From the IMG/VR virus record IMGVR_UViG_3300033066_001904, positions 1 through 64,000 of that record: DNA of 64,000 bases. One strand, 5' to 3'. The notes below the pieces were generated by a model. That model did no database searches, was not told the DNA's origin, and worked only from the letters and a program-made list of their open reading frames with translations. The number at the start of each line of letters is the position of its first letter. Position 1 is the first letter of the stretch. The position numbers and the translations under genes were made by a program. Positions 1-64,000 of the stretch are shown here, one piece after another. This stretch comes from a virus (Duplodnaviria > Caudoviricetes).

Positions 1-104
1 GTAAAATTTAAAGACCCAAATAAATTTACCCCATTAGCCATTAACTGTTTAATATCATCGGGAATTTGATAGTTAGCATAAATATTGTATAGTTCTGTAA
101 ACAT
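1..104 (-). CDS. Partial hypothetical protein (runs off the left edge; MFTELYNIYANYQIPDD...)
   Basis: ATG at 102-104, open frame to the window edge, downstream of a promoter-like motif at 125-147; not in the ORF track. Confidence 0.6.
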   Translation of the reverse strand, partial: MFTELYNIYANYQIPDDIKQLMANGVNLFGSLNF

Positions 105-124
105 TTATTTTAAAAATTGTTTGA

Positions 125-147
125 TAAATATATTAAAAAAATTTTGA
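125..147 (-). promoter_or_regulatory. Promoter-like motif TCAAA-N10-TATATTTA
   Basis: Same spaced motif seen upstream of five genes; TAnnTTTA resembles the Bacteroidota -7 element TAnnTTTG. Confidence 0.5.
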
Positions 148-160
148 CAAAGGAAAAAAA

Positions 161-757
161 TTAAATGATTCCCAATGCCTTCATATTAGTGATTTGATTT
201 TCATCTAATTCCCATTCATATTCTTTCTCTTTCACTTCCATATTATCTTCGATGTGTCTAACCTGATTAGCAGATAATGGATCAGCAACATATAAAAAAT
301 AACAATTATAACAGAGTAATTCTAAATTATTTAGCAAATAATTACACTTGTTACCATCCTTAAAGTTTAATAAAAGAGGTATCTTATAATCAGTAACTCG
401 ATGTTCACAAAACCCACAACTGGGTATATAGCATTCTTCTTTTAGATATCCTTCAGTTATTAATCTTCTTTTAATTTTTTCAGGGGTAAATGATTCCCAT
501 CCTGTTCCTTGTGTAACAATTATTTTTACGTTGGGTTCTCTTCTTCTATCTGGTAAAAATTTAGGGATTCCTTTTCCACTTTGATTTTTATGTAGTTCAA
601 ATAAAGTTTTATTAGATTCCTCATCTTTAAAAAGCAAAGCGTATGGTTTGTAATGTTGGTACGAAACACCTAAGTACTTAGCCGCTGCCCTATTACTTTT
701 TGTAAAGCGCATTGCTCTTAATATGTTTTCTTTTGAAAGAGGTTTAGGTGCGGGCAT
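161..757 (-). CDS. HTH plus degenerate HNH-like (Zn-binding) protein
   Basis: N-terminal HTH-like segment (RAAAKYLGVSY); C-terminal CxxxxC...LNFKDGNKCNYLLNNLELLCYNC resembling the HNH signature. Confidence 0.55.
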   Translation of the reverse strand: MPAPKPLSKENILRAMRFTKSNRAAAKYLGVSYQHYKPYALLFKDEESNKTLFELHKNQSGKGIPKFLPDRRREPNVKIIVTQGTGWESFTPEKIKRRLITEGYLKEECYIPSCGFCEHRVTDYKIPLLLNFKDGNKCNYLLNNLELLCYNCYFLYVADPLSANQVRHIEDNMEVKEKEYEWELDENQITNMKALGII

Positions 758-1175
758 TATTACCTTTTTGATTTCTAATAAATAAAATTAAATCCCATAA
801 ATCTCCAATTGAGGTTAGGGGTATATCTTTATTATTTTTATCTAATAAGTGATTAATACTTCCATCAGGATTTATTCTATCATAAACATAAAAATTTATA
901 ACTTCTAATTCTTCTTTACTAAAGAACATTTCCATAATGGATTCAATTACATTATAAAATACATCTTCGTATGAAGACATATCTACTTTTATTTGACTTA
1001 AAATTTGAGATCTAGTGTTCATTTGTTCTAAACCTACAATAATTTGTTCAAATTTATGTCTATTAATATCATTTTCATTCTTTTTTCTTCTTTTTAAGAC
1101 AGTATCAGAGCCAATGATATTTTCAATCGATTTTTTAATTCCTTGAACATGTTCGTCCTGCGGATTCTGTGACAT
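744..1175 (-). CDS. Hypothetical protein
   Basis: 143 aa ORF with overlapping junctions to both neighbours. Confidence 0.6.
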   Translation of the reverse strand: MSQNPQDEHVQGIKKSIENIIGSDTVLKRRKKNENDINRHKFEQIIVGLEQMNTRSQILSQIKVDMSSYEDVFYNVIESIMEMFFSKEELEVINFYVYDRINPDGSINHLLDKNNKDIPLTSIGDLWDLILFIRNQKGNNART

Positions 1176-1491
1176 AACTTATACTTTTAGGGGTTAGTTG
1201 AGATATTAAACTTTTACATTCATTGCACTTTTCATATTCTTCTCTATTTAGAAAATATGATATAGCGTTTTCTAACGATGGTTTCCATTTATCTTTTTCT
1301 AACTCTACATAATATTGAGAATTAGCTACTTCAAATAGTGGAATACTTTTTTTATTTTTTAAAATACCGTATTTTATAGCATATATGGTTTCATTTATTA
1401 CTGCATTTTGTACTTCAGGTATGTCACTTAGTTGTGAATAATTTGCTCCTGGTTTTACTGACACTTTAAATAATGGAATTTTTCTTTTCAT
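1135..1491 (-). CDS. Hypothetical protein with C-terminal UVR-like motif
   Basis: LENAISYFLNREEYEKC resembles the UvrB/UvrC helical motif. Confidence 0.45.
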   Translation of the reverse strand: MKRKIPLFKVSVKPGANYSQLSDIPEVQNAVINETIYAIKYGILKNKKSIPLFEVANSQYYVELEKDKWKPSLENAISYFLNREEYEKCNECKSLISQLTPKSISYVTESAGRTCSRN

Positions 1492-1493
1492 TT

Positions 1494-1727
1494 TTAGTCA
1501 TTTTTAGGTTTGTTTATCATACTAACTATATTTTCTCCTAAAACTGCTCCTAACCCTACTAATACTATCGTAAGTATACCATTAAATATAAATTCTGAAA
1601 TTGTTAATCCCAGAAATAGATTAGCAAAAGCTATTATTATTATAACTCCAGTGCATATTAAAGCTATAAATCTTTTTGAAGATGTTTCGTTAGTTCCTGA
1701 TAAGAGATTTAAAAAAAATCGCTTCAT
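1494..1727 (-). CDS. Two-TM membrane protein, probable holin
   Basis: 77 aa, two hydrophobic segments, SSKR before TM1, charged C-terminus. Confidence 0.55.
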   Translation of the reverse strand: MKRFFLNLLSGTNETSSKRFIALICTGVIIIIAFANLFLGLTISEFIFNGILTIVLVGLGAVLGENIVSMINKPKND

Positions 1728-1741
1728 AATAATAATTTATA

Positions 1742-1749
1742 ATAAATAT
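1742..1749 (-). promoter_or_regulatory. ATATTTAT upstream motif (candidate late promoter); first of about 15 intergenic copies
   Basis: Sense-strand ATATTTAT lies 4-24 nt before many ATGs (60 nt for nrdJ; see findings). Confidence 0.5.
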
Positions 1750-2513
1750 TATAAAGCTCTATTATAAGCGGGAAATCCCCATTTATATGTGAAAAACTGA
1801 TGGGCATTATACTCTTTTTGAACAGATTCAGGAGGTCTTGCACTTTTTGACCCAAAATGATAAAAATTACATCTAAATGTTCTAATATTTGAAACACCAC
1901 ATTTATCCCATTTTACGAAAAGATCCCAATCTACAACTTGCGCACAATTATATTGCACATCTAACCCACCTACCATATTATATGTATCTTTACTACAAAA
2001 GAATGGATAAGTCCATCCTTGGGAACCAGCAAAATTTGATCTTAATTGTATTTCTTCTTTTGTAAATTTTTCTAAATCAAATTCATCAAATGTTTCACCA
2101 TAATTTTTTATTATGAATGATTTAAATATCGAAGGTCTAGGTTCGATTTGATTAGGAACAATAACTACCTTTTTTGATAAAGAGGTAGAAAAATGATTAT
2201 AATCATCTATCAAAATCTTATCAAAATCTTTTGGAAAAACATTATCATCATTTACATTCAAACATAAATTATTTGATGCATTATACATTCCATAATTTGT
2301 TGCAGTTGCAAATCCTTGATTTTCTTCAAATATTACCGGATTAATGTTTAATTTATCTTTAAATTTTTCTATAATGTGTTTACATATATCATATGTACCA
2401 TCAACAACAATTACTATTTCATTATTAGAATAATGTTGATTTTTATAGATTGATTCTAGACATAAATCTAAATAATCCACAGCAGTGTATGTTGGTATAA
2501 TAATACTAATCAT
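1749..2513 (-). CDS. Glycosyltransferase family 2
   Basis: SIIIPTY start, IVIVVDG, NQGFATATNYG, NDD (DxD-like), DWD motif. Confidence 0.9.
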   Translation of the reverse strand: MISIIIPTYTAVDYLDLCLESIYKNQHYSNNEIVIVVDGTYDICKHIIEKFKDKLNINPVIFEENQGFATATNYGMYNASNNLCLNVNDDNVFPKDFDKILIDDYNHFSTSLSKKVVIVPNQIEPRPSIFKSFIIKNYGETFDEFDLEKFTKEEIQLRSNFAGSQGWTYPFFCSKDTYNMVGGLDVQYNCAQVVDWDLFVKWDKCGVSNIRTFRCNFYHFGSKSARPPESVQKEYNAHQFFTYKWGFPAYNRAL

Positions 2514-2751
2514 GTTCCTTTTTATTTACTGATAATCCTTCATATTTTAATAAAGAATTACAGATATATTTTTGTAATTTATATAATGTTTGAGCATTAT
2601 TTACTTCTAACAAAATGTTCTTTTTATCCTTATCATTTATTTGTTTTGTTTCAACAAATTCAATAATAAAAGTTTTAGCTTCGTTTAAGTTTTGCATAAC
2701 AAATATCTTTTCACTTATTTGCTCAAAGATACTTTTAATTTGGTATTTCAT
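2506..2751 (-). CDS. Hypothetical protein
   Basis: 81 aa ORF, coupled junctions. Confidence 0.6.
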   Translation of the reverse strand: MKYQIKSIFEQISEKIFVMQNLNEAKTFIIEFVETKQINDKDKKNILLEVNNAQTLYKLQKYICNSLLKYEGLSVNKKEHD

Positions 2752-3421
2752 TTTCCCAGTTATTTAATGGTGAAAGCCACATGGTTTCTCCATGAGTAGA
2801 ATATCCTGGTAAAGGGGTTATTAACGTTTTTCCTTTATCTCTTAATTCTAAGAACATTTGAAAATCGTGTGGATGAGTAGTAGAGGTCCATTTCCTTAAA
2901 ATACTTTCGTCATCCTTTAACGTTTTAACTTTTGCAGCAAATGTCATAGTTGTTGAATTTGTTAATTTCCAATGGCATGATTTAGATAATAAAACTCTAG
3001 TTATTTCTCCACCTGATTCAACGAATGGGTTTGCTCCATCAATATATTTGTCGGGATGATCATATAATGACACGTAATCAGCTCCTAATTCAATGCCTTC
3101 TAACAAAATTTCTTTAGATTTATTTTTGTGTAAATAATCATTTTCTAAAAAATAAACTATTTCATTATCATCTAATGTTAAAGCATAATTTAACGCTAAG
3201 TTAAAAGTCCCAGCTCCATTCCCTATAGAAACTTTCATTAATGAATTATGACCTATATTTTTAATCATCTCATTAGTATTGTCACTAGTATTATCAGCAA
3301 TAACAAGCCATTTCTCAGTTAGAAAATGTTTTGTAGCATTTATTAGGCAATTAGTATTGTTTATATATGAAGGCTTTACTTTATTATAACCAACGTCTGA
3401 TATTCTGTATATTATTGTCAT
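2735..3421 (-). CDS. GT-A fold glycosyltransferase-like protein
   Basis: LVIADN, GAGTFNLALNYA, YFLENDYLH. Confidence 0.75.
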   Translation of the reverse strand: MTIIYRISDVGYNKVKPSYINNTNCLINATKHFLTEKWLVIADNTSDNTNEMIKNIGHNSLMKVSIGNGAGTFNLALNYALTLDDNEIVYFLENDYLHKNKSKEILLEGIELGADYVSLYDHPDKYIDGANPFVESGGEITRVLLSKSCHWKLTNSTTMTFAAKVKTLKDDESILRKWTSTTHPHDFQMFLELRDKGKTLITPLPGYSTHGETMWLSPLNNWENEIPN

Positions 3422-3653
3422 TTATAATTTTTATAAGACTTATAAAGTCTGATTTAATTTTATCATAATTTCCAGATGTTTTACTTAACACCCTTTCAAT
3501 TTTCCCACTTTCACATAATCTATCAACCATAATAAAATATGTGTCATGGTACATATATTTTCTTAAATATAAGTGAAATCCATTTATTGTAACAAATTCT
3601 ATTAAATCACTATCAAGTAAATATGATGGGTGAAAAGCTTCTATTGTTTTCAT
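3384..3653 (-). CDS. Hypothetical protein
   Basis: 89 aa ORF in operon. Confidence 0.5.
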   Translation of the reverse strand: MKTIEAFHPSYLLDSDLIEFVTINGFHLYLRKYMYHDTYFIMVDRLCESGKIERVLSKTSGNYDKIKSDFISLIKIINDNNIQNIRRWL

Positions 3654-4510
3654 TTTATGAAATTTAAAATTGCTTTATTACTTTGTGCTTCAAATTGTTT
3701 CCAAATATATTCATCTCTTGTATTTAACGTATTTACGCGTTTTAAAGGATGATAATAATTATGCCCTTTTATTCTTGTTGTTATATGATATTGGGGAATT
3801 TCATTTTTTCTAAAATACCACTCAGCACAAGTATCTTCCCTTACAAAATGTAAATCAGGCGCAATAAAAGGAGTTTTTAATCCTTTAGATAATGATAACA
3901 AAGATCCATCGACCTTCCAAAAAAAAGTTTTTACAATTTTTACTTCTTGTTCTTCATTAAATGAATTTAACTGATCTTGTGTTATATAATCGTAATATCT
4001 ATAAGGTTGTAATTCTTCATTAGAGGGTTTTTGATTATTTAAATCAGGATAACGCTGTAATGATTCATGTTCAACACATGTCCAACTATCATCCCACATT
4101 ATTCTTGATGAAAGTGACAATATATGAGCTTCTTGTATTTCAATTTCTGATAGAATATAGAAATAATCCTCCGGGATTAAACAATCGCTTTCACCCCATA
4201 CAGTATATTTAGCATTAGGGTCATAAATTTCTCTTCTCCAATCACCAATATTATAAAATTCATCTTTATCCGTTTTATAGATAATTTCTGCCCTTTTCAA
4301 AACAGGATGAGATAAAAATTGTTTAAACATATCTTCAGGCTTTCCTTCTATTGGTTTTTCAAGCAAAGTTTGAGAGTTTAAACAAAATTTTAATTTTACA
4401 GGTATATTTGAGTGTTTTATTGATTCTTGTAATGAATCCAAAGTTTCATTTATCATCTGTGATTCATACCACATTATATGTTGTTGATATAATATATAAT
4501 TACTTTTCAT
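3650..4510 (-). CDS. Putative glycosyltransferase-like protein
   Basis: WGESDCLIP (ExD), located in the GT island. Confidence 0.5.
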   Translation of the reverse strand: MKSNYILYQQHIMWYESQMINETLDSLQESIKHSNIPVKLKFCLNSQTLLEKPIEGKPEDMFKQFLSHPVLKRAEIIYKTDKDEFYNIGDWRREIYDPNAKYTVWGESDCLIPEDYFYILSEIEIQEAHILSLSSRIMWDDSWTCVEHESLQRYPDLNNQKPSNEELQPYRYYDYITQDQLNSFNEEQEVKIVKTFFWKVDGSLLSLSKGLKTPFIAPDLHFVREDTCAEWYFRKNEIPQYHITTRIKGHNYYHPLKRVNTLNTRDEYIWKQFEAQSNKAILNFIK

Positions 4511-5246
4511 ATTTATAATTTATAGCATCTCTTCTCATTTGTTCCAATTCTTGAAGTTTACCAACTTTATGGAAATGTTCATACATTCTTTTCATAGCTA
4601 ATTCAAAATATTGATTTTTTTCTAAAGAAGGTTTAGCTAATTTTAGTGTAGCTTCTCCATAATGAACCACAGGTAACCAATCACATACTAGTATTTTATG
4701 ATGTATTTCCTTACAAGTCATAGCAGTATGAATATCATACCCATATCCTGGCCATAAATCTTCAGGGTATTCTTGAATTTTTTCCAAAACTTCTCTTTTA
4801 ATTAAAGGACACTGAAAATCAATCCATTCTACAAACCGGAGTTGATTAGATCCCCAATTCCTCATTTGAGGCCAAAAACATTCATTATGTTGATCTTTTC
4901 CTATTACACATGATGATACCATACCTATGTTAGTATGTTCAAACATAATTCTTCTTAATTCTTTAACGTACCTATAACCATGTACATTTAAATCATTATT
5001 CAAAAATAAAAGAGAATCATATTGACTCTCATTTAAAAAATACTCAGTAGCTGCTGCTAATCCTCCCCCAAAATAAACATTTTCAGGAAGTTGTAATGAA
5101 GTATATTTTGATTTTTTTTCTGATGACGAACCATTATCAATAACTTCTAAATCATAATCTTCTCCTTTATAAGGTGCTAACTGTTCATATAGGTTATCCG
5201 TAAATTCTGGTAGCTCAAAATTTAAAATAGTTACTAATGTTTTCAT
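4500..5246 (-). CDS. Glycosyltransferase family 2
   Basis: VIDNGS, FLNND, GYGYD; start moved to MKTLVTIL (5246). Confidence 0.85.
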   Translation of the reverse strand: MKTLVTILNFELPEFTDNLYEQLAPYKGEDYDLEVIDNGSSSEKKSKYTSLQLPENVYFGGGLAAATEYFLNESQYDSLLFLNNDLNVHGYRYVKELRRIMFEHTNIGMVSSCVIGKDQHNECFWPQMRNWGSNQLRFVEWIDFQCPLIKREVLEKIQEYPEDLWPGYGYDIHTAMTCKEIHHKILVCDWLPVVHYGEATLKLAKPSLEKNQYFELAMKRMYEHFHKVGKLQELEQMRRDAINYKYEK

Positions 5247-5779
5247 TTTTTTATCCCCCAAAAATATAAGTCGAATGCTTCTGGATTATAGTCAAAGAAA
5301 TATTCTGAAAAATATAATTCAACATCTAGAAATTCTAGTATATCTTCTTTTGTTAAGTTTTTGTAATAATCAAACCATTCTACGTGTGAGAATGGACTTG
5401 CCCATCCAGACCCAGATTTAATAGTCCCATGCTCTGCTCGACCAGTAGATGCGCATGTAAATGTAAATAATCCTCCAGGTTTTGTAAGTTTTACACAATT
5501 CATTATAGTTTCTCTATAAAAATAATCATGTTCAAAACATTCTGAACTAATAACAATATCATATTGCTTTCCAGGATGGAATTGATGCCCTTTACTAACT
5601 ATATCTACATTATTCCCAGGTCCTATATCTACACCAGTATATGTGTAGTTTTCAAATAAAAAATGGTTATTACCATTTATATCTAGAGATCCTATGTCTA
5701 AGACATCACAATTTTTAAATCGTTCAGGAAATTTATCTTTGACTCTTTTAAAAAAGTCTTGTTGTGCTCCGTGTGCCAT
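5243..5779 (-). CDS. Class I SAM-dependent methyltransferase
   Basis: VLDIGS, GVDI, YDIVISSECFEH, LTKPGG motifs. Confidence 0.9.
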   Translation of the reverse strand: MAHGAQQDFFKRVKDKFPERFKNCDVLDIGSLDINGNNHFLFENYTYTGVDIGPGNNVDIVSKGHQFHPGKQYDIVISSECFEHDYFYRETIMNCVKLTKPGGLFTFTCASTGRAEHGTIKSGSGWASPFSHVEWFDYYKNLTKEDILEFLDVELYFSEYFFDYNPEAFDLYFWGIKK

Positions 5780-5784
5780 AATTT

Positions 5785-6417
5785 TTATATTTTATCAAAA
5801 TAACCCCCAATATCAAATTTAGTACCAGTATTTATTGAACCAGCTTCATTAGGGATAAAGTTTTTAGGGTTTACTACTCTAAAATCTACAGATACTCTGG
5901 TATTAGACGTTTTATTAATTTTATTACCATGCATAAGATTAGCCCCATCAAAAATTAATACTTCACCATATATAACTGTTTGAGGTTTAAAATCTCCTTT
6001 ATCCTCTTTTGATTCTAACCAAATAGTATTGGTATCATAAGCATCAGTAAAGGGCATCCAACAGTTTATTTCAGTTACGCCATGATTATATGTTTTATCT
6101 TTATGCCATTCACCAACTCCTAAATTATTTACTAAATGAACTCTAAAAGTTGGTATTTTTTGATATATAATTTCTTTAAATTTAAAGTGGGGTTTAATAA
6201 CTTCTTTTATAAATTCAGTATACAAAGGTTGAAATTCTTCAAATTTTCTATAATATCTTTTATGCCAAATAGTACTTTGGTCTTTAGATCTTTCTAAGAG
6301 ATCATAGTCTAAATCTTTGTGTAATTTTTCCAAAATGAATACAGAATCCATCATAAATCCTATATTTTCTCTAAATGTATATTTTTCTGTATCATATTGT
6401 ATTTTATATGCTTTCAT
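5785..6417 (-). CDS. 2OG-Fe(II) oxygenase-like protein (PhyH/StrG-like)
   Basis: HKD (HxD), distal H in LMHGN, RVSVDFR; start moved to MKAYKIQ. Confidence 0.7.
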   Translation of the reverse strand: MKAYKIQYDTEKYTFRENIGFMMDSVFILEKLHKDLDYDLLERSKDQSTIWHKRYYRKFEEFQPLYTEFIKEVIKPHFKFKEIIYQKIPTFRVHLVNNLGVGEWHKDKTYNHGVTEINCWMPFTDAYDTNTIWLESKEDKGDFKPQTVIYGEVLIFDGANLMHGNKINKTSNTRVSVDFRVVNPKNFIPNEAGSINTGTKFDIGGYFDKI

Positions 6418-7015
6418 ATAATGCGTTTTGTTTTTCTTGTTTTTCAATTGTTTTGATGTGCTGCAAAGCCCATTCATTAGAATCAGGAATATTACTTATT
6501 GTTTTATATCCTTCAAGGCGTTCATGAACCTTATTAACCCAATGTATTTCAGAATTATTTTTACAAATTCTAGTTTGATAATCAGGAAAATTTATCCTAT
6601 TCTCCATATCTAGAGACCAACCCCATTTTTTTATATGACCGTATGTTATTCCTTCAACTTTATTAACTCTAGGTACAACCATGCATTCTATATCCGAATT
6701 TATTTCGAGTACTGATTTTAAGTGTTCTAATAGAAATTCTCCTAAATATTCATCAGCATCTATAAAGAATATATATTCTTTAGTACATTGTTTTAATAAA
6801 TGGTTTTTAAATGATGCAAAATCTTTATTCAAAGAATAAAAATGAAATTTACATCCAGAATTTGCAGCTACTTGAATTGTTTCTTCATTATTGTTATCTG
6901 AATCTATTTGAATTATTACTTCATCTTCTTCTTTTAGAAAAGGTAATAACTGGTTGAGTAATCTTTCAAGTTCAGTAGCCTCTGTAGAGGCTGTAATTGC
7001 ATAACTAATTGTCAT
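6404..7015 (-). CDS. Glycosyltransferase family 2
   Basis: ISYAIT, DFASFKN, FFIDADE (DxD), VHE. Confidence 0.85.
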   Translation of the reverse strand: MTISYAITASTEATELERLLNQLLPFLKEEDEVIIQIDSDNNNEETIQVAANSGCKFHFYSLNKDFASFKNHLLKQCTKEYIFFIDADEYLGEFLLEHLKSVLEINSDIECMVVPRVNKVEGITYGHIKKWGWSLDMENRINFPDYQTRICKNNSEIHWVNKVHERLEGYKTISNIPDSNEWALQHIKTIEKQEKQNALYESI

Positions 7016-7589
7016 ATGTTGCTAATGTATTTAGTGAATCATAATCCTTAATAGAATATCCAAAAGCTCTTAAATATGAACACGCATTATCGTATGCAGA
7101 ACCTTTAGATACGTTAGGACCACCTGCATGATAGTGTTCAAAAATTATATTTTTAATATTATAATCAGAATAATCTATACTCATTAGTATTGGTATATCT
7201 AATCCCTCAGCATCTATAAAAAGCCAATCTAATTCTTTAATTGAATATTTTTCTAGGATATTTTCTAGTGTAGAAGTAGGGACTTTAATTGTTTTAATTT
7301 GATTGTCATCAAGTAAACCTACTTTTACAACATGGTCTTTATTAACAGATGATACTTCAAAATTTGAATCATTATCATAGTGATAAAAATCAACACTATT
7401 TTGTCTATCATCAGGCATAATAGCTATATTTTCAATAAAAATATTTGACTTATCTTTATAACAATCTCTAATTTGATTATTTAACCAAGAAAGAGGTTCA
7501 ATAATAACCCCTAATTCTATATCAAAATCTTTTACTTTTTCAAAAACGTGATCATTTGCATTATGACCACCAATTTGGATAAAATTCAT
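7005..7589 (-). CDS. FkbM-family methyltransferase
   Basis: FIQIGG, IIEP, LDWLFIDAEGLD, IIFE pattern. Confidence 0.85.
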   Translation of the reverse strand: MNFIQIGGHNANDHVFEKVKDFDIELGVIIEPLSWLNNQIRDCYKDKSNIFIENIAIMPDDRQNSVDFYHYDNDSNFEVSSVNKDHVVKVGLLDDNQIKTIKVPTSTLENILEKYSIKELDWLFIDAEGLDIPILMSIDYSDYNIKNIIFEHYHAGGPNVSKGSAYDNACSYLRAFGYSIKDYDSLNTLATYDN

Positions 7590-7999
7590 TACTCAAAAAA
7601 ATTTATATAATCTAATGCTTCCATAAAATCTTTTTCAAGATACGTTTTTTTCTTAGACATATCCATTTTGTGAGTTTGATCTTTAGGAAATTTATCTTTT
7701 TCTGATTTTTTAATTTTAGTTGCTTTAATAGCAGACCATTGCCAATCTTTGGTTGATGTACCTTCTGCAAATACCATTCCTTTTTCGGGAATATTAATTA
7801 CTGAAGGGTACCATACATTATTTTTATCGTCTACCCATTCTAAATCTTTATAAAGTTCGGGTAAAGATTCATTTTTTGTAGAATTTTCACTACTATAGAA
7901 TCCGCATCCATAGCATGTCCAATATTTACCGTGAACTGAAATAATTTCAGCACACGCATTTGATCCACAACGTGGGCATATAATTAATGTTTCTTCCAT
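7589..7999 (-). CDS. Zinc-ribbon protein
   Basis: CPRC...CYGC. Confidence 0.6.
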   Translation of the reverse strand: MEETLIICPRCGSNACAEIISVHGKYWTCYGCGFYSSENSTKNESLPELYKDLEWVDDKNNVWYPSVINIPEKGMVFAEGTSTKDWQWSAIKATKIKKSEKDKFPKDQTHKMDMSKKKTYLEKDFMEALDYINFFE

Positions 8000-8223
8000 T
8001 TTTTAACAATATTTTTTAATTTAAATTTATTTATATTAAAATCTTTTGATAATTCATAAAATAATTCTTTATGTGCTGTTGAAGAGAAAGGATTATACCA
8101 TCTAGTGAATTTAATATTTAAATAGGATTTACGTACTAAAATTCTCTTAAAATTTAGGTGTCCCCTATTAAGTTTTGATACAAGTATAATCATTTTAAGA
8201 TTTCTTCTTAGTTTTAATTTCAT
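7984..8223 (-). CDS. Small basic hypothetical protein
   Basis: 79 aa, K/R-rich, fills the gap between core genes. Confidence 0.4.
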   Translation of the reverse strand: MKLKLRRNLKMIILVSKLNRGHLNFKRILVRKSYLNIKFTRWYNPFSSTAHKELFYELSKDFNINKFKLKNIVKKWKKH

Positions 8224-9518
8224 ACTTTTTTTAACTTAGGTAAATCTCCCATTTTCTTAAATGTTGGTATTACAATAGGGACAAATTTAGGAATTTTACT
8301 ATCTAAAATTGATATTAGCCTTTCACCCATTTTTTCTAAAGAAAAATTCGTTTTAGCATAATATGCTTGACGTTTTGCTTTTTCTTGATATTGTTTATAA
8401 TTTTTATAAACATCTTCTAAAGTTTCTGACACCTTTTTATAGTCTACTGTAAACCAACTAGATTCTGCTAGTAACATATCTTTCACAACAGCACTAGGAT
8501 GTAATTGAGTCAATTTTCCAGATAATAATGTATTATATTCATTATGCAGAAAATCTAAATGACCACTCCATCCACTCGCTATTATAGGTTTTTGAGATAA
8601 GGAAAATTCTAATAATGGTCGTCCATACCCCTCTCCTTTTGTTAGTGATACAAAAGATTTAACTTTAGGATGATTATATAATTCACTCATCTCTAAGTCT
8701 GTTAATTCTCCATGAAGTAGATATACTTCAGGTAATACTCCTTTAACAGATTGTTGGATTTGTTGAATTTTTTCTTCTATTTCATTTTTATCTAAAATAG
8801 AATATGTAGCGCCATTAGTTTTTAATATAAGAGCAGGTTTATGTTTCTTATTTTTAAATGTTTCTAAAAATACTTTTACAAGCATTCCTACATCTTTTCT
8901 ATCTTGTCCTATTTCACCTTGTAACCAGTGTCCTACAAATAGGAAACAAAATTCTTCTTTTATATTTTCTAGTGTTGAAGATACTAAAGATTTTTCGCCT
9001 AAAGAAGAGGGCAAATATGTTTCTACATCAACTCCTTCAAATAAAATATCAATAGGTTTTTCAAGTTTAATTATTTTTATAACTTGTCCACTATTATTAT
9101 CTCTCTGTTCAAATTTAGAATCTTCAAAAACTTTCTTTGAATGATGAGATGATACTAAAGTTAGATTCATTCTATTACATCCTTCAATCCATTGAGGAGC
9201 GCATACTGTAGTTTCTATACCTGCTGTTATTCCAATATTAAATTTACCAATAGCTTGGAATTCATTTGGAACTGTTATTTGAATCCAAACATCTGGTTGA
9301 CGGGGTAACTGAGGATCAGTTATAATTCTATCTAGCATTTGTTTGTGATCTTCATTATCTGCCTTTAAAAAACCGAATGGTGTATTACCCCACATTTGGG
9401 AAAATATTTTTACATCATATTTTTCGGACTTAATTAATACTTTAACAATATCTCTTGAGCGAGCTCCGTAGCCGCTAAATGTATCTAGAGGACAACTTAT
9501 TATTAATAAGGGTTTCAT
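8220..9518 (-). CDS. Glycosyltransferase family 4-like (GT-B)
   Basis: SGYG N-terminal loop, RK motif, EGYGRPLLE. Confidence 0.9.
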   Translation of the reverse strand: MKPLLIISCPLDTFSGYGARSRDIVKVLIKSEKYDVKIFSQMWGNTPFGFLKADNEDHKQMLDRIITDPQLPRQPDVWIQITVPNEFQAIGKFNIGITAGIETTVCAPQWIEGCNRMNLTLVSSHHSKKVFEDSKFEQRDNNSGQVIKIIKLEKPIDILFEGVDVETYLPSSLGEKSLVSSTLENIKEEFCFLFVGHWLQGEIGQDRKDVGMLVKVFLETFKNKKHKPALILKTNGATYSILDKNEIEEKIQQIQQSVKGVLPEVYLLHGELTDLEMSELYNHPKVKSFVSLTKGEGYGRPLLEFSLSQKPIIASGWSGHLDFLHNEYNTLLSGKLTQLHPSAVVKDMLLAESSWFTVDYKKVSETLEDVYKNYKQYQEKAKRQAYYAKTNFSLEKMGERLISILDSKIPKFVPIVIPTFKKMGDLPKLKKV

Positions 9519-9670
9519 TTTATTGAATATATTTTTTTATTTTTTCTAATCTTATTTCTAAATTTTGAAATAGTTTTCAGTCTATGTATTCTTCGTAATA
9601 ATTTTCTAAAATCATACTTTCTATATACAAATGGAGGGTTAGTAATTTTCGGCCATAACGTGTTTAACAT
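9515..9670 (-). CDS. Small basic protein, not in the ORF track (MLNTLWPKITNPPFVYRKYDFRKLLRRIHRLKTISKFRNKIRKNKKIYSIK)
   Basis: 51 aa, ends in an ATGA overlap with the next gene, carries the LLRRI...KF motif shared with other microproteins. Confidence 0.45.
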   Translation of the reverse strand: MLNTLWPKITNPPFVYRKYDFRKLLRRIHRLKTISKFRNKIRKNKKIYSIK

Positions 9671-11099
9671 AATGTTTAGGTTGATCTTTTAGTTTTATGT
9701 TAGATAATGAAAATTTTTCTCTGGGTTGGAATCTGTTAAAAGTTTCTTCTATTCCATTTACGATATTATTACACATATTAGTTGCATTCATCATTGATTC
9801 GTCAGAATTAACCCAATTATATGCTTCTTTACAAGCCATTTCATAGCATGGTGCACAATTTAATTTTTTATCATAAACATTATATATTTGAGCCGCAATA
9901 TCTTCTGCAGATACTCTATCATCATATATATAAGGTGTAGGAACTGAACCAATTAATGAAATATTACTAGGAAATACTGGAAATGCCCACGGTCCATGTA
10001 ATTTATATTTTCCCTTGTGGTTGGAAGAGAATTTTTCATTGAATTCTATCCATTTTCCCTTATCGTCCATAAATTTCATTTGATCTTGCATTCCTCCCGT
10101 TACATTTGCAATTATGGGTTTTCCACACATCATAGATTCTGTTAATGAAAGACCCCATCCTTCGTTTGAAGAAATAAGAGCAGTAACATCTACTGCATTA
10201 TATAATAAATTCATTTCCTCAGCGGGAGACATTTTATTGTGAAAAATAACATTATACTTTTTATTATTTCCAAATAGCATGTCTTTTACAGCAAATAAAT
10301 CTGTACCATTTTCATCTATTGGTTGAGTATGTAGTACAAATGCACATTTTTCGGCTTTATCCTCGGTTAGAGAATCTATAAATATTTTCCACGCTAACAT
10401 TAAATCAGGTATAGATTTACGACGGATATTACGCGCATTATATAACATAACATAATCATATCTCTTTTCTCCAAAGAGTTGATTTCTAAATTCTTCCAAT
10501 GCCATATAATGAGGCATATCCTTTGTAATTGGAAAAAATATTTTTTCATTAATCCCATGTGGAATATATTTTATTATTTTGTTACCTATTTTATCTCCTA
10601 AAACAACTCTATTTATATTTTCAGTTTGTTTTGAAATAGCAAATAAAGTGTCACATGATTCGTAAAATGATTTATTGTACATAGGATATGGTAAATCATC
10701 CCATATATTTAAATATATCATCGGAATTTTTTTCCTAACTTCATGTTCCATTTGAAATAACCAAACCCAATATCGGGGATCAGTAAAGAACATTATAGCA
10801 TCAGGTTGTTCAATGTGAATTAATTGTCTTAAAATAACTCCATTTCCATATCCTGATATAGGATATAAAACTACGCTTGAATCAGAAATTCCAGCTCTTT
10901 TATTTGTGTCTTCATTTAGGTCGAATCTTTTTCCTTGGTCGGGATGATTTATTGCTCCTCCAACGTTTACCCAATTAAATTTATGAGCAGTACCTATAAC
11001 TATTTCTCTTGCTATTGTACTGATACCTGACGTCATGCGAATATCATCGCATAGTAAAAGGATTTTTTTTCGTTTATCTTTTGGTGTATAGCCTTCCAT
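9639..11099 (-). CDS. Glycosyltransferase family 4-like (GT-B)
   Basis: RNIRRK, EGWGLSLTE, PHGI. Confidence 0.9.
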   Translation of the reverse strand: MEGYTPKDKRKKILLLCDDIRMTSGISTIAREIVIGTAHKFNWVNVGGAINHPDQGKRFDLNEDTNKRAGISDSSVVLYPISGYGNGVILRQLIHIEQPDAIMFFTDPRYWVWLFQMEHEVRKKIPMIYLNIWDDLPYPMYNKSFYESCDTLFAISKQTENINRVVLGDKIGNKIIKYIPHGINEKIFFPITKDMPHYMALEEFRNQLFGEKRYDYVMLYNARNIRRKSIPDLMLAWKIFIDSLTEDKAEKCAFVLHTQPIDENGTDLFAVKDMLFGNNKKYNVIFHNKMSPAEEMNLLYNAVDVTALISSNEGWGLSLTESMMCGKPIIANVTGGMQDQMKFMDDKGKWIEFNEKFSSNHKGKYKLHGPWAFPVFPSNISLIGSVPTPYIYDDRVSAEDIAAQIYNVYDKKLNCAPCYEMACKEAYNWVNSDESMMNATNMCNNIVNGIEETFNRFQPREKFSLSNIKLKDQPKHYVKHVMAENY

Positions 11100-11105
11100 A
11101 TTATA

Positions 11106-11306
11106 TTATTTTGAACTTCCTGTGTAAAAAGTATTTAACTGATTATGTAACATTTTTCTAAAAGAATCATCGACCATATAAAGGTACATGGCTCTTTCAG
11201 TTAATTTTTGTATACTAAATTTTGTTCGTATACATTCTACCTTGAAGTCTTCAAATAATGCTTCTGGAACTTTTACTGATGTTAAAATATTGTCTTTATT
11301 TCCCAT
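11106..11306 (-). CDS. Small DNA-binding protein, ribbon-helix-helix-like
   Basis: TSVKV strand followed by two helices; ATATTTAT upstream. Confidence 0.45.
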   Translation of the reverse strand: MGNKDNILTSVKVPEALFEDFKVECIRTKFSIQKLTERAMYLYMVDDSFRKMLHNQLNTFYTGSSK

Positions 11307-11357
11307 TTTTTAAGTATTTACGTATATAAATATATAAAGAAAGGGGAAAATTATGCT

Positions 11358-11543
11358 TTATTTTTTAAATTTAGATCTTTCTCTTAAAATTCTTCTACAT
11401 TCTTTTAATGAAATTAATTCAGATTCCAAAATAGTAAAAGTCGTTCCATCTTGATGGGACTTAATTTTTGAAGTAGTATATTTAAAATAGCCTCCATAAC
11501 GAGAATCATACATGATCGTAACCGATATAATGGATGTGTTCAT
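11358..11543 (-). CDS. Small basic protein (RSKF family)
   Basis: Ends RRILRERSKFKK. Confidence 0.45.
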   Translation of the reverse strand: MNTSIISVTIMYDSRYGGYFKYTTSKIKSHQDGTTFTILESELISLKECRRILRERSKFKK

Positions 11544-11712
11544 TTCGTTTAGAAAATTTTGATCTATTTTTAAATTGTCGTCTAATACTACGATGTTTAT
11601 GTAAAGAATACTCCATAAAGATATAATATTTATATTTCAACATTTTAGGCTTTTTATAAACCCGCATATAAACAGGTGTTTTTAGCGTAACACGTTTTTG
11701 CTTAACTAACAT
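11506..11712 (-). CDS. Small basic protein, paralog of 11702-11914
   Basis: Start moved to MLVKQK; shares TPV and HR...FKNRSKFSK. Confidence 0.5.
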   Translation of the reverse strand: MLVKQKRVTLKTPVYMRVYKKPKMLKYKYYIFMEYSLHKHRSIRRQFKNRSKFSKRNEHIHYIGYDHV

Positions 11713-11773
11713 TAGAATCAATTTTAAGAAAATAATTCTTATTAGACTTAGAAAATTTTGATCTATTTTTAAA
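11549..11773. repeat. 26-bp perfect direct repeat (11549-11574 and 11748-11773)
   Basis: ttagaaaattttgatctatttttaaa read twice, 199 bp apart. Confidence 0.95.
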
Positions 11774-11914
11774 AATAAATCTAGCATTACGATGTTCGCG
11801 TAATGTTAACATTAACATTGAAAAATACCTGCTATGTTTTTTATTATAGAAAATTCCCATCCATTCAGGTAATATAACAGGTGTTCTTATTTTAACCTTT
11901 TTATTAACATTCAT
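11702..11914 (-). CDS. Small basic protein, paralog of 11506-11712
   Basis: MNVNKKVKIRTPV...HRNARFIFKNRSKFSK. Confidence 0.5.
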   Translation of the reverse strand: MNVNKKVKIRTPVILPEWMGIFYNKKHSRYFSMLMLTLREHRNARFIFKNRSKFSKSNKNYFLKIDSNVS

Positions 11915-12167
11915 TTTTGGCTATTTTATACAATATTAAATATCCTATTAGGTCATCTATAGCATCTTCATCTTCGTCAAGTTGTTGATTTTTAATTCGA
12001 CTTAATTTATCATCAATTCTTACCTTTAGTTGTTCTAAACTATTTTGGTTAGAAAATATTCTAAGAGGATTTAGTGCAGCATCTCCATATTTTCTATTTT
12101 TTTCTAAAAGCATAGAATGAATTTTATTTAATTCATTAAATACCTTTTGGTCAAAATTATTTTCCAT
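11904..12167 (-). CDS. DUF1599 / nucleotide modification associated domain 1-like protein
   Basis: KNRKYG, RIDDKLSRI, DLIGY helical motifs. Confidence 0.7.
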   Translation of the reverse strand: MENNFDQKVFNELNKIHSMLLEKNRKYGDAALNPLRIFSNQNSLEQLKVRIDDKLSRIKNQQLDEDEDAIDDLIGYLILYKIAKNEC

Positions 12168-12537
12168 TAATTTGGAATTTTATATTTTCTATTTCGTCTT
12201 TAGATAATAAATTATAGTAATCTTTAGCCTCTCTTTGAGAGATTTCAAAATATGAAGATATTGATAGAATATCTTCTTCAGGATATTCTTTTTTCGATTG
12301 ATTTTTAATATACTTCAAAAATATATATCTTTTGGGTATTAAATCTCTATAAAGGTTATAAAGATGTTCTGGGGTCATTTGAAATGTGTTCTTTTGTACG
12401 AAGTTAACCACTTCACAGTAATCAGGATCCATAGATAGAAATCTATTAATCATCCAATTAGACCAGTTTTCTTCTCCTAAGAAGTTACCTTTTTGTATAG
12501 TAATATTTTTTAGGTGATCAAAAATTGTTATTGCCAT
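12157..12537 (-). CDS. Probable clamp loader small subunit (T4 gp62-like)
   Basis: WMINRFLS, KYIK, ISQREAKDY; close to the large subunit gene. Confidence 0.55.
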   Translation of the reverse strand: MAITIFDHLKNITIQKGNFLGEENWSNWMINRFLSMDPDYCEVVNFVQKNTFQMTPEHLYNLYRDLIPKRYIFLKYIKNQSKKEYPEEDILSISSYFEISQREAKDYYNLLSKDEIENIKFQINGK

Positions 12538-12539
12538 AT

Positions 12540-12764
12540 TTATCCTTCTTTTTTAGGAGACATCCCTAAAGGTAAAAATCCTTTATTGACATGCCCACAT
12601 TTTGCACATGAAAAAACATCTACAGGAATGATAGCATCTTGTGATGTTCCTGTTATAAATCTTGAGGCTCTTCTAAGCATTACACCTTCTATAAATACTT
12701 CGTGACCACATTCGTCACAAGTCATTGCTGTTGTTTTATCTAATGCTATTCTCGGTTGTTCCAT
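12540..12764 (-). CDS. Zinc-ribbon protein
   Basis: CDEC...CAKC. Confidence 0.6.
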   Translation of the reverse strand: MEQPRIALDKTTAMTCDECGHEVFIEGVMLRRASRFITGTSQDAIIPVDVFSCAKCGHVNKGFLPLGMSPKKEG

Positions 12765-12775
12765 AACTTTTATTT

Positions 12776-13009
12776 TTAATAATCTATATCAATTAGTATT
12801 GATTTTCCTTCTAATTCGGGAAAATTTTCAATTATCCAATTTGTTAATGTAAAATCATCAGAATATTTTTTCTGTTCTTCTTTGGAAAGAACATATAATG
12901 GATATTATACTCCACAACTAACTTCTTTTAAGGCAGGGTGGGTATCAGTTATTTCTTCGGGTATATCACAATATGATATAACAAATACGTTTAATGTTTT
13001 AAATTCCAT
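12776..13009 (-). pseudogene. Small ORF interrupted by an in-frame TAA at 12905-12907
   Basis: MEFKTLNV...CGV*YPLYV...LIDIDY*; 34 + 42 codons filling the whole gap. Confidence 0.6.
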
Positions 13010-13019
13010 TTTTCCTAAA

Positions 13020-13385
13020 TTAAAATTTTTCCCCAGTTGTAAAAGGTATTATTGTAGGTGTTATTTCTTCATCTTCATCTTCATCTTCTTCATCATTACC
13101 ATATACATCTAGAAAATTATAAAATCCACCACTATCTCCAAAAAATTTATTAATTATTTTTTCTTCATCTGGGGAAAGAGATTTTACTTCTATATTTGTT
13201 AGAAAATCTTTACCGTTTGCATACTCAATTTCTTCGTTGGTGCCTATATACATTGTAAATTCTTCTTTTATAGATAATATTCTTTTTTTAGTGGATTCCC
13301 ATTCTTCTTTTTCTAAGATTACAAATCCTTCCACATCCATTTCATCCGCCCAGTTATCTGACCATTTTACTAATACTTTTTTCAT
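13020..13385 (-). CDS. Hypothetical protein with acidic tail
   Basis: 121 aa ORF. Confidence 0.6.
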   Translation of the reverse strand: MKKVLVKWSDNWADEMDVEGFVILEKEEWESTKKRILSIKEEFTMYIGTNEEIEYANGKDFLTNIEVKSLSPDEEKIINKFFGDSGGFYNFLDVYGNDEEDEDEDEEITPTIIPFTTGEKF

Positions 13386-13391
13386 ATATTT

Positions 13392-14297
13392 TTATTTTAT
13401 AGTTTCTAATATTTTTGCAATAGCTGCAGCAAAATTAATTTCTTTATCTGGTACAACATTAGCTCTCCACGAGAATTCGTCTAATATTATTGATATTTCG
13501 GCATCGTGACCGTTTGAAAATTCTTCTAATTTATCAAACAAATGTCTATAAGCTGTTTGAAAATCAACGATTTCACTGTTAGCTACTAATTGTCTAATAT
13601 CGTACCAAGCTCGATTATCTCGTTTTTTAAGCGTTTCTACTAATTTAATTAACCAATTATTATCTTTTTCAGACCAAACAAACTTACTATCTTTGATAAG
13701 AGATTGAGTTTTAATTAAAATTGATCTAATATCAGGGTAGTAATTATTAATTAGTTGTACTAAATCTTTATTATCGAAGGCTATTTTTTCTTTGATAAGA
13801 AGAGAAGAAATATGTCTAGCAATTACCCCTTTAGATGGAGATTCTAATTTATGAATCTCACATCTAGATTGTAGGGGTTCTATAATTTTTTCAACATAAT
13901 TACATGTAAGTATAAAACGTGTACTTAGAGAATATTCTTCTATTAAGTTACGCAAAGCAGCTTGCGCTGGTTGTGTAAGAAAATCTGCTTCATCTAAGAT
14001 GATGACTTTTAATGGATTAAAACTTGAAGACGAGGCAAATCCTTTTACCTTTTCTCTAATCATTTCTATACCATTTTCATCACTAGCATTTAGATAAAGA
14101 TAATCACATTTAGTATTGTTAACTATAATTTTAGCTAGTGTAGTTTTACCTATACCAGGTGCTCCTATTAGAAGTAAATTAGGAATATCATTACTTTTTA
14201 TAATGTGTTCCATTCTTTCTTTTATAGGATCATTACTAATATAGTTTTCTAATGTAGATGGTCTATATTTTTCTACCCACAATGTATGTTGTTTCAT
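13392..14297 (-). CDS. Clamp loader large subunit (RFC/T4 gp44-like AAA+)
   Basis: WVEKYRP, GAPGIGKT, LDEAD, SRC. Confidence 0.95.
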   Translation of the reverse strand: MKQHTLWVEKYRPSTLENYISNDPIKERMEHIIKSNDIPNLLLIGAPGIGKTTLAKIIVNNTKCDYLYLNASDENGIEMIREKVKGFASSSSFNPLKVIILDEADFLTQPAQAALRNLIEEYSLSTRFILTCNYVEKIIEPLQSRCEIHKLESPSKGVIARHISSLLIKEKIAFDNKDLVQLINNYYPDIRSILIKTQSLIKDSKFVWSEKDNNWLIKLVETLKKRDNRAWYDIRQLVANSEIVDFQTAYRHLFDKLEEFSNGHDAEISIILDEFSWRANVVPDKEINFAAAIAKILETIK

Positions 14298-14298
14298 T

Positions 14299-14505
14299 TT
14301 AAGCTTTTTTATTTAAAATACTACTAGCATTCATATAAGTAGATGTACCAGTAGTAGATGCATTAAGAATATTAGTATTGGTTGCAGTGCCACTACTTAT
14401 TCCATAGGAATTTGGTAAATCATTATATAAAAAATTATATCCGGGTGAGACTGTAATAGTTTTATTAGGTACGGCAACTTCATTTAATAAGACTTTACTC
14501 CCCAC
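14299..14505 (-). CDS. Hypothetical low-complexity (S/T/N-rich) protein, GTG start
   Basis: Fills the gap in the operon; start uncertain. Confidence 0.35.
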   Translation of the reverse strand: MGSKVLLNEVAVPNKTITVSPGYNFLYNDLPNSYGISSGTATNTNILNASTTGTSTYMNASSILNKKA

Positions 14506-14510
14506 CCCTC

Positions 14511-14717
14511 CTAAAAAGGGCGGATAGCAATTTCTACTTGATCTAGTGATTCACTATATGTTTCTGGGATTTTTCGAGCAGCTGCTAAAAATGCAGCATT
14601 TTGATCATTGGCTAGTAATGTGTCTAAATTCACTAGAATTTTTGATTTTTGGCCTTCTTTTAATTGAGCGTCGTTTGGATGCCAAATCACGGCATATTGG
14701 AATAGTTTTTGTTTCAT
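14511..14717 (-). CDS. Small hypothetical protein
   Basis: 68 aa, protein-like composition, ends IRPF. Confidence 0.6.
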   Translation of the reverse strand: MKQKLFQYAVIWHPNDAQLKEGQKSKILVNLDTLLANDQNAAFLAAARKIPETYSESLDQVEIAIRPF

Positions 14718-14907
14718 TTGTTTTATTTTTTAATTTAAATATAAAATTTCTTGTTTTTTTAAATGAGTGCACATCCTTAACTATAGATGATATATTTAGT
14801 ATAATACGAACATATGTACCATATCCAAAATAAGTAATAAATTTCCTACTTGTAGAGATGGTTCTCCAATCTAAGATTATAGTTTTTTTACCTTTAATAG
14901 TTTTCAT
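14605..14907 (-). CDS. Basic hypothetical ORF overlapping the downstream gene by 113 nt
   Basis: Fills the groEL downstream gap; K/R-rich. Confidence 0.35.
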   Translation of the reverse strand: MKTIKGKKTIILDWRTISTSRKFITYFGYGTYVRIILNISSIVKDVHSFKKTRNFIFKLKNKTNETKTIPICRDLASKRRSIKRRPKIKNSSEFRHITSQ

Positions 14908-16522
14908 CTAAGTTAGGTAGACTTTTTTTATGTTCTTTTTTAATTGAGATTGTTCCTTCTGTTAAAATAATCATTACAGCAGCTGATGATGCATTTTGCA
15001 ATGCAACTCTTACAACTTTAGTAGGATCTAAAATGCCTGCTTTAAAGCAATCTACTAATTTACCAGTTCCAAGTTTAGGAACTAAATTATAATTTTTAGT
15101 TCTAGCTAAAGCAGCTAAATATGAAAATTTTGATTCACCAGAATTATTAATAATAGTTTCAAGTGGTTGAATAACCGCTTTCCACACTATTTTTTTACCT
15201 TTATTGTAGTCATCATTATCTCTATTAAATTTAATTTTTCTTCTGGCATTGGTAAGAGCTACACCTGCACCTGGGACTACACCTTCTTCTAGAGCAGCTT
15301 TTGTAGCTTGAAGAGCATCATCTAATCTATCTTTCTTTTCTTTAATTTCTATTTCGTTAGAACCTCCAACGTTAATGATGGCTACTCCTCCAACTAGTTT
15401 AGCTAGACGTTCTTGTAATTTTTCATTTTCATATGGAGAAACAGATAAATCTATTTGATTTTTCAAATTTTCTATTCTTTCTTTTATTTTATCTTTATCT
15501 CCACCACCATCAACAATAGTTGTTGTTTCTTTACCAACTGTAACGGTTCTTGCTTGACCCAACCATTGTGAATCAAATTTATCTAATCTCATTCCTTTAT
15601 CTGATGACACTAGTGAACCACCTGTTAGAATAGCAATATCTTCCATCATAAGTGTTCTTCTTTCTCCAAATTCAGGAGCTTTAACAGCACATACTTTTAA
15701 TATACCTCTCATTTTATTCACAATAAGAGTTGCTAATGCTTCACCATCTATATCTTCTGCAATAAGAAGTAATGATTTATTTTGCTGAGAAACATATTCT
15801 AAAATAGGTAGCAAATCTTTAACTTGATTTATTCTTTTTTCTAGGATAAGAACATATGGTTCATTTAGTACACATTGCATACTGTTATTATCTGTTACAA
15901 AGAATGGAGATTTATATCCTCTGTCAAATTGCATACCTTCAACTATTTCTAGTGAAGTTTCTCCTGTTTTACTTTCTTCAACAGAAACTAATCCTTCTCT
16001 ACCTACTTTTTCTAAGGCTGTTCTTACAAGTTGAGCTATTTCTTCATCTCCATTAGATGATAATTTAGCTACTTGTAAAATTTGCTCATCACTAGTTATA
16101 GATTTAGACATTACTGCTATTTCATCAATAATCTCTTTTACAGCATCTTCAATACCTCTTTTTAGAAGAGATACATTTACATTACTATTTTTAGTAAGTT
16201 GTAAACCCTCAGATGCAATATTATATGCCAGTACCGTTGCTGTAGTTGTTCCATCTCCTACTATATCTACGGTTTTAGATGCAGCGTTTCTAATGACATT
16301 AGCTCCCATATTTTCTATAGGATCTTCTAATTTAAATTCTTTTGCTACAGTTATTCCGTCTTTTGTAGATTGGATTTGATCAAATTCTTTTTCAATTAGG
16401 ATATTTCTTCCAAACGGTCCCATTGTTGCTGCTACAGCATCATTGATCTTTTTAATTCCACTTAGCAATTTATCTTTTGCTTCTTCTTTTAATGTTATTA
16501 TTTTTTCCATATTATTCTTCAA
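14894..16522 (-). CDS. groEL: Chaperonin GroEL
   Basis: TMGPFGRN, GDGTTTATVLA, EGMQFDRGYKSP, RLAKL.GGVA; no GGM tail. Confidence 0.97.
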   Translation of the reverse strand: MKNNMEKIITLKEEAKDKLLSGIKKINDAVAATMGPFGRNILIEKEFDQIQSTKDGITVAKEFKLEDPIENMGANVIRNAASKTVDIVGDGTTTATVLAYNIASEGLQLTKNSNVNVSLLKRGIEDAVKEIIDEIAVMSKSITSDEQILQVAKLSSNGDEEIAQLVRTALEKVGREGLVSVEESKTGETSLEIVEGMQFDRGYKSPFFVTDNNSMQCVLNEPYVLILEKRINQVKDLLPILEYVSQQNKSLLLIAEDIDGEALATLIVNKMRGILKVCAVKAPEFGERRTLMMEDIAILTGGSLVSSDKGMRLDKFDSQWLGQARTVTVGKETTTIVDGGGDKDKIKERIENLKNQIDLSVSPYENEKLQERLAKLVGGVAIINVGGSNEIEIKEKKDRLDDALQATKAALEEGVVPGAGVALTNARRKIKFNRDNDDYNKGKKIVWKAVIQPLETIINNSGESKFSYLAALARTKNYNLVPKLGTGKLVDCFKAGILDPTKVVRVALQNASSAAVMIILTEGTISIKKEHKKSLPNLDENY

Positions 16523-16802
16523 TTTGAGCTAGTATATCAGTGTCTTTATAAATAAAGAATTCTTCTCCTTTTACGGTCATTTTTTGACCACCAAAAGCAG
16601 GAAATGCTACTATTTCACCTACTTTAGTTTCATTATCTACCCATACCCCTGTAATAGTTCTAATTCCAGGTCCTACAGCTATTACTTCTCCCATTAAAGG
16701 TTTTTCTTTACCTGTATCGGGTACAATAATAGATCCATACATTTTTTCTGACTCTTCAATTTGTTTAATTAAAACGTTATTATGTTTTGGTGTAATCTTC
16801 AT
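16512..16802 (-). CDS. groES: Co-chaperonin GroES
   Basis: GSIIVPD.GKEKP..GEVIAVGPG; adjacent to groEL. Confidence 0.95.
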   Translation of the reverse strand: MKITPKHNNVLIKQIEESEKMYGSIIVPDTGKEKPLMGEVIAVGPGIRTITGVWVDNETKVGEIVAFPAFGGQKMTVKGEEFFIYKDTDILAQIEE

Positions 16803-16814
16803 TTTTATTTATTT

Positions 16815-17522
16815 TTATTCTTTTCCAACTAATATGTAATTAGATATTATTTTTTCTTCTGAAGAAAATTTAATTTTCATTAGTCCTTCTTCAGATATTA
16901 GAACTTTTCCTTCACTAAGATCAGTGTTAGCCTCTAATATGTCTCTAAATTCTTTTAGAGGAAATTTAATAGGAAAAGTGTTCGTTTCTGATAACGTAGG
17001 AATGTTAAAGCTTATTTTGTTTGTAAATTTTTCATAACCTCCTATAATGAGTTTTAGTTCTTTATTAGAGGTTTCTACTGTAAAAAGTTCAGCTTCTGAA
17101 ACTTTCGATGCTCTTAAGAAGTTATTAATCATTTCTAGTGAAATATTAGCTTCTATTTCATATTTCTTAGGTTCTTCTAGTCTGGGGAGTCTAGAAATTA
17201 GACTTAAATCTGCTAACACATATTCCATGCTATAATTCGAGTCTTCAATATTAAGTTTAAGGGGAATATTATTTTCCTTGTGGATTTTTATTGAAATAAG
17301 TTTATCTAAAATAGATAGAATCTTTTTTAGTTGAGATGTAAAAAAGACTCCTATTTCACAGTTTTCCATTTCACAAGGAGCTAATATTTCTCCCATAATA
17401 TTTTTATCCTTGCTTATAAATTTAATACTTAGAACATTGTTTTTGAAACTCCACTTAACCTTTTCAGTCTGTCCATTTAGGTAATATTTTTCTATAACAC
17501 TTATTAAATATAACTTTTTCAT
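16815..17522 (-). CDS. Sliding clamp (T4 gp45-like)
   Basis: 235 aa, two-domain beta-rich pattern, between PolB and clamp loader genes. Confidence 0.65.
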   Translation of the reverse strand: MKKLYLISVIEKYYLNGQTEKVKWSFKNNVLSIKFISKDKNIMGEILAPCEMENCEIGVFFTSQLKKILSILDKLISIKIHKENNIPLKLNIEDSNYSMEYVLADLSLISRLPRLEEPKKYEIEANISLEMINNFLRASKVSEAELFTVETSNKELKLIIGGYEKFTNKISFNIPTLSETNTFPIKFPLKEFRDILEANTDLSEGKVLISEEGLMKIKFSSEEKIISNYILVGKE

Positions 17523-17526
17523 TGTA

Positions 17527-17558
17527 TAAAATTAAGAAAGAAATTTTGACCTACCAAA
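17527..17558 (-). promoter_or_regulatory. Promoter-like TTTG-N20-TAATTTTA with internal TCAAA
   Basis: Matches Bacteroidota -33/-7 spacing; upstream of the clamp gene. Confidence 0.5.
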
Positions 17559-17802
17559 ATTTCCACCACGGTTTTTTAGGAATAATTTGCTTAGCTGGGT
17601 AATTTAATACTATTGTTTTATTTAAATCCCGCTTAGCTAGTCTAACTAATCTTAGTTCATTCTCTTCAGAAATATTATTCTTTATAGTAATTCTAATATC
17701 AATAGGAATTTCCTCAGTTACATTTCCTGCTTCATCCATAATAAAAATTGCTTGGTTTACCCAAATTTCTTTTTTTTCTTTTTTTACAGTCATTCTTACC
17801 AT
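17551..17802 (-). CDS. Hypothetical protein ending KKPWWKFW
   Basis: 83 aa; amphipathic aromatic tail. Confidence 0.55.
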   Translation of the reverse strand: MVRMTVKKEKKEIWVNQAIFIMDEAGNVTEEIPIDIRITIKNNISEENELRLVRLAKRDLNKTIVLNYPAKQIIPKKPWWKFW

Positions 17803-17806
17803 GTGA

Positions 17807-20398
17807 TTAAAATTTAAGAAATTTATTAATTTTTGAATTTAAATTTGGAAATGTCCATCCTAAATCCTCATAGAAACCTTTCAATTTATTTAAAAGAATA
17901 GATTCAAATATTGATTCAATATCAACATAGTCTTTAATAAATTGGTAAATGTCATCTGGAATTTTATTGTTAGGGATGCCTATTGTTTCAATATTATATG
18001 GATTTGGTTTTAAATTAACGATATATATTTTATCTTGTTCAACAATTGATTCAAATTTTTTATCTAATTTTTTGAATTTTAGTAAATCATTATATCTAAC
18101 AGCAGCCTTAGTGTTAGATGGTGCTCCTAATTTAGTTTCACTAAATATTTCACCACTTTTAGCAGTTCTTTTAATATAAGATGATATATATTGCACCCCA
18201 GTTGGTTTAGCTAATTCCTTTATATCAAGAGTTTTTAATTCTTTATAAAAGTTAATAATCAATACATCAATTTCTTCTTTAGAAGCCCCAAATAGAATTT
18301 GTTTGATAAGATTTTCTCCAAAAGTTCTAAACTTTTTATTCATATTAGACTTCATTAGTTCTAATCCTTTCAAGTCTAATGCATCCTTATGATCTTTTGG
18401 AATTGCTACTCCTTCCTTATTGCTAATAAACATAGCATATCTACGCTTACCAGTGACAATTAAACTTTGAACAATTACTTCTTGTTTAAGCTCAAAGAAA
18501 TGTTTGCCTTTAGGAATATTAAATAGCTTAATACAAAGTTCATTTAAATAGAAATTTGCTTCATTTTCTAATTCTGTTGAAATTTTCAATATTTTTTCAT
18601 CTTTATTTTCTAAAGATGAATATCTACTTTTTAATAAATCCCCAATTTGGATGTACATTGAATCAGTATCAGATATACAAACATAATCTTTATCTTGACC
18701 CAGCTCTAAATTAATCTTGTTATTGATGAAATTAATAGATTCTTGAGTTAATCGTTGACCTGTATTGGTTATAGCTGCTGAGCATATAGTATATCCATCT
18801 GTATATCTCCAAGCATTTTTAGCATAAGTTCCATATAAAGCATTTTGTAAAATTTTAAAGGCCATTTGAAAATTGTCAAATAATTTATATTTTTCCCAAT
18901 CCTTTTCTTTACCTGCTTTTTTCTTAAGTTCTCGGTAATGTTCTCTTTTATTAAACCATCCTTCTAAAATGGTAGCTGTTGTACTTCTGATATCAGTTCT
19001 AAAAAATGCACCAGACGCAGCAATAGTATAATTATTTTTAATAATAATATTAATTAGCTGCCCAATTGATATTTCTGCTGATTCTAAGGTATAATTGATT
19101 TTGTCTAGTCGTTCTACTGTTATAGTTTCGTTTTGATCTCGTTCAAGTAGTTTTTCTAGAGATAGATCTTGTTCGTAGTTATCTTTTGTTTTAATTCTTC
19201 CTATTAAAGTTTCAATACTTAAATTGAGTGATTTAATAATAGATGGATATAGAGATTTAAAATCTAAATCCATAACGTCAAAATATAAACCGGGAAATGG
19301 TTCTTTAATAAATCCCCCAGCATACTTTTCTTCATTTCCTCTCCGAGATAAATTGTGAGTTGTTGGTTTATTTGGAGAAACTATATTTAATCTCTTTAAG
19401 AATTTTAAAATAGCTCCTTCATTCATTACTGTATTAAAGTAAATACTTTCATAAGGAATATTACAGATATGACTTATAAGTATAGATAAATCTATGAATT
19501 TTAGTCTATTTTCTAGTTCTTCTAGAATTTCTACGTCTCGTAAGTTATATTCTATAAATAAATGAATATCCTTTTCAAAGAGTTGATTTAAGTTACCCTC
19601 AAATTCAATTTTTTCTAATTCAGCGTACTTAGGTCCAATATCCTTTAACTTATATGAAGGTTCTTCCTTCATTATATATTTTTTAAAGAGCAACATATAA
19701 TCCAAATGATTAATACCTGCTATTTTTACAGTAGAATTTTGACCATATTCTTGTACGTTAATCTTTCCTAAAGGTGAAAGTTTATTAGCTACTTCTACCC
19801 CTAAAAGTTTAGATATTCTATAATATAGATAGGGAATATCAAAATAATCACCATTCCAAGTACTTACTATGGTGGGATCACATTCTTCCCATTTTTCTAA
19901 AAATTTATAGATTAAATCTTTTTCATCTTTACAAGGAATAATAATTTTATCCTGTTCAGATACCTCTTTAATTTTATTGGTCTTATCTATTACAAAACAT
20001 ATTTTTTGTTTTAATGTCTTATCTATAATAGATATAGATGTAAAAGGCATGGGAGCACTTTTTATATATTCAGGCGTAAGAGCCCCTCCCATTTCAGTTT
20101 CTATGTCAAGAAATAAAATATTTTGGTATGAAGGAATTTCATCATCATTCTTGTAGTATAAATCTCTTAAAATTAAGATTTCTTTATTTATATCTTTTTC
20201 TAAAAGATTAGGGTCATACTTATCGTATTGTTTAGTAGGTTCAGCCCATCCTCCTGTTAAAACAGGTAAAGAATTTGGTGTTTGACTAGAAACTCTCTTA
20301 TAAAATATTTGTTGGTGTTGGAAATTAATCCAACCTTTTTTATCATCTCTTAAAAAGTATGTTTTGGTTGGATAATCATAGTATACTGATTGATACAT
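17807..20398 (-). CDS. DNA polymerase family B with 3'-5' exonuclease
   Basis: DIET, WNG..FD, YN..D exo motifs; DFKSLYPS, K...NALYG, DTDS. Confidence 0.97.
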   Translation of the reverse strand: MYQSVYYDYPTKTYFLRDDKKGWINFQHQQIFYKRVSSQTPNSLPVLTGGWAEPTKQYDKYDPNLLEKDINKEILILRDLYYKNDDEIPSYQNILFLDIETEMGGALTPEYIKSAPMPFTSISIIDKTLKQKICFVIDKTNKIKEVSEQDKIIIPCKDEKDLIYKFLEKWEECDPTIVSTWNGDYFDIPYLYYRISKLLGVEVANKLSPLGKINVQEYGQNSTVKIAGINHLDYMLLFKKYIMKEEPSYKLKDIGPKYAELEKIEFEGNLNQLFEKDIHLFIEYNLRDVEILEELENRLKFIDLSILISHICNIPYESIYFNTVMNEGAILKFLKRLNIVSPNKPTTHNLSRRGNEEKYAGGFIKEPFPGLYFDVMDLDFKSLYPSIIKSLNLSIETLIGRIKTKDNYEQDLSLEKLLERDQNETITVERLDKINYTLESAEISIGQLINIIIKNNYTIAASGAFFRTDIRSTTATILEGWFNKREHYRELKKKAGKEKDWEKYKLFDNFQMAFKILQNALYGTYAKNAWRYTDGYTICSAAITNTGQRLTQESINFINNKINLELGQDKDYVCISDTDSMYIQIGDLLKSRYSSLENKDEKILKISTELENEANFYLNELCIKLFNIPKGKHFFELKQEVIVQSLIVTGKRRYAMFISNKEGVAIPKDHKDALDLKGLELMKSNMNKKFRTFGENLIKQILFGASKEEIDVLIINFYKELKTLDIKELAKPTGVQYISSYIKRTAKSGEIFSETKLGAPSNTKAAVRYNDLLKFKKLDKKFESIVEQDKIYIVNLKPNPYNIETIGIPNNKIPDDIYQFIKDYVDIESIFESILLNKLKGFYEDLGWTFPNLNSKINKFLKF

Positions 20399-20693
20399 TA
20401 TTTTTTCGTTCTTTAAGATATTTACTTACTCTAACCATCTGATTATAGGTTGCTGGGGATTCTAGTAAAAGTTCATCTAAATTTTCTTTAGAAGCTAATT
20501 TATAAAACATGTTGTGGTCTTGGTCACAAAATACCAAAACTTCTCCACATTCTAGACAAATAGAAAAATCCCCTTCTTGGGGGGAAGAAAAATCATCTTC
20601 TGCTTCATTTACTGCTGTTGCAGCATCTAGACGAGATTTACATGAAGGACAAAACAAATGTTCCGATTCTAATTTAAACGTTTTCTTACTCAT
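20376..20693 (-). CDS. Zinc-finger protein
   Basis: CPSC...CLEC; start moved to MSKKTF. Confidence 0.6.
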   Translation of the reverse strand: MSKKTFKLESEHLFCPSCKSRLDAATAVNEAEDDFSSPQEGDFSICLECGEVLVFCDQDHNMFYKLASKENLDELLLESPATYNQMVRVSKYLKERKNNVSISIL

Positions 20694-21201
20694 AGTTTGT
20701 TTTATTTTGAAATTGACCGTTATATAATTCGTCGGGTGTGTGGTTTTCATGCATAAAAAATTGTCCTACTCTTGCATTTTGTTCTATAAAAATAGGAACT
20801 TCCGTTATCATTGTTGTACCCATTATTTTAGTTTCAAATCCAGGGTCCCAAACAGGGGATGATATTAATGATCCTCCTCTATATATTGAGGAACGAGACT
20901 GAATAAATCCTGTTTTATCCGCAGGTATTTTTATACCTTCATTAAAGGTTAGTGCATATGCTCCTTCTTCAAGGTCCCACCCATATACCCAATTATCTTC
21001 ATCGGGTACATAAAATGATTCAGGGGAAATTTCCTCAAATGCCTCTTTCTTTACTATAGTTTTATTTTTTAAAACTAAAACTTTTCCTTTTATTTTTTCA
21101 ATTTTAGAAACAGATAAATCAATTCCTACTTGATTTACTTTACAATAATTACTATTACTGTCTAAATATTTTTCTTCTATTGTTTTTCCTGTTATTATCA
21201 T
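20686..21201 (-). CDS. dUTPase/dCTP deaminase family protein
   Basis: GIDL, SRSS, WDPGF, RVGQ motifs of the trimeric dUTPase fold. Confidence 0.85.
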   Translation of the reverse strand: MIITGKTIEEKYLDSNSNYCKVNQVGIDLSVSKIEKIKGKVLVLKNKTIVKKEAFEEISPESFYVPDEDNWVYGWDLEEGAYALTFNEGIKIPADKTGFIQSRSSIYRGGSLISSPVWDPGFETKIMGTTMITEVPIFIEQNARVGQFFMHENHTPDELYNGQFQNKTNYE

Positions 21202-21443
21202 TTTACTGTCATTAAATATATTTTATTACTTTTATGCTTATATAGTATTAATTTTTTAAATTTAAAAGTTCTCTTACTTAGAGAAAGAAATCTTCTAATT
21301 AATTTATTTGCTCCATACAAAGTATCACATTTAAAATTAAATTCCGATATTCTATTTAATTTTACCCATGTTTCATCATATATACAATATTTTATTGTAA
21401 ATTTTATTGTAAATGAATTCTGGGTTTTTCGATCTAAAAACAT
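21198..21443 (-). CDS. Small basic protein
   Basis: LIRRFL...FKFKK. Confidence 0.45.
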   Translation of the reverse strand: MFLDRKTQNSFTIKFTIKYCIYDETWVKLNRISEFNFKCDTLYGANKLIRRFLSLSKRTFKFKKLILYKHKSNKIYLMTVK

Positions 21444-21694
21444 TTTACTATTTTTACTTTTACTATCTTATTTACTGTATTTTTTACATAAACTTCTCCT
21501 AAACTAAATTTCATTTGTTTTTTATTAAAACGTAATATTCTTCTTAAAAGTTTATTTTTAATTGTTACTTTATCAAAGACTTTACTTTTTTCTCCATTTT
21601 TATAAAGATTATAAATTTCAAGTTTAAAATTCTTTTTAAGACTAATGGTTATATTACCATTATTACGGTATGGTTTGTTTTCTAGATTCGGCAT
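21434..21694 (-). CDS. Small basic protein
   Basis: LLRRILR...MKF. Confidence 0.45.
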   Translation of the reverse strand: MPNLENKPYRNNGNITISLKKNFKLEIYNLYKNGEKSKVFDKVTIKNKLLRRILRFNKKQMKFSLGEVYVKNTVNKIVKVKIVKCF

Positions 21695-21966
21695 TTTATT
21701 ACTTTTACTATAAAACGATGTTTATATATGTTTTTTACAATAAGAAATTTTTTAAATTTAAAACGTTTATTTCTATTCAAAATCATTCTTCTAATAAATC
21801 TATTACGAAAATACCCATAACTAGCAGTTAGATAAGATGATGGAAATAAACCTGATTTGAATATACTAGGTTCAAAGTTTACATATTTCATACTAAATTG
21901 GAAATTTTTTGCTAGATCAATACCCGATAGCATCTTATCACCATATCTTTTTTTACTTATATCCAT
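21682..21966 (-). CDS. Small basic protein
   Basis: FIRRMIL...FKFKK. Confidence 0.45.
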   Translation of the reverse strand: MDISKKRYGDKMLSGIDLAKNFQFSMKYVNFEPSIFKSGLFPSSYLTASYGYFRNRFIRRMILNRNKRFKFKKFLIVKNIYKHRFIVKVIKCRI

Positions 21967-22681
21967 CTAGAGGAAGTTTTAAAAGGTCTAGTACTTCTTG
22001 TTTAGCTGTTCTTGTATGGTCAGAAAATACTCCTGATGTTTCACTTGTCATCATTGATGACCCAATATGTCTTACTCCTCTACACGACACACAGTTATGA
22101 AACGAATGTATAATAACCATTACACCTTGATTTTCCTCAACAACCTTATTAATAGCATTATGTATGGCCATTGTAAGTTGTTCTTGTATGGCGCCCCTAT
22201 GAGCAAAATGTTCAACTAATCTATTTAATTTAGATAAACCTATTACTTTTTTTCCAGGTCCTGGAATATAGGCAATATGTGCTTTACCTAAAATAGCTTG
22301 ATGGTGGTGAGAGCACATACTAATAACAGGAATATCTCTTTCTAGAATTATCCCAGCATATCCATCTGATGGAAATGATGTTATATCAGTTGGTATTTCA
22401 TATCTCCCTCTCCAAAGATCATTTACATATGCTTTAGCTACTCTCATTGGAGTTTCCATGCTATTAGGATCATTTTCCCAATCTACTCCTAGAGATGATA
22501 AAAATAATCCATAAGCTTCTGCTGCTTTCTGGATAATAGAATCTTTTTCACTTTCGTTTAGAGATCTATGTTCTCCATTTTTTATTAGTGAATTTAGTTG
22601 AGTGGATATACCATTTGCGCATCCAGGTTGTGCTAACTCTAGTTCATTAATATCAATTAGTTTTCTACGTTTATTTTCCAT
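21953..22681 (-). CDS. folE: GTP cyclohydrolase I
   Basis: TP.RVAKA, SMCSHH, GLSKLNRLV, IQEQLT, CVSCRG. Confidence 0.95.
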   Translation of the reverse strand: MENKRRKLIDINELELAQPGCANGISTQLNSLIKNGEHRSLNESEKDSIIQKAAEAYGLFLSSLGVDWENDPNSMETPMRVAKAYVNDLWRGRYEIPTDITSFPSDGYAGIILERDIPVISMCSHHHQAILGKAHIAYIPGPGKKVIGLSKLNRLVEHFAHRGAIQEQLTMAIHNAINKVVEENQGVMVIIHSFHNCVSCRGVRHIGSSMMTSETSGVFSDHTRTAKQEVLDLLKLPLDGYK

Positions 22682-22683
22682 TC

Positions 22684-23508
22684 TTATACTCCTGTTGTTT
22701 TATCCCACGCACTTATATGTAAGCGTGTTAATCCAATAAATTTGTATTTCTTAGCCATTTCAAGAACAAATCTTGTTCTTTCATGAAAGTCTTTTTGATC
22801 ATCTAAGCCAGGCATACAAACTACTTTACTTAAAGGTATTGAAAATTTTGTGATAAAGGAATCAAAAATTTCCTTAATATCATCTTCTGTTGATATAACA
22901 AATTTGAATTGATAATTTGGGTGTTCCATTATACGTTGTATGGCGAATGGAATTATACGTTTACTTTCAGGCATTCCCGAATTAGAAAGTTTAGGAGAAC
23001 AGTTGATTTGATTAATAAAATTCTCAAATAATGGATATTCAATATAACACGTTCCATTAGTTTCAATTTCTTTAAAAGAAAAAATGGGTTCATCTTCATT
23101 TTCAAACCAATATTTGAAAAAATTATAGATAGATTCTTGATGCTTAGGTAGAGTAGGTTCTCCACCTGTCCACACAATATGGATTAAACCAGACATTATA
23201 TCATTATATATTCCTTGTTCTTTCCACCTATCTATAAGATATTGAAAATCACGTTCTGTACCTTTAGCCCATACGGGAATAGTATCACATGTCCAGGTTG
23301 CATCTCCTTTAGCATGGAGATCCCCTCTAAAAGTTCCTGGGTCGAAATCCACTTCATCTTTTTTGAATTTATTTACAAATGCAGGAGTTGCCCCACACGA
23401 TAAATTACAATTAGCAAGACGCACAAAATATGAAGGTACCCCACTTGAGATTCCTTCACATTGAACTGAGTAAAAATCCTCAGATATTAATAGTTTGTTC
23501 GGGTTCAT
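22684..23508 (-). CDS. queE: 7-carboxy-7-deazaguanine synthase (radical SAM)
   Basis: E.FYSVQCEG...G.PS.FVRL..CN, TGGEP, ETNG, SPK; atypical Cys spacing. Confidence 0.9.
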   Translation of the reverse strand: MNPNKLLISEDFYSVQCEGISSGVPSYFVRLANCNLSCGATPAFVNKFKKDEVDFDPGTFRGDLHAKGDATWTCDTIPVWAKGTERDFQYLIDRWKEQGIYNDIMSGLIHIVWTGGEPTLPKHQESIYNFFKYWFENEDEPIFSFKEIETNGTCYIEYPLFENFINQINCSPKLSNSGMPESKRIIPFAIQRIMEHPNYQFKFVISTEDDIKEIFDSFITKFSIPLSKVVCMPGLDDQKDFHERTRFVLEMAKKYKFIGLTRLHISAWDKTTGV

Positions 23509-23755
23509 TTATTTTAAATTTTTCTATTTCTTCAGAATCATCTGGTATTTCTAGAAATGCTTCTGAGTGATGTATACCTTCTATTTCTAGAAGTTCGTAC
23601 CATGTACCTTCCATAAACGTAACACCTGGATGTTTAATATTTGTCCAAGGTTGGGAAAAAGTTTCTGCTTTAGTTACATGGTATACTTTTCCTTTTTCTA
23701 CAGAAATATATTTAGTAGGATACCAGTATTTGGTTTCAATACAAATAACTCTCAT
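23480..23755 (-). CDS. Hypothetical protein
   Basis: 91 aa ORF. Confidence 0.55.
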   Translation of the reverse strand: MRVICIETKYWYPTKYISVEKGKVYHVTKAETFSQPWTNIKHPGVTFMEGTWYELLEIEGIHHSEAFLEIPDDSEEIEKFKINEPEQTINI

Positions 23756-23758
23756 AAC

Positions 23759-23959
23759 CTATGATTTTTTCTTTTTCTGGTAAGACTTTTTAGTTTCTTT
23801 TTCTACTTTAGGTTCCTCTTCCTTAAGTTCTAATACAGGACGTGTATTTATTTTCCACTCTGATTTAGAGACATATTTAAAACCTTTATGCTTTACAGCA
23901 TTTTCAGCTACTTCATCGGGTACTCTTTCGTACTCTCCATTTTTGAATATTGTTTTCAT
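23759..23959 (-). CDS. Small hypothetical protein
   Basis: 66 aa ORF. Confidence 0.55.
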   Translation of the reverse strand: MKTIFKNGEYERVPDEVAENAVKHKGFKYVSKSEWKINTRPVLELKEEEPKVEKETKKSYQKKKKS

Positions 23960-23978
23960 AAATTTTATTTTTCAACTA

Positions 23979-24009
23979 CGAAAGCCCCCATCTTGCAAAA
24001 TGGGAGCTT
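23979..24009 (-). terminator. Probable intrinsic terminator downstream of the vWA gene
   Basis: 9-bp stem AAGCTCCCA/TGGGGGCTT (one G-U pair), 10-nt loop, short U-tract. Confidence 0.5.
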
Positions 24010-24040
24010 AAGTTTAAGTAATAGCAAAACCGGTCACGTT

Positions 24041-25168
24041 TTACTTATGATCTAGTTCATATAGAAATTTAGTATTTGGATCTAATTTTCTATTATATGA
24101 AGTTGATTGTATGAATATATCATACTTTTTAGCACAGTCAAGTGTTTTAGGATTAACACGACCTCTTGTTCCTAAAGGAACACCAATTTGTTTTCTACAC
24201 CATACTGTATCTGATTTAGTTTCTCCTGTAGCCTTATCAACCATTAAAACTTCTTTATTTTCTTGAATAGTTTCAGTTAAAATAAATTGATAAAATCCAC
24301 GTCCTTTCTTAAATGTAGCCCCATTATCTTCTACGAATTCTTTTATTACTCGAGGTGAGGTTCCTACTTCTAGTACCTGGAATCTAGATTCAATATCTAT
24401 TGTAGCTGTTCCATCTCCAGAACCATAATCTTTAGTAGATCTAGTTCTAGATGTTCTACCCCCAGAGTAATATTCTTCTTCATCCTCTTCAAATTCTTCA
24501 GATACAATAATTCCCTTAAGACGAGAAAACATTCTTTTTAGGGAATTGTTTGTTTTAAATTCTTCACTAGAAGATTCATATTCTTCTAGTTTTCCTCCCT
24601 CTTGATAAGCAATTGCCGTTATATATTGTGTAATATGGGCAAATTGCATTAAATCTAATTTAGGGGTTCCACACATTTTAGCTATTCCATTATAAAAGAA
24701 ACTTCCTTTGTAATAGTGGAGAGCTTGAACTGGGTAGACTTTGATTCCATTTTCCATACACTTGGAAACTTCCTCTTTCCAATTTAACTTGTTTGTAAAG
24801 CTTCCGTATTTGTATCCTACTTGGTGTGGGTGGCAATCTCCAATTAAAATTGCTACTTTATTTTCTCCTTCAGTCCATGAAAATTTAGAGTGCATATAGT
24901 TAATTGCTAACTCATAACACTCATCAGCATCACCTCCACCTGTTTGTCCACTCCAATTAATAAACTTTTCAATTATTTTTCGGTCATTGGTAAGATCAAT
25001 GTGTTGGATTGTATCCCTATCACAATAATCTCCGTGAATAATAATTCCTATCCTTGTTGCAGGATCTAATTTAAAAAGTTCATCAACTAATTCTTTGATA
25101 CTTCTACGTACCTGTGCTCTACATGATGACATTGAACCTGTGTCATCAAATGATATTACTATTTCCAT
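24041..25168 (-). CDS. von Willebrand factor A domain protein with C-terminal domain
   Basis: MIDAS-like DDTGSMS, GGGDADECYE, ILIGD; acidic linker. Confidence 0.85.
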   Translation of the reverse strand: MEIVISFDDTGSMSSCRAQVRRSIKELVDELFKLDPATRIGIIIHGDYCDRDTIQHIDLTNDRKIIEKFINWSGQTGGGDADECYELAINYMHSKFSWTEGENKVAILIGDCHPHQVGYKYGSFTNKLNWKEEVSKCMENGIKVYPVQALHYYKGSFFYNGIAKMCGTPKLDLMQFAHITQYITAIAYQEGGKLEEYESSSEEFKTNNSLKRMFSRLKGIIVSEEFEEDEEEYYSGGRTSRTRSTKDYGSGDGTATIDIESRFQVLEVGTSPRVIKEFVEDNGATFKKGRGFYQFILTETIQENKEVLMVDKATGETKSDTVWCRKQIGVPLGTRGRVNPKTLDCAKKYDIFIQSTSYNRKLDPNTKFLYELDHK

Positions 25169-25188
25169 AATTTAAATGTTTTTGAGGA

Positions 25189-25545
25189 TTAAGATATTTT
25201 TTCTAACTTTTTACGTTTAGAAAGTTCACTAAATAAATCTACTACAACAGAATCTTCTCCTAGGGAGACAAATTCTTTTGTGAAGCTCTCATTAGAGAGA
25301 CTTCGATGTTTGCTTGATAAAGTTTCGTAAAATGTCTTACTTCTTTTTAGTAAAGCATTTCGAATATGCATATCAGGCATACCCTTAATCTCAATTAAAC
25401 CATTTTTTTCGGATAAGTAATACCCTCTTGGAATTTCTCCTTCCAATTTTGTTAAATCGACTGTTTCACCTAGAGACTTTGCGATTGCTAGGATTTGTTC
25501 GGCGGAGCCTTCAACGCATGCGCCTGTTTTGAATTTGTATTTCAT
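25189..25545 (-). CDS. Hypothetical protein
   Basis: Start moved to MKYKFK because the first ATG lies inside a terminator hairpin. Confidence 0.6.
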   Translation of the reverse strand: MKYKFKTGACVEGSAEQILAIAKSLGETVDLTKLEGEIPRGYYLSEKNGLIEIKGMPDMHIRNALLKRSKTFYETLSSKHRSLSNESFTKEFVSLGEDSVVVDLFSELSKRKKLEKIS

Positions 25546-25560
25546 AATTAAAGTTTTAGA

Positions 25561-25590
25561 AAAGAAAAACATCCCCTTTTGGGGGATGTT
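25561..25590 (-). terminator. Intrinsic terminator after the HTH gene
   Basis: Stem AACATCCCC/GGGGATGTT followed by a T-rich tract on the minus strand. Confidence 0.8.
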
Positions 25591-25610
25591 ATATTTTGGA
25601 AAAAGAACAT

Positions 25611-25829
25611 TTAGGCAGAATAGTATTTCACTATTTCTGTATTTTTTGCTCTGTTTCTTGAGATACGATACATTGCACTAGCAATAGGATCGTTTACGTT
25701 TCTACGTCCAGAAAGAATATTGCAGATGTGAGACTTTGAATAATTAGTCATTTCCGATAATCTATCCAAATCACCTTTTCTTGTTCTTGCTTGATAGAAC
25801 GTTAGTTTGGCTGTTTTGTTTAACTTCAT
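25611..25829 (-). CDS. HTH (XRE-like) DNA-binding protein
   Basis: LDRLSEMTNYSKSHICNILSGRR. Confidence 0.7.
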   Translation of the reverse strand: MKLNKTAKLTFYQARTRKGDLDRLSEMTNYSKSHICNILSGRRNVNDPIASAMYRISRNRAKNTEIVKYYSA

Positions 25830-25848
25830 AAAATTTAAAGTTGTATAT

Positions 25849-25871
25849 TAAAGATAAGAAAAAAATTTTGA
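25849..25871 (-). promoter_or_regulatory. Promoter-like motif TCAAA-N10-TATCTTTA
   Basis: Intergenic copy of the recurring motif. Confidence 0.5.
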
Positions 25872-25886
25872 AAAAAAAAGAATTTT

Positions 25887-26783
25887 TTAAACGACATGTT
25901 CAGCTAGTACATGTTCAACATGCGCTTTAGCTACTTCCCAAGATACGGGGCCTGTTTCATCAGCATAAGCTACAGGATCAGGGCGTCCTAATTTTAGGAA
26001 TGCTTCTATTCTTTCTACAGATGAAGCTGATTTGTAGTCAGAAAACCAGGCTGAGTATCCCATTGTTTCTCCGGTTAGAGATTTAGCTGGTAGATTTTGT
26101 ATCAAAATTGGTTTATAACTTGTATTAGTACGTTTGTATACTTCATCAAAGTCTAATCCTAATTCATCACAGCATCTAATACCATCATATAGAATACCGT
26201 ATTTGTTTACATAAAGATAAGGAGTATACATACTAACATATTCTGAATCCCAGTTGCCTATTTGAAATGCTGTAAAATCAGCGTCTCTGAAATCTTGGCG
26301 GCAATCAGGATATATTGCATGATCACCAGCGTGAATCCCCATTGCTATTATACATTTGGTTTTATTTTTAGTTGCTAACGATAAAGCGACCGCTTGTATC
26401 AGTGAGGAAAATATTTTATTTCTGTTGGGAACAACAGTTTCTTTCATATTTTCTTTTTCATAGTGACCTTCAGGCACATCTTGTCCACCTTCTACTAGTG
26501 ATGAATTTAATAATTCGGTAATTCCATCAATTTTAATTATTTGATGTCTAACTAGATTGTTTTTACACCATTCATCAAAATTCTCTAATCTAACCCCTGA
26601 TACTTTGAATAAGGTTTTATTAATATAATCAACTAATTCTTTAGCTCTTTCTAATTCTAGTCGATGTTTTTGACCATAATCGAAAGATAAAGCTGTTACT
26701 TGATATCCTTCTGCTAGTAAATGTAGTAATAATGTTGATGAATCCATCCCACCACTTAGTGAGAGTACTGCTTGTTTTTTCAT
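25887..26783 (-). CDS. queC: 7-cyano-7-deazaguanine synthase
   Basis: LSGGMDS, SFDYGQKH..E, VPNRN, HAGDHAIYPDCR. Confidence 0.95.
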   Translation of the reverse strand: MKKQAVLSLSGGMDSSTLLLHLLAEGYQVTALSFDYGQKHRLELERAKELVDYINKTLFKVSGVRLENFDEWCKNNLVRHQIIKIDGITELLNSSLVEGGQDVPEGHYEKENMKETVVPNRNKIFSSLIQAVALSLATKNKTKCIIAMGIHAGDHAIYPDCRQDFRDADFTAFQIGNWDSEYVSMYTPYLYVNKYGILYDGIRCCDELGLDFDEVYKRTNTSYKPILIQNLPAKSLTGETMGYSAWFSDYKSASSVERIEAFLKLGRPDPVAYADETGPVSWEVAKAHVEHVLAEHVV

Positions 26784-26949
26784 AAATTAATTTTATTAAA
26801 GGTTTAGGCAGTATTATTTTAGTTAAACGATTAGCCCTAATAACCGTTGCATTACAATATGCGTAATAACATTTATTATTAAATAAGGTATGATAACCAC
26901 ATAAAGGACATTTTTTTCCTGTTGAATTAAAGGTATGTAATGCAATCAT
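26641..26949 (-). CDS. Cys-rich hypothetical ORF overlapping the queC start by 143 nt
   Basis: CPLC...CYYAYC in the non-overlapping part. Confidence 0.35.
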   Translation of the reverse strand: MIALHTFNSTGKKCPLCGYHTLFNNKCYYAYCNATVIRANRLTKIILPKPLIKLIYEKTSSTLTKWWDGFINIITTFTSRRISSNSFIFRLWSKTSTRIRKS

Positions 26950-27740
26950 TATTGTATAAATTTTGCAAATTTTCTTATATTAAAGATAATAAAATCTTTT
27001 ATGACTTCAAATTTAGATTTATCTTTTAGCTCAAAAAATTCTTTTAGTTTTTCTGTAGGTTTGGAAAATAAACCATTGTATGGGTATGTTGTTTCTAAAC
27101 AACCTAAAATTACTGGGTTTGCTGTGTCAATTGAATTGATTGTTATTTCTTCGTAATATGCAAATTCTTGTGGTAATGAACATCCTAATAGGTGGATATA
27201 ATCTCCATCTTTTATAATTCCCTTCTTTTTAAGTTGAGATACCAACCATATTCTTCCCATCATTTGATTTACTAATGGATTAGGATGAGCCATAATATTT
27301 TGATATTGCTTTGAAGAATGATTAAATGCAAAGTGATCGTATCCAATAGCTTTACATTCTAAATACAGATTTGCAATATCAGCATAAAATTCTCCTTGCA
27401 TAACCACCATTAGTTTAGTTCTTTCAGGAAGTGCTACATTTTGTACCCAATATTTAGCAATTTTATATGTTGTTTCGGCATCATTCCATGTATCGGGAAC
27501 AATAAAAATATCTGGTTCTACATCCCAAATTATGTTTAATAATTCATCTAAGGTAAATATATCACCTTCAAATAACCCATTATCCATTATTATAAATCTT
27601 CCATCTTTTCTAGCCTTTAGAAAATGATTTTTATATTCTTCATCAGAATAAAATGATGGAAGTAAATATTCATAATCGTTTACTTCATAACTGTACGAAA
27701 GCATCCATTTTGGAAGTTCGTGGCTTTTTTGTAATATCAT
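26949..27740 (-). CDS. TGT-superfamily (DpdA-like) base-exchange enzyme
   Basis: IIMDNG.FE (cf. DSG), VPD, VVMQG, IHLLG, SIDT; sits between queC and queD. Confidence 0.7.
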   Translation of the reverse strand: MILQKSHELPKWMLSYSYEVNDYEYLLPSFYSDEEYKNHFLKARKDGRFIIMDNGLFEGDIFTLDELLNIIWDVEPDIFIVPDTWNDAETTYKIAKYWVQNVALPERTKLMVVMQGEFYADIANLYLECKAIGYDHFAFNHSSKQYQNIMAHPNPLVNQMMGRIWLVSQLKKKGIIKDGDYIHLLGCSLPQEFAYYEEITINSIDTANPVILGCLETTYPYNGLFSKPTEKLKEFFELKDKSKFEVIKDFIIFNIRKFAKFIQ

Positions 27741-27988
27741 ATAATTATATTTTTTATAAGTACATCCGGAATTATTTCATTGAATATGAAATTTACAAAT
27801 TCAATTTCATTAATTGTCCAAGTTTCTTTATTATTTAATTCACCAGCAAATTGTACTAATGCTTCTTTTAACCCAGGTTGGGTAATATTATTATGGATAA
27901 CTTCATAAATAAAATCTTTTGAATCATTTAAATATGAATAAGATGATATTGTATCTCTTAATATATTAATTAAATCTATATTTTCCAT
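27737..27988 (-). CDS. Hypothetical protein
   Basis: 83 aa ORF. Confidence 0.5.
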   Translation of the reverse strand: MENIDLINILRDTISSYSYLNDSKDFIYEVIHNNITQPGLKEALVQFAGELNNKETWTINEIEFVNFIFNEIIPDVLIKNIII

Positions 27989-28179
27989 TGTTTACCATAT
28001 TCTCTTTTAAAGAAAAACCAAATTTTTAAACAGTTTAATTCATATTTAAAATGAATATCTTCACTTTCAAAATTATCAATTATGTCTAATGCCATTTGGT
28101 GGTTATCAGTATCTGATGATTCTAGCATTTCTTTTAGAAAATCATACATTTCTTTATTTTTTCCTGTCATCATATTCAA
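27976..28179 (-). CDS. Hypothetical protein
   Basis: 67 aa ORF. Confidence 0.45.
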   Translation of the reverse strand: MNMMTGKNKEMYDFLKEMLESSDTDNHQMALDIIDNFESEDIHFKYELNCLKIWFFFKREYGKQWKI

Positions 28180-28720
28180 TTATTCCTTTATCTAAGGCAT
28201 ATTGAAATACTTGTTCATAATTAGCATTCATCCAATTATTTGCTTCTATGTCGGAAATTGACTCCTTAGTACATTTTGTGTAGCAATTGGGAGTTTCATA
28301 TAAGATAATCTGACTTATTCTTAGATGTTGATATCTAGAGAACAGAACCATCATTGCTAAAAATAGCTCTTTAGCTATATTTTCTACTGAAGGATTACAG
28401 TATTCATTGCTGCCATTCAGTGACATTAACCATAATTTACTACTTGTATCGTTAGTAGCTTTTATAACTATTTCATCTTTAGGATTAAGAATCATCCCGT
28501 GATCTAATTTATCGTCTATCCATTGACAACCAACTCTCTTAATTTCTTTAAAATCAATAGCATAACCAATTTCAGCCATTTCTTCAAATTCAAATTCTAG
28601 TTCGTAGAGATAAGTATGACCATGCATGTTAAAACATTTCATTTTTTCATTCATAACTCTATGACCGGAGTCAAAAGTGCCTTTTCGTACAATATGTTGT
28701 ATTTTATTCTTTGCGGCCAT
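28154..28720 (-). CDS. queD: 6-carboxy-5,6,7,8-tetrahydropterin synthase
   Basis: FDSGHR, CFNMHGHTY, IDF..IK, LDH, PSVEN. Confidence 0.9.
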   Translation of the reverse strand: MAAKNKIQHIVRKGTFDSGHRVMNEKMKCFNMHGHTYLYELEFEFEEMAEIGYAIDFKEIKRVGCQWIDDKLDHGMILNPKDEIVIKATNDTSSKLWLMSLNGSNEYCNPSVENIAKELFLAMMVLFSRYQHLRISQIILYETPNCYTKCTKESISDIEANNWMNANYEQVFQYALDKGIIEYDDRKK

Positions 28721-29075
28721 TATCTATTATAGTGTTTTTTAAAAGTTCTAATGCTCTATCAAAAGATTCCGACAATTTTTTGAGATAATTAGGGTCGGAA
28801 ATTAAATTAGGGTTTAATTCTAATTCTTTATTAATATTTTCTATTTCTGTTTTTATTTGTTCTAAGTCCATAACTAAATTATAGTAAATGTAAAAAAATT
28901 TCTTTGACAAAAAAAATTCCTTAGCTATATTCGTATTATTTTTTTTATATTTGGGATCAAAAGGACAATGTCGACATCCATTTCCGCAACACTGTCCTCT
29001 TTTTATATGAAAAAGATGTGTAAATATTATTCTATCATTATCTTCATAATAATCTATATTTTTTATAAGACCCAT
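28704..29075 (-). CDS. DUF5522-like Cys-rich protein fused in frame to a helical peptide (probable separate start at 28871)
   Basis: RGQCCGNGCRHCPF; internal promoter-like motif before MDLEQIK. Confidence 0.55.
   Translation of the reverse strand: MGLIKNIDYYEDNDRIIFTHLFHIKRGQCCGNGCRHCPFDPKYKKNNTNIAKEFFLSKKFFYIYYNLVMDLEQIKTEIENINKELELNPNLISDPNYLKKLSESFDRALELLKNTIIDNGRKE
28885..28907 (-). promoter_or_regulatory. Promoter-like motif TCAAA-N10-TACATTTA
   Basis: Copy of the recurring motif inside the ORF, upstream of the ATG at 28871. Confidence 0.4.
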
Positions 29076-29077
29076 TT

Positions 29078-30934
29078 CTAAACTATTTCACACATTCCTC
29101 CAAAACATGCTAAATTATCTTGTAAAGATGTATTATCATCTATTTCTATCACTTTAGATAAATCTATTTCGTGTAAATGCTTACTGTATTTATTGTATTC
29201 TTCTTCTGTAATAGTTTCATAAGGAGCTTGAATATATGTACCTAAATCTTCTGGTAAGAATGATAATGCTGTAAAAAATGATTTATTAGTCCATATCCAT
29301 TCTCCTACTCCTTCCCACTCGTGAGGTTTAATATTAACTGTAGCACTAACATTATTTGTATTGCTACCTTTTCTATGACTAGGTTTTATCCATTCTTTAT
29401 TAAAACGTTTAATTCGTTCTAGTAAATCTATAGCATTTTCCTTTGTACGAATTATAGCATTAGTTGGGGCTTTTATAGGTACTGTAACTATAGCTTGAAT
29501 GTTGGCTTTAAAGAAATCATCCTCTAATAATTCAGGTTGATATATTTGTAGGTATGTATAAATAGCTTCGCTTTTACCAATTCTAATTCTTCTAAGGAAA
29601 TATAAATCGTGCCAAGCATGAATTCCTGATGATGTCCCTAAAACTAAAGAAGATGTACCTTCTGGTTTAATGGTTCCAGATCTTGCAGCTTTATTAATTC
29701 CTATTAATTTAGCTACTCTTTCATTTTCTTCTAAAAGAACTCTAGAAGCTTCTTGTATATCTAGATTTAGAATATCTCCACTAGCAATTCCAGTCATGGA
29801 AACTCCAATAAGAGCTTCTTTTTCAGTTACCTTTTTCCAAACATCTCTTAAATAATGAAAATCAGTATAAGAAGCTTGTAATGTACCTATAAAAGTTGCT
29901 GCTCTTACGCGTTCATTTAAATCTTCTTGAGATTCAAGATTAGCAGCATTGATCGTTGTTAAATTACAAAACTGATTAGATTTTAAACTAATTTCAGCAC
30001 ATGGGTTGGTTCCCATGTCTTTATCATTTGTAAAAATAAACCCAGGTTCTCCACTATTAGAATATTCTATTTTTTTCCACAAATCTAAAAATGATTCTTT
30101 ATCTATTTCTGATCGTAGTAAAACTGCTGAATTATTTGCTCTTCCTCGTTGTGGATTTTCTTCCCACCAATTTCCAAATTTACAAGATAACATCTCTTCA
30201 TCATCTAAATTAAATAGAGCTATTAAAGCTGCTCTTCTTATTCCTCCTGACAATACGGCGTCTGCTAAATGGCATATTATATCATGGCATTCTAATGAAG
30301 ATAATTTATCTCCATCATTTTTATTATCTAATATAGATTGTATATGGACAAGACATATTTTTAGTGGTTCAGGTCCAGGTGCTTTTCCCCCAGCTGTTAA
30401 TAATTGAGAACCTTTAGTTCTAATATCTCTAAAATCAAATAGAGGAACATATGATGACATTCCAAAATATGATTTCATTAACATTTTAACAGCGTCTGCC
30501 CATCCTTCTATTGAATCACCTATAAGGTATCTTTTAGATTTTAGGGGTTTTCTGATTTCTGGTAATTTTTCTATGTGGTGTGTTTGAACTGAGTATCCTA
30601 CTCCACAACCTGCTAACAGTAGGAACATTATTTCTGAAAATGCCCTATAATCATCTATGGGTAGATAACTACAATTAAACATTCGAGCATTATTAATTTC
30701 TATTGGTTTACCTGCGAACTGTATCGATCGCATTGATGGTAGTACTTTTTTATCATAAACTAATTGATATGCTTTATTAATTTCATCTTTTAATAAAGGA
30801 AATTTATTTAAATGCATATTTTTATTTCTAGTAACAATTTCTTCCCAAGTTTCTCTTCTTTCTTTCTTTGTTAAATACTTACTATATTTCATCCAAATAG
30901 TAAGATCACTCAATATTTTTTGATTAATATCCAT
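29078..30934 (-). CDS. nrdJ: Class II (adenosylcobalamin-dependent) ribonucleotide reductase
   Basis: NCS, TNPCAEI, TIKPEGT, C-terminal CFGGMC; no nrdB in the window. Confidence 0.85.
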   Translation of the reverse strand: MDINQKILSDLTIWMKYSKYLTKKERRETWEEIVTRNKNMHLNKFPLLKDEINKAYQLVYDKKVLPSMRSIQFAGKPIEINNARMFNCSYLPIDDYRAFSEIMFLLLAGCGVGYSVQTHHIEKLPEIRKPLKSKRYLIGDSIEGWADAVKMLMKSYFGMSSYVPLFDFRDIRTKGSQLLTAGGKAPGPEPLKICLVHIQSILDNKNDGDKLSSLECHDIICHLADAVLSGGIRRAALIALFNLDDEEMLSCKFGNWWEENPQRGRANNSAVLLRSEIDKESFLDLWKKIEYSNSGEPGFIFTNDKDMGTNPCAEISLKSNQFCNLTTINAANLESQEDLNERVRAATFIGTLQASYTDFHYLRDVWKKVTEKEALIGVSMTGIASGDILNLDIQEASRVLLEENERVAKLIGINKAARSGTIKPEGTSSLVLGTSSGIHAWHDLYFLRRIRIGKSEAIYTYLQIYQPELLEDDFFKANIQAIVTVPIKAPTNAIIRTKENAIDLLERIKRFNKEWIKPSHRKGSNTNNVSATVNIKPHEWEGVGEWIWTNKSFFTALSFLPEDLGTYIQAPYETITEEEYNKYSKHLHEIDLSKVIEIDDNTSLQDNLACFGGMCEIV

Positions 30935-31009
30935 TCTTGATTCAAATTTTTAATTATTAAAGTAATACATCATAACTTATAAGTTGTGTACATATAAATA
31001 TTTATAATT

Positions 31010-32401
31010 TTACTTTAAAAATTTATTTTTTAAATATTCTCTATCTTCCTCGTTAATATTTGAATATGGGCTTACGGGAGCAGACATAGATTCGTCTTCA
31101 TCATCATCCAATGGTTTGGCATAAATTTCAATATGTCCATTAGAAGTATCAATTTTAGACGCAAATGTCAAACCATCGGGTCCATATCTATTTCCCATTA
31201 TGTGCCATCTTCCTGTTCCATTTATTCTATCTTTTCTTCCTCTAGCTAAGGATATCAATATATCTGCAATCATAATTTTATCATATGAACCTGCAGCATG
31301 GCTACTTTCTAATATATTTTCTTTAGCTCCTGTTCTATTTGCCTGAGATGGCGAAATAATAGGTATTTCTAATTGTTTAGCTAATCTTTTAGCATGTACG
31401 TATACATCATCAATTTCTGATTTTCTATCAACTCTAGATCTGGTTTTTACATAATCTAAATAATCAATAATAATTAAATCAGGTTTAAATTCATTTTGAT
31501 GTTCAAGTTGTTGAAGATGACTTTCAATAGTATCAAAAGTAGCTGTTCGAGGAGGATATTCTTTAATAATAATTTTTCCTTTAATATTAGATACAACACT
31601 TTCAACTTTTTCTCTGTTTTCATCTAATTTATCAACAGGAATACCTGTAAAAATGGCATCATATCTTTTACCTACGTACCCAGCCCCTAATTCTAGGGAA
31701 TAGTGCAATACATTATACCCCAACGTTGCAGCATATGCACCCATAGCAGCTACAGCCCATGATTTACCTCCTTTAGGATTTCCAAATATTAAAACTAAAT
31801 CTCCACTTCCATATCCACCTTGCGTTAAGGAATTAAAGACAGGCCATGGAAATGGTACTGCTTTTCTATCATCTTCTCTGTATCTAGATTCTATATCTTT
31901 ATCATACTCATGTCCTATATTTTTTTCTTCACCCGCTTTTAAAGCGTTATTCATTAATTGCTTAATTCCATCGTAATCTCCTATTTCTAGTAAAGAAACA
32001 GAATTACTAATAGCTTTTTTAATTTGTTGATTTCTACAAAAGTTAGCAAATTCTCCCTCTACCCACTTTAAATCACTAGCTTCTACTAGTGAATATGCCT
32101 CTCTTAAACATTCTGTTATAGAAAGTCTAAGAACTTCATTTTCAATTTTTTTAGTTTCAATTGAAAGTGTTTCAATAGTAGGATTTGTGTGCCATTTATT
32201 AAAATATGTTATTATATAATCTATTATCCATTTATGAGCCGAATTTTCGAAATATTCTGCGTCTAGTGAATCGAATATATTTAGTAAAAAAAGGCGCTGT
32301 GTTAAAAGAGCGCCTATTACTTTTATTTGAAATAAGTTGCCATATTTGGCAAGATTGTGTAAAGTTGTGATAAGTACCTCCTTTTCTACAAATATTTCCA
32401 T
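31010..32401 (-). CDS. Replicative SF4 helicase (DnaB/T4 gp41-like); possible true start ATC at 32371
   Basis: Walker A GNPKGGKS, SLE, IIIDYLD, SQANR, NRYG. Confidence 0.92.
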   Translation of the reverse strand: MEIFVEKEVLITTLHNLAKYGNLFQIKVIGALLTQRLFLLNIFDSLDAEYFENSAHKWIIDYIITYFNKWHTNPTIETLSIETKKIENEVLRLSITECLREAYSLVEASDLKWVEGEFANFCRNQQIKKAISNSVSLLEIGDYDGIKQLMNNALKAGEEKNIGHEYDKDIESRYREDDRKAVPFPWPVFNSLTQGGYGSGDLVLIFGNPKGGKSWAVAAMGAYAATLGYNVLHYSLELGAGYVGKRYDAIFTGIPVDKLDENREKVESVVSNIKGKIIIKEYPPRTATFDTIESHLQQLEHQNEFKPDLIIIDYLDYVKTRSRVDRKSEIDDVYVHAKRLAKQLEIPIISPSQANRTGAKENILESSHAAGSYDKIMIADILISLARGRKDRINGTGRWHIMGNRYGPDGLTFASKIDTSNGHIEIYAKPLDDDEDESMSAPVSPYSNINEEDREYLKNKFLK

Positions 32402-33078
32402 ATATATCCACCAGATGTTTTTATAGAACCAACTAAAGCATCTTTAATCCCTTTTATACCAGTTAAATTTCTAGCTTCAGTAATAGAATTATAAATTTTA
32501 ATTTGATTATTATTTTTATCTAGTTGAATTATAGGTTTAGATTTTGCTAAAATACAATTTTTTCTATTGTTTTTAATAGCTAAAATCCATATATCTGTTT
32601 TTTTTATTTTTTTAAGTTTATTTGAAATTTTTTTCTTATGTTCTTCTGTTAATTTTATACCTTTTTTAGCTTCAGATATTTTTTCTTTCCATTCATTAGT
32701 ATACATTTTATGTCCTTTTCTAGAATTAGACATTTTTTGTTTTATTTCTTTAGAAAGTTTAGTTCCTTTTTTAGCTTTAGATATTTTTTCTTTTGTTGTA
32801 TTAGATAAACCAGAATTACCAAAAGGTTTATTAGTTAAATTATAAAAATTTTCATTATTAGCAGCATCGTAATATTTTAACCAATATTCTTCTTGTTTTA
32901 TTAAATCTTGTTGATTTTTACATTCCTCTAATATTTCTTTTTTAAAATTTTCGCGACCATATTCTTTAATAGCTTTTTTAAGTAAAGTACCACTTCCTAA
33001 GTAGTTAGGATTATTATTTGAATCTTTACCTATGTATTTCTTTCCGTTTATTAAATTTTTTGTAACATATATTATCAT
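32386..33078 (-). mobile_element. Free-standing GIY-YIG homing endonuclease with NUMOD3/NUMOD1 repeats
   Basis: IIY...KKYIG, Y.GSG, repeated ETKEKIS-like units, C-terminal KPIIQ...WKY. Confidence 0.9.
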
Positions 33079-33108
33079 GATAATAAATATATGACAATAC
33101 TAAAAAAA

Positions 33109-34149
33109 TTAGCTACTATGCTCGTAATCTTTATTAATTATCTCTAATGTATTAAATACAGTATATATCCAATTATCAACATGAGGGATAGAATCCCCTA
33201 ATAAATCGGAATTGTACATAGTATTAAATGCTGACTTGTTTAGTCCATTAGATTCTTGTATATTGTTTTTTATAATTTGTAAATTTTCTAATGAAATTGA
33301 AGTTTCCTTTAAATTCATTAATCTATTATTAATTTGAAGCTGATTTGATAACTCATTAATTTTTGCAAATAAATCATTATCTTTTTCTTTACTTGATTTC
33401 TCAAGTATTTCATGTAAATGAAATTTAGCTTCATTTTTTAGTTCAGGAAACATTTTTAATAATTTTTTATCACCTAAACCTTTTATACCGGGAATATTAT
33501 CTGATTTATCTCCTAAAAGAACTTTATACGCAATAAAATTATTAGGATGAACATTATATTCATCTATAACATCATTTTGTTTATAAACTTTCTTTTTACT
33601 AGGAGAATATATTTGAGTTTTTTCTGATACTAATTGCAAAAAATCTTTATCAGCTGACATTACAGTAATATTATTAGTATTAATGTTATCCTCATAAGTT
33701 CCTACTATGTTTCCTATTATATCATCTGCTTCTAAACCATCTATACAAATAATAGACAGTGGTAAGCATTTTAAATAGTGAATTAAACGTACTATTTGAC
33801 TATGTATCGCTTCATTCTCTTCTTCCTTTGTTTTAAAGGAATCATAGTTAGTAATTCGATTAGCATATCTATTTGATTTATAAGCAGGAAATAAATTTCG
33901 TTTAGAAGATGAACCTCCAACTCCATCAAATACGATTATAACCTTTGTAGGATCTAATATTTTAATAGCATAACCTATAGATTTTAAAAATCCTACTAGA
34001 CCACCTATATGGTGGCCGTTCGGATTTATCATGTTAATAACTGAGAAACATCTCAGAAATGTATTTAAGCCATCTATTATGAGAATATTATTATCTATAT
34101 GCTGTTTTTCACTTGTAATTTTTTCAAAAATGTTTTTATATTTGTTCAT
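33109..34149 (-). CDS. 5'-3' exonuclease / RNase H (T4 Rnh-like)
   Basis: IIDGLN, VFDG, YKSNR, EADD, SADKD, GDKSDNIPG. Confidence 0.93.
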   Translation of the reverse strand: MNKYKNIFEKITSEKQHIDNNILIIDGLNTFLRCFSVINMINPNGHHIGGLVGFLKSIGYAIKILDPTKVIIVFDGVGGSSSKRNLFPAYKSNRYANRITNYDSFKTKEEENEAIHSQIVRLIHYLKCLPLSIICIDGLEADDIIGNIVGTYEDNINTNNITVMSADKDFLQLVSEKTQIYSPSKKKVYKQNDVIDEYNVHPNNFIAYKVLLGDKSDNIPGIKGLGDKKLLKMFPELKNEAKFHLHEILEKSSKEKDNDLFAKINELSNQLQINNRLMNLKETSISLENLQIIKNNIQESNGLNKSAFNTMYNSDLLGDSIPHVDNWIYTVFNTLEIINKDYEHSS

Positions 34150-35233
34150 CCTCTATAGTTATAGCTTCAATACTTTTATAATTTTCATCCCATTCTGATT
34201 TATCTTCAGTTATTTCAAAATCAGAAGATCCTAATACTGCTAACCATTCATTTTTATGTTCTTGTTTATATTGCTTAACTGATTTGTCGTCATCTTCAAT
34301 AAAACCATGAACAGTCATAATTACTGATCCTTTAGTTTGGATACCGTTAATGTGGTTCTTATCACATGCTACTTTAGTTCGTTTAGCAAATTCTACATCC
34401 TTACCATCTTTGGTTGCTTTTAATTTAGATGTTCCACTATTAGTGACATTACCAAATGTTATTACAAGAGAAGCATCATAAAACATAGCATTACCACCTT
34501 TGTTGGTCATTTTAGGTTGAGCATATTGGTTTTCTGCAGGTTGAACTCCAGTTTTATTTACACAAATAAGAGTATTAGTGTATTTGGAAGTTTCTTTTCT
34601 TGATAATGTAAATTTTTGATTAATAAAATTACCAAATTGATTAGCCATTGCTCCTGCATTCCACATAGGGTTATTATTATTATTATCTACTGACATTCTA
34701 CAAGGTATTGAACCTATTGAATCCCACATAAACAATAAATCATAAGGTAATTTACCTAACATTTGTTCATTTAATAAATCAGCTATAAATGCTGACACAT
34801 CTTCGATGGTTAAGAGCGATGATCTATCTACATATAGAAAAAATCCTTCATAATCTATGATCTTACCAGTTTCATCCTTAATCTCATTAATTTCGAATCC
34901 CATTTGCTTAGCATGTTCCCACGACCATTTCATTTCCGTTATTATGAATATAGGTAATATTCCCATTTTTTGAGCAGAAATAGCTGTTTCTAGCAATAAA
35001 GTTGTTTTACCTGTATCAGACTGACCTCTAAGAAGAGTTATGTGTCCCATAGGAGCACCTGGTAATGATACTATATTTTGGAATGCTTTTGAGAAAGGGA
35101 TAAATTTTTCATCCTTAAATTTAACTGATTTATCAAGATATTTTGATTTTTTAAATGATTTTAAATCAAAACCACCTGATCCATTTAGGCTAGTTGAAAT
35201 AGCTTCAGTTAATGATTTTGTTGTTCTAGCCAT
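34136..35233 (-). CDS. uvsX: RecA/UvsX-like recombinase
   Basis: Walker A GQSDTGKT, WDSIG, GGNA. Confidence 0.85.
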   Translation of the reverse strand: MARTTKSLTEAISTSLNGSGGFDLKSFKKSKYLDKSVKFKDEKFIPFSKAFQNIVSLPGAPMGHITLLRGQSDTGKTTLLLETAISAQKMGILPIFIITEMKWSWEHAKQMGFEINEIKDETGKIIDYEGFFLYVDRSSLLTIEDVSAFIADLLNEQMLGKLPYDLLFMWDSIGSIPCRMSVDNNNNNPMWNAGAMANQFGNFINQKFTLSRKETSKYTNTLICVNKTGVQPAENQYAQPKMTNKGGNAMFYDASLVITFGNVTNSGTSKLKATKDGKDVEFAKRTKVACDKNHINGIQTKGSVIMTVHGFIEDDDKSVKQYKQEHKNEWLAVLGSSDFEITEDKSEWDENYKSIEAITIEDEQI

Positions 35234-35236
35234 ATT

Positions 35237-36043
35237 TTATTTTTTAGATGTTTCAAACATTTTGTCAAATTCATCAGTTACTGATTTTTTACTTTTTTCA
35301 TACGCTGTTAGAGGAGGAGTATCAAATTCTGTAACAGGACCAGAAATAATTGATCCTTCTTCTGCTTTTGGTTCAGGATTTAAAAAGTTTTGTAAAACTT
35401 CTTTTAGATCATCAAATTTATATCTTCTATTTATTGCTAAGATATCTGTTTGATTATTAAGTAAAGACTCGATTTGAGAAGCATCTGTTGATATAGGTGA
35501 TACTTTAGGTTTAATAGTTAAACTGATTTTATTAACAGATTTACCTGCAACAACATCTTTTACTACAGTTGCTGTAAAATCTCTACCTTCATTAAGGTCA
35601 GTGTAATCTCCATAATCTTCATTATCGGCTAATTCTAGTAATTGTTGATAAATAATTTTACCAAATTCCCATAATTTAGCCCCTTCATTTTCTTGTCCTC
35701 TTACAACAACATTTGCAAAATATCTAGTTTTAGGTTCCAATTTAGAAGCTAAACCCCAATCTTCTTTATCTGAAGATTTACGTAATTCTTTACAAAATTC
35801 AACAATGGGATCTTTTTCTCCCCAATTAGTTAATGCCATAATAGGACCTTTAGCATAACCATAGTGCATTTTAATTTCTCTAAAGGGATCTTTAGAATTT
35901 AATTTTGATGGAAGTATTCTTATTTGATACTTTCCGGGTACTGGTTTCCAAAATATTTTGGAAAAGTCAATTTTTTCGTACTTTTGATTTTGGCCTTTAT
36001 TTTGAGCTTTAGCCAATTTCTCTTTCATTAATGTAATGTCCAT
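35237..36043 (-). CDS. Single-stranded DNA-binding protein (T4 gp32-like)
   Basis: FWKP..G...IRILP, YGDYTD...GRD, acidic C-terminus. Confidence 0.8.
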   Translation of the reverse strand: MDITLMKEKLAKAQNKGQNQKYEKIDFSKIFWKPVPGKYQIRILPSKLNSKDPFREIKMHYGYAKGPIMALTNWGEKDPIVEFCKELRKSSDKEDWGLASKLEPKTRYFANVVVRGQENEGAKLWEFGKIIYQQLLELADNEDYGDYTDLNEGRDFTATVVKDVVAGKSVNKISLTIKPKVSPISTDASQIESLLNNQTDILAINRRYKFDDLKEVLQNFLNPEPKAEEGSIISGPVTEFDTPPLTAYEKSKKSVTDEFDKMFETSKK

Positions 36044-36069
36044 AACAAATTTTATTTAAAATTTAGAAT

Positions 36070-36101
36070 TAAAGATAATAAAAATCTTTGATAAAACCAA
36101 A
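36070..36101 (-). promoter_or_regulatory. Promoter-like TTTG-N20-TATCTTTA with internal TCAAA
   Basis: Bacteroidota-like spacing; upstream of SSB. Confidence 0.55.
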
Positions 36102-36108
36102 AATATTT

Positions 36109-36522
36109 TTAAAGGTTTACTATTTTATGTATAGTAGTGTCTAATTTTCTCACATCGGAACCATTAGTTAGCAGAATACAATTTTTATAATTTTCCCAAT
36201 TAATTTTATAATTGACATTAAGTACTCCTTCGTTTAAAGACTTTATTAAATTATTTAATGCATTTATTGTATAGAGGGTATTATAATCTTTTTTACGATG
36301 TAATAAAATAGTATTATCTAATAAATTAGATACGTTACCTGTATCTATGTTGTAGGTGCAAATATATTCATCACTTTGAGGTGAATTTAGGATAAATATT
36401 TTATTATAAAGTACTGTATATCTTTTATTTATAGTGTCTAGTGTTTGTTCTAAATTTTCTTTTTTGGAAAATGTACAAAATAATTTATTCAATTCTGATT
36501 TTTCATTTAAGTATTCATTCAT
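36109..36522 (-). CDS. Hypothetical protein
   Basis: 137 aa ORF in the replication block. Confidence 0.65.
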   Translation of the reverse strand: MNEYLNEKSELNKLFCTFSKKENLEQTLDTINKRYTVLYNKIFILNSPQSDEYICTYNIDTGNVSNLLDNTILLHRKKDYNTLYTINALNNLIKSLNEGVLNVNYKINWENYKNCILLTNGSDVRKLDTTIHKIVNL

Positions 36523-36528
36523 ACATAT

Positions 36529-37797
36529 TTATATTTTTGTTAATTCATGATAATTTTTACCATGCTTTATACTTACTGGGAAGCCCAATATTTTTACTAT
36601 ATTATTATATACTTCAGGTTCATCATTACTAAAATCAAATAAAAATGAATCATAAGTATAAAGTATAAGTTTTGTTTTTTTATTTTTTAATATTTCTAAT
36701 ATTTGTAGAATTATTTCTACATTTCTCTTTGTTTCTAAAGCCTGGATATAGTAGTTAAAATGTTTATATTTATTTTTTATGTTTAAAATTCGTAAAGGAG
36801 TTTCTTTGGGGAGAGAATGATTTACAAATTCATTAATATCATTAAAAAATGGAATATGTAAATATTCCTTTCTAACCCCACCATAAATTTGTTGAAATAC
36901 AAGTTCTTTTGCTTCTGATGGTGAATTATGCATTTCATGTGCTAAAACTTCATATACATTGTTCTTTTGAAAATAATCTTTACCTAAAAGGTGTTCAATT
37001 AATCTGGGATGATATGCATTGTAATCAATTTCTAGAAGAACATCATTTTCTGCTTTAAATGTTGCTCTTTCTCCATTTACTTTATTGAGTGCAGCAAAAT
37101 TAATATTATTAAATGTATTTGACGGACGACCTGTTAACGTGTATAAGTTATACTGGGAGTATATTTTTCCATTTTTGATAGAAAATTTAGATTCACTTAA
37201 TACAGAAGCAAAATAATGAATATAATTATTTTTATCAATAGAAATACCTTCTTGTTCAATCCTAAAGAATGCTGTAGTGAGTTCATTATTATTGAAGGAA
37301 TAAATATTATCGTCATCGCGGTATGCTTTTATTGTGTCTTGTACCGCTATAAATATTTGTTCACAATGTTCATAGTGCTTACTTATAGGAATTATTTTAT
37401 TAATATTTAAATTATATTTAAATTTACTATAATAAATCTCAATGCACTTATTATACTCAGGTAATGTTTGTAAAAATGATATAAAATTTATGTCAAATAA
37501 TTTGTCATACCACTCAATATAATGTAACGTCTCTTTTTTATCTACTGTAAATAATTTGTCTGTTTCTGTCCTCAGAAATGAGAATACCTTATCTAAGGGT
37601 AATCCTAAAGACTCATTATGGTCAATACATAAAATATAACCTTTATGAAAGTTTACTGGATGTAAATAAATTAAACTAATGTTTGTTTTTTGGATACATG
37701 GGTGACTGTAGTCATTACCTGGAATTACCTTTATAAAACAATTTCCTAAATCTCGTAGCCGTTCTAACTGCTCTACCTTCTCAACTACATAAAACAT
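36529..37797 (-). CDS. Compact family A DNA polymerase-like protein
   Basis: TGR, motif A DYNAYHPR, motif B K...FQQIYGG, motif C YTYDS. Confidence 0.75.
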   Translation of the reverse strand: MFYVVEKVEQLERLRDLGNCFIKVIPGNDYSHPCIQKTNISLIYLHPVNFHKGYILCIDHNESLGLPLDKVFSFLRTETDKLFTVDKKETLHYIEWYDKLFDINFISFLQTLPEYNKCIEIYYSKFKYNLNINKIIPISKHYEHCEQIFIAVQDTIKAYRDDDNIYSFNNNELTTAFFRIEQEGISIDKNNYIHYFASVLSESKFSIKNGKIYSQYNLYTLTGRPSNTFNNINFAALNKVNGERATFKAENDVLLEIDYNAYHPRLIEHLLGKDYFQKNNVYEVLAHEMHNSPSEAKELVFQQIYGGVRKEYLHIPFFNDINEFVNHSLPKETPLRILNIKNKYKHFNYYIQALETKRNVEIILQILEILKNKKTKLILYTYDSFLFDFSNDEPEVYNNIVKILGFPVSIKHGKNYHELTKI

Positions 37798-37836
37798 AAC
37801 TATTTTTTCTTTTTGTTTAAAAATAATGACTTTTAC

Positions 37837-38352
37837 TTAGACTTCCAAGAAAGTCTTTAAACCAACCATTTTTTTATCGGCCATTTCTAATTCATTTTGA
37901 TCAAAATGTCCTGATTCGGTGTCATTTTTTAAAAGGTAAAATTTTAACGAAATAGTTTGCCATTCATTATCATTTTGTAATGAGTCGAAATCATTTCTTG
38001 ATATTTCTTTTATTAAATATGGAATAGTATTGTTCTTTTTAGCAAAAAATCGAGTAGATATCAAAGTATCTGCTTCTTGTTGCGTTGGTTTCCAAATCAC
38101 TGAACTAAAGTTTTTGGTTGAAGGTAAATTCTTTAATTTGGAATAAGCGAAAGTAAAAGCCTGTGAAAGAAATGAATTAGATTCTGTTATTTTTTGCAAT
38201 TCAGGTGCATTTTGATCAAAGGTTTTACCTGCAAACGATTTTCCATTAATAGAATAATAATTACCTTGATATTCTTTTTGAGTATCCTTTAAAATATATT
38301 CTTTACCAGAAGTATATTTATTTTGAGTTATTATATTTTTAGGTAATTTCAT
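37837..38352 (-). CDS. Hypothetical (possibly baseplate-associated) protein
   Basis: End of the structural operon. Confidence 0.5.
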   Translation of the reverse strand: MKLPKNIITQNKYTSGKEYILKDTQKEYQGNYYSINGKSFAGKTFDQNAPELQKITESNSFLSQAFTFAYSKLKNLPSTKNFSSVIWKPTQQEADTLISTRFFAKKNNTIPYLIKEISRNDFDSLQNDNEWQTISLKFYLLKNDTESGHFDQNELEMADKKMVGLKTFLEV

Positions 38353-38354
38353 TA

Positions 38355-41300
38355 TTAATTTATAATACCTCTATCTTTCATACGTTTTAAAATAGCAGCT
38401 GCTCCTGGTTGTTGGCTAACAGCTTCAAAACTGAATACTTTATCTTTTACAAATTTACCAGCTTTATATTGATTTGTGTATGACCATAAATACGGAGAAT
38501 TTACACCATATTGTCTATATCCTAAGCCATTATATTTTTCTAAAGCATACAATTGTTGATAGATTGTACTAAAATCTGTTTTATCAAATTCGGCATCTTT
38601 TAAGGCTTGTACAGCGCTTTGCTCAAAAGTATAAGGAGGATTTATACCTACTAATTTTCCTGAAGGATATCTAATTGTTTTAAATTGTAAAGAATCTCCA
38701 TTATATAAATGCTTACTGAAGTCTAAACTACATTCATTTTGATGTATAATAGCTACAATATACCATGGTGTATTTACTTGTGAACCAATGTTTGTGTATC
38801 TATTCTTATTAGCAACCATTTGATTAATCAAAGTATCTAATTCTCCATACTTATCACTATTAACAGTAGCTGAGTCCCACAATTGTTTAATATTTCCCAC
38901 ACTTGGTTGGCTATTAATATCACTTATATTTTTAGTTTTAAGAGTATTATTTTCAACAACTACCAAATCTTCAAATTTTATAAATTGTCCTGAAGGATTA
39001 TCTAATATGATTGTCTGAGCATCTATGCTAGTTGTCCAATCTTCATTAGCTACCTTCCCCCCAATTCCTGTAATTATGTATCCTATTCTCGATCCTACTT
39101 CACCGCCTTTATAACCTTTAGGTAGAATATCTGATGGAATTTTAAAAACATGTCCTATTACTAACCCACCAATACCATCCATTTCTAAAGATAATTTAGT
39201 AGGAATTATTGCTCTGTTCTTTATATCTGATTTAGTAATATTTTTAAAAAATACAATAATATCTTTTAGAGCATTTTTATACTCAGAAGATTTATTTATA
39301 TCATATTTAGCAGATGCTACATATCCTTGTTCTAGATTTCCAAAATATTCATATAATGAACTTAATTTAGTTTCTAAGTTATTAAGTTTGTTTTTAATTT
39401 CTTCTATTGTAGTTTTAGTATCTTTAGATGTGTTTAAAGGAGCATCTTTTTTAGGAATAATTCTATCTACAATTTTTTTATTAAAATCTACTAAAGTACT
39501 ACTATCAACACCTAAAGCACCGCCACCAGTTTGAGCTCCAATAGCTACGATTGTTGCTTGTTCTTGGAATATTTGTGATTCTAATTTATAATTTCTTACA
39601 GTTGAACGTAAATTATGTACTTGTAATTCAAATGCTTTTTTATATATTTCATCTCTAGATAAATTATCAACATAATTAATATCTATTATTCTTACCATAC
39701 CATCTATGTGATCAACATGAATATCAAAATTACTCACATTACCAATTGCTTGAGAAACTTCAGACATGGTGTTTTTTAGATAATCATATAAAGATATTTC
39801 ATTTTTTTCTTTTTTATCTTGAGAAGAAAGATTAATATTTAATGAAAGATTATATAAAAAATCAACGTTTAAAAATATATTACCAATTATTCCTAATTCT
39901 TTATACGGATTATTGTCAACAAAATAAGGGAATTCTTTTAAAACATTTAAAAATTGAAGATTTTTATAAGCATCACTTTGTTTGTCATTAAAAGATTTTT
40001 TAGCATCATTTAAAGCTTTAGTTTCTTCTTGAATGGGGTTATTAACAGTAGCAACATAATTGAAATTTATTGTTCCTAAAGTTCCACGAACATCACCCAC
40101 CGCTTCAATTATTTGACCTGTAGATAATCTATAAGCTAAAAAGTCTTTAAGAGAAGCATTTTGACCAATAACATCAGTTAGTTTTTTTCCACCAACAACA
40201 ACTTCTAAATTATTTTTTTGTTGTTGAAATTGTTTATGAAATTCTTTAATTTCATTTGTATTTTGTCTAGTTTGAATTTTTATCTTAGTGATAATTTCTT
40301 GTTTATATGAATCTTTAAATGTAGTTATATAAAATTTATATAAAATATCATTAATTAAACTAGTATAATCTGTATTTGAAAATTGAATTAAATTATCCAA
40401 ATTAGTATCGTCTACTGTAGATGTGGATACTTTAAATCCTTTCTGCCAAATAGGACTTGAAATCAAACAAACAGATGGATCTGTAGATATTTGTAAAGGA
40501 TGGGCTAAACATAATAAACTTTTATCATCTTGATTTACTTTATCATATTTTCTTTCTTTATCAGATAATGAAACAAAAGGAGAATTTCCTTTAACATCTT
40601 TTAATAAAACATACTTATTTAAAATTTTTAGAAATGATTCTAAAGTTATGTATACTTGCGTATTTTTTGTATTTTTTTGACCTGTTACTTCTAAATTTTT
40701 AGCAAAAAAGTGATAGTAATCACCCCCATCATTTATAGTATATAATTGTTCTTTTCCTTTAGTACTACTATATACAATTTCTTTTAACTCATAACATATT
40801 CCTGCTAAAATATTTTTATTATATTCTGTAACTAAGTCTTGAGAATTTAAATTTATTTGAGATAATCTACTAGCTAATATACCATTAGTTCCTATTGATG
40901 TGTTTAAATCAAAAGGAGCATAGTTAACTTTAAGAGATTCTATTACTTCCCCTAAAGAAATTATATGAGTTTGACAATCATAACCACCATCTGGACGAGC
41001 TGACCAACTATAATTTTTAACATATCCGAAACAAGCATCGTAGTTACCCTTATATTCTTCTGTTGCTTTTACAAAAATTTCTTTAAATATTTGTTCTTTT
41101 GGTTTTTGTTGGTTAATAATATCATAATATTGTATATTAGTTTTATATGAACCATCAGAATCTAAGTAAGGAGCCCATCCCCATTCTACTAAAACAGTAT
41201 AACCAGGACGCATATATAATAATTCTAAATCTTCTAATTGTCTAATATCCCACGCTACAAAATTAACTGTTACTTCTCTTAAAGATCCATATGCTGATTT

Positions 41301-41657
41301 AGATGCAATAGAAATATCTGTAATACCAGGCATTGGTCTAATACCTAAGCGATAAGGTTGTCCTGAAGGACTCACGTTAGAGTAAACATCGCTTATATTT
41401 TTTCTAAGATTTCCGTCTTCTTTTAGTATTCCACCTTGTAAAATATATTTTTTAGCTAAAGCACCACCATCATCTTTTACAGGTAATCCATTTTCATCTA
41501 CTTCCGTAACTATATTAACTGCTGAGGTCATTCTAATCCATGAGTTGCGAGAATTTAGGTATTGTAAATTTTGAGGAGTACGATTTACTAATGCATTTTG
41601 ACGTGCATTTATAGAGGCACTAATTGCCGGAATAAATGTATCCTTAAATATGCTCAT
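38355..41657 (-). CDS. Baseplate hub-like protein with C-terminal lysozyme-like domain
   Basis: 1100 aa; C-terminal IIHQNECSLDF..HL.NGDSL...EKYNG.GY...SPYLW resembles COG5526-type lysozymes. Confidence 0.65.
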   Translation of the reverse strand: MSIFKDTFIPAISASINARQNALVNRTPQNLQYLNSRNSWIRMTSAVNIVTEVDENGLPVKDDGGALAKKYILQGGILKEDGNLRKNISDVYSNVSPSGQPYRLGIRPMPGITDISIASKSAYGSLREVTVNFVAWDIRQLEDLELLYMRPGYTVLVEWGWAPYLDSDGSYKTNIQYYDIINQQKPKEQIFKEIFVKATEEYKGNYDACFGYVKNYSWSARPDGGYDCQTHIISLGEVIESLKVNYAPFDLNTSIGTNGILASRLSQINLNSQDLVTEYNKNILAGICYELKEIVYSSTKGKEQLYTINDGGDYYHFFAKNLEVTGQKNTKNTQVYITLESFLKILNKYVLLKDVKGNSPFVSLSDKERKYDKVNQDDKSLLCLAHPLQISTDPSVCLISSPIWQKGFKVSTSTVDDTNLDNLIQFSNTDYTSLINDILYKFYITTFKDSYKQEIITKIKIQTRQNTNEIKEFHKQFQQQKNNLEVVVGGKKLTDVIGQNASLKDFLAYRLSTGQIIEAVGDVRGTLGTINFNYVATVNNPIQEETKALNDAKKSFNDKQSDAYKNLQFLNVLKEFPYFVDNNPYKELGIIGNIFLNVDFLYNLSLNINLSSQDKKEKNEISLYDYLKNTMSEVSQAIGNVSNFDIHVDHIDGMVRIIDINYVDNLSRDEIYKKAFELQVHNLRSTVRNYKLESQIFQEQATIVAIGAQTGGGALGVDSSTLVDFNKKIVDRIIPKKDAPLNTSKDTKTTIEEIKNKLNNLETKLSSLYEYFGNLEQGYVASAKYDINKSSEYKNALKDIIVFFKNITKSDIKNRAIIPTKLSLEMDGIGGLVIGHVFKIPSDILPKGYKGGEVGSRIGYIITGIGGKVANEDWTTSIDAQTIILDNPSGQFIKFEDLVVVENNTLKTKNISDINSQPSVGNIKQLWDSATVNSDKYGELDTLINQMVANKNRYTNIGSQVNTPWYIVAIIHQNECSLDFSKHLYNGDSLQFKTIRYPSGKLVGINPPYTFEQSAVQALKDAEFDKTDFSTIYQQLYALEKYNGLGYRQYGVNSPYLWSYTNQYKAGKFVKDKVFSFEAVSQQPGAAAILKRMKDRGIIN

Positions 41658-41991
41658 GTGTATTTTCTATTTTAACCCTCTTTTTTAAAATACCCCATAT
41701 ATATGCATTATTACTATTCTGCCATTTTCCTAAATTTTCAAAACGAGAATCATTTATCATTTCATCATAAAATTTTTTATCCGTAATATCATTTCCATAA
41801 TATTCTCCATCTCCATTTATTGGAAATATCCGACAATAATATTCTGGGAAATGTTCAGGACCTGGACCTTGACCTCCATCCCAAAAAAATGTATGAATTT
41901 TTAAAAAAACCCCGTCACTTACCTTATATGCCATAAGGAGATTAGGATTATTTATACCAATTTCGGCTAATATGTTTGAAAATTTAATCAT
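41644..41991 (-). CDS. Leader-family protein (MIKFSNILAE|IGINNP), putative capsid-internal protein
   Basis: Shared leader motif. Confidence 0.6.
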   Translation of the reverse strand: MIKFSNILAEIGINNPNLLMAYKVSDGVFLKIHTFFWDGGQGPGPEHFPEYYCRIFPINGDGEYYGNDITDKKFYDEMINDSRFENLGKWQNSNNAYIWGILKKRVKIENTHEHI

Positions 41992-42293
41992 CTAGCACTA
42001 TTAAAATCGTTAAACAGTTTTAAAACAGCATTAAGATCAGTTGGAATTCTTAATTGCGTCCCTGGTTGAGGAAATAACGATCCTCTAGTAACATTATTAT
42101 TAGCAGCCGAAATTATTCTCCACAAAGATGAATCTCCGTAATAATTATAAGCTAAATTATCTAATCGATCTCCAACAGATGTAATAATGTAAAAATCATT
42201 ATTAGACAAAGGTATATTAGGATATAACTTACCTTGATAATAAGGTACTCCTTGATCTGTTTTTTTTATGTCTAGATTAGTATATAAGTTCAT
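41988..42293 (-). CDS. LysM-like baseplate protein
   Basis: GDRLDNLAYNYYGDSSLWRII..AN...PGTQLRIP. Confidence 0.75.
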   Translation of the reverse strand: MNLYTNLDIKKTDQGVPYYQGKLYPNIPLSNNDFYIITSVGDRLDNLAYNYYGDSSLWRIISAANNNVTRGSLFPQPGTQLRIPTDLNAVLKLFNDFNSAR

Positions 42294-42580
42294 TTATTTT
42301 TCTCCCAATAATTTTCTAATGATGTTTTAGTCCACCAATCCCACCCACCTTGATTTTGGGGTAGATCTTTTTTTGGTAAATCTCGTGCACCAATCATTGT
42401 AAGTCCTTTATTATGGACAATTTGTTTTACTTTTTGAGGAGGATTAGTGTCATATAGAGAAAATTCTAAGATATCTCCTTCTTGAATTCTTTCAAATTTT
42501 ACTCCTGGTTTATCTAAGTTCCATGTCTGAGAAGGTTTATTAACACCAATTTCGGCTAATATGTTTGAAAATTTTATCAT
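42290..42580 (-). CDS. Leader-family protein (MIKFSNILAE|IGVNKP)
   Basis: Shared leader motif. Confidence 0.6.
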   Translation of the reverse strand: MIKFSNILAEIGVNKPSQTWNLDKPGVKFERIQEGDILEFSLYDTNPPQKVKQIVHNKGLTMIGARDLPKKDLPQNQGGWDWWTKTSLENYWEKNK

Positions 42581-44475
42581 TGTTTACCTTCGGGAAGTGG
42601 ATTTTTAATTTCATCTAACCAAGGATTAGACCCTTTTGTTCCTTTATTAGCAATATAAGGAGAACTAGCATCTTTTTGTGGTAAATTATTGTGAAGAATT
42701 GTACAAGTTATTGAAACATCAATAATATGAGGCAATTCATACATTTGCACATCAGCTCCATTTTCTGGTTCATCTAAAGCTATCTCCCAAGGAGCATCAT
42801 CAGCTATTGTATATGACAGTGAATTAATAATAGCTGTTTCTCTATATAGATAATTTCCTAAAGTTAGTCTGATCATAGGTCCTCTCATTAGATTATTATC
42901 ATAATCAGGCATCGTATTACTAGCTAGAAAATTTAGTTTTTGATACATTGGTTTCATTTCTTCTTTTGATAGAGCTGCTACTTTAAATGTAAATGAAACT
43001 TGTCGATTAAAACCATTATATATGTTAAATTTTTCTCCTCTTCCTGCATATTTGATAGAACCCCATTCTGGTGAATAGTTATCTTGTATACTTTTTAAAT
43101 AAGCTCTAAATATCATCCATACTGAATCTAAAGGATTATCTGTTCTTATTGCTTCTATTCTGAATTTTATTAAATCCCTAACATTGTGATATTGTCCGTT
43201 TATACTAACTCTAGTTCCGGGTGGTGTAGTGTCAGAAAATAAAGGAGTAAGATTTATTTTGTCTGTTTTTCCACTTCCTACACGTTGTTCTCGAGAAATT
43301 GAATTCCAACTTCCATTAGTTTTTAGTAAAATAACTTTATTATCGGAATTTACATATCCTATATTATCTTGAGGAGTAGAAACATAATTTCCTTGAGCAT
43401 CTATTATTCCAAACTGATTTAATTCTGTACTTCCTGTTATATAATTTTTTTCTCTTAATTTTTTACTATTTATAATATTTTGTAAGGTTTGATAATTAGC
43501 AGGAAGTTTAATATCACTATAAACCTTTTTATCTCCAACTTTTATATTCTCAATATGAGTATTATTGTAGGTAACATTATCTAGATCGTCAGGTTTTTTA
43601 GTAGGTCTATTAGGGTCAATATCTGGTACTGTAGTAAAATATTGTCTAGATACTCCTAATAAATTATAATAGTTTATTTGTCCTTTTTCTGTTGGTTTAT
43701 ATTTGTTAGTAGCGTTATTTGTAAAATCATATCTTCTTATAGTAGTAGTACCAACACCGTAAACAGAATCAGGTCCTCCTATATATTGATTTATATTTAA
43801 TTGTTGGGGTTGAACAGCAGGAACACTAGTTCCAAATACTCCATTAACTATATTTAAGGCTGTATTAGCTACTCCTAAAGCTCCATTAAAAATATTTAAA
43901 CCTGTCTGAGACTGAACAGGATTAATTAATCTAGTAGTTAGATTAACTAATCTATTTTGTCCTTGTTCATTATTATATTTAACTACGGCTTCGTATTTGG
44001 TATTTTCATCTTGTATAGGTAATAAACCGTGACGATTAAAATGACCTCCAAATGCATTAACTGGGATTTGAGCTAAAGTATTTAATCCTAAGTTATATAT
44101 TCTTGTAGGACCTAAGGTATTACTTAAATCACTTAATGTATTTCCAATAAAACCTAATATACCTTGTCCATTACCAATTTGAATTTTTTTAGTTTCAATA
44201 GCTGGATTAGATAATTGTAGTCCTACTTGTTTAGCTAAAAACAAAGGACCTCTAGGAAAATCTGTAAGGAATTTACTCACCCTTAAGGTATCTTCAAGAG
44301 AATGCCCTAAGGCACCTAAGGCGCCTCCTCTTATTAAACCATCGTCAAATACAGGTGGACGATCCTCAGGTATAGCTTTTTGAATATATGGTTGCCCACT
44401 ACTATCACCTCCAGGTTTATCATTTCCGTATTTAAGAGATTTAAGATTAGTCTTTAAATCTAATATTCCAGGCAT
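42577..44475 (-). CDS. Baseplate / tail-tube-initiator-like structural protein
   Basis: Position between tape measure and LysM genes; C-terminal tube-like domain. Confidence 0.5.
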   Translation of the reverse strand: MPGILDLKTNLKSLKYGNDKPGGDSSGQPYIQKAIPEDRPPVFDDGLIRGGALGALGHSLEDTLRVSKFLTDFPRGPLFLAKQVGLQLSNPAIETKKIQIGNGQGILGFIGNTLSDLSNTLGPTRIYNLGLNTLAQIPVNAFGGHFNRHGLLPIQDENTKYEAVVKYNNEQGQNRLVNLTTRLINPVQSQTGLNIFNGALGVANTALNIVNGVFGTSVPAVQPQQLNINQYIGGPDSVYGVGTTTIRRYDFTNNATNKYKPTEKGQINYYNLLGVSRQYFTTVPDIDPNRPTKKPDDLDNVTYNNTHIENIKVGDKKVYSDIKLPANYQTLQNIINSKKLREKNYITGSTELNQFGIIDAQGNYVSTPQDNIGYVNSDNKVILLKTNGSWNSISREQRVGSGKTDKINLTPLFSDTTPPGTRVSINGQYHNVRDLIKFRIEAIRTDNPLDSVWMIFRAYLKSIQDNYSPEWGSIKYAGRGEKFNIYNGFNRQVSFTFKVAALSKEEMKPMYQKLNFLASNTMPDYDNNLMRGPMIRLTLGNYLYRETAIINSLSYTIADDAPWEIALDEPENGADVQMYELPHIIDVSITCTILHNNLPQKDASSPYIANKGTKGSNPWLDEIKNPLPEGKQ

Positions 44476-44478
44476 ATA

Positions 44479-44835
44479 TTAATATCTCCCTTCTTGAGGT
44501 CCTAAATCAGGATATTTTCTTCCGGGTAATGATTTATAAATAGTTGATACTACTGAACCTGGTAAACCTGCTTGGTAGTTATTAGGTGCAATAGGATCTG
44601 TTTCATCCAAATGAGATTCTTCTTTAACAGTTGTATTTCCGTTTTTATTAAAATCTACTAATTTTACATTTGGAACTGAATTAATAGAGTAAGTATTTTG
44701 AAGCTTACTAGCTGCAGGATCTAAATTATTTGTAGAATCTACATATCCCCAATTTGATATAAATTGTTGAGGATTAAATCCATTTCCTTGTAAACTTAAT
44801 GTACTTTTTGTTAGTTGATCTAGTACTGATGCCAT
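44479..44835 (-). CDS. Hypothetical virion protein
   Basis: Structural operon, ATATTTAT upstream. Confidence 0.5.
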   Translation of the reverse strand: MASVLDQLTKSTLSLQGNGFNPQQFISNWGYVDSTNNLDPAASKLQNTYSINSVPNVKLVDFNKNGNTTVKEESHLDETDPIAPNNYQAGLPGSVVSTIYKSLPGRKYPDLGPQEGRY

Positions 44836-44867
44836 GGTTATTGTTATTTTATATAAATATTAAATTT

Positions 44868-46958
44868 TTATGCGGTTTTATAGGAACCTTGTGTTAATAG
44901 GGTACCTACTTTTCTACCATCAAGATTAATAGTAGTATCTTTTTGATATAATCTATCTACAGATGCTTTTACGTCGTTTATTGCTTTTATCATTGGAGAT
45001 AAATCTACACCTGATGAACTTCCTTTATCAAATAAATTAGTACCTGCCACCACTGTATCTTTATTATTTAATGCTATTGCTCCTTCAGGTCCTAGTAGTG
45101 TACGATTTCCATATCCTGGAGAAACAACATCATCTCCTTTAGTTAAATTTTCAATTCCTGCTCCTATTAATCCAATAGCTAATAGTCCTCCTAAAGCTGC
45201 TACAGGATTTAAAAATACAGCTATTGCTCCAACTAATAATGCTATTGTTTTTAATACACCCGCTAATCCTGTAAATGTACCTGTTATAGTGTCAATTAAT
45301 GAATTTAACCATGAAAATGGTTTAGTTATATACGTCACTAAAGATAATATATCCGTTAATAAATCTAATAATTGACCAAATGGTCCTTCTACTAGAGTTC
45401 CTACTATATCTTGTAATTTTAAAATAGCATTATTAAATTTTTCTTGTATATTTTGACGCTCTAAAGCCTTTTTAGCATCTTCTTCATTTAATTGAGCTAA
45501 AGATTTACCCGCTTGTAAAGCTTCTTCTCTACGTCTAAGTTGTTCTGCTAATTGATCTGCTTGTAAGCCAAAAGATTCTGCTAATGCCTTTTGAGCAATA
45601 ACATTCATTTGAGCAAATTTAAAAGCATCAATTCCTTGATTAGCTATTTCTTGTGCTACTCCGGCTATATCACCTCTCAAAGCTAATTCTCTAGCTCTTT
45701 CTAAGTTTAATTGTTTACCTATTAATAATTCAGCTTTTAATTCACTTCCTATTGAAGATTCAAAATCTAATAAATAACTAGAAGTAGATTTAGCTTCATC
45801 TAAAGATTGACCTAATGCTTTTATTTGAGCAACACTTTTAGCAATCAATTCGGGATTATATCCTAAGTTTGCTGTTAGTTGTCCTGATACTTTTGCAACT
45901 TCCGCTAGTGTAGCTTTTAAAGGTAACCCTACTTTATATTGATTTGAAATAGCTACAATTCCTTTAACATATGAATTATAAATAGCTTCTGACGATTTAC
46001 CTGTTAAAATAGATAATCTGTAAAATTGAGCGGCTTCATCGCCAGCTAAACCTACTTGTTTAGTTAATTTAACCTGTGTATTTAATATATCTTCTGAGTA
46101 CTCAGATGTGTAACCAGTCGTTTCACTTATTTGTTTAAACGCATCTACTAAATTAGTTGTAGTAATGTTAATATTAGTTGAATCACGAGCTATTTTTCCT
46201 ATATTATATCTATAGTCGTCAGTATTGGAACCCAATGATTTCCCAATTTCTGTTGATTGAGCTATAAATTTACTTGCTTTATCAACAATAAAACCTAAAG
46301 CTAATGCAGCCCAATTTATGCCTTCTAAAAATCCTTTTATTCCGGCTCCCCATATTTTAAAAACACCACCACCCTCTTTAGCCTTATCAGTCATTGCTTC
46401 CATGGCTTTATCAAGATTAAGAACATCTCCTATAATAGGAATTTTCTTTAATCCTTTAAATATTCCAAAAAGAGGTTGTAACTTTTTAGCAAAAACATCA
46501 AATTGTTTTAATTCTTCTTTTTGTAATTTAATAATATCCTCAATTGTATCTTTTTGTTCTTTTAATAATTCATTAAGATTAGATAATTCTTTTTTTCTTT
46601 TAGAATTAGTTGTTAACTCAATTTCTTTTTGTATAGCAGATATTTGACCTTCTAACGCCTTAGATAAACCTTCTTCAAGTTTTTTAATTTCTTGAGTAAT
46701 TTTTTTACGAGACAATTCACCTTTAATTGCTTTACCAATTATACCATTTGTTCTAAGATAAGCATCCTGGATTTCGTTTATGTGTTTTCTAACACTTTTT
46801 AAAGTTTCATCTGTTCTAGCTTTTATAGATGTATTAATATTCTTTAGTTTAGTCATAATATCACTAGCTGCATCTCTGAAAATTGCAGTTAACGATGATA
46901 ACTCATCTTTAATATCATCAATATCTTGTTTGGGATCTAGGTTAGGATTAATTGCCAT
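44868..46958 (-). CDS. Tape measure protein
   Basis: Helical A/L/K-rich, hydrophobic G/A segments, follows the tail chaperones. Confidence 0.85.
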   Translation of the reverse strand: MAINPNLDPKQDIDDIKDELSSLTAIFRDAASDIMTKLKNINTSIKARTDETLKSVRKHINEIQDAYLRTNGIIGKAIKGELSRKKITQEIKKLEEGLSKALEGQISAIQKEIELTTNSKRKKELSNLNELLKEQKDTIEDIIKLQKEELKQFDVFAKKLQPLFGIFKGLKKIPIIGDVLNLDKAMEAMTDKAKEGGGVFKIWGAGIKGFLEGINWAALALGFIVDKASKFIAQSTEIGKSLGSNTDDYRYNIGKIARDSTNINITTTNLVDAFKQISETTGYTSEYSEDILNTQVKLTKQVGLAGDEAAQFYRLSILTGKSSEAIYNSYVKGIVAISNQYKVGLPLKATLAEVAKVSGQLTANLGYNPELIAKSVAQIKALGQSLDEAKSTSSYLLDFESSIGSELKAELLIGKQLNLERARELALRGDIAGVAQEIANQGIDAFKFAQMNVIAQKALAESFGLQADQLAEQLRRREEALQAGKSLAQLNEEDAKKALERQNIQEKFNNAILKLQDIVGTLVEGPFGQLLDLLTDILSLVTYITKPFSWLNSLIDTITGTFTGLAGVLKTIALLVGAIAVFLNPVAALGGLLAIGLIGAGIENLTKGDDVVSPGYGNRTLLGPEGAIALNNKDTVVAGTNLFDKGSSSGVDLSPMIKAINDVKASVDRLYQKDTTINLDGRKVGTLLTQGSYKTA

Positions 46959-46981
46959 ATGTGTATAAATATTTAAGACTC

Positions 46982-47257
46982 CTATTTTTTAGGAGCCTTA
47001 GCGACATAGTCTGGAGTTATATCTAGTTTATGCACGGGTTTTTTATTTATATTTAATTCTTGTTGTTGTTTTTTTACTTTTTCATTTTGTTCTTCGTAAT
47101 GCTCTTTCAACATATTAAATGTGAATATTCTTAACCAAATAGGCATATTATATATAGTATCCCAATCATATCCTCCTTGTCCATTAAATACTATTTGATG
47201 AATAAGTCTAAATAAATTAAGTCTATATTCCTGCGTCAGGCCAAAAAAAGTTAACAT
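46982..47257 (-). CDS. Tail assembly chaperone, second part (probable frameshift partner)
   Basis: Overlaps the upstream chaperone across a T7 run; YNMPIWLR. Confidence 0.6.
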   Translation of the reverse strand: MLTFFGLTQEYRLNLFRLIHQIVFNGQGGYDWDTIYNMPIWLRIFTFNMLKEHYEEQNEKVKKQQQELNINKKPVHKLDITPDYVAKAPKK

Positions 47258-47966
47258 CTATTGGGATATTTACACCCTCCCCTGTGTAATTTTCATCCTC
47301 TGGCATAAATTTAAGAATAATATCGGGTTGTATTTTTTTATAGTATTCTCTAAAAGCTCTAGAATCTTTTGCTATTAAGTAATTATCTATAAAATCTCTG
47401 ATTGATTTTTGATCTCGCTTTCCCTCTACAGAAGTAATCATATATTTAAGACGAGTAGTTAAATCAAATGAACCTTTAGGAAATGCTTTAGCTAATCCCT
47501 TTAATTCATCCTCTATTTTTTTCTCATCTCCATGAGTTAATAATTTAAATGTTATTTGATTACCGGAGTTAGGTAATTCAAATTTAAATTCGTTCGTTCC
47601 TTTCGTAAATAAACTTTCATCTAACTCTTTAGTTTGTAAAGTTTGTAAATCTATTGTTACTTCTTCATCTTTATATGTGAAACTATAGTCTTTTCCATAA
47701 CCTAATATACGAGCAGCTACTAAGATAGCATTTTTATCCCCCATAACTAAATCATCATAATTAATTTTAGAAACTATTAAAGATTGTAATAATTTATCAA
47801 TAACTGTTCCGTTTTTTATAAAATTTGTATTGGTAAGAATATCTTCCTCGCGAGCCGTCATATATTTCATAGATATAGAACCTGATGATAGCGGATTAGA
47901 CTCGGGGTATACTAGACCTTTTGAGGGCAACATAACTATTTCTGTTGGTAATTTTAATTCAGCCAT
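47223..47966 (-). CDS. Tail/baseplate assembly chaperone (T4 gp26-like)
   Basis: LPSKG..YP, MTAREEDIL, GD.NAILVAAR..GYG; lies between tube and tape measure. Confidence 0.7.
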   Translation of the reverse strand: MAELKLPTEIVMLPSKGLVYPESNPLSSGSISMKYMTAREEDILTNTNFIKNGTVIDKLLQSLIVSKINYDDLVMGDKNAILVAARILGYGKDYSFTYKDEEVTIDLQTLQTKELDESLFTKGTNEFKFELPNSGNQITFKLLTHGDEKKIEDELKGLAKAFPKGSFDLTTRLKYMITSVEGKRDQKSIRDFIDNYLIAKDSRAFREYYKKIQPDIILKFMPEDENYTGEGVNIPIDVNFFWPDAGI

Positions 47967-47992
47967 ATTATATCTTTTGATATAAATATATA

Positions 47993-48217
47993 CTATTCAT
48001 CTTCTTCGTCCAAATTTATATCGAGTCTTTTAAGATCTGATGGACTTTTAGAAACTTCAAAATCATAAACCTCATAAATATCCCCCATATATGACAGTCT
48101 TAATTTAAGATTTTTATTAGGTTCTAATACAAATCCTATAACGGTACATGATGTTTGGTCAGGATCATCTTTCATATATATTGATTGTCCATATTCAAAA
48201 GGGATAGTAACTTTCAT
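47993..48217 (-). CDS. Small hypothetical protein
   Basis: 74 aa, own ATATTTAT upstream. Confidence 0.55.
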   Translation of the reverse strand: MKVTIPFEYGQSIYMKDDPDQTSCTVIGFVLEPNKNLKLRLSYMGDIYEVYDFEVSKSPSDLKRLDINLDEEDE

Positions 48218-48251
48218 ATTAATTGTTTACAATAAATATTTTATAAAGTAA

Positions 48252-48276
48252 AAATGCTCGAATAAATCGAGCATTT
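48252..48276 (-). terminator. Hairpin terminator after the tail tube gene
   Basis: Perfect 10-bp stem AAATGCTCGA/TCGAGCATTT, 5-nt loop. Confidence 0.75.
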
Positions 48277-48296
48277 CTTTTAAATTTAAAATTATT

Positions 48297-48782
48297 TTAG
48301 AAGTTTAATACAGCATAATCAATTGCAAGAGTTAATGCTAATGATATATAACTATCTGCGGCAAAGTCATAATCACCAAAAGTAGCAGTTTTTACATATG
48401 CTCCTTTAAGATGCCATTCTCCAACAACATCCCCTGGAGGTCCAATTATATCAAAAGTTATATCTTTTTTATAAAAATCAGAATAACCGTCTCTACCTGT
48501 TACTGATTCGTGAGCTAAACGAGCCCATTCCATTACGGCTTGAGCACCTGAAGGTGTTATAGGATCATATAATTCAATATTAACATCATTCCATCTAACT
48601 TTACCTTTAACTTTACGATAAACGTTGATATGATCTAATACAATTTCTCCTGCGTCGAATCCTGGAGCTACAACCTTTTTTATCATATATGATGGAATAC
48701 CATCAATATACATTATAAAGCGATTTTGAACTTTAGGCTCAAACGCTGTAAACATTATTTCATTTGGGTTTAATACTGGCAT
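48297..48782 (-). CDS. Tail tube protein (T4 gp19-like)
   Basis: EPK.QNRF, YDPITPSGAQAVMEW, W..KGA; directly after the sheath gene. Confidence 0.9.
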   Translation of the reverse strand: MPVLNPNEIMFTAFEPKVQNRFIMYIDGIPSYMIKKVVAPGFDAGEIVLDHINVYRKVKGKVRWNDVNIELYDPITPSGAQAVMEWARLAHESVTGRDGYSDFYKKDITFDIIGPPGDVVGEWHLKGAYVKTATFGDYDFAADSYISLALTLAIDYAVLNF

Positions 48783-48825
48783 TTTTTAATTATTATTTCT
48801 ATTAATAAATATTATTAATTATGAC

Positions 48826-50547
48826 TTATTGTGGAAAAGTTGCACCAGTAGGAAGAACATTAAAGTCTAATACTATAAATTCAGCTGTTTTAGTTGGTTG
48901 AATATATATTTGTCCTACTAATTGATTTCTATCAATTACATCTGCTGTATTATTAGAATCGTCCATTACCACTTTATAGGCATATAAACCTTGACGTTGA
49001 ACTACTGAATCTAAATATGGGTTTACTTGTGATAGAAATCTATTACGAGTAACTGTTGTATTTTGTTCAAATACTAAATTACGAGCTACTTGTCCTATAA
49101 ATCCTTTAAGATTAATTAATAAACGGCGAACTGAAACTCTATCAAGAGATGTTTGACGTTTTTGTAATGTCTTTTGACCCCATATAACAACTCCTTCACC
49201 AGGAAATGTTGCTAAAGGATTAATATTGGAATTATATAAAGTATCACGATCTGATTGTTGTAGTCTACGTTCAGCTTTTAATACTGATGGAATACCTCCA
49301 CGATTAAGACCTGCTACTGCAAACCATTCTGCTCCTACTTGGTCATTAAATGCGTAAGCTCCTACTACTACTACTGAAGGGGGAACCCATACGGCTTTTC
49401 CTAGATTTGAACTAAATACTTGTACCCAAGGATAATATGCTGCTGCATAATTTGAGGATTGAGCTGATGAGTTATTTGCAGCTGTAGAAATTGCAACCCC
49501 ATACACATCATCATCAACTATTGATATAGAATCACCTCTTCCCTCACAAGTAGAAATTAAAGTTGTCACAGCTCCATGAGTTAATCCTACACCAGGAGCT
49601 ACTAATACATTAAATTGATATTCATCTTTATTACTTAATAAAGCAAAAGCTGCTTGATAGTCTGAAACTCCATATCCCTGAACATTATCAACTATTATAT
49701 TTTCGTTCATTAATTGAGTTTGATCAGTTGGGGCTACTCCACCATTAAAAGAACCACCATATGAACCACTTCCTACAGCTGGTAAAGATCCGCTATATTG
49801 AGTAGATTTATATGAACCATTATTATCAATAGAATCAATTTGAGGTGATACTGCTGAAACTCTAACATATTGTGAAGCATTACCGTATGAACCTGTATAT
49901 GAAACATATGCTGAATCTGTTCCTGTAGCTGCTACATAGGTTGGTTTTTGATCTCCAATTACGCGAGATATAAAATTAGATAAACTTGGATCTAATGATA
50001 AATTAGCCCATGTTTCTAACACATTTTTATTAGAATCATTATCATCTCCACGACGAATTACTAAATTAAAGGTTCCACTACCACTATTTATATTAGTTAC
50101 TTCCCAACGAACATTTGTTGAAGTTCCACTTGATAAAGCCCCACTAACTAAACTACTTGTATTATTCATTATATTACCCCATGAAAGAGTTTCTAATGAA
50201 AAAGCGCTTCCTGTCCCAGAAAGTGTAGGAATAGTAGCGTTTGCATAAGTATTAATATTATTAGAACCACTTATTATACGAGTTATTAATAATGTTTTAC
50301 CACCAGATTGGAAGAATTCTTTTGCTGCTAGAGATGTAAAATATTCATAATAGTAACTTCCACTTTTAAATGTAGAACCAAAAATAGAATCAAATTCACT
50401 ATATGAAGTAACATATGTAGGAATAAGAGGACGCCCTTTTACAGTAGGTCCTACTATAGAAGTTGCGGTTCCTTGAATTCCTTTTTGTACTAAACTTTGA
50501 TCTGACTCATTTAGGAATACACCAGGAGATATTATTTTTTCTGCCAT
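48826..50547 (-). CDS. Contractile tail sheath protein
   Basis: SPGVF..E.D, VGPT..G, YYPW, PPS, GLNRG, INP...F, WGQKT, RV.VRRL. Confidence 0.95.
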   Translation of the reverse strand: MAEKIISPGVFLNESDQSLVQKGIQGTATSIVGPTVKGRPLIPTYVTSYSEFDSIFGSTFKSGSYYYEYFTSLAAKEFFQSGGKTLLITRIISGSNNINTYANATIPTLSGTGSAFSLETLSWGNIMNNTSSLVSGALSSGTSTNVRWEVTNINSGSGTFNLVIRRGDDNDSNKNVLETWANLSLDPSLSNFISRVIGDQKPTYVAATGTDSAYVSYTGSYGNASQYVRVSAVSPQIDSIDNNGSYKSTQYSGSLPAVGSGSYGGSFNGGVAPTDQTQLMNENIIVDNVQGYGVSDYQAAFALLSNKDEYQFNVLVAPGVGLTHGAVTTLISTCEGRGDSISIVDDDVYGVAISTAANNSSAQSSNYAAAYYPWVQVFSSNLGKAVWVPPSVVVVGAYAFNDQVGAEWFAVAGLNRGGIPSVLKAERRLQQSDRDTLYNSNINPLATFPGEGVVIWGQKTLQKRQTSLDRVSVRRLLINLKGFIGQVARNLVFEQNTTVTRNRFLSQVNPYLDSVVQRQGLYAYKVVMDDSNNTADVIDRNQLVGQIYIQPTKTAEFIVLDFNVLPTGATFPQ

Positions 50548-50603
50548 TTTTTAATTAAATTTTATCTAATGATAAATATTAATAAATTAGCACAAAAACG
50601 TAA

Positions 50604-50774
50604 TTATTTTTGATCGTTAGTTACTTGCTTTGAGATTTCTTGCGCTATTACATTATAGGCATTAGCCACATTCATAACATCATCAGCATTTTTAAATACG
50701 CCTTTTTTTATTGCTTTGTTGATAATATCCTTTATTACTAATAAAGAATTTTCTAAGTTTTGATTTGGATTCAT
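50604..50774 (-). CDS. 56-aa hypothetical protein, not in the ORF track (MNPNQNLENSLLVIKDIINKAIKKGVF...)
   Basis: Clean ATG-TAA frame occupying the intergenic gap; helical composition. Confidence 0.6.
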   Translation of the reverse strand: MNPNQNLENSLLVIKDIINKAIKKGVFKNADDVMNVANAYNVIAQEISKQVTNDQK

Positions 50775-50792
50775 AAATTTTATTTTAGAAAG

Positions 50793-50814
50793 TAAGGGGA
50801 ATTAATTCCCCTTA
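50793..50814. terminator. 22-bp perfect palindrome / terminator
   Basis: TAAGGGGAATTAATTCCCCTTA. Confidence 0.6.
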
Positions 50815-50822
50815 AAAATTTT

Positions 50823-51137
50823 TTAGCTAGCCACTACAGTATATTCAATTCTATCTGCTGTTAAAGGTAGAGTTGAACTAAGAGGAATTTGGATAGAAAT
50901 TATAGCTCCTAAAGAGTTATAAGCTGCTATCACAGCAGTTCCTGAACCTACTACTGTCATAGTAATGTCAGCTTTAGCTTGACCAGGTACTAAAGCTACA
51001 GAACAATTACTTTGACCCGCTACGTAAAAACCAGTAAGAGATTGTACAGAATTATCTACATTAGAATAACCTGTAAGACTTACTCTTTTTGTTACATTAG
51101 GATTTAAATCCAAAGTTGCACCTGTTGTTGTTGCCAT
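50823..51137 (-). CDS. Small virion/fibre-associated protein
   Basis: A/T/V/S-rich beta composition, structural operon. Confidence 0.5.
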   Translation of the reverse strand: MATTTGATLDLNPNVTKRVSLTGYSNVDNSVQSLTGFYVAGQSNCSVALVPGQAKADITMTVVGSGTAVIAAYNSLGAIISIQIPLSSTLPLTADRIEYTVVAS

Positions 51138-51166
51138 TTTTTTTTATTTTTAATTTGTAATAAATA

Positions 51167-53164
51167 TTAATCATTTGTAGTTTTAGCTGCTAAATAGTAA
51201 GTATTTCCATCAATTACTACTGTAATAGTTCTATTAGGACTTGTAGGAGAAATACTATTAACAGAATTAGCTGAAATTATTGATTCTCTTACAGAGCCGG
51301 ATCTTACAAAATATAAATTAGTACCATCATATTCCATTGAACCACTTGTTGGGGTGGTTTGTAAAGCTCCCGACGTAAATTTAAGGGGAGAGCAGTTACT
51401 TCCTGTAGCTCCTCCTTTAATATGAAGATATGCTGTAGGAGCTGTAACTCCAACTCCTAAATTACCTGTACTATTACCTGTAGGAGGAGTTGTTCCATTT
51501 CCTAATTGTCCATTATCTGTAAGAGTAGTTTGTCCTATTGACCTAACGAAAATTGAACCTGTTGATGGGGTTCCTGCTGATCCTAATGTTCTGTAAACAG
51601 CATATTGATAACTTCCTGTACAAACAGTCCAGCTTAAAGTAATTGTATTAGAACCAGCTAAAGTAGCATTACCATTAGGAACAGTAATTTCATTACTAGC
51701 GGCATATCCTCCATTGGCTAATTTAGCTACTATAACATACTTATAAGCAGTTGACCCAGTAACACCATTAACTACATAACTAGCTGAGGGAACTTGAGTA
51801 GCAGCTAAAACTAATCCATTAGCATACATATCTCCTTTAAATTGAGCCATATATCCTACGTCTCCTGTTCCAGTATTAGTTTCACCCCAAACCTGATGTC
51901 CATGACTATACATAGTTGATCCTAATCCTGACGCATTAGTAAAAGTTAGGGTAGTTGTATTTGAAGATGCATATGATATAGCTGCTAATCTATTAACATT
52001 AGATGTAAATACTGTATTCCATCTGAAACCATTTGCTCCATTATTATAAGTATTATCCGTAAATGGAACTATACTTCCTTTAGTTATCATAGCACTCCAA
52101 AATCCTGAGGCACCTGTAGGAGAATCAATATACAATCCACAATAACGAGGGTTAGTAGCTCCAGGACCAGCATTAAATGTAGGATTTAGAAATAGAGCGG
52201 GCATTATATCATTTGTGAATGAACCAGATCTACCAGTTATTGTAGGTGCTATATATGCTGCACTTTGAGATGTATTAGTTTGAGTATATGAACCTGTTAC
52301 TACTAATGCATTACTTGAACTCCACTCTAAACCAATTTGGACGTCTCCATCAAATCTATTAGAACCCCCATCTACCCACACAGCATAGTTATTTCCACCG
52401 CTTCCTGTTACTATTGGAGATGCACTAGAAGATTCTACATATAATGTTGCTGTATTTAATAAAAATGAGCTTGTTGTACCTAAAGTTACAGCTGTCATAG
52501 GTCTAACAGCTAAATTAGCACATAAAGATGATGTTCCAACACCTATTGTAAAAGAACTTGCTCCTACTAGTGTACTAGCTCCTATTATTCCATTTGTTAA
52601 TTGAGCTGTTACACTTGTATTTGCTCCTAAAAGTAATCTGAACCATGTACCTAGACCTTGGATATTACCTGCTGTTACTCCACTATTAGTAGCTCCACTA
52701 CCTGCAGGAATATATAAATTTGATGTAGATGTTACAGTTTGAATAAGATTATGTTGAGTAGTCATATTAAAGGTCATAAATCCTGTACCCCCACTATCAC
52801 TAGCTACAGTCCAAGAAAGACCTCCATTTACATCTGATTTAATATATGTACCCCTAACATCTCCTACTTGCCCAATATATAATGCGGCAGTAGTAGTAGC
52901 ATTATCTGGTTGTATTACTCTTAAACAACTATTTAAAGTATTTGTTGAAACTCCTGTGTTTATAAAGGTTGGACGAATATCTACTGCTCCGTTATAAGTT
53001 CCTGCTCTTTGAGAAATTATAGTTGGTTCAAATGAAAAAGCTCTATTAAATGTATATTGCCCTGATGATGGCACAACAGCACTATTATAGAAAGTAGGTT
53101 TAAATACCGATACTTCATTCGATTGATGTACTTGAGGACTTGATATACCAAATGATGATTGCAT
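51167..53164 (-). CDS. Tail fibre/spike-like protein with FN3-like segment
   Basis: G/S/T/N-rich; YKYVIVA...ITLSWT...Y.VYR. Confidence 0.65.
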   Translation of the reverse strand: MQSSFGISSPQVHQSNEVSVFKPTFYNSAVVPSSGQYTFNRAFSFEPTIISQRAGTYNGAVDIRPTFINTGVSTNTLNSCLRVIQPDNATTTAALYIGQVGDVRGTYIKSDVNGGLSWTVASDSGGTGFMTFNMTTQHNLIQTVTSTSNLYIPAGSGATNSGVTAGNIQGLGTWFRLLLGANTSVTAQLTNGIIGASTLVGASSFTIGVGTSSLCANLAVRPMTAVTLGTTSSFLLNTATLYVESSSASPIVTGSGGNNYAVWVDGGSNRFDGDVQIGLEWSSSNALVVTGSYTQTNTSQSAAYIAPTITGRSGSFTNDIMPALFLNPTFNAGPGATNPRYCGLYIDSPTGASGFWSAMITKGSIVPFTDNTYNNGANGFRWNTVFTSNVNRLAAISYASSNTTTLTFTNASGLGSTMYSHGHQVWGETNTGTGDVGYMAQFKGDMYANGLVLAATQVPSASYVVNGVTGSTAYKYVIVAKLANGGYAASNEITVPNGNATLAGSNTITLSWTVCTGSYQYAVYRTLGSAGTPSTGSIFVRSIGQTTLTDNGQLGNGTTPPTGNSTGNLGVGVTAPTAYLHIKGGATGSNCSPLKFTSGALQTTPTSGSMEYDGTNLYFVRSGSVRESIISANSVNSISPTSPNRTITVVIDGNTYYLAAKTTND

Positions 53165-53586
53165 TAATAATGTCCTCCTCTAACTATTACATCTGTTTGA
53201 TCAGGAAACCCGGCATATACTGACTGTCCAGCTGACATTGTTACATTAGCGGCTATATTTAAACCATATGGTGTAAAATCCATTGTAGCTGTAGCACCTA
53301 TAGTTGTTACAGTAGTACTAATACCTGTAATAGCAGTTTCCTTAAGTAATCTAAAATTTGAACCAGTTGTATCACTTAAAAATACTCTCCATACCATAGA
53401 AGACATACTACCTGTTCCCGAGTTTGTAAATGTTATAAAATCTACTCTACTTCCGTTTGCTCCTGCTATAAAAATGGGAGTTAGTGAACCTGATGTATTA
53501 TCTCTAATAGTTTGAATTGAACTAGTTATTCTAGCTCCTGTTGATACAACCGTTCCTACAAAAATGGGTGTTGTATTTGTTGCCAT
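53164..53586 (-). CDS. Fibre-associated structural protein
   Basis: MA.NT.PIF start, GANGSRVD, ends GGHY. Confidence 0.55.
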   Translation of the reverse strand: MATNTTPIFVGTVVSTGARITSSIQTIRDNTSGSLTPIFIAGANGSRVDFITFTNSGTGSMSSMVWRVFLSDTTGSNFRLLKETAITGISTTVTTIGATATMDFTPYGLNIAANVTMSAGQSVYAGFPDQTDVIVRGGHY

Positions 53587-53589
53587 ATA

Positions 53590-55923
53590 TTAATAAAAAT
53601 TTAAATTTGTAAAGATTTTAGATGGTATGTAAATATTGTTAATTCTTGTATCAAACGATGCTGAACTACTTACATAACTACCACTAAATATTGCTAAAGA
53701 TGCACTATCTGTAGTGATTCTTAAAGCGAATGATGCTGAATCCGTTATATAACTAGCCGTAAATATGTTAAATGACGATGTAGTTACATATGATCCGGAA
53801 ATAGCTTTAATTCTTGCATCAAACGATGAAGAATTTGTAACATAGCTAGCTGAAAAAGTTGCTAAAGATGCACTATCTGTAGTAATTCTTGATGCAAATG
53901 ACGCACTATCATTTTGATAACTTGATGTAAATGCGTTGAATGATGACGTTGTAACAAATGAACCTGTATTAATGCTACCACCAGACCCAGATATAGAATT
54001 TATTCTTGCATCAAATGAAGCAGAATCTCCATAATATGATTGAGTAAATGCATAGTAAGATGCTGATATTTGACTTATTTGTGAATTCCAAGAAGCACTA
54101 TCAATCTTATAACTTGAAGTAAATAAATTAAAACTTGAAGTTATATTATTAATTCTATTATCAAACGATGCCGACGTTGTTATAAAACTTGATGAAAATG
54201 TTGTAAATGATTGGCTATCTGTAGTTATTCTAGCCGCAAACGAAGCACTATCATTTTGATAACTTGATGTAAAGGTATTGAATGATGAAGTTATATTATT
54301 AATTCTTGCATCGAAAGAAGCAGATGTTACTATGAAACTTGATGAAAAATTAACATAAGATGATGATACTAATATAAATGAAGAACTTAAATTAGATAAG
54401 TTTGATAAAAATGATGCGCTATCTATTTTATAGCTTGAAGTAAAAGCATTAAACGAAGAAGTAGTAACAAATGAACCTGTGTTAATTAAACTTCCTGCAC
54501 TTCCATTAGAAGCACTTGTTACTCTACCTTTACTATCTACAGTTACCGTAGCATTTGTGTAAGTTCCAGGTACTACTCCAGAGCTTGTTAGTGTAGTATT
54601 TATAGTTCCTGTTCCTGATCCTAAAACATCTCCTTGTAATACAATATTTTGAACTTGATTCGAAGAAGTTGTACTTAATAAAACAATATTATCTAAATAA
54701 AATCCAGGGAATGCTCCTGTATTATTGCCTGTTCTTCTTATTCTTAATCCATTAGCATTACTAATATTTCCAAATGCAGATAAAGGTATAGATATACTTT
54801 GATAACTAGATGAATTACTTGATACAAATCCATAAGTATTAGGTGATAATACTACTGTATTACCGGCGGATGCCGTTCCTGTTAAAAATAGAAAAGTTAT
54901 GGTTTTACTAGCAACCCAAGTTGTTTTACTTTTTATTTGAAAATTTAAAATGTTATAATTAGAAATATTAGGAGATACACTAGATTTTAAATCAATAAAA
55001 TCATTAGCTAATGAATTACTTGCTTCTATTGCAAATGTTCCTTGATAAGGACTTGTTGTTGAATTTAAAAAGAATCTAGTAGGAGTAGTAGCTGAACCAG
55101 ACCATTCTGTAGCAGGATTATTTTCTCTATATATACTTTGAGTAACAATTCCTGGTGAAGTACTATTTGCTAGTACTAAAGCAAATGATATTTCTAGTTC
55201 GGTATCTGTGTCAATATCTGGTTTATCTGGTGTACTAGATGGAGAACCTGATACAATAATAGCCATACTTGCTGTCGTTAAAGCAAATACATCAATTCTA
55301 TCTAAAGTTGGATCACTAGGAGCTAAAGTAAGATTAGTTGATGGACTACTATAATATGTGTTATTAATATAATAAGTAGCTGCGCTAACATTATAATTAT
55401 AATCACTTAACCATGTTACTATTCCCCCATTTACTAGTCCGTTTTGTATAGTATTAATTGAATAACTAGGATGAAAATTCCTTAATCCTCCAGAAGCAGA
55501 ATCATATGCAAATAAATCTCCGTTTTGTAAAGAAGAAGTATAAACATCCTGTAAGTCAAAAAATTTAGTTGCAGAAGACGCTGATATGTTATTAATTCTA
55601 AAATCAAATGATGATGATGCTACATAATAACTTGAAGTAAAAGCACCAAATGATGATGTAGTAACAAATGAACCCGTATTAATAGCCGAACTAGAAATAG
55701 CATTTATTCGTTGATCAAAAGATGCTGAGTCTCCATAATAACTTGATGTAAAATTATTAAAAGAAGATGTTAAAGTATAAAAGGGAGCATATGAAGCTGT
55801 ACCTGCATAAGATGCACTTATTATATTAGTGATTCCTGTTCCATCTCCTTGAAAAGAACCACTAAATGATCCACTTAGTGAAAGTGGCTGACTTAACTGT
55901 TTACCTTTTAATAAATCACTCAT
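53590..55923 (-). CDS. Tail fibre with Ser/Thr-rich coiled-coil repeats and a central CBM-like domain
   Basis: Repeated TSSF..FTSSY..DSASF..RI; fibre motif GVVPGTYTNATVTVDSKGRVT; IPLSAF...FYLDNIVL. Confidence 0.75.
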   Translation of the reverse strand: MSDLLKGKQLSQPLSLSGSFSGSFQGDGTGITNIISASYAGTASYAPFYTLTSSFNNFTSSYYGDSASFDQRINAISSSAINTGSFVTTSSFGAFTSSYYVASSSFDFRINNISASSATKFFDLQDVYTSSLQNGDLFAYDSASGGLRNFHPSYSINTIQNGLVNGGIVTWLSDYNYNVSAATYYINNTYYSSPSTNLTLAPSDPTLDRIDVFALTTASMAIIVSGSPSSTPDKPDIDTDTELEISFALVLANSTSPGIVTQSIYRENNPATEWSGSATTPTRFFLNSTTSPYQGTFAIEASNSLANDFIDLKSSVSPNISNYNILNFQIKSKTTWVASKTITFLFLTGTASAGNTVVLSPNTYGFVSSNSSSYQSISIPLSAFGNISNANGLRIRRTGNNTGAFPGFYLDNIVLLSTTSSNQVQNIVLQGDVLGSGTGTINTTLTSSGVVPGTYTNATVTVDSKGRVTSASNGSAGSLINTGSFVTTSSFNAFTSSYKIDSASFLSNLSNLSSSFILVSSSYVNFSSSFIVTSASFDARINNITSSFNTFTSSYQNDSASFAARITTDSQSFTTFSSSFITTSASFDNRINNITSSFNLFTSSYKIDSASWNSQISQISASYYAFTQSYYGDSASFDARINSISGSGGSINTGSFVTTSSFNAFTSSYQNDSASFASRITTDSASLATFSASYVTNSSSFDARIKAISGSYVTTSSFNIFTASYITDSASFALRITTDSASLAIFSGSYVSSSASFDTRINNIYIPSKIFTNLNFY

Positions 55924-57191
55924 TATACTAATATATATTTACCTACACTAGTTATTTCATCACTAGTATCAATTGAATATCCTAATGCTCCTGTATTAAA
56001 CATTACTCGAACATCACTTCCTATTTCTTGAAAATCAGAAATATATTGGTTTTCTACAAATTGACCATTAATAAAGAATGTAAAATTATTAAGACTCGAA
56101 CTAGGTAAACCTGATCCACTAGGTGGTTGTGATATGTTTACTCCATTAAAGTAAGCAGTGTCACTACCAGATACATTACTAGTTACTACAGGAATTGAAT
56201 TGTTTAAGTATTGTAAACTTGAAGCCCATACTCCACTTCCACTATAATAATTTGTTATATTATATGTATTATTTATATTAAGGCCATCTCCAATAAATGA
56301 AGTATTTTTAATAGTATTTCCTGTAGATAACTGAGAAGAAGCAACGTATGTTGTTTCAGCGTCACCTACACTCTCTAATCCAAAAACAACTTGAGATGTA
56401 GAATAATACATACTTTTACCAGCAATTTCTTTATTAACACTATCTGGGATAATATAACCATTAACTGTTAAATTAAAATTAGTTCTAACTGTTCTGTCTG
56501 ATCCTTGTTCAATAATATTTGTAACTGAAAAATTGTCTATTTTTGATTTAAAATGAAAACGTTTAAAATCTCCCCAATAAGAATCTGATGCAAATTCTAT
56601 GGATTCTATTAATTTATTATTTTGTTCTATGAAATCTGTAAAAACAATACAATTATATGATATAGTAACGTAATCAGGTACTACACTAACATAAAATTGT
56701 TTATTGGGAACTCTATTATTTAATAAAGAAAATTTATCGTATTGATTTTTTGCGTTATAACGTGTTTCAAAAACTTGAAATAAATGACTTTTATTACCGT
56801 CTAATTTGTTACCTAAATTTCTATTTTTTTCAATAGAATCTCTTTTAAACATAATTAGAGGAGCCATTAATTTACCATTTTTATCCCTATAAAATCCATC
56901 ATTTTGTACAGATTTCCAACGTTCAGGAGATCCATATATTATAGGTACATTAATTAAAGTATTATTTTGAACAACTTGTGGTTTTATCGTATTTTCAAAA
57001 TAAAACATAATAGCCTTATCTATATCCTCTAAACTAATTGATATATCTTGAATATTATCATTTTTTCTTGAAATATCTCTACCCCTATTGTCACTTATAG
57101 GAGGTTTTCCAACAGCCTTTTCATAAGGGACAAAATTTTCTTGTTGTACTTCAACAATGGTTTTAGGAATAGGTTTTAGTTTACGTGGCAT
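55923..57191 (-). CDS. Tail terminator/completion protein (T4 gp15-like) with C-terminal extension
   Basis: DIDKAI..YF, VPIIYGSPERW, PDYVTISY; neck-region position. Confidence 0.65.
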   Translation of the reverse strand: MPRKLKPIPKTIVEVQQENFVPYEKAVGKPPISDNRGRDISRKNDNIQDISISLEDIDKAIMFYFENTIKPQVVQNNTLINVPIIYGSPERWKSVQNDGFYRDKNGKLMAPLIMFKRDSIEKNRNLGNKLDGNKSHLFQVFETRYNAKNQYDKFSLLNNRVPNKQFYVSVVPDYVTISYNCIVFTDFIEQNNKLIESIEFASDSYWGDFKRFHFKSKIDNFSVTNIIEQGSDRTVRTNFNLTVNGYIIPDSVNKEIAGKSMYYSTSQVVFGLESVGDAETTYVASSQLSTGNTIKNTSFIGDGLNINNTYNITNYYSGSGVWASSLQYLNNSIPVVTSNVSGSDTAYFNGVNISQPPSGSGLPSSSLNNFTFFINGQFVENQYISDFQEIGSDVRVMFNTGALGYSIDTSDEITSVGKYILV

Positions 57192-57541
57192 TATTTAAGA
57201 TTTTGTTGACGTAATTTAACGTATTTATCTAAAGTATCTAAATCAGCTTTAGCTAAAGATAATAATTTCATTATAGTTCCAGCTGTTTGTTTAATATTTT
57301 CATCATCGTGGAACATTTTATATGGAGCTAGTTCTGTTCTCATTTTAGACAATTGAGATTTCATTCTACCAAAATTAGCTAAATTTTCAACTTTTTGAAA
57401 TTCAGCTCCGGTACGGGGATCAGTCTCATTTGAACCTAATCTAAAGCCCTTGTCAATTAATTCCTGTTCGGAATCTTTTGCTTTGTATCCACGAGGCATT
57501 TGAGTATATACTTCTCTTACTATTTGTATTAATGTTTTCAT
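57191..57541 (-). CDS. Hypothetical protein with leader-like N-terminus (MKTLIQIVRE)
   Basis: 10-aa N-terminus ending in E. Confidence 0.5.
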   Translation of the reverse strand: MKTLIQIVREVYTQMPRGYKAKDSEQELIDKGFRLGSNETDPRTGAEFQKVENLANFGRMKSQLSKMRTELAPYKMFHDDENIKQTAGTIMKLLSLAKADLDTLDKYVKLRQQNLK

Positions 57542-58143
57542 TATATTTCTATTGTTTTAATAATCTCTACATTTTGTTCAGGAATAACATATAAATATTC
57601 GTCTGACCCGTATGTATGTTTTTCTTTCTCTAATTTCATTAAAGGAAAATATTGTGATTTTTTTAATCTTTTTACATTAAATTCATCAAACCATTCATAA
57701 TATATTTTATTTTTTTCATCATAATGAAAATAAAATTCATTATCTATTTGAATTACGTTTTCAGATTCCCACACACTAAGAATTTCTTTTGGATATAATA
57801 CAGCTCTAATTTTATTAGGTATATTTACACCAATTTCATCTAATTTACCAACAATTTGAATTTGAGATTTAGGAATAATTAATAATATTCTATTACCATC
57901 CTGATATTTTTTAAACCATTTTTTTAAAATATTACTATCACCCTCATACTGATCATAAGTATAATAATATCCTGGAATACAGTGGGCAGATATTGGTGTA
58001 TTTCCATCAAAGCACAGAATATCAGTATCTTCGCCATAATCTTTTATAAGTATTGTACCGAGTAATTCATTACTTTCATATGCTTTTAACTTATGAGGAT
58101 CGTTAATACCTATTTCACGTAATATATTTTTAAAAGTTATCAT
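57541..58143 (-). CDS. Leader-family two-module protein (MITFKNILRE|IGINDP ... LDE|IGVNIP)
   Basis: Leader plus an internal copy after E103. Confidence 0.65.
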   Translation of the reverse strand: MITFKNILREIGINDPHKLKAYESNELLGTILIKDYGEDTDILCFDGNTPISAHCIPGYYYTYDQYEGDSNILKKWFKKYQDGNRILLIIPKSQIQIVGKLDEIGVNIPNKIRAVLYPKEILSVWESENVIQIDNEFYFHYDEKNKIYYEWFDEFNVKRLKKSQYFPLMKLEKEKHTYGSDEYLYVIPEQNVEIIKTIEI

Positions 58144-58679
58144 ATTCTTTGTATAGATAATCCTAGTTTTTCTGGTCTCATATAATGTGCTTCACAAATT
58201 ATTGATAAAGAATTTCCAAAATTATCATTATTTTCTGAATAAGAATATTCTGGTACTTTACCAAAAATAAATTGATTTTCAATTACTCGGTCAACTTCAT
58301 AATAATTTTCATTCCAAACAATCACATCTCCCATTTCAGGAACAACGTTATATGTAAACCCTTTTCCATCAGGTGATAATTCCACACTTAGTGAATTACC
58401 CGCTAAATCATCGCGTAAAAAGCGAAAATTAACGTTTTGAATAATGTCAGGACCTAAGTCATCAGAAGTCACATTTGGATCAGGTCTATCAATTAAACAA
58501 TTGATTAAAACAGGATCTGCGTATGTTTTTGTGCCACTTGCTTCACCATATACATTAGATGTTGTCTTATCTAAAATTATTTTATAATATCCAACTTTTT
58601 GTTCAATAATATTATTTAATAATTCTCGATTAATATGTCTAATTAATGAAATATCTCTTTGATCTCCCCACAAACTCAT
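58140..58679 (-). CDS. Neck / head-closure protein (T4 gp14-like)
   Basis: RELLNNII.Q, NVYGE, FRFLRDDL, PE.GD.I.W. Confidence 0.7.
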   Translation of the reverse strand: MSLWGDQRDISLIRHINRELLNNIIEQKVGYYKIILDKTTSNVYGEASGTKTYADPVLINCLIDRPDPNVTSDDLGPDIIQNVNFRFLRDDLAGNSLSVELSPDGKGFTYNVVPEMGDVIVWNENYYEVDRVIENQFIFGKVPEYSYSENNDNFGNSLSIICEAHYMRPEKLGLSIQRI

Positions 58680-58685
58680 AATTTA

Positions 58686-59045
58686 TTATTTTATATTGTG
58701 TAATATTATTAAAGCATTATTATACCCTAATCCAAGAGTAATGCAATATTTATAAAGATATGGTAAATCAAATGCATCCTCAGCACTATCCTCTACTTCA
58801 AAGACATAAATATCTTTTATAGTAAAATTATCATAATATAATTTAGCATATTTATCATTTTCACTAGGATTTTCTATACTATCTCCTAAATCCTTCATGT
58901 AATATTTATAATTATCATAAAGATATAAATTCTGAATTAAAGCATACCCATCTTGGTCAGAAGTTGTAATATAATCTAAAATTTCCTTTTTAGTTATTGG
59001 TTTATTTATACCAATTTCAGGTAATATGTTTTCAAATTTAATCAA
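58686..59045 (-). CDS. Leader-family protein (TTG start; MIKFENILPE|IGINKP)
   Basis: Shared leader motif. Confidence 0.6.
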   Translation of the reverse strand: MIKFENILPEIGINKPITKKEILDYITTSDQDGYALIQNLYLYDNYKYYMKDLGDSIENPSENDKYAKLYYDNFTIKDIYVFEVEDSAEDAFDLPYLYKYCITLGLGYNNALIILHNIK

Positions 59046-59373
59046 CTTCTATCTTTAATGTGTTTTTGGGAATTCTAATCCAACTATATTCATCACTATC
59101 ATCATCATCAACTATTTTATATTTTATATTATGTTTTTTTACAATATTAATAAAATCATTAATATCTTTTTGATAATTTTCATCACTTTTCTCAAATTCT
59201 ATACTAACTGTATCTGGATTATAATCCTCATTCCACATTCCCGCATATGATTTATCCCCATATGTTATTAAATATTGTTCTGAACCATCTCCTGCAAAGT
59301 CAACAATTGCATTAAAAATTTTATTTGGATTATTAATACCTATTTCACATAATATTTGTTTAAATGTTATCAT
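59038..59373 (-). CDS. Leader-family protein (MITFKQILCE|IGINNP)
   Basis: Shared leader motif. Confidence 0.6.
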   Translation of the reverse strand: MITFKQILCEIGINNPNKIFNAIVDFAGDGSEQYLITYGDKSYAGMWNEDYNPDTVSIEFEKSDENYQKDINDFINIVKKHNIKYKIVDDDDSDEYSWIRIPKNTLKIEVD

Positions 59374-59690
59374 TACATTTCCTTCTTTAAAATAGTTTTA
59401 TATCTTGGCATAAATTGCATTAATCCTTTAATAGGAATTGCTTTCTTTTTTATCAAGTCTATCTCTTCTCGGGGAGTTGAACTTACAACATATTTTACGT
59501 GTAATAAAGCAAATTCCCATTGAGGTGTTTTTTTAGTGTCTAAAAATGAATTTTGTTCTACTTTTACAACTACAACACCTTCTATTGCTCTTAATAAATT
59601 ATATATTTCTACCTTATTAAAACGAGTATCTGTTTTAATTAAAACTTCACATTCAAATAGGTTTAATGCTTCTTTTAATATACTAATCAT
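59373..59690 (-). CDS. Hypothetical protein
   Basis: 105 aa; LRAIEGVVVV ferredoxin-like pattern. Confidence 0.55.
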   Translation of the reverse strand: MISILKEALNLFECEVLIKTDTRFNKVEIYNLLRAIEGVVVVKVEQNSFLDTKKTPQWEFALLHVKYVVSSTPREEIDLIKKKAIPIKGLMQFMPRYKTILKKEM

Positions 59691-60391
59691 TTATATTTCC
59701 ATTTAAAATTTTTAGCAGATTGTATTCTTCCTTTAAGAACTTGACAAAGATGACCATTATCTATCCCTAAACACATTGAAGCTTTTTTAGCACTTTCCCA
59801 TTCACATATAAAATTTCCATTTAAATCATATTGTAAAATAGGTTTTTTAATCCAAACATGATTTTTAAGTTTAAAAGGATTTTCCTTTTTGATTTTAGAA
59901 ATTTTTTCTTTTGTTATATGATATTTTTTACCTTTTTTAGCTTGAGATATTTTTTCTTTTTGTTCTTTGGTAAATTTATATCCTAACGCATACTTATTTC
60001 CTATTTTTGATTGACCTATTTTTTGTTTTCTTTCTTCAGAAAATTTTTTACCTTTATTAGCTTTAGATATTTTTTGTTTTGTTTCTTCACTTTTAGGACC
60101 ACTTCCTCTATCATATATTTCTGTAAATAAAATATTACTTTTATTTACTTTTTCTAAAAAAAATTTTTTCCAATATATTTCTTTTTCATTTAATTCTTCT
60201 TTTGAACATTTTTCTAAAATTTCAAATTGGTGATTTTTAGGGCCATGATTTTTTAAAGAATTATATAATTTTGGACCTATACTAGTTTTATGTAATTTTA
60301 TATAATTATTCCATCTACTTTCAATATTAATAGATTGTCCTATATAAACTTTTTCTGAAGGTGACGTTATTTTATAAATTCCTATACTCAT
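59687..60391 (-). mobile_element. Free-standing GIY-YIG homing endonuclease with NUMOD3/NUMOD1 repeats
   Basis: GIYKITSPSEKVYIGQS, ETKQKISKA repeats, KPILQYD...WKY. Confidence 0.92.
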
Positions 60392-60416
60392 AATAATAAA
60401 TATTTATAATTTTAAT

Positions 60417-61565
60417 CTAAAACACATAAATAGGAAGAGGAATTTGAGAAATAATCTGCTGAACTGACTGTGCTTCAGAAACTTGATTTTCAAGTTGTGT
60501 TTTTCTAGACACCATATCTAATGTTGCTCTAAGTTGTTCAAGTAACTTAGCTTTTTCATCACGAGCATCAGTTAATAAATCTTGTTGATTTAAAGAAACT
60601 TCAGCGCCAGGAATTGGGGTTGTTTGATATTTACCCCTTACATAAGCTAACATTTCCTTAACCAACGCTAAAGCATATTGTCTAATCCATTGTTTACCAA
60701 TTGCATTAAGTTGAGAAAATACTGGGTTTTCATATGGTACATTTCCTATATTTGTTATAAGATCTGTACGTCCATTACTTGAAGCTACTACACTATTTCT
60801 TTCATCAATTAAAATGTAGTGAAATAACAACATTTTATCAATTTCTGGAATTGGAAATATTCTTAATTTATTATTGTGGATGTCAAATGAGAAAGCTGAT
60901 TTACGAATTTGGTCATTTAGTTCGATGGATTGAATTTTTTGGACGTCAAAATATATAGGCATTAGTAAAAAGTTAATGCCTGGTGAAAATTGCCCAAATC
61001 CAAATGATTCTAATAATGATTGAATTCCGGTTCCTGTACCTGCGTATGGATCAAAATATCTAACAATAGCAGGTGGTTCTTCATAAAAAACTCTTTTAAT
61101 TTCTGCTGACCCTGTTATTCCTTTTGCAGCTAATATAGCGTTCAAGTCATAATCTTGAACAGATGCTGTTAGAGCAAAAGAACAAGTATAATAGTTTGTA
61201 TAACCACCAGCACCGGCTTCTGAAGCATAAGTTTCAGATATTCTTATAACTGACCCTAAATTTGGAGTTACTAGTTGATTATTAAATGAAGAGCCTGTAG
61301 AATTACCTTCCATTGAAAGATAATTTTCTCTTACTTTATATTGATAAATTTCGTTACCATAAGTAGTAACAGCTTCTTCTAGAGCAGCATAAAAATTTAT
61401 GTCTTGTAGTTCAATATTGACAATAGGGTACCCTAAACGCTCTGCAGCCCAGCGCGCAAATTGAGGTCCCTCTATTTGATATGAACTATCATTATCATAA
61501 AATCCAAAAGGTGTAGATCCTGATATAGGACCTGCACTACCCGACCATATTGGTATATTAGCCAT
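60417..61565 (-). CDS. Neck / head-tail adaptor protein (T4 gp13-like)
   Basis: RLGYPIVNIEL, WIRQYALAL.KEML..VRGKY...IPG. Confidence 0.8.
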   Translation of the reverse strand: MANIPIWSGSAGPISGSTPFGFYDNDSSYQIEGPQFARWAAERLGYPIVNIELQDINFYAALEEAVTTYGNEIYQYKVRENYLSMEGNSTGSSFNNQLVTPNLGSVIRISETYASEAGAGGYTNYYTCSFALTASVQDYDLNAILAAKGITGSAEIKRVFYEEPPAIVRYFDPYAGTGTGIQSLLESFGFGQFSPGINFLLMPIYFDVQKIQSIELNDQIRKSAFSFDIHNNKLRIFPIPEIDKMLLFHYILIDERNSVVASSNGRTDLITNIGNVPYENPVFSQLNAIGKQWIRQYALALVKEMLAYVRGKYQTTPIPGAEVSLNQQDLLTDARDEKAKLLEQLRATLDMVSRKTQLENQVSEAQSVQQIISQIPLPIYVF

Positions 61566-61590
61566 TAATTAACAGTATTTCGTATAAATA

Positions 61591-62262
61591 TTAAGAATCT
61601 CTATGATCTGAATATATATTTAAAATGTGTTCCACAATAGGATCTCTGTGATTTGTTTTAAGAGTTACAACTCCAAATCCTTCAACAGATGTTAAATTAT
61701 TACATATGAAATTAAAACCAGACATTTTTCTATCTTTAAGATCAATTTGGGCTGTATCTCCACAAATTATCATTCGAGATCCAGAGCATATTCTTCCTAG
61801 TAATAATTCCATTTGTCGATGAGTTATATTTTGACCTTCATCAACAACTACGCAACAATTAGATAAATTTCTTCCACGCATGAATGCTAAAGGAATAACT
61901 TCTATATTACCATCCACAATTTCTTTATCAATTTTTTCTTTATTGTAGAGACGGTACATATTATCGTATATTGCAGCCACATAAGGTGCTAATTTATCGT
62001 CTTTAGTACCTGGTAGATATCCTATTTCTTCACCAGATGTTACTGCTGGTCTTGTTAAAATTATTTTTTCCACTTCACCTTTAAATAGTAAATCAAGAGC
62101 AACTTGGGCTGCAACCATAGATTTACCTGATCCTGCTGATCCTTTTAAAACTGTTATTTTATTTTGGAAAATTACTGACTTAGCTTGTTTTTGTTCGTCA
62201 TTAAGTTGTATTTGAAACCTAATTGGATTTTTCGGAGTGCGCTTATTTTTTTGCTCTTCCAT
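61591..62262 (-). CDS. phoH: PhoH-family ATPase
   Basis: GSAGSGKS, RPAV, G.LPG, LAFMRGR, DEGQN, GD.AQID. Confidence 0.95.
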   Translation of the reverse strand: MEEQKNKRTPKNPIRFQIQLNDEQKQAKSVIFQNKITVLKGSAGSGKSMVAAQVALDLLFKGEVEKIILTRPAVTSGEEIGYLPGTKDDKLAPYVAAIYDNMYRLYNKEKIDKEIVDGNIEVIPLAFMRGRNLSNCCVVVDEGQNITHRQMELLLGRICSGSRMIICGDTAQIDLKDRKMSGFNFICNNLTSVEGFGVVTLKTNHRDPIVEHILNIYSDHRDS

Positions 62263-62279
62263 GTTTGTGGGGTTTTTAT

Positions 62280-63701
62280 TTATATATCTAGCATTTTTAA
62301 ATTTCCTTTTGAATCATAACCAAAATTGTTATTGTGAACATCAATATATTTTTTATTTAAATCTTTTAAAATATTGTGGATAAGAAGATATAATTTTTTA
62401 TATTTTTCAAATAGTTCTGGGTTTTGTTGTGCAAATTCCTTAAATAGATCTTTGTAGTGAGACTTCTCATAATCACCTGCATTGTACCATCCTCTTACTA
62501 AAGCATATGTCCATTCAGCTAAATCATGAGGACTTAAACTATAGTTTAATTTTTTTCTAATAAAATTAGAAATATTTAAAGCATCATCTTTAAAAGTTTC
62601 ATCATCTAATTTTTCTAGAACAACATATTTGTCTGTTATTTTTTCAATTTTTGGAAAGTATTGAGGATATTTTTGAAATATGTTTATCCAATATGATGCA
62701 TTATCTTTCGCTGCTTGATTTCTAAATGTTTTTATTACAAAATTTGGATTTTTTATAAATGGATAAACTTCATGTTCTGAACCATTTTTAGAATTTTTAC
62801 GTTGAATATCTAATTCATTTATATCTAAAAGATCTTTATCTTCATATTTTTCAACATGTTTTTGTAAATCTTGATATAAATTATAAACTTTTAATGACGA
62901 CAAATACTTATCAACCCAATTAAATATGTTATCTTCGTTATATGGTTTATTAAAACCATATTTTCTTAATATATTAAAATATTCACGTGCTCCTGAGGCA
63001 TCACATAATCCACTATGTATTTTATCTTTTATAAGTTGTTTTATTTTTTCATTTATATTAGGATTATTTATACCTATTTCATCTAGTGAATCTTTAAATT
63101 TATTAAATCCTGTGAAATCTACATATTTAGCATCAAATATTATTTCATTTTCATTTATTACCTCGTAAGGTATATGATGCTTCTCTAAAAATTGTACAGC
63201 TGATTCAAAATATTTATCATTCCTAATATGAGTAACACTAAATTTAGAAGGTTTTCCCATATTATAATAACCAAGATAAAAAAACTCTTGATAACCAAAT
63301 TCATCCTCCGGATCTTTAAAATAAAAACATGATCTTTCCTGATTACGTGGTTTCAATATAATGGGAGGTTTATTAACACCTATCTCTTTTAAATTATTAA
63401 CGATCTGAACTCGATCTTTAGGAATACCATATGTAATATAATGTTCAGATTCTTCTAATATTTGACAGTATTTAAAATAGCGCCAATTTGTAAAATTAAT
63501 AACATAATTAGGTTTAACAATGTGTTTACACCAATAACCATGAAATGGTTCACTCTTATTATCTCCATCAAAAAAAAATTCATCATCTATTTTAATAAGT
63601 ATACGATCATTATGATACCAATTATCTTTTTTTACAGCCTTTATTTTTCCTGGTGTATTTACACCTATTTCCTTTAAAATTTCTACAAATTTCAACTTCA
63701 T
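62280..63701 (-). CDS. Leader-family multi-module protein with C-terminal kinase-like domain
   Basis: Three E|IG(V/I)NxP motifs; C-terminal VIK...YIDVHNNN...MLDI. Confidence 0.7.
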   Translation of the reverse strand: MKLKFVEILKEIGVNTPGKIKAVKKDNWYHNDRILIKIDDEFFFDGDNKSEPFHGYWCKHIVKPNYVINFTNWRYFKYCQILEESEHYITYGIPKDRVQIVNNLKEIGVNKPPIILKPRNQERSCFYFKDPEDEFGYQEFFYLGYYNMGKPSKFSVTHIRNDKYFESAVQFLEKHHIPYEVINENEIIFDAKYVDFTGFNKFKDSLDEIGINNPNINEKIKQLIKDKIHSGLCDASGAREYFNILRKYGFNKPYNEDNIFNWVDKYLSSLKVYNLYQDLQKHVEKYEDKDLLDINELDIQRKNSKNGSEHEVYPFIKNPNFVIKTFRNQAAKDNASYWINIFQKYPQYFPKIEKITDKYVVLEKLDDETFKDDALNISNFIRKKLNYSLSPHDLAEWTYALVRGWYNAGDYEKSHYKDLFKEFAQQNPELFEKYKKLYLLIHNILKDLNKKYIDVHNNNFGYDSKGNLKMLDI

Positions 63702-63722
63702 ATCAATAAATATAGATAAAGA

Positions 63723-63746
63723 AAGCCCAAGGTTACCCTTGAGCCT
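63723..63746 (-). terminator. Terminator after the major capsid gene
   Basis: 10-bp stem (two G-U pairs), 4-nt loop, T-rich tail on the minus strand. Confidence 0.7.
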
Positions 63747-63768
63747 CTTTTTATTGGTTTAAATTAAA

Positions 63769-63999
63769 TTAAACTGTTTCTAATCCTGCAACATATATCT
63801 TTCCATAATAATCAGGACGAATCATCTTCTTAGCGTAACGAGTCATTAAACCTTTTCTTGGTGTGAAGGTTGAAGGATCGTAAAGAAGAGGAGTCATAAT
63901 TAACGGAACATATGGTGCAAATACAGCTCCACATTCTAGGAATTGAGCTCCTTTATAACCCATAAGAATTATATTCTCAGTCATATAAGGATTTTTGTA
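63769..63999 (-). CDS. Major capsid protein, C-terminal fragment (T4 gp23-like; gene continues beyond the window)
   Basis: GAVFAPYVPL...DPSTFTPRKGLMTRY. Confidence 0.92.
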   Translation of the reverse strand, partial: YKNPYMTENIILMGYKGAQFLECGAVFAPYVPLIMTPLLYDPSTFTPRKGLMTRYAKKMIRPDYYGKIYVAGLETV

Positions 64000-64000
64000 T

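Follow-up and report, generated by a model that had tools for sequence, protein, structure and literature searches.

The closest described counterpart of the proteins considered here is the internal protein system of phage T4 (IPI, IPII, IPIII and Alt, with the protease gp21), which combines a gp21-family protease with a 10-residue propeptide ending in (I/L)-x-E (PMC9026906, PMC3012670, PMC5694885, PMC8442874). The T4 capsid-targeting sequence, MKTYQEFIAE, had been given correctly in the first-pass annotation of the present DNA (PMC8442874), and mutagenesis in T4 places the determinants of capsid targeting at residues 4 and 7 and those of processing at 8 and 10 (PMC9026906). One leader heads unrelated, fast-changing proteins in T4, with an enzyme, Alt, among them. 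Phages phiKZ, 201phi2-1 and SPN3US also package paralogous protein families in the head and use a gp21-related protease that makes multiple cuts after Glu (PMC10052503, PMC5694885); their propeptides often exceed 100 residues and are cut for disposal. Outside the phages, viral polyproteins such as those of picorna-like viruses place unrelated modules in one frame, with a constant junction that fits the encoded protease. No phage head cargo polyproteins turned up in the literature searches made.

The window analysed here, 64,000 nucleotides of an uncultured T4-like phage, belongs to an 86.8-kb contig that represents ~52% of the genome, and all contig-wide counts cover that part. As in T4, one leader heads unrelated, fast-changing proteins, here including a GNAT and a kinase-like module, although motif-bearing ORFs number 13 on about half a genome as against three internal proteins and Alt in T4. 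What appears to be new relative to T4 is an invariant hexapeptide, IG(I/V)NxP, past the predicted cut site and the internal reuse of the junction. In contrast to the phiKZ, 201phi2-1 and SPN3US proteins, which have an (S/A/G)-x-E motif and no conserved primed-side motif, the present phage uses (L/I)-x-E, and the modules between its junctions look like products rather than discarded propeptides; with P3 always L or I and leaders of 10–20 aa, its proteins do not conform to the phiKZ/SPN3US type. Picorna-like viruses are RNA viruses that use polyproteins for expression, whereas the strategy proposed here would act in the capsid of a DNA phage for cargo loading. We consider it likely (probability about 0.65) that the tag is a capsid-targeting propeptide joined to a protease junction, which would load a variable cargo and then release it.

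Two forms of a 16-residue tag

The tag consists of a 10-residue N-terminal leader, MIKFxxILxE, followed by the hexapeptide. It is found on at least 12 proteins without other kinship, and its last nine residues recur as the joint between the modules of chains. A regular-expression scan with EIG[IV]N.P detected nine copies in the window and none in 30 shuffles; six of the nine are N-terminal and three internal, one in p200 (57837) and two in p473 (63386 and 63080). The motif recurs over the whole contig, with 16 copies across 13 ORFs, 12 of them behind an N-terminal 10-residue leader and the remainder at internal module boundaries. The six leaders listed by the first-pass annotation all lie at the starts it gave, on the minus strand (see the table). 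The two weaker relatives that it named also exist; the end of MISILKE fully fits (I/L)-x-E, and that of MKTLIQIVRE departs from the rule with V at P3. A protein database search returned only 22 tag-bearing proteins among 1.84 billion.

Table. Tagged genes, internal junctions and neighbouring genes. Positions are those of the window unless marked as contig positions.
Feature	Position	Strand	Description
p115	41644..41991	-	10-aa leader, IGINNP and a family-A-like module; between LysM gene and baseplate hub gene
p96	42290..42580	-	leader, IGVNKP and a basic module of 86 aa
p116	57191..57541	-	looser leader ending V-R-E, without hexapeptide
p200	57541..58143	-	leader and two family-A modules linked by an internal junction
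p200 internal junction KLDE|IGVNIP	57817..57837	-	residues 103-109
p119	58686..59045	-	TTG start; leader, IGINKP and an acidic module
p111	59038..59373	-	leader, IGINNP and an acidic module
p105	59373..59690	-	short leader ending I-L-K-E, without hexapeptide
GIY-YIG endonuclease gene	59687-60391		amid tagged genes
p473	62280..63701	-	11-aa leader and four modules; immediately downstream of capsid gene
p473 internal junction NLKE|IGVNKP	63366..63386	-	
p473 internal junction SLDE|IGINNP	63060..63080	-	
p473 degenerate junction and last module	62280..62816	-	junction ..INE|L (E296); module weakly protein-kinase-like
gp23-type major capsid gene, 3' end	63769..64000	-	continues to contig 65391
S77 protease gene	contig 67006-67644		just outside the window, as is the rest of the head module

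N-terminal and internal copies differ in what they keep. Among 24 distinct N-terminal copies, M1, I2, F4, I7, L8 and E10 are fixed; 23 have L at P3 and the other has I, and every copy has E at P1, which is residue 10 in most. The internal copies retain L or I at P3 (23 of 23; chance 1e-15), E at P1 and the hexapeptide, and nothing else. In these sequences F4 and I7, fixed in the N-terminal copies only, correspond to the T4 targeting positions, and L/I at 8 and E at 10, fixed at every junction, to the T4 processing positions (Y4, F7, I8 and E10 in T4; F4, I7, L8 and E10 here, with an aromatic or hydrophobic residue at 4 and 7 in both). At the level of aligned residues, the leader agrees position by position with the T4 targeting and processing map. 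The internal copies widen the picture from tagged small proteins to putative multi-cargo polyproteins as well.

Variable cargo modules and their chains

The first-pass annotation had described the sequence past the leader as highly divergent, and all-versus-all BLAST with the tag removed bore this out: the tag heads at least 10 unrelated module families. The shared ending IP(K/E)xx(V/I)xI, which it attributed to several modules, is real, although it is the C-terminal strand of family A alone (modules of ~95 aa) and does not extend across several families. Members of families A and B are encoded in two ways, as separate genes that carry the full leader and as modules within chains that carry the junction only. 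Chains span from two to at least 15 modules. There is one junction in p200 and there are two plus a degenerate one in p473, whose modules are, in order, family A, one of unknown type, family-B-like and kinase-like; a 2192-residue ORF of a near-identical strain has 14 junctions plus three degenerate ones. An origin of the giant ORF (L012) in a different phage, suggested by neighbours unmatched on the contig, was ruled out by a second sequence (L005) that overlaps the contig end at 99.8% over 5.4 kb, and this overlap places the ORF in a near-identical strain, within the part that is not assembled.

An AF2 model of p200 (pLDDT 80) contains two beta-rich domains, confidently predicted on either side of the junction, while the leader and the junction are the segments of lowest confidence (pLDDT < 50 at residues 103–108). 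The model suggests that the junction is a flexible linker, which would permit cleavage. Comparison of the model with PDB and BFVD by Foldseek and with 48,161 chains by VIA-align gave no convincing match (best Z = 3.5).

Few of the cargoes resemble known proteins. The tagged proteins of the window and the 2192-aa ORF matched nothing in Pfam or PHROGs at threshold, tblastn of p473, p409, p182 and p472 gave no match among 50,697 deposited phages, and a search for near-length homologues of p473 returned only p473 itself. Unlike the T4 internal proteins, several modules are strongly acidic, and no cargo homologous to IPI, IPII, IPIII or Alt was found among Pfam and PHROG families; this is no strict disqualifier, since the internal proteins of T-even phages are mutually unrelated (PMC3012670). 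The one cargo recognisable as an enzyme from its sequence is a tagged ORF of a near-identical strain (L006:3108-3812), a GNAT that scores 24.9 bits against Acetyltransf_1 (cut-off 20.7) and 25.6 bits against Acetyltransf_4 (cut-off 24.3). The last module of p473 is weakly kinase-like: motifs resembling the Gly loop, catalytic Lys, D-x-x-x-x-N loop and terminal Asp are conserved in seven sequences, two of the seven match PIP49_C (E = 0.011), SteC kinase is matched at E = 0.26, and the atlas cluster of the module is 17% T7 kinase; its AF2 model is poor (pLDDT 57). Relatives of this module stand alone in other phages as proteins of 196–214 aa with their own (I/L)-x-E leaders, and E296 at the degenerate junction of p473 aligns with the leader-final E of these proteins.

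The prohead protease and competing readings of the tag

The head module is of the T4 type, with Portal_T4, Peptidase_S77 and Gp23 all found. The prohead protease, which the first-pass annotation had left to be identified, belongs to the gp21 family (Peptidase_S77, E = 8.6e-26; phrog_207, E = 1e-51); it aligns to the T4 gp21 structure 5JBL (E = 5e-16) and has retained the motifs GELDHP and SSRG. For the capsid protein, whose cleavage site had likewise been left to be identified, alignment to T4 gp23* predicts a mature N-terminus at I-T-E|G. Because (L/I)-x-E sites are also conserved on both flanks of the protease core in 24 relatives, and the scaffold contains such sites at three times the density of the proteome, the T4 rule of cutting after (L/I)-x-E probably holds in this phage. 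Beyond P3 and P1, few determinants are required by proteases of the T4 type, and, as far as could be checked, Ile at P1' is not documented in T4 cleavage. The capsid protein's own predicted site lacks the hexapeptide, and the protease is an ordinary one with thousands of relatives at about 70% identity, while only the 22 proteins mentioned above carry the tag; from this we conclude that the hexapeptide must serve another purpose.

In the reading that we favour, residues 1–10 (M-I-K-F-x-x-I-L-x-E) would act as a T4-style propeptide that docks the new protein on the scaffolding core as the prohead assembles. The gp21-family serine protease would then cut after Glu and remove the leader, leaving a mature protein that starts with IG(I/V)NxP and remains alongside the DNA inside the head. 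Between modules, the processing half, (L/I)-x-E plus IG(I/V)NxP, would be used again, so that one leader could bring in several cargoes that are later separated. The small cargo modules, at least one of them an acetyltransferase and another a probable minimal kinase, would form a changing repertoire that is presumably delivered along with the DNA. The sequence anatomy of the tag, the presence of the protease gene, the statistics and the comparison among genomes are results of this analysis, and from them we infer that the proteins dock, are cut, stay in the head and are injected. All computational tests run support the address tag and its removal by protease as first proposed, whereas for the proposed anti-defence or host-takeover role of the cargo we can only infer, since one cargo is a recognisable enzyme (the GNAT) and one is weakly kinase-like. 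Features that speak against this reading include the invariance of the hexapeptide on the primed side when the capsid site lacks it, the Ile at P1', and the acidity of several modules in comparison with the basic internal proteins of T4.

If the chains stay intact, (L/I)-x-E with IG(I/V)NxP might bind a common partner (the capsid interior, the scaffold, the portal or another hub) or be a conserved flexible linker, which would suit an invariant hexapeptide that cleavage alone does not need, an unspecialised protease and a tag that is flexible and exposed in the AF2 model, as is typical of binding motifs. We regard this as unlikely, as it leaves unaccounted for the match of P3 and P1 at the internal copies to the protease rule, the extra residues of the N-terminal copies at T4 targeting positions and the occurrence of the same modules both alone and fused. 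Less probable still is a leader that sends cytoplasmic proteins to another machine, for example for timed degradation, to a chaperone or to a membrane site, and resembles that of T4 by convergence. Four to five tagged genes do lie upstream of terminase amid genes of unknown function, and Pfam and PHROGs revealed no known virion protein among the cargoes; however, tagged ORFs number 13 of the 55 in the virion half of the contig and 0 of the 60 elsewhere, and in the virion half they occupy slots flanking the S77 protease gene on both sides, and the positional agreement with the T4 map is exact. Internal copies would also be senseless for a purely N-terminal sorting signal, and no hydrophobic signal-like stretch was found in the tagged proteins; together these observations rule out a signal peptide.

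An N-terminal tag common to unrelated proteins also marks systems in which one maturase serves many substrates, yet recognition by a modifying enzyme in the manner of a RiPP leader is very improbable here, given that conserved Cys, Ser or Thr residues are missing from the tag, that the motif is repeated 14 times within one 2192-aa protein, and that Radical_SAM (PF04055) and SPASM (PF13186) were unmatched on the 86.8-kb contig, ~52% of the genome. Scarcely credible is a gene-start cassette with no peptide function, spread by recombination or by a neighbouring homing endonuclease, even though the GIY-YIG endonuclease gene lies among the tagged genes and one adjoins tagged genes in a relative (L003) too. 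The 30 nt upstream of tagged genes are 29% identical between copies, that is, unrelated; synonymous codons differ; identity falls to background directly past the Pro codon; and the internal copies are in frame. Conservation of the tag is at the level of protein and not of DNA, and we reject the cassette on the codon evidence.

An extension of the loading reading, which as a whole we hold only tentatively, is a two-part code in which the removable leader would load the prohead and the newly exposed N-terminus IG(I/V)NxP would be a second signal, for instance one that keeps cargo in the head, orders its exit through the tail or stabilises it in the host. Modules strung behind one leader would be loaded at a fixed ratio, and a programmable set of enzymes and inhibitors could thus be packed and delivered as cleavable chains of up to ~15 units. 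In any case, the hexapeptide past the cut site points to a possible cargo-handling step missing from the T4 model. If loading and release are confirmed, T4 capsid addressing would be of ancient origin and widely distributed among distant, uncultured T4-like phages whose hosts are aquatic bacteria, and the tagged system would take up close to a tenth of the coding capacity of this phage known to date. Some 30 orphan modules would be marked as proteins that are there from the very start of infection, the stage at which anti-defence and host-takeover functions are expected, and the 9-residue junction, being fixed in sequence, would make a compact load-and-release cassette that might package foreign proteins in phage heads.

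Leaders in related phages

Which leader a protein carries depends on its genome and not on its cargo, as judged by comparison of the kinase-like proteins. Those of three relatives (L023, L027 and L029) are mutually homologous (E 1e-9 to 1e-15), yet each has the leader of its own genome, and in L023 and L027 that leader is common to proteins unrelated past it. The genomes L023/G001 and G003 have a near-identical 10-residue leader, with L instead of F at position 4, on three to five genes per genome, kinase-like relatives included. The leaders of L023/G001, G003 and L027 lack the IG(I/V)NxP hexapeptide; compared with these phages, the tagged family of the present phage is two to four times larger and its junction is a fixed 9-residue unit. 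Literature searches found no virion proteomics for immuto, a relative in culture, whose genome has no gene at the slots of p115 and p96. An S77 protease is encoded in both of the complete genomes tested.

Distribution of the tag and its two classes of copy

The contig from which the window derives (its first 64 kb) is an 86.8-kb linear sequence from an uncultured virus, with a GC content of 29%, all of its genes on the minus strand, and a CheckV completeness for the record of ∼52%. Among named phages it is closest to immuto, a cultured Flavobacterium myovirus of 160 kb whose tail sheath is 48% identical and whose head and tail modules have their genes in the same order. The first-pass annotation had listed six ORFs that open with near-identical leaders, and all six were found in place. 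A scan for the Glu and hexapeptide of the shared motif, E-IG(I/V)NxP, returned 9 copies in the window and 16 on the contig, all within real minus-strand ORFs, and none in base shuffles. Tagged ORFs make up 13 of the 115 ORFs on the contig (9.5% of the coding residues) and 24% of those in its virion half; the replication/metabolism half contained none. The existence of a shared tag, consisting of a 10-residue leader (MIKFxxILxE) followed by the hexapeptide, is confirmed.

Copies were compared after pooling the contig with related contigs, which gave 24 distinct N-terminal and 23 distinct internal examples. At the N-termini, M1, I2, F4, I7, L8 and E10 were fixed or nearly so and were followed by IG(I/V)NxP. 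At the internal copies, which lie at module boundaries and which we call junctions, the equivalents of positions 1-7 were free, P3 was Leu or Ile in 23 of 23 cases, P1 was always Glu, and the hexapeptide was invariant. Because Leu or Ile stands two residues ahead of Glu only 22% of the time in this proteome, the probability of this P3 result by chance is ∼1e-15. Leader and hexapeptide are separable within this genome, since a 670-aa ORF outside the window has the former without the latter (table).

Stripped of the tag, the downstream modules fell into at least 10 families unrelated by BLAST. Family A (∼95 aa) is beta-rich and ends in an IPKxxVxIV strand, which is the shared ending recognised in the first-pass annotation; family B is ∼80 aa long, and the remainder includes many singletons. 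An AlphaFold2 model of p200, a tagged two-module protein of the window, had a mean pLDDT of 80 and two confident domains, with the lowest confidence at the leader (pLDDT ∼50) and at the internal junction between the domains (residues 103-108, <50), despite the fact that these are the most conserved columns of the alignment supplied to the model. In this predicted structure, both segments behave as an exposed linear motif would.

Coordinates of tag-related features on the contig (G000:C1) and in related phages
Feature	Location	Details
Scaffold and two neighbouring core-slot proteins	G000:C1 65424-66593, 69130-70359, 70337-71194	3.2-4.6 (L/I)-x-E sites/100 aa; proteome 1.5
Prohead protease gene	G000:C1 67006-67644, just outside window	Conserved C-terminal Cys cluster (alignment A4, protease with relatives)
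670-aa ORF	G000:C1 78826-80838, outside window	Full 10-residue leader, then Y-T-D-K; no hexapeptide
2192-residue ORF, complete	L012:6597-13175	14 canonical junctions and three decayed
Immuto leader family	NC_055915 (L019-L022), about 103.8, 117.6 and 118.6 kb	Three genes
GIY-YIG homing-endonuclease-like gene	Window 59687-60391	Among tagged genes
GIY-YIG copy	L003 5729-6430	39% identical
Matching sequence upstream of starts	Window 63701-63730; L012 13175-13190	
Neighbours of the 2192-residue ORF	L012:1873-3087, L012:3109-4212	

The prohead protease and competing explanations of the tag

A T4-type head module lies just outside the window and consists of a large terminase, a gp20-type portal, three ORFs and a Peptidase_S77 protease, followed by a small tagged ORF, an acidic scaffold and a gp23-type capsid protein. 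The prohead protease that the first-pass annotation had sought is this gp21-family enzyme, which can be aligned to the structure of T4 gp21 and retains the conserved motifs GELDHP and SSRG. The mature capsid N-terminus, placed by alignment to T4 gp23*, falls at an I-T-E↓G site, and 24 relatives of the protease conserve (L/I)-x-E sites on either flank of its core, at the places of presumed self-trimming in T4 gp21 (PMC9026906). In the scaffold and two neighbouring core-slot proteins, the density of (L/I)-x-E sites is 2-3 times that of the proteome, as expected if these proteins are broken down by cleavage and removed from the head. Taken together, the capsid site, the protease-flank sites and the density of sites suggest that the protease keeps the T4 rule of cutting after (L/I)-x-E. 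Residues C198, C204 and C207 of this clade's protease, which follow a conserved L-I-T-E↓I-I site, are invariant in the 24 relatives and may form a metal-binding C-terminal propeptide.

The 10-residue capsid-targeting sequence of T4, itself confirmed (PMC8442874), has been dissected by amber codon suppression: residues 4 and 7 are the main determinants of targeting, and residues 8 and 10 those of processing (PMC9026906). Here, positions 4 and 7 were fixed at N-termini only and positions 8 and 10 at every junction. No fitting was involved in this positional agreement, and in our view no other single argument speaks as strongly for the predicted targeting and processing.

An address tag processed by the protease is the best-supported reading, with a probability that we place at about 0.65. 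Of the earlier proposal that the leader loads a variable set of proteins into the head, the presence of the leader was borne out, and loading with protease processing is the prediction we favour. We know of no gp21-type protease that requires a hexapeptide after the predicted cut, and the hexapeptide is missing at the capsid protein's own predicted site; nor can protease specialisation explain its invariance. The hexapeptide may act as a further signal once the protein is mature, belong to a longer docking site, or be required for folded cargo to be cut efficiently. A binding or linker motif that is never cleaved would account for the hexapeptide but not for the residues that obey the protease rule, nor for the way in which N-terminal copies differ from internal ones, and we consider it improbable.

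The gene positions and the internal copies are hard to reconcile with a sorting or degradation tag unconnected to the virion, which makes this quite unlikely. The chances of a RiPP-like recognition leader appear slimmer still: the tag has no conserved residue that could be modified, and neither a radical-SAM nor a SPASM gene was found on the contig (a ∼52% complete record), where a Pfam Radical_SAM search gave no match and likewise missed the QueE reported for this window. Spread as a DNA cassette is scarcely credible, being contradicted by the unrelated DNA upstream of the leaders (29% identical over 30 nt), by synonymous codons that vary among copies, and by the fall of identity to background directly past the tag's Pro codon.

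Leaders in related phages

A profile of the first 40 residues matched only 22 proteins among 1.84 billion representatives; in 18 of these the tag begins within the first two residues, and the remaining four contain several copies each. For the protease, by comparison, relatives at ∼70% identity number in the thousands, and therefore the full 16-residue tag belongs to a very narrow lineage whereas the machinery is common. In two complete 160-166-kb relatives, both encoding an S77 protease, 3 and 5 genes begin with a near-identical 10-residue leader in which position 4 is L and not F; the hexapeptide is absent. In another relative, four genes carry a 16-residue leader quite unlike this one, and immuto has its own leader family, which ends in F-L-x-E followed by a conserved N-K-L-T and is an experimentally tractable analogue.

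Homologues of the last module of p473, the tagged protein encoded directly downstream of the capsid gene, each carry their own genome's leader in related phages (E 1e-9 to 1e-15), and the Glu of the junction before this module aligns exactly with the leader-final Glu of the stand-alone relatives. At two loci (L023 and L027) the shared leader is also found on proteins without detectable similarity past it (E above 0.4). That the leader tracks the genome and not the cargo is expected if a phage-specific partner, for example the scaffolding core, recognises it. Two genes of one relative have I-K-V-F-K-P directly after the leader; its resemblance to the hexapeptide may hint at how the latter originated.

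T-even internal proteins, in which one capsid-targeting leader serves diverse, fast-changing, injected proteins (PMC3012670, PMC9026906), embody the concept proposed here. The present system differs in its larger scale, in the fixed hexapeptide on the primed side, and in reuse of the junction for multi-cargo chains. Searches of a literature library found no phage head proteins with such reuse; giant phages have long propeptides cut at several sites, but the motif differs from the one here (PMC10052503).

Module chains and predicted cargo

Protein p200 consists of two family-A modules, and p473 of a family-A module, an unassigned module, a family-B-like module and a kinase-like module; chains in relatives include A-A, A-B and A-B-B. 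A locus of a near-identical strain (L005), 99.8% identical to the last 5.4 kb of the contig, runs past the contig end into two further tagged genes and a giant ORF of 2192 residues. Module families recur both as separate genes bearing the full leader and inside chains, where the same families have only the junction; this fits a putative arrangement in which a single leader would load each polypeptide and a junction at each module would release it.

Most cargo modules are orphans, with predicted pI values of 4.3-10. In the near-identical strain, one tagged ORF encodes a GNAT acetyltransferase domain that exceeds Pfam gathering scores, and beyond this domain a junction leads into another module. 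The final p473 module is weakly protein-kinase-like: it has conserved motifs, all its database matches are sub-threshold and its structure model is poor. Within the giant ORF, one module contains an HExxH stretch and has a sub-threshold match to a putative metallopeptidase family. T4 packages the enzyme Alt, which gp21 cleaves at I-T-E and L-T-E sites (PMC5694885). By analogy, enzyme-like cargo would fit this precedent, without establishing an effector role.

A GIY-YIG homing-endonuclease-like gene lies among the tagged genes of the window, and a copy adjoins tagged genes in a relative. The in-frame translations directly upstream of the p473 and giant-ORF starts are identical over 7 residues, which suggests a common 5′ region or regulatory element. 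Among the proteins encoded beside the giant ORF are one with a WYL_2-like domain (E = 1e-5, narrowly missing the cut-off) and one that weakly matches calcineurin-like phosphoesterases, and several of these neighbours begin with looser (I/L)-x-E leaders.

Follow-up and report, generated by a model that had tools for sequence, protein, structure and literature searches.

Two proteins encoded in the window (the whole 64,000-nucleotide stretch of phage DNA analysed, which belongs to an 86.8-kb contig) are chains of small domains joined by a recurring peptide. We think it probable that they are fused leader-bearing cargo genes whose products are cut apart by the prohead protease. Judged by its sequences, the system would be a variant of the T4 capsid targeting sequence (CTS)/gp21 system in which the tag also stands between domains. 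Neighbouring leader-bearing genes would have fused in frame into chains of small cargo domains; by analogy with T4, a T4-like capsid targeting leader would load the protein into the prohead scaffolding core, and the gp21-type Peptidase_S77 of the phage would remove that leader after Glu. Former leaders would have become inter-domain junctions that keep the processing residues (L/I at P3 and E at P1) together with the I-G-I/V-N-x-P that starts each module. A single N-terminal leader would then load the entire chain, and head maturation would free modules of 10-21 kDa, small enough to exit with the DNA. The sequences themselves show the motif with its statistics, the protease gene, the domain families, modules in both fused and free-standing form, and a junction modelled like a linker; that the chains are loaded into the head, cut after Glu and ejected, and that their cargo acts against the host, is what we infer.

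The larger chain, of 473 amino acids (aa), is encoded directly downstream of the major capsid gene and has four modules:

63769-64000, minus strand: 3' end of the gp23-type major capsid gene, which continues to contig position 65391
62280-63701, minus strand: 473-aa open reading frame (ORF), with an 11-residue leader, A domain, unknown domain, B domain and probable kinase-like domain
63669-63701, minus strand: CTS-like leader MKLKFVEILKE (residues 1-11), in which F, I, L and E correspond to T4 CTS residues 4, 7, 8 and 10 (PMC9026906)
63651-63677, minus strand: junction 0 (P3-P6'), LKE/IGVNTP, predicted to be cut after E11 (motif scan)
63384-63668, minus strand: module 1 (residues 12-106), small beta-rich domain of family A (alignment A1; profile search E = 9e-33)
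63366-63392, minus strand: junction 1, LKE/IGVNKP, after E106 (motif scan)
63078-63383, minus strand: module 2 (residues 107-208), unknown domain that weakly matches the leader protein at 59038-59373
63060-63086, minus strand: junction 2, LDE/IGINNP, after E208, with a KF relic of the leader just before it
62814-63077, minus strand: module 3 (residues 209-296), helical domain of family B (hhalign against the B-family alignment A6)
62796-62822, minus strand: degenerate junction 3, INE/LDIQRK, after E296 (alignment A4)
62283-62813, minus strand: module 4 (residues 297-473), a small domain, probably kinase-like (APH-like) (homologues and Foldseek)

The initial annotation had placed the motif after E11, E106 and E208, with a degenerate INE/LDI after E296; a six-frame scan recovers the first three positions (Glu codons starting at 63671, 63386 and 63080), INE/LDI does follow E296, and the module sizes given there, 95, 102, 88 and 177 aa, are correct. 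Three of the four modules (1, 3 and 4) exist elsewhere as separate genes with a 10-11-residue leader. Module 1 has stand-alone leader-bearing homologues (P0006, P0009, P0010, P0011 and P0012), the stand-alone counterpart of module 3 is a 90-aa leader protein encoded beside the protease gene (module 3 against A6, probability 96.5%, E = 7e-10), and module 4 has seven stand-alone homologues of 189-203 aa (E from 1e-13 to 9e-21). The resemblance of module 2 to the leader protein at 59038-59373 is suggestive only (BLASTP E = 0.001, 20% identity). Even the degenerate junction aligns with leaders, those of the stand-alone homologues (MKDLIKKILKE and MIKLINILKE), and the columns for L and E are invariant.

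As a whole, the 473-aa protein is known from a single contig: among 5.8e9 proteins there was no full-length homologue, and a near-length search returned just the protein itself. The contig is metagenomic, and long ORFs of this kind could be artificial, separate genes having been joined by faulty assembly or sequencing. We consider this extremely unlikely, given that the junctions contain no stop relics or frame changes, that independent contigs show the A-A, A-B and 472-aa architectures again, at 35-100% identity, and that a far longer chain, an ORF of 2192 aa, was found complete or partial at three loci (L006, L008 and L010). The complete copy (L008, 6597-13175) comes from the window phage or one nearly identical to it; it has 14 junctions and combines families A-D with an HExxH module. 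In L006 the last 774 residues of this ORF are linked to DNA matching the end of our contig at 99-100% identity.

The second chain in the window has 200 aa and two family A modules of 93 and 97 aa, and four tagged genes in the window encode stand-alone proteins:

57541-58143, minus strand: 200-aa ORF, with leader, A domain, junction and second A domain (ORF and family A alignment)
58096-58122, minus strand: junction LRE/IGINDP, after E10 of the 200-aa protein (motif scan)
57817-57843, minus strand: internal junction LDE/IGVNIP, after E103 of the 200-aa protein (motif scan)
41644-41991, minus strand: stand-alone leader-bearing protein of 115 aa, family A (motif scan)
42290-42580, minus strand: stand-alone leader-bearing protein of 96 aa, family C (motif scan)
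58686-59045, minus strand: stand-alone leader-bearing protein of 119 aa, TTG start (motif scan)
59038-59373, minus strand: stand-alone leader-bearing protein of 111 aa (motif scan)

The recurrence after E103, also reported by the initial annotation, was found again, and the A-A architecture is kept in a relative (P0003, 194 aa) at 35% identity. The leader genes are arranged in tandem, overlapping the gene upstream by 1-14 nucleotides (in most cases 4), which makes in-frame fusion easy. They are scattered among tail and baseplate genes and are not confined to the head genes. A T4 late promoter, TATAAATA, was considered upstream of the tagged genes and rejected: with 25 versus 20 occurrences by strand it shows no enrichment, and it is not positioned before them.

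The peptide E-I-G-[IV]-N occurs nine times in the window, always on the minus strand and always within long ORFs (six-frame scan). For the longer motif [L/I]-x-E-I-G-[I/V]-N-x-P, the nine copies observed compare with 0.0004 expected analytically, 0.002 in 500 residue shuffles and none in 200 base shuffles. The entire contig carries 17 copies in 13 ORFs, and at least 12 tagged genes on its 87 kb. The junction connects unrelated families: the beta-rich A, the helical B, C, D, the kinase-like domain and, in the relative P0014, a SET domain (Pfam, 7e-6). Modules occur in many different combinations, which would suit a DNA-level feature, such as a site of recombination or cassette shuffling or a remnant of recent duplication, with a functionless peptide; the internal-protein loci of T-even phages are likewise shuffled around conserved leader sequences. 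Within the motif codons, however, synonymous positions vary freely (ATT/ATA, GGT/GGA, GTA/GTT/GTG, CCT/CCA), the amino acids are invariant and the flanking DNA is not conserved. Selection therefore acts on the peptide, which largely refutes a DNA-level origin and leaves it very improbable. In the family A alignment, whose domains are about 35% identical, the E, I, G, N and P of the motif are the sole invariant columns.

With just 15 proteins among 1.84 billion representatives, the tagged family is very small and therefore a lineage-specific invention. No tagged protein has a significant match in Pfam or PHROGs, and a full-text literature search found no published text containing the junction peptides. 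In the nearest named phage, Flavobacterium phage immuto, which is about 70% identical in nucleotides to the window only over PhoH and the capsid gene, the motif is absent from 27 kb around the head module.

We compared 21 distinct N-terminal and 25 distinct internal copies of the motif from the window phage and its relatives. The N-terminal leaders (consensus M-I-K/T-F-x-x-I-L-x-E) are 10 residues long in 20 cases and 11 in one, and all 21 have F at position 4, I at 7, L or I at 8 and E at 10. In the CTS of T4 (MKTYQEFIAE; PMC8442874), residues 4 and 7 serve targeting and residues 8 and 10 processing, and gp21 cuts after L/I-x-E (PMC9026906). Both tags are thus 10-residue N-terminal propeptides that end in L/I-x-E, with hydrophobic or aromatic residues at positions 4 and 7 (MIKFxxILxE here), and both are carried by varied small, otherwise unrelated proteins. 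Internal copies keep the L/I and the E in 25 of 25 cases, and leader positions 4 and 7 are variable. The initial annotation had held that internal copies keep just L-x-E/IGxNxP, a statement that extends to all 25 when P3 is allowed to be L or I. It had also judged them consistent with protease sites and not with targeting signals; the retention of positions 8 and 10 and the loss of 4 and 7 fit this view.

As in T4, the genome encodes an S77 protease, a gp20 portal and a gp23 capsid protein: a T4-type head module lies just beyond the end of the window on the same contig (Pfam Portal_T4, 1.8e-65; Peptidase_S77, 8.6e-26; Gp23, 1.4e-77). The S77 gene (contig 67006-67644) is 3.3 kb from the 473-aa gene and matches the PHROGs head maturation protease at 9.6e-52. 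Unlike the T4 system, ours has an invariant IG(I/V)NxP after the Glu and a tag that recurs internally up to 14 times, its proteins have no sequence homology to T4 internal proteins, and it is known from sequence alone.

The prime side is the feature that fits least well. Positions P1'-P6' read I-G-I/V-N-x-P without exception across the 46 copies, whereas gp21 and phiKZ-type proteases have few known determinants beyond P3-P1 (PMC9026906). In the window phage and all 36 relatives listed, the capsid protein shows a conserved [I/V/M]-[T/S/V]-E/ site, which counts in favour of processing by the prohead protease; the site precedes by about 30 residues an LPLVRRV anchor, also conserved, close to where the Gp23 fold begins. 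The predicted maturation site of the capsid protein, LITE/GNITGG, is without IG(I/V)NxP. The scaffold protein contains many L-x-E sites, none followed by I-G-I/V-N-x-P. Because neither protein carries the sequence at these sites and the known proteases do not appear to read it, gp21-type specificity fails to account for the invariant prime side. No documented precedent was found for Ile at P1'. Self-cleavage at Asn-Pro and 2A-like skipping were set aside, as the residue between N and P varies and the residues come in a different order. The proposal of the initial annotation, that one leader carries a chain of cargoes into the prohead where maturation releases them, accordingly stands in part: the S77 protease, leader anatomy, unrelated folds, free-standing modules and 14-junction ORF fit it, but the prime side is left unexplained.

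An invariant prime side resembles a binding epitope more than a gp21-type site, and the proteins might stay whole, as uncleaved 'polyvalent' chains in which the motif is an inter-domain adaptor (a short helix and turn) bound by a common partner such as the scaffold, the capsid interior, a chaperone or a host factor. Some packaged polyvalent proteins are indeed unprocessed, for example the virion RNA polymerase of N4 (PMC5512222). We nevertheless regard an adaptor as rather unlikely. At 21 N-termini the motif follows a leader with T4 CTS anatomy, and the internal copies selectively retain the two T4 processing positions. Moreover, the stand-alone homologues of module 4 and a 670-aa protein (contig 78826-80838) have the leader and lack IG(I/V)NxP, so the two are separable elements. 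AlphaFold2 (AF2) models, made separately for leader-A-junction and for junction-module 4, also bear on the point. In the leader-A-junction model, which bears on the internal junction of the 200-aa protein, domain A has a pLDDT of 75-91, and both the leader (residues 1-13) and the junction (residues 105-108, which come after the last strand of domain A) fall below 50; the junction is thus modelled as a low-confidence, linker-like segment. The model of module 4 is poor (pLDDT 62). The sequence IQIV before some internal junctions, considered as a leader relic, was rejected: this segment forms the final strand of domain A and is present also where A ends the protein.

An extended, invariant recognition sequence would also be accounted for if a different peptidase read E-I-G-I/V-N-x-P, either the HExxH module of the 2192-aa ORF or a host enzyme, perhaps even after injection. 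Such processing has been proposed by Iyer et al. for polyvalent proteins with embedded metallopeptidases (PMC5512222), and the 2192-aa ORF has a HELVH motif with weak matches to DUF6782 (a putative metallopeptidase, E = 0.012) and to Peptidase_M78-containing clusters (score 0.79). Both matches are below any reliable threshold, however, no peptidase domain was found in the 473-aa and 200-aa proteins, and the L/I at P3 and E at P1 fit the specificity of the S77 protease, which is certainly encoded. We consider a different peptidase quite improbable. Cleavage after L/I-x-E might be one part of a three-part code, an idea that we hold to be doubtful: the leader would load the chain, L/I-x-E would free the modules, and the exposed IG(I/V)NxP N-terminus would be read by a further machine, which may serve ordered ejection through the portal and tail, anchoring to packaged DNA or recognition in the host.

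Module 4 is a probable kinase-like (APH-like) domain. A protein-kinase-like fold has two lobes, with a Gly-rich loop, a catalytic Lys, a catalytic HxxN loop and an Asp that binds metal; module 4 and its homologues, eight sequences in all, share the motifs G-S-x-H, VIK, D-[VI]-[HN]-x-x-[NQ] and K-[ML]-L-D, and the top Foldseek matches of the model are almost all APH(2'') and sugar kinases (E 0.008-0.05), at a TM score of about 0.3 and from a model with the low pLDDT given above; profile searches of Pfam and the PDB with the sequence gave nothing significant. For domain A, Foldseek against the PDB returned nothing below E = 0.68, and the best Z in a wide VIA-align search was 3.4, so that it is assigned no fold.

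The polyvalent proteins of phages and conjugative elements, which Iyer, Burroughs, Anand, de Souza and Aravind (2017) liken to RNA-virus polyproteins, similarly string 2-15 unrelated small domains in one polypeptide thought to be co-delivered with the DNA and released by proteolysis (PMC5512222). Those proteins are defined by embedded peptidases and a known domain vocabulary, whereas Pfam finds none here: the modules of the window proteins have no significant Pfam or PHROGs match to that vocabulary (LPD, PBECR, DarA-N), although they may include distant relatives. In our system the prohead protease would release the domains, and every junction would have the form of the N-terminal leader site of free-standing genes. 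Several after-Glu sites per protein, predicted here, are also cut by prohead proteases in T4 (gp22, gp67, gp68 and Alt) and in the giant phages phiKZ, 201phi2-1 and SPN3US. The extra cuts there degrade the propeptide or scaffold and leave one product (PMC10052503, PMC9026906), whereas each piece here is a domain that also exists as its own gene. In T4, phiKZ and SPN3US each substrate yields one mature product and a discarded propeptide (PMC10052503); several retained products from one substrate would be new.

If the junctions are cut, these chains would be the first prohead-protease polyproteins that we have found described whose products are all folded cargoes in their own right and not discarded propeptides, and they would link the T4 capsid targeting sequence and phage polyvalent proteins, which have so far been treated separately. 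Tag and junction together provide a simple sequence rule for listing injected proteins from a genome alone; here the list would hold a dozen tagged genes and the 15-module chain of the 2192-aa ORF, with a kinase-like domain, a possible metallopeptidase and, from a relative, a SET domain among its entries. If the three-part code were true, a single ORF would give the phage a natural, programmable delivery system for as many as about 15 different effectors. T4-type capsids are already used as delivery vehicles, and our findings suggest a natural design for loading them with multiple proteins.

The motif [LI]-x-E-I-G-[IV]-N-x-P occurs nine times in the window, against 0.0004 copies expected (shuffles yielded at most one), and 17 times on the contig, an 86.8-kb sequence (G+C content about 28%) whose first 64 kb form the window. 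The minus strand carries nearly all contig genes, and every copy of the motif lies in frame in a long minus-strand open reading frame (ORF). The motif positions and module sizes of the initial annotation were all right when recomputed on the sequence. Codons differ synonymously among the copies, so it is the peptide that is constrained, not the DNA.

Copies from the contig were pooled with those from related viral contigs, retrieved with a degenerate DNA pattern, to give 21 distinct N-terminal tags and 25 distinct internal copies (junctions). The N-terminal consensus is M-I-K/T-F-x-x-I-L-x-E↓I-G-I/V-N-x-P (arrow, supposed cut), and all 21 copies have its F, I, L/I and E. Junctions retain L/I at P3 and E at P1 (25 of 25 for both) and the entire prime side after the supposed cut; their F and I positions are variable. 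The capsid targeting sequence of T4 is MKTYQEFIAE (PMC8442874). Suppressor analysis in T4 assigned residues 4 and 7 to targeting and 8 and 10 to processing, and gp21 cleaves after L/I-x-E (PMC9026906). Compared with these four residues, the conserved positions reproduce the complete T4 anatomy in the N-terminal tag but only its processing half in internal copies, as had been proposed from the window sequence.

A T4-type head module, recognized with Pfam and PHROG, sits immediately past the window end:

contig 63769-65391: major capsid protein (Pfam Gp23, 1.4e-77)
contig 67006-67644: Peptidase_S77 prohead protease (Pfam 8.6e-26; PHROG head maturation protease, 9.6e-52)
beside the protease gene: tagged protein of 90 aa
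in the same module: acidic, scaffold-like protein
in the same module: T4-type portal and large terminase

The closest named phage, Flavobacterium phage immuto, shares about 70% nucleotide identity, limited to PhoH and the capsid gene, and a search of its head region did not find the motif. Two further window genes are of note:

window 59687-60391, minus strand: GIY-YIG homing endonuclease with NUMOD3 and NUMOD1 motifs (Pfam 5.8e-6, 3.2e-7)
window 53590-55923, minus strand: 777-aa Ser-rich protein with many copies of an F-T-S-S-Y...D-S-A-S-F...R-I repeat

The endonuclease, an insertion, separates the tagged genes from the head-tail adaptor gene; homologues of it occupy different locations in two related contigs, L004 and L008. 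The Ser-rich protein, which had no match in a Pfam search, is probably a fibre; L004 contains a stretch 51% identical to it.

The modules joined by the junction belong to several families:

family A: about 95 aa, beta-rich
family B: about 85 aa, helical
families C and D: small domains
kinase-like family: about 180 aa

Because these families are unrelated, the junction motif is portable and not a piece of one repeated domain. The initial annotation had named a structural beta-strand of such a domain as one observation that would count against the polyprotein reading; the unrelated families speak against it. Among 15 aligned A modules (about 35% identical), no columns are invariant except the junction E, I, G, N and P. 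The AlphaFold2 modelling suggested at the outset, run on leader-A-junction, gave a confident beta domain for A (pLDDT 75-91), the final strand of which stops just ahead of L-x-E, flanked by a leader (residues 1-13) and a C-terminal junction (105-108) with pLDDT below 50. A structure search with A against the PDB gave no clear match. In a more distant relative, protein P0014 (L097:2608-3426) comprises the leader MIKLLNILKE, a SET domain (Pfam 7e-6), LNE↓LEINSP, A, INE↓LEINNP and B, and appears to be a chain that holds an enzyme cargo (SET), with variant junctions.

Modules of the 473-aa protein (window 62280-63701, minus strand) also occur as separate genes. A profile search found five stand-alone homologues of module 1 (88-115 aa), all five with a leader. 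Module 3 belongs to family B (hhalign 96.5%); its stand-alone form is the 90-aa gene adjoining the protease gene. Module 2 weakly matches a tagged gene in the neighbourhood. Module 4 has seven stand-alone homologues (189-203 aa), with N-terminal leaders (MKDLIKKILKE, MIKLINILKE) that line up with KDLLDINE inside the 473-aa protein. Tagged genes stand in tandem, with overlaps of 1-14 nt, usually 4, at the upstream stop, such that one small change could fuse them. From these comparisons, the chains would be fusions of formerly separate tagged genes. The 200-aa protein (window 57541-58143, minus strand) has an A-A architecture that another phage retains at 35% identity.

Beyond the window, contig 77997-81373 holds four successive tagged genes (123, 154, 670 and 182 aa; overlaps of 4-14 nt); the 670-aa protein (contig 78826-80838) has the leader MITFKKILQE without IG(I/V)NxP. 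Module 4 itself (window 62283-62813, minus strand) is an apparent minimal, APH-like kinase; it shares conserved G-S-x-H, VIK, D-[VI]-[HN]-x-x-[NQ] and, towards the C terminus, K-[ML]-L-D motifs with its seven stand-alone phage homologues. Its best Foldseek matches, weak and from a poor model, are nearly all aminoglycoside phosphotransferases.

A far longer chain lies on a related contig, with parts on two others:

L008:6597-13175, minus strand: 2192-aa ORF with 14 full and three degenerate junctions
L006:1-2325 and L010:4219-6900: other occurrences of this ORF

Its roughly 15 modules are drawn from families A-D. The last 5.4 kb of the contig recur in L006 at 99-100% identity, and L006 continues into the C-terminal 774 residues of the ORF; because it joins the two, the giant chain comes from the same phage or a near-identical one. 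One module carries an HExxH motif (HELVH), which makes it a candidate for some other peptidase that could cut the junctions, although its metallopeptidase leads, DUF6782 and M78, are weak. Embedded peptidases have been proposed to act in the processing of polyvalent proteins (PMC5512222).

For cleavage by the S77 protease, the capsid protein offers a comparison. In the window phage and in 36 of 36 relatives listed, it has a conserved [I/V/M]-[T/S/V]-E↓ site about 30 residues upstream of LPLVRRV, a conserved anchor close to where the Gp23 fold begins; T4 gp23 is cleaved at the corresponding place. Judged by sequence, IG(I/V)NxP seems dispensable at the predicted capsid-protein and scaffold sites. 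The reported specificity of gp21-type proteases is sparse, in contrast to the invariant prime side of the junctions, which may tune cleavage, bind a partner or work on the putatively released modules. The motif could also be an adaptor that stays uncleaved. A separate string, E↓GNITG, recurs: the window phage has LITE↓GNITGG at its predicted capsid maturation site (contig 65215 region, capsid residue 59), and two relatives have ILEEE↓GNIT[GS]P near the N terminus of a protein from the head module (L070:3214-4305 and L071:2629-3918).

In a search of 1.84 billion representatives, a leader-A-junction profile matched just 15 proteins. In 80 viral contigs whose S77 protease is related (45-69% identity), plain MIKLxxILxE leaders occur near head genes in nine, and a prime-side variant (ELGINNP, ELEINNP, ELSVNNP or ELDINNP) in L070 and L071 only; the 77 other protease relatives, the window phage apart, lack the prime-side motif. 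Module-4 homologues have the leader and lack IG(I/V)NxP. This distribution marks the leader as older and more widespread than the prime-side element, from which it is separable. Other common N termini were also seen. In L012 (6711-11733, 3358-6150), a phage with a stand-alone module-4 homologue, M-[KR]-I-I-I-T-E-E-Q-K-K-K-L-F starts five adjacent genes and M-R-S-[IL]-K six small genes, which may be additional tag families. Small proteins near the protease gene in L018, L021, L023, L055 and L070 share an N-terminal [IL]-N-E-[IA]-K-R-M-Q-Q-L-A-G-I-[IL]-x-E, another tag that recurs in this phage clade.

In T4, phiKZ and SPN3US, multiple cuts break down propeptides and leave one product (PMC10052503), in which the putative junction chains would differ. 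If true, the putative cargo-chain system unites multi-site cleavage by a prohead protease with the organization of polyvalent proteins.
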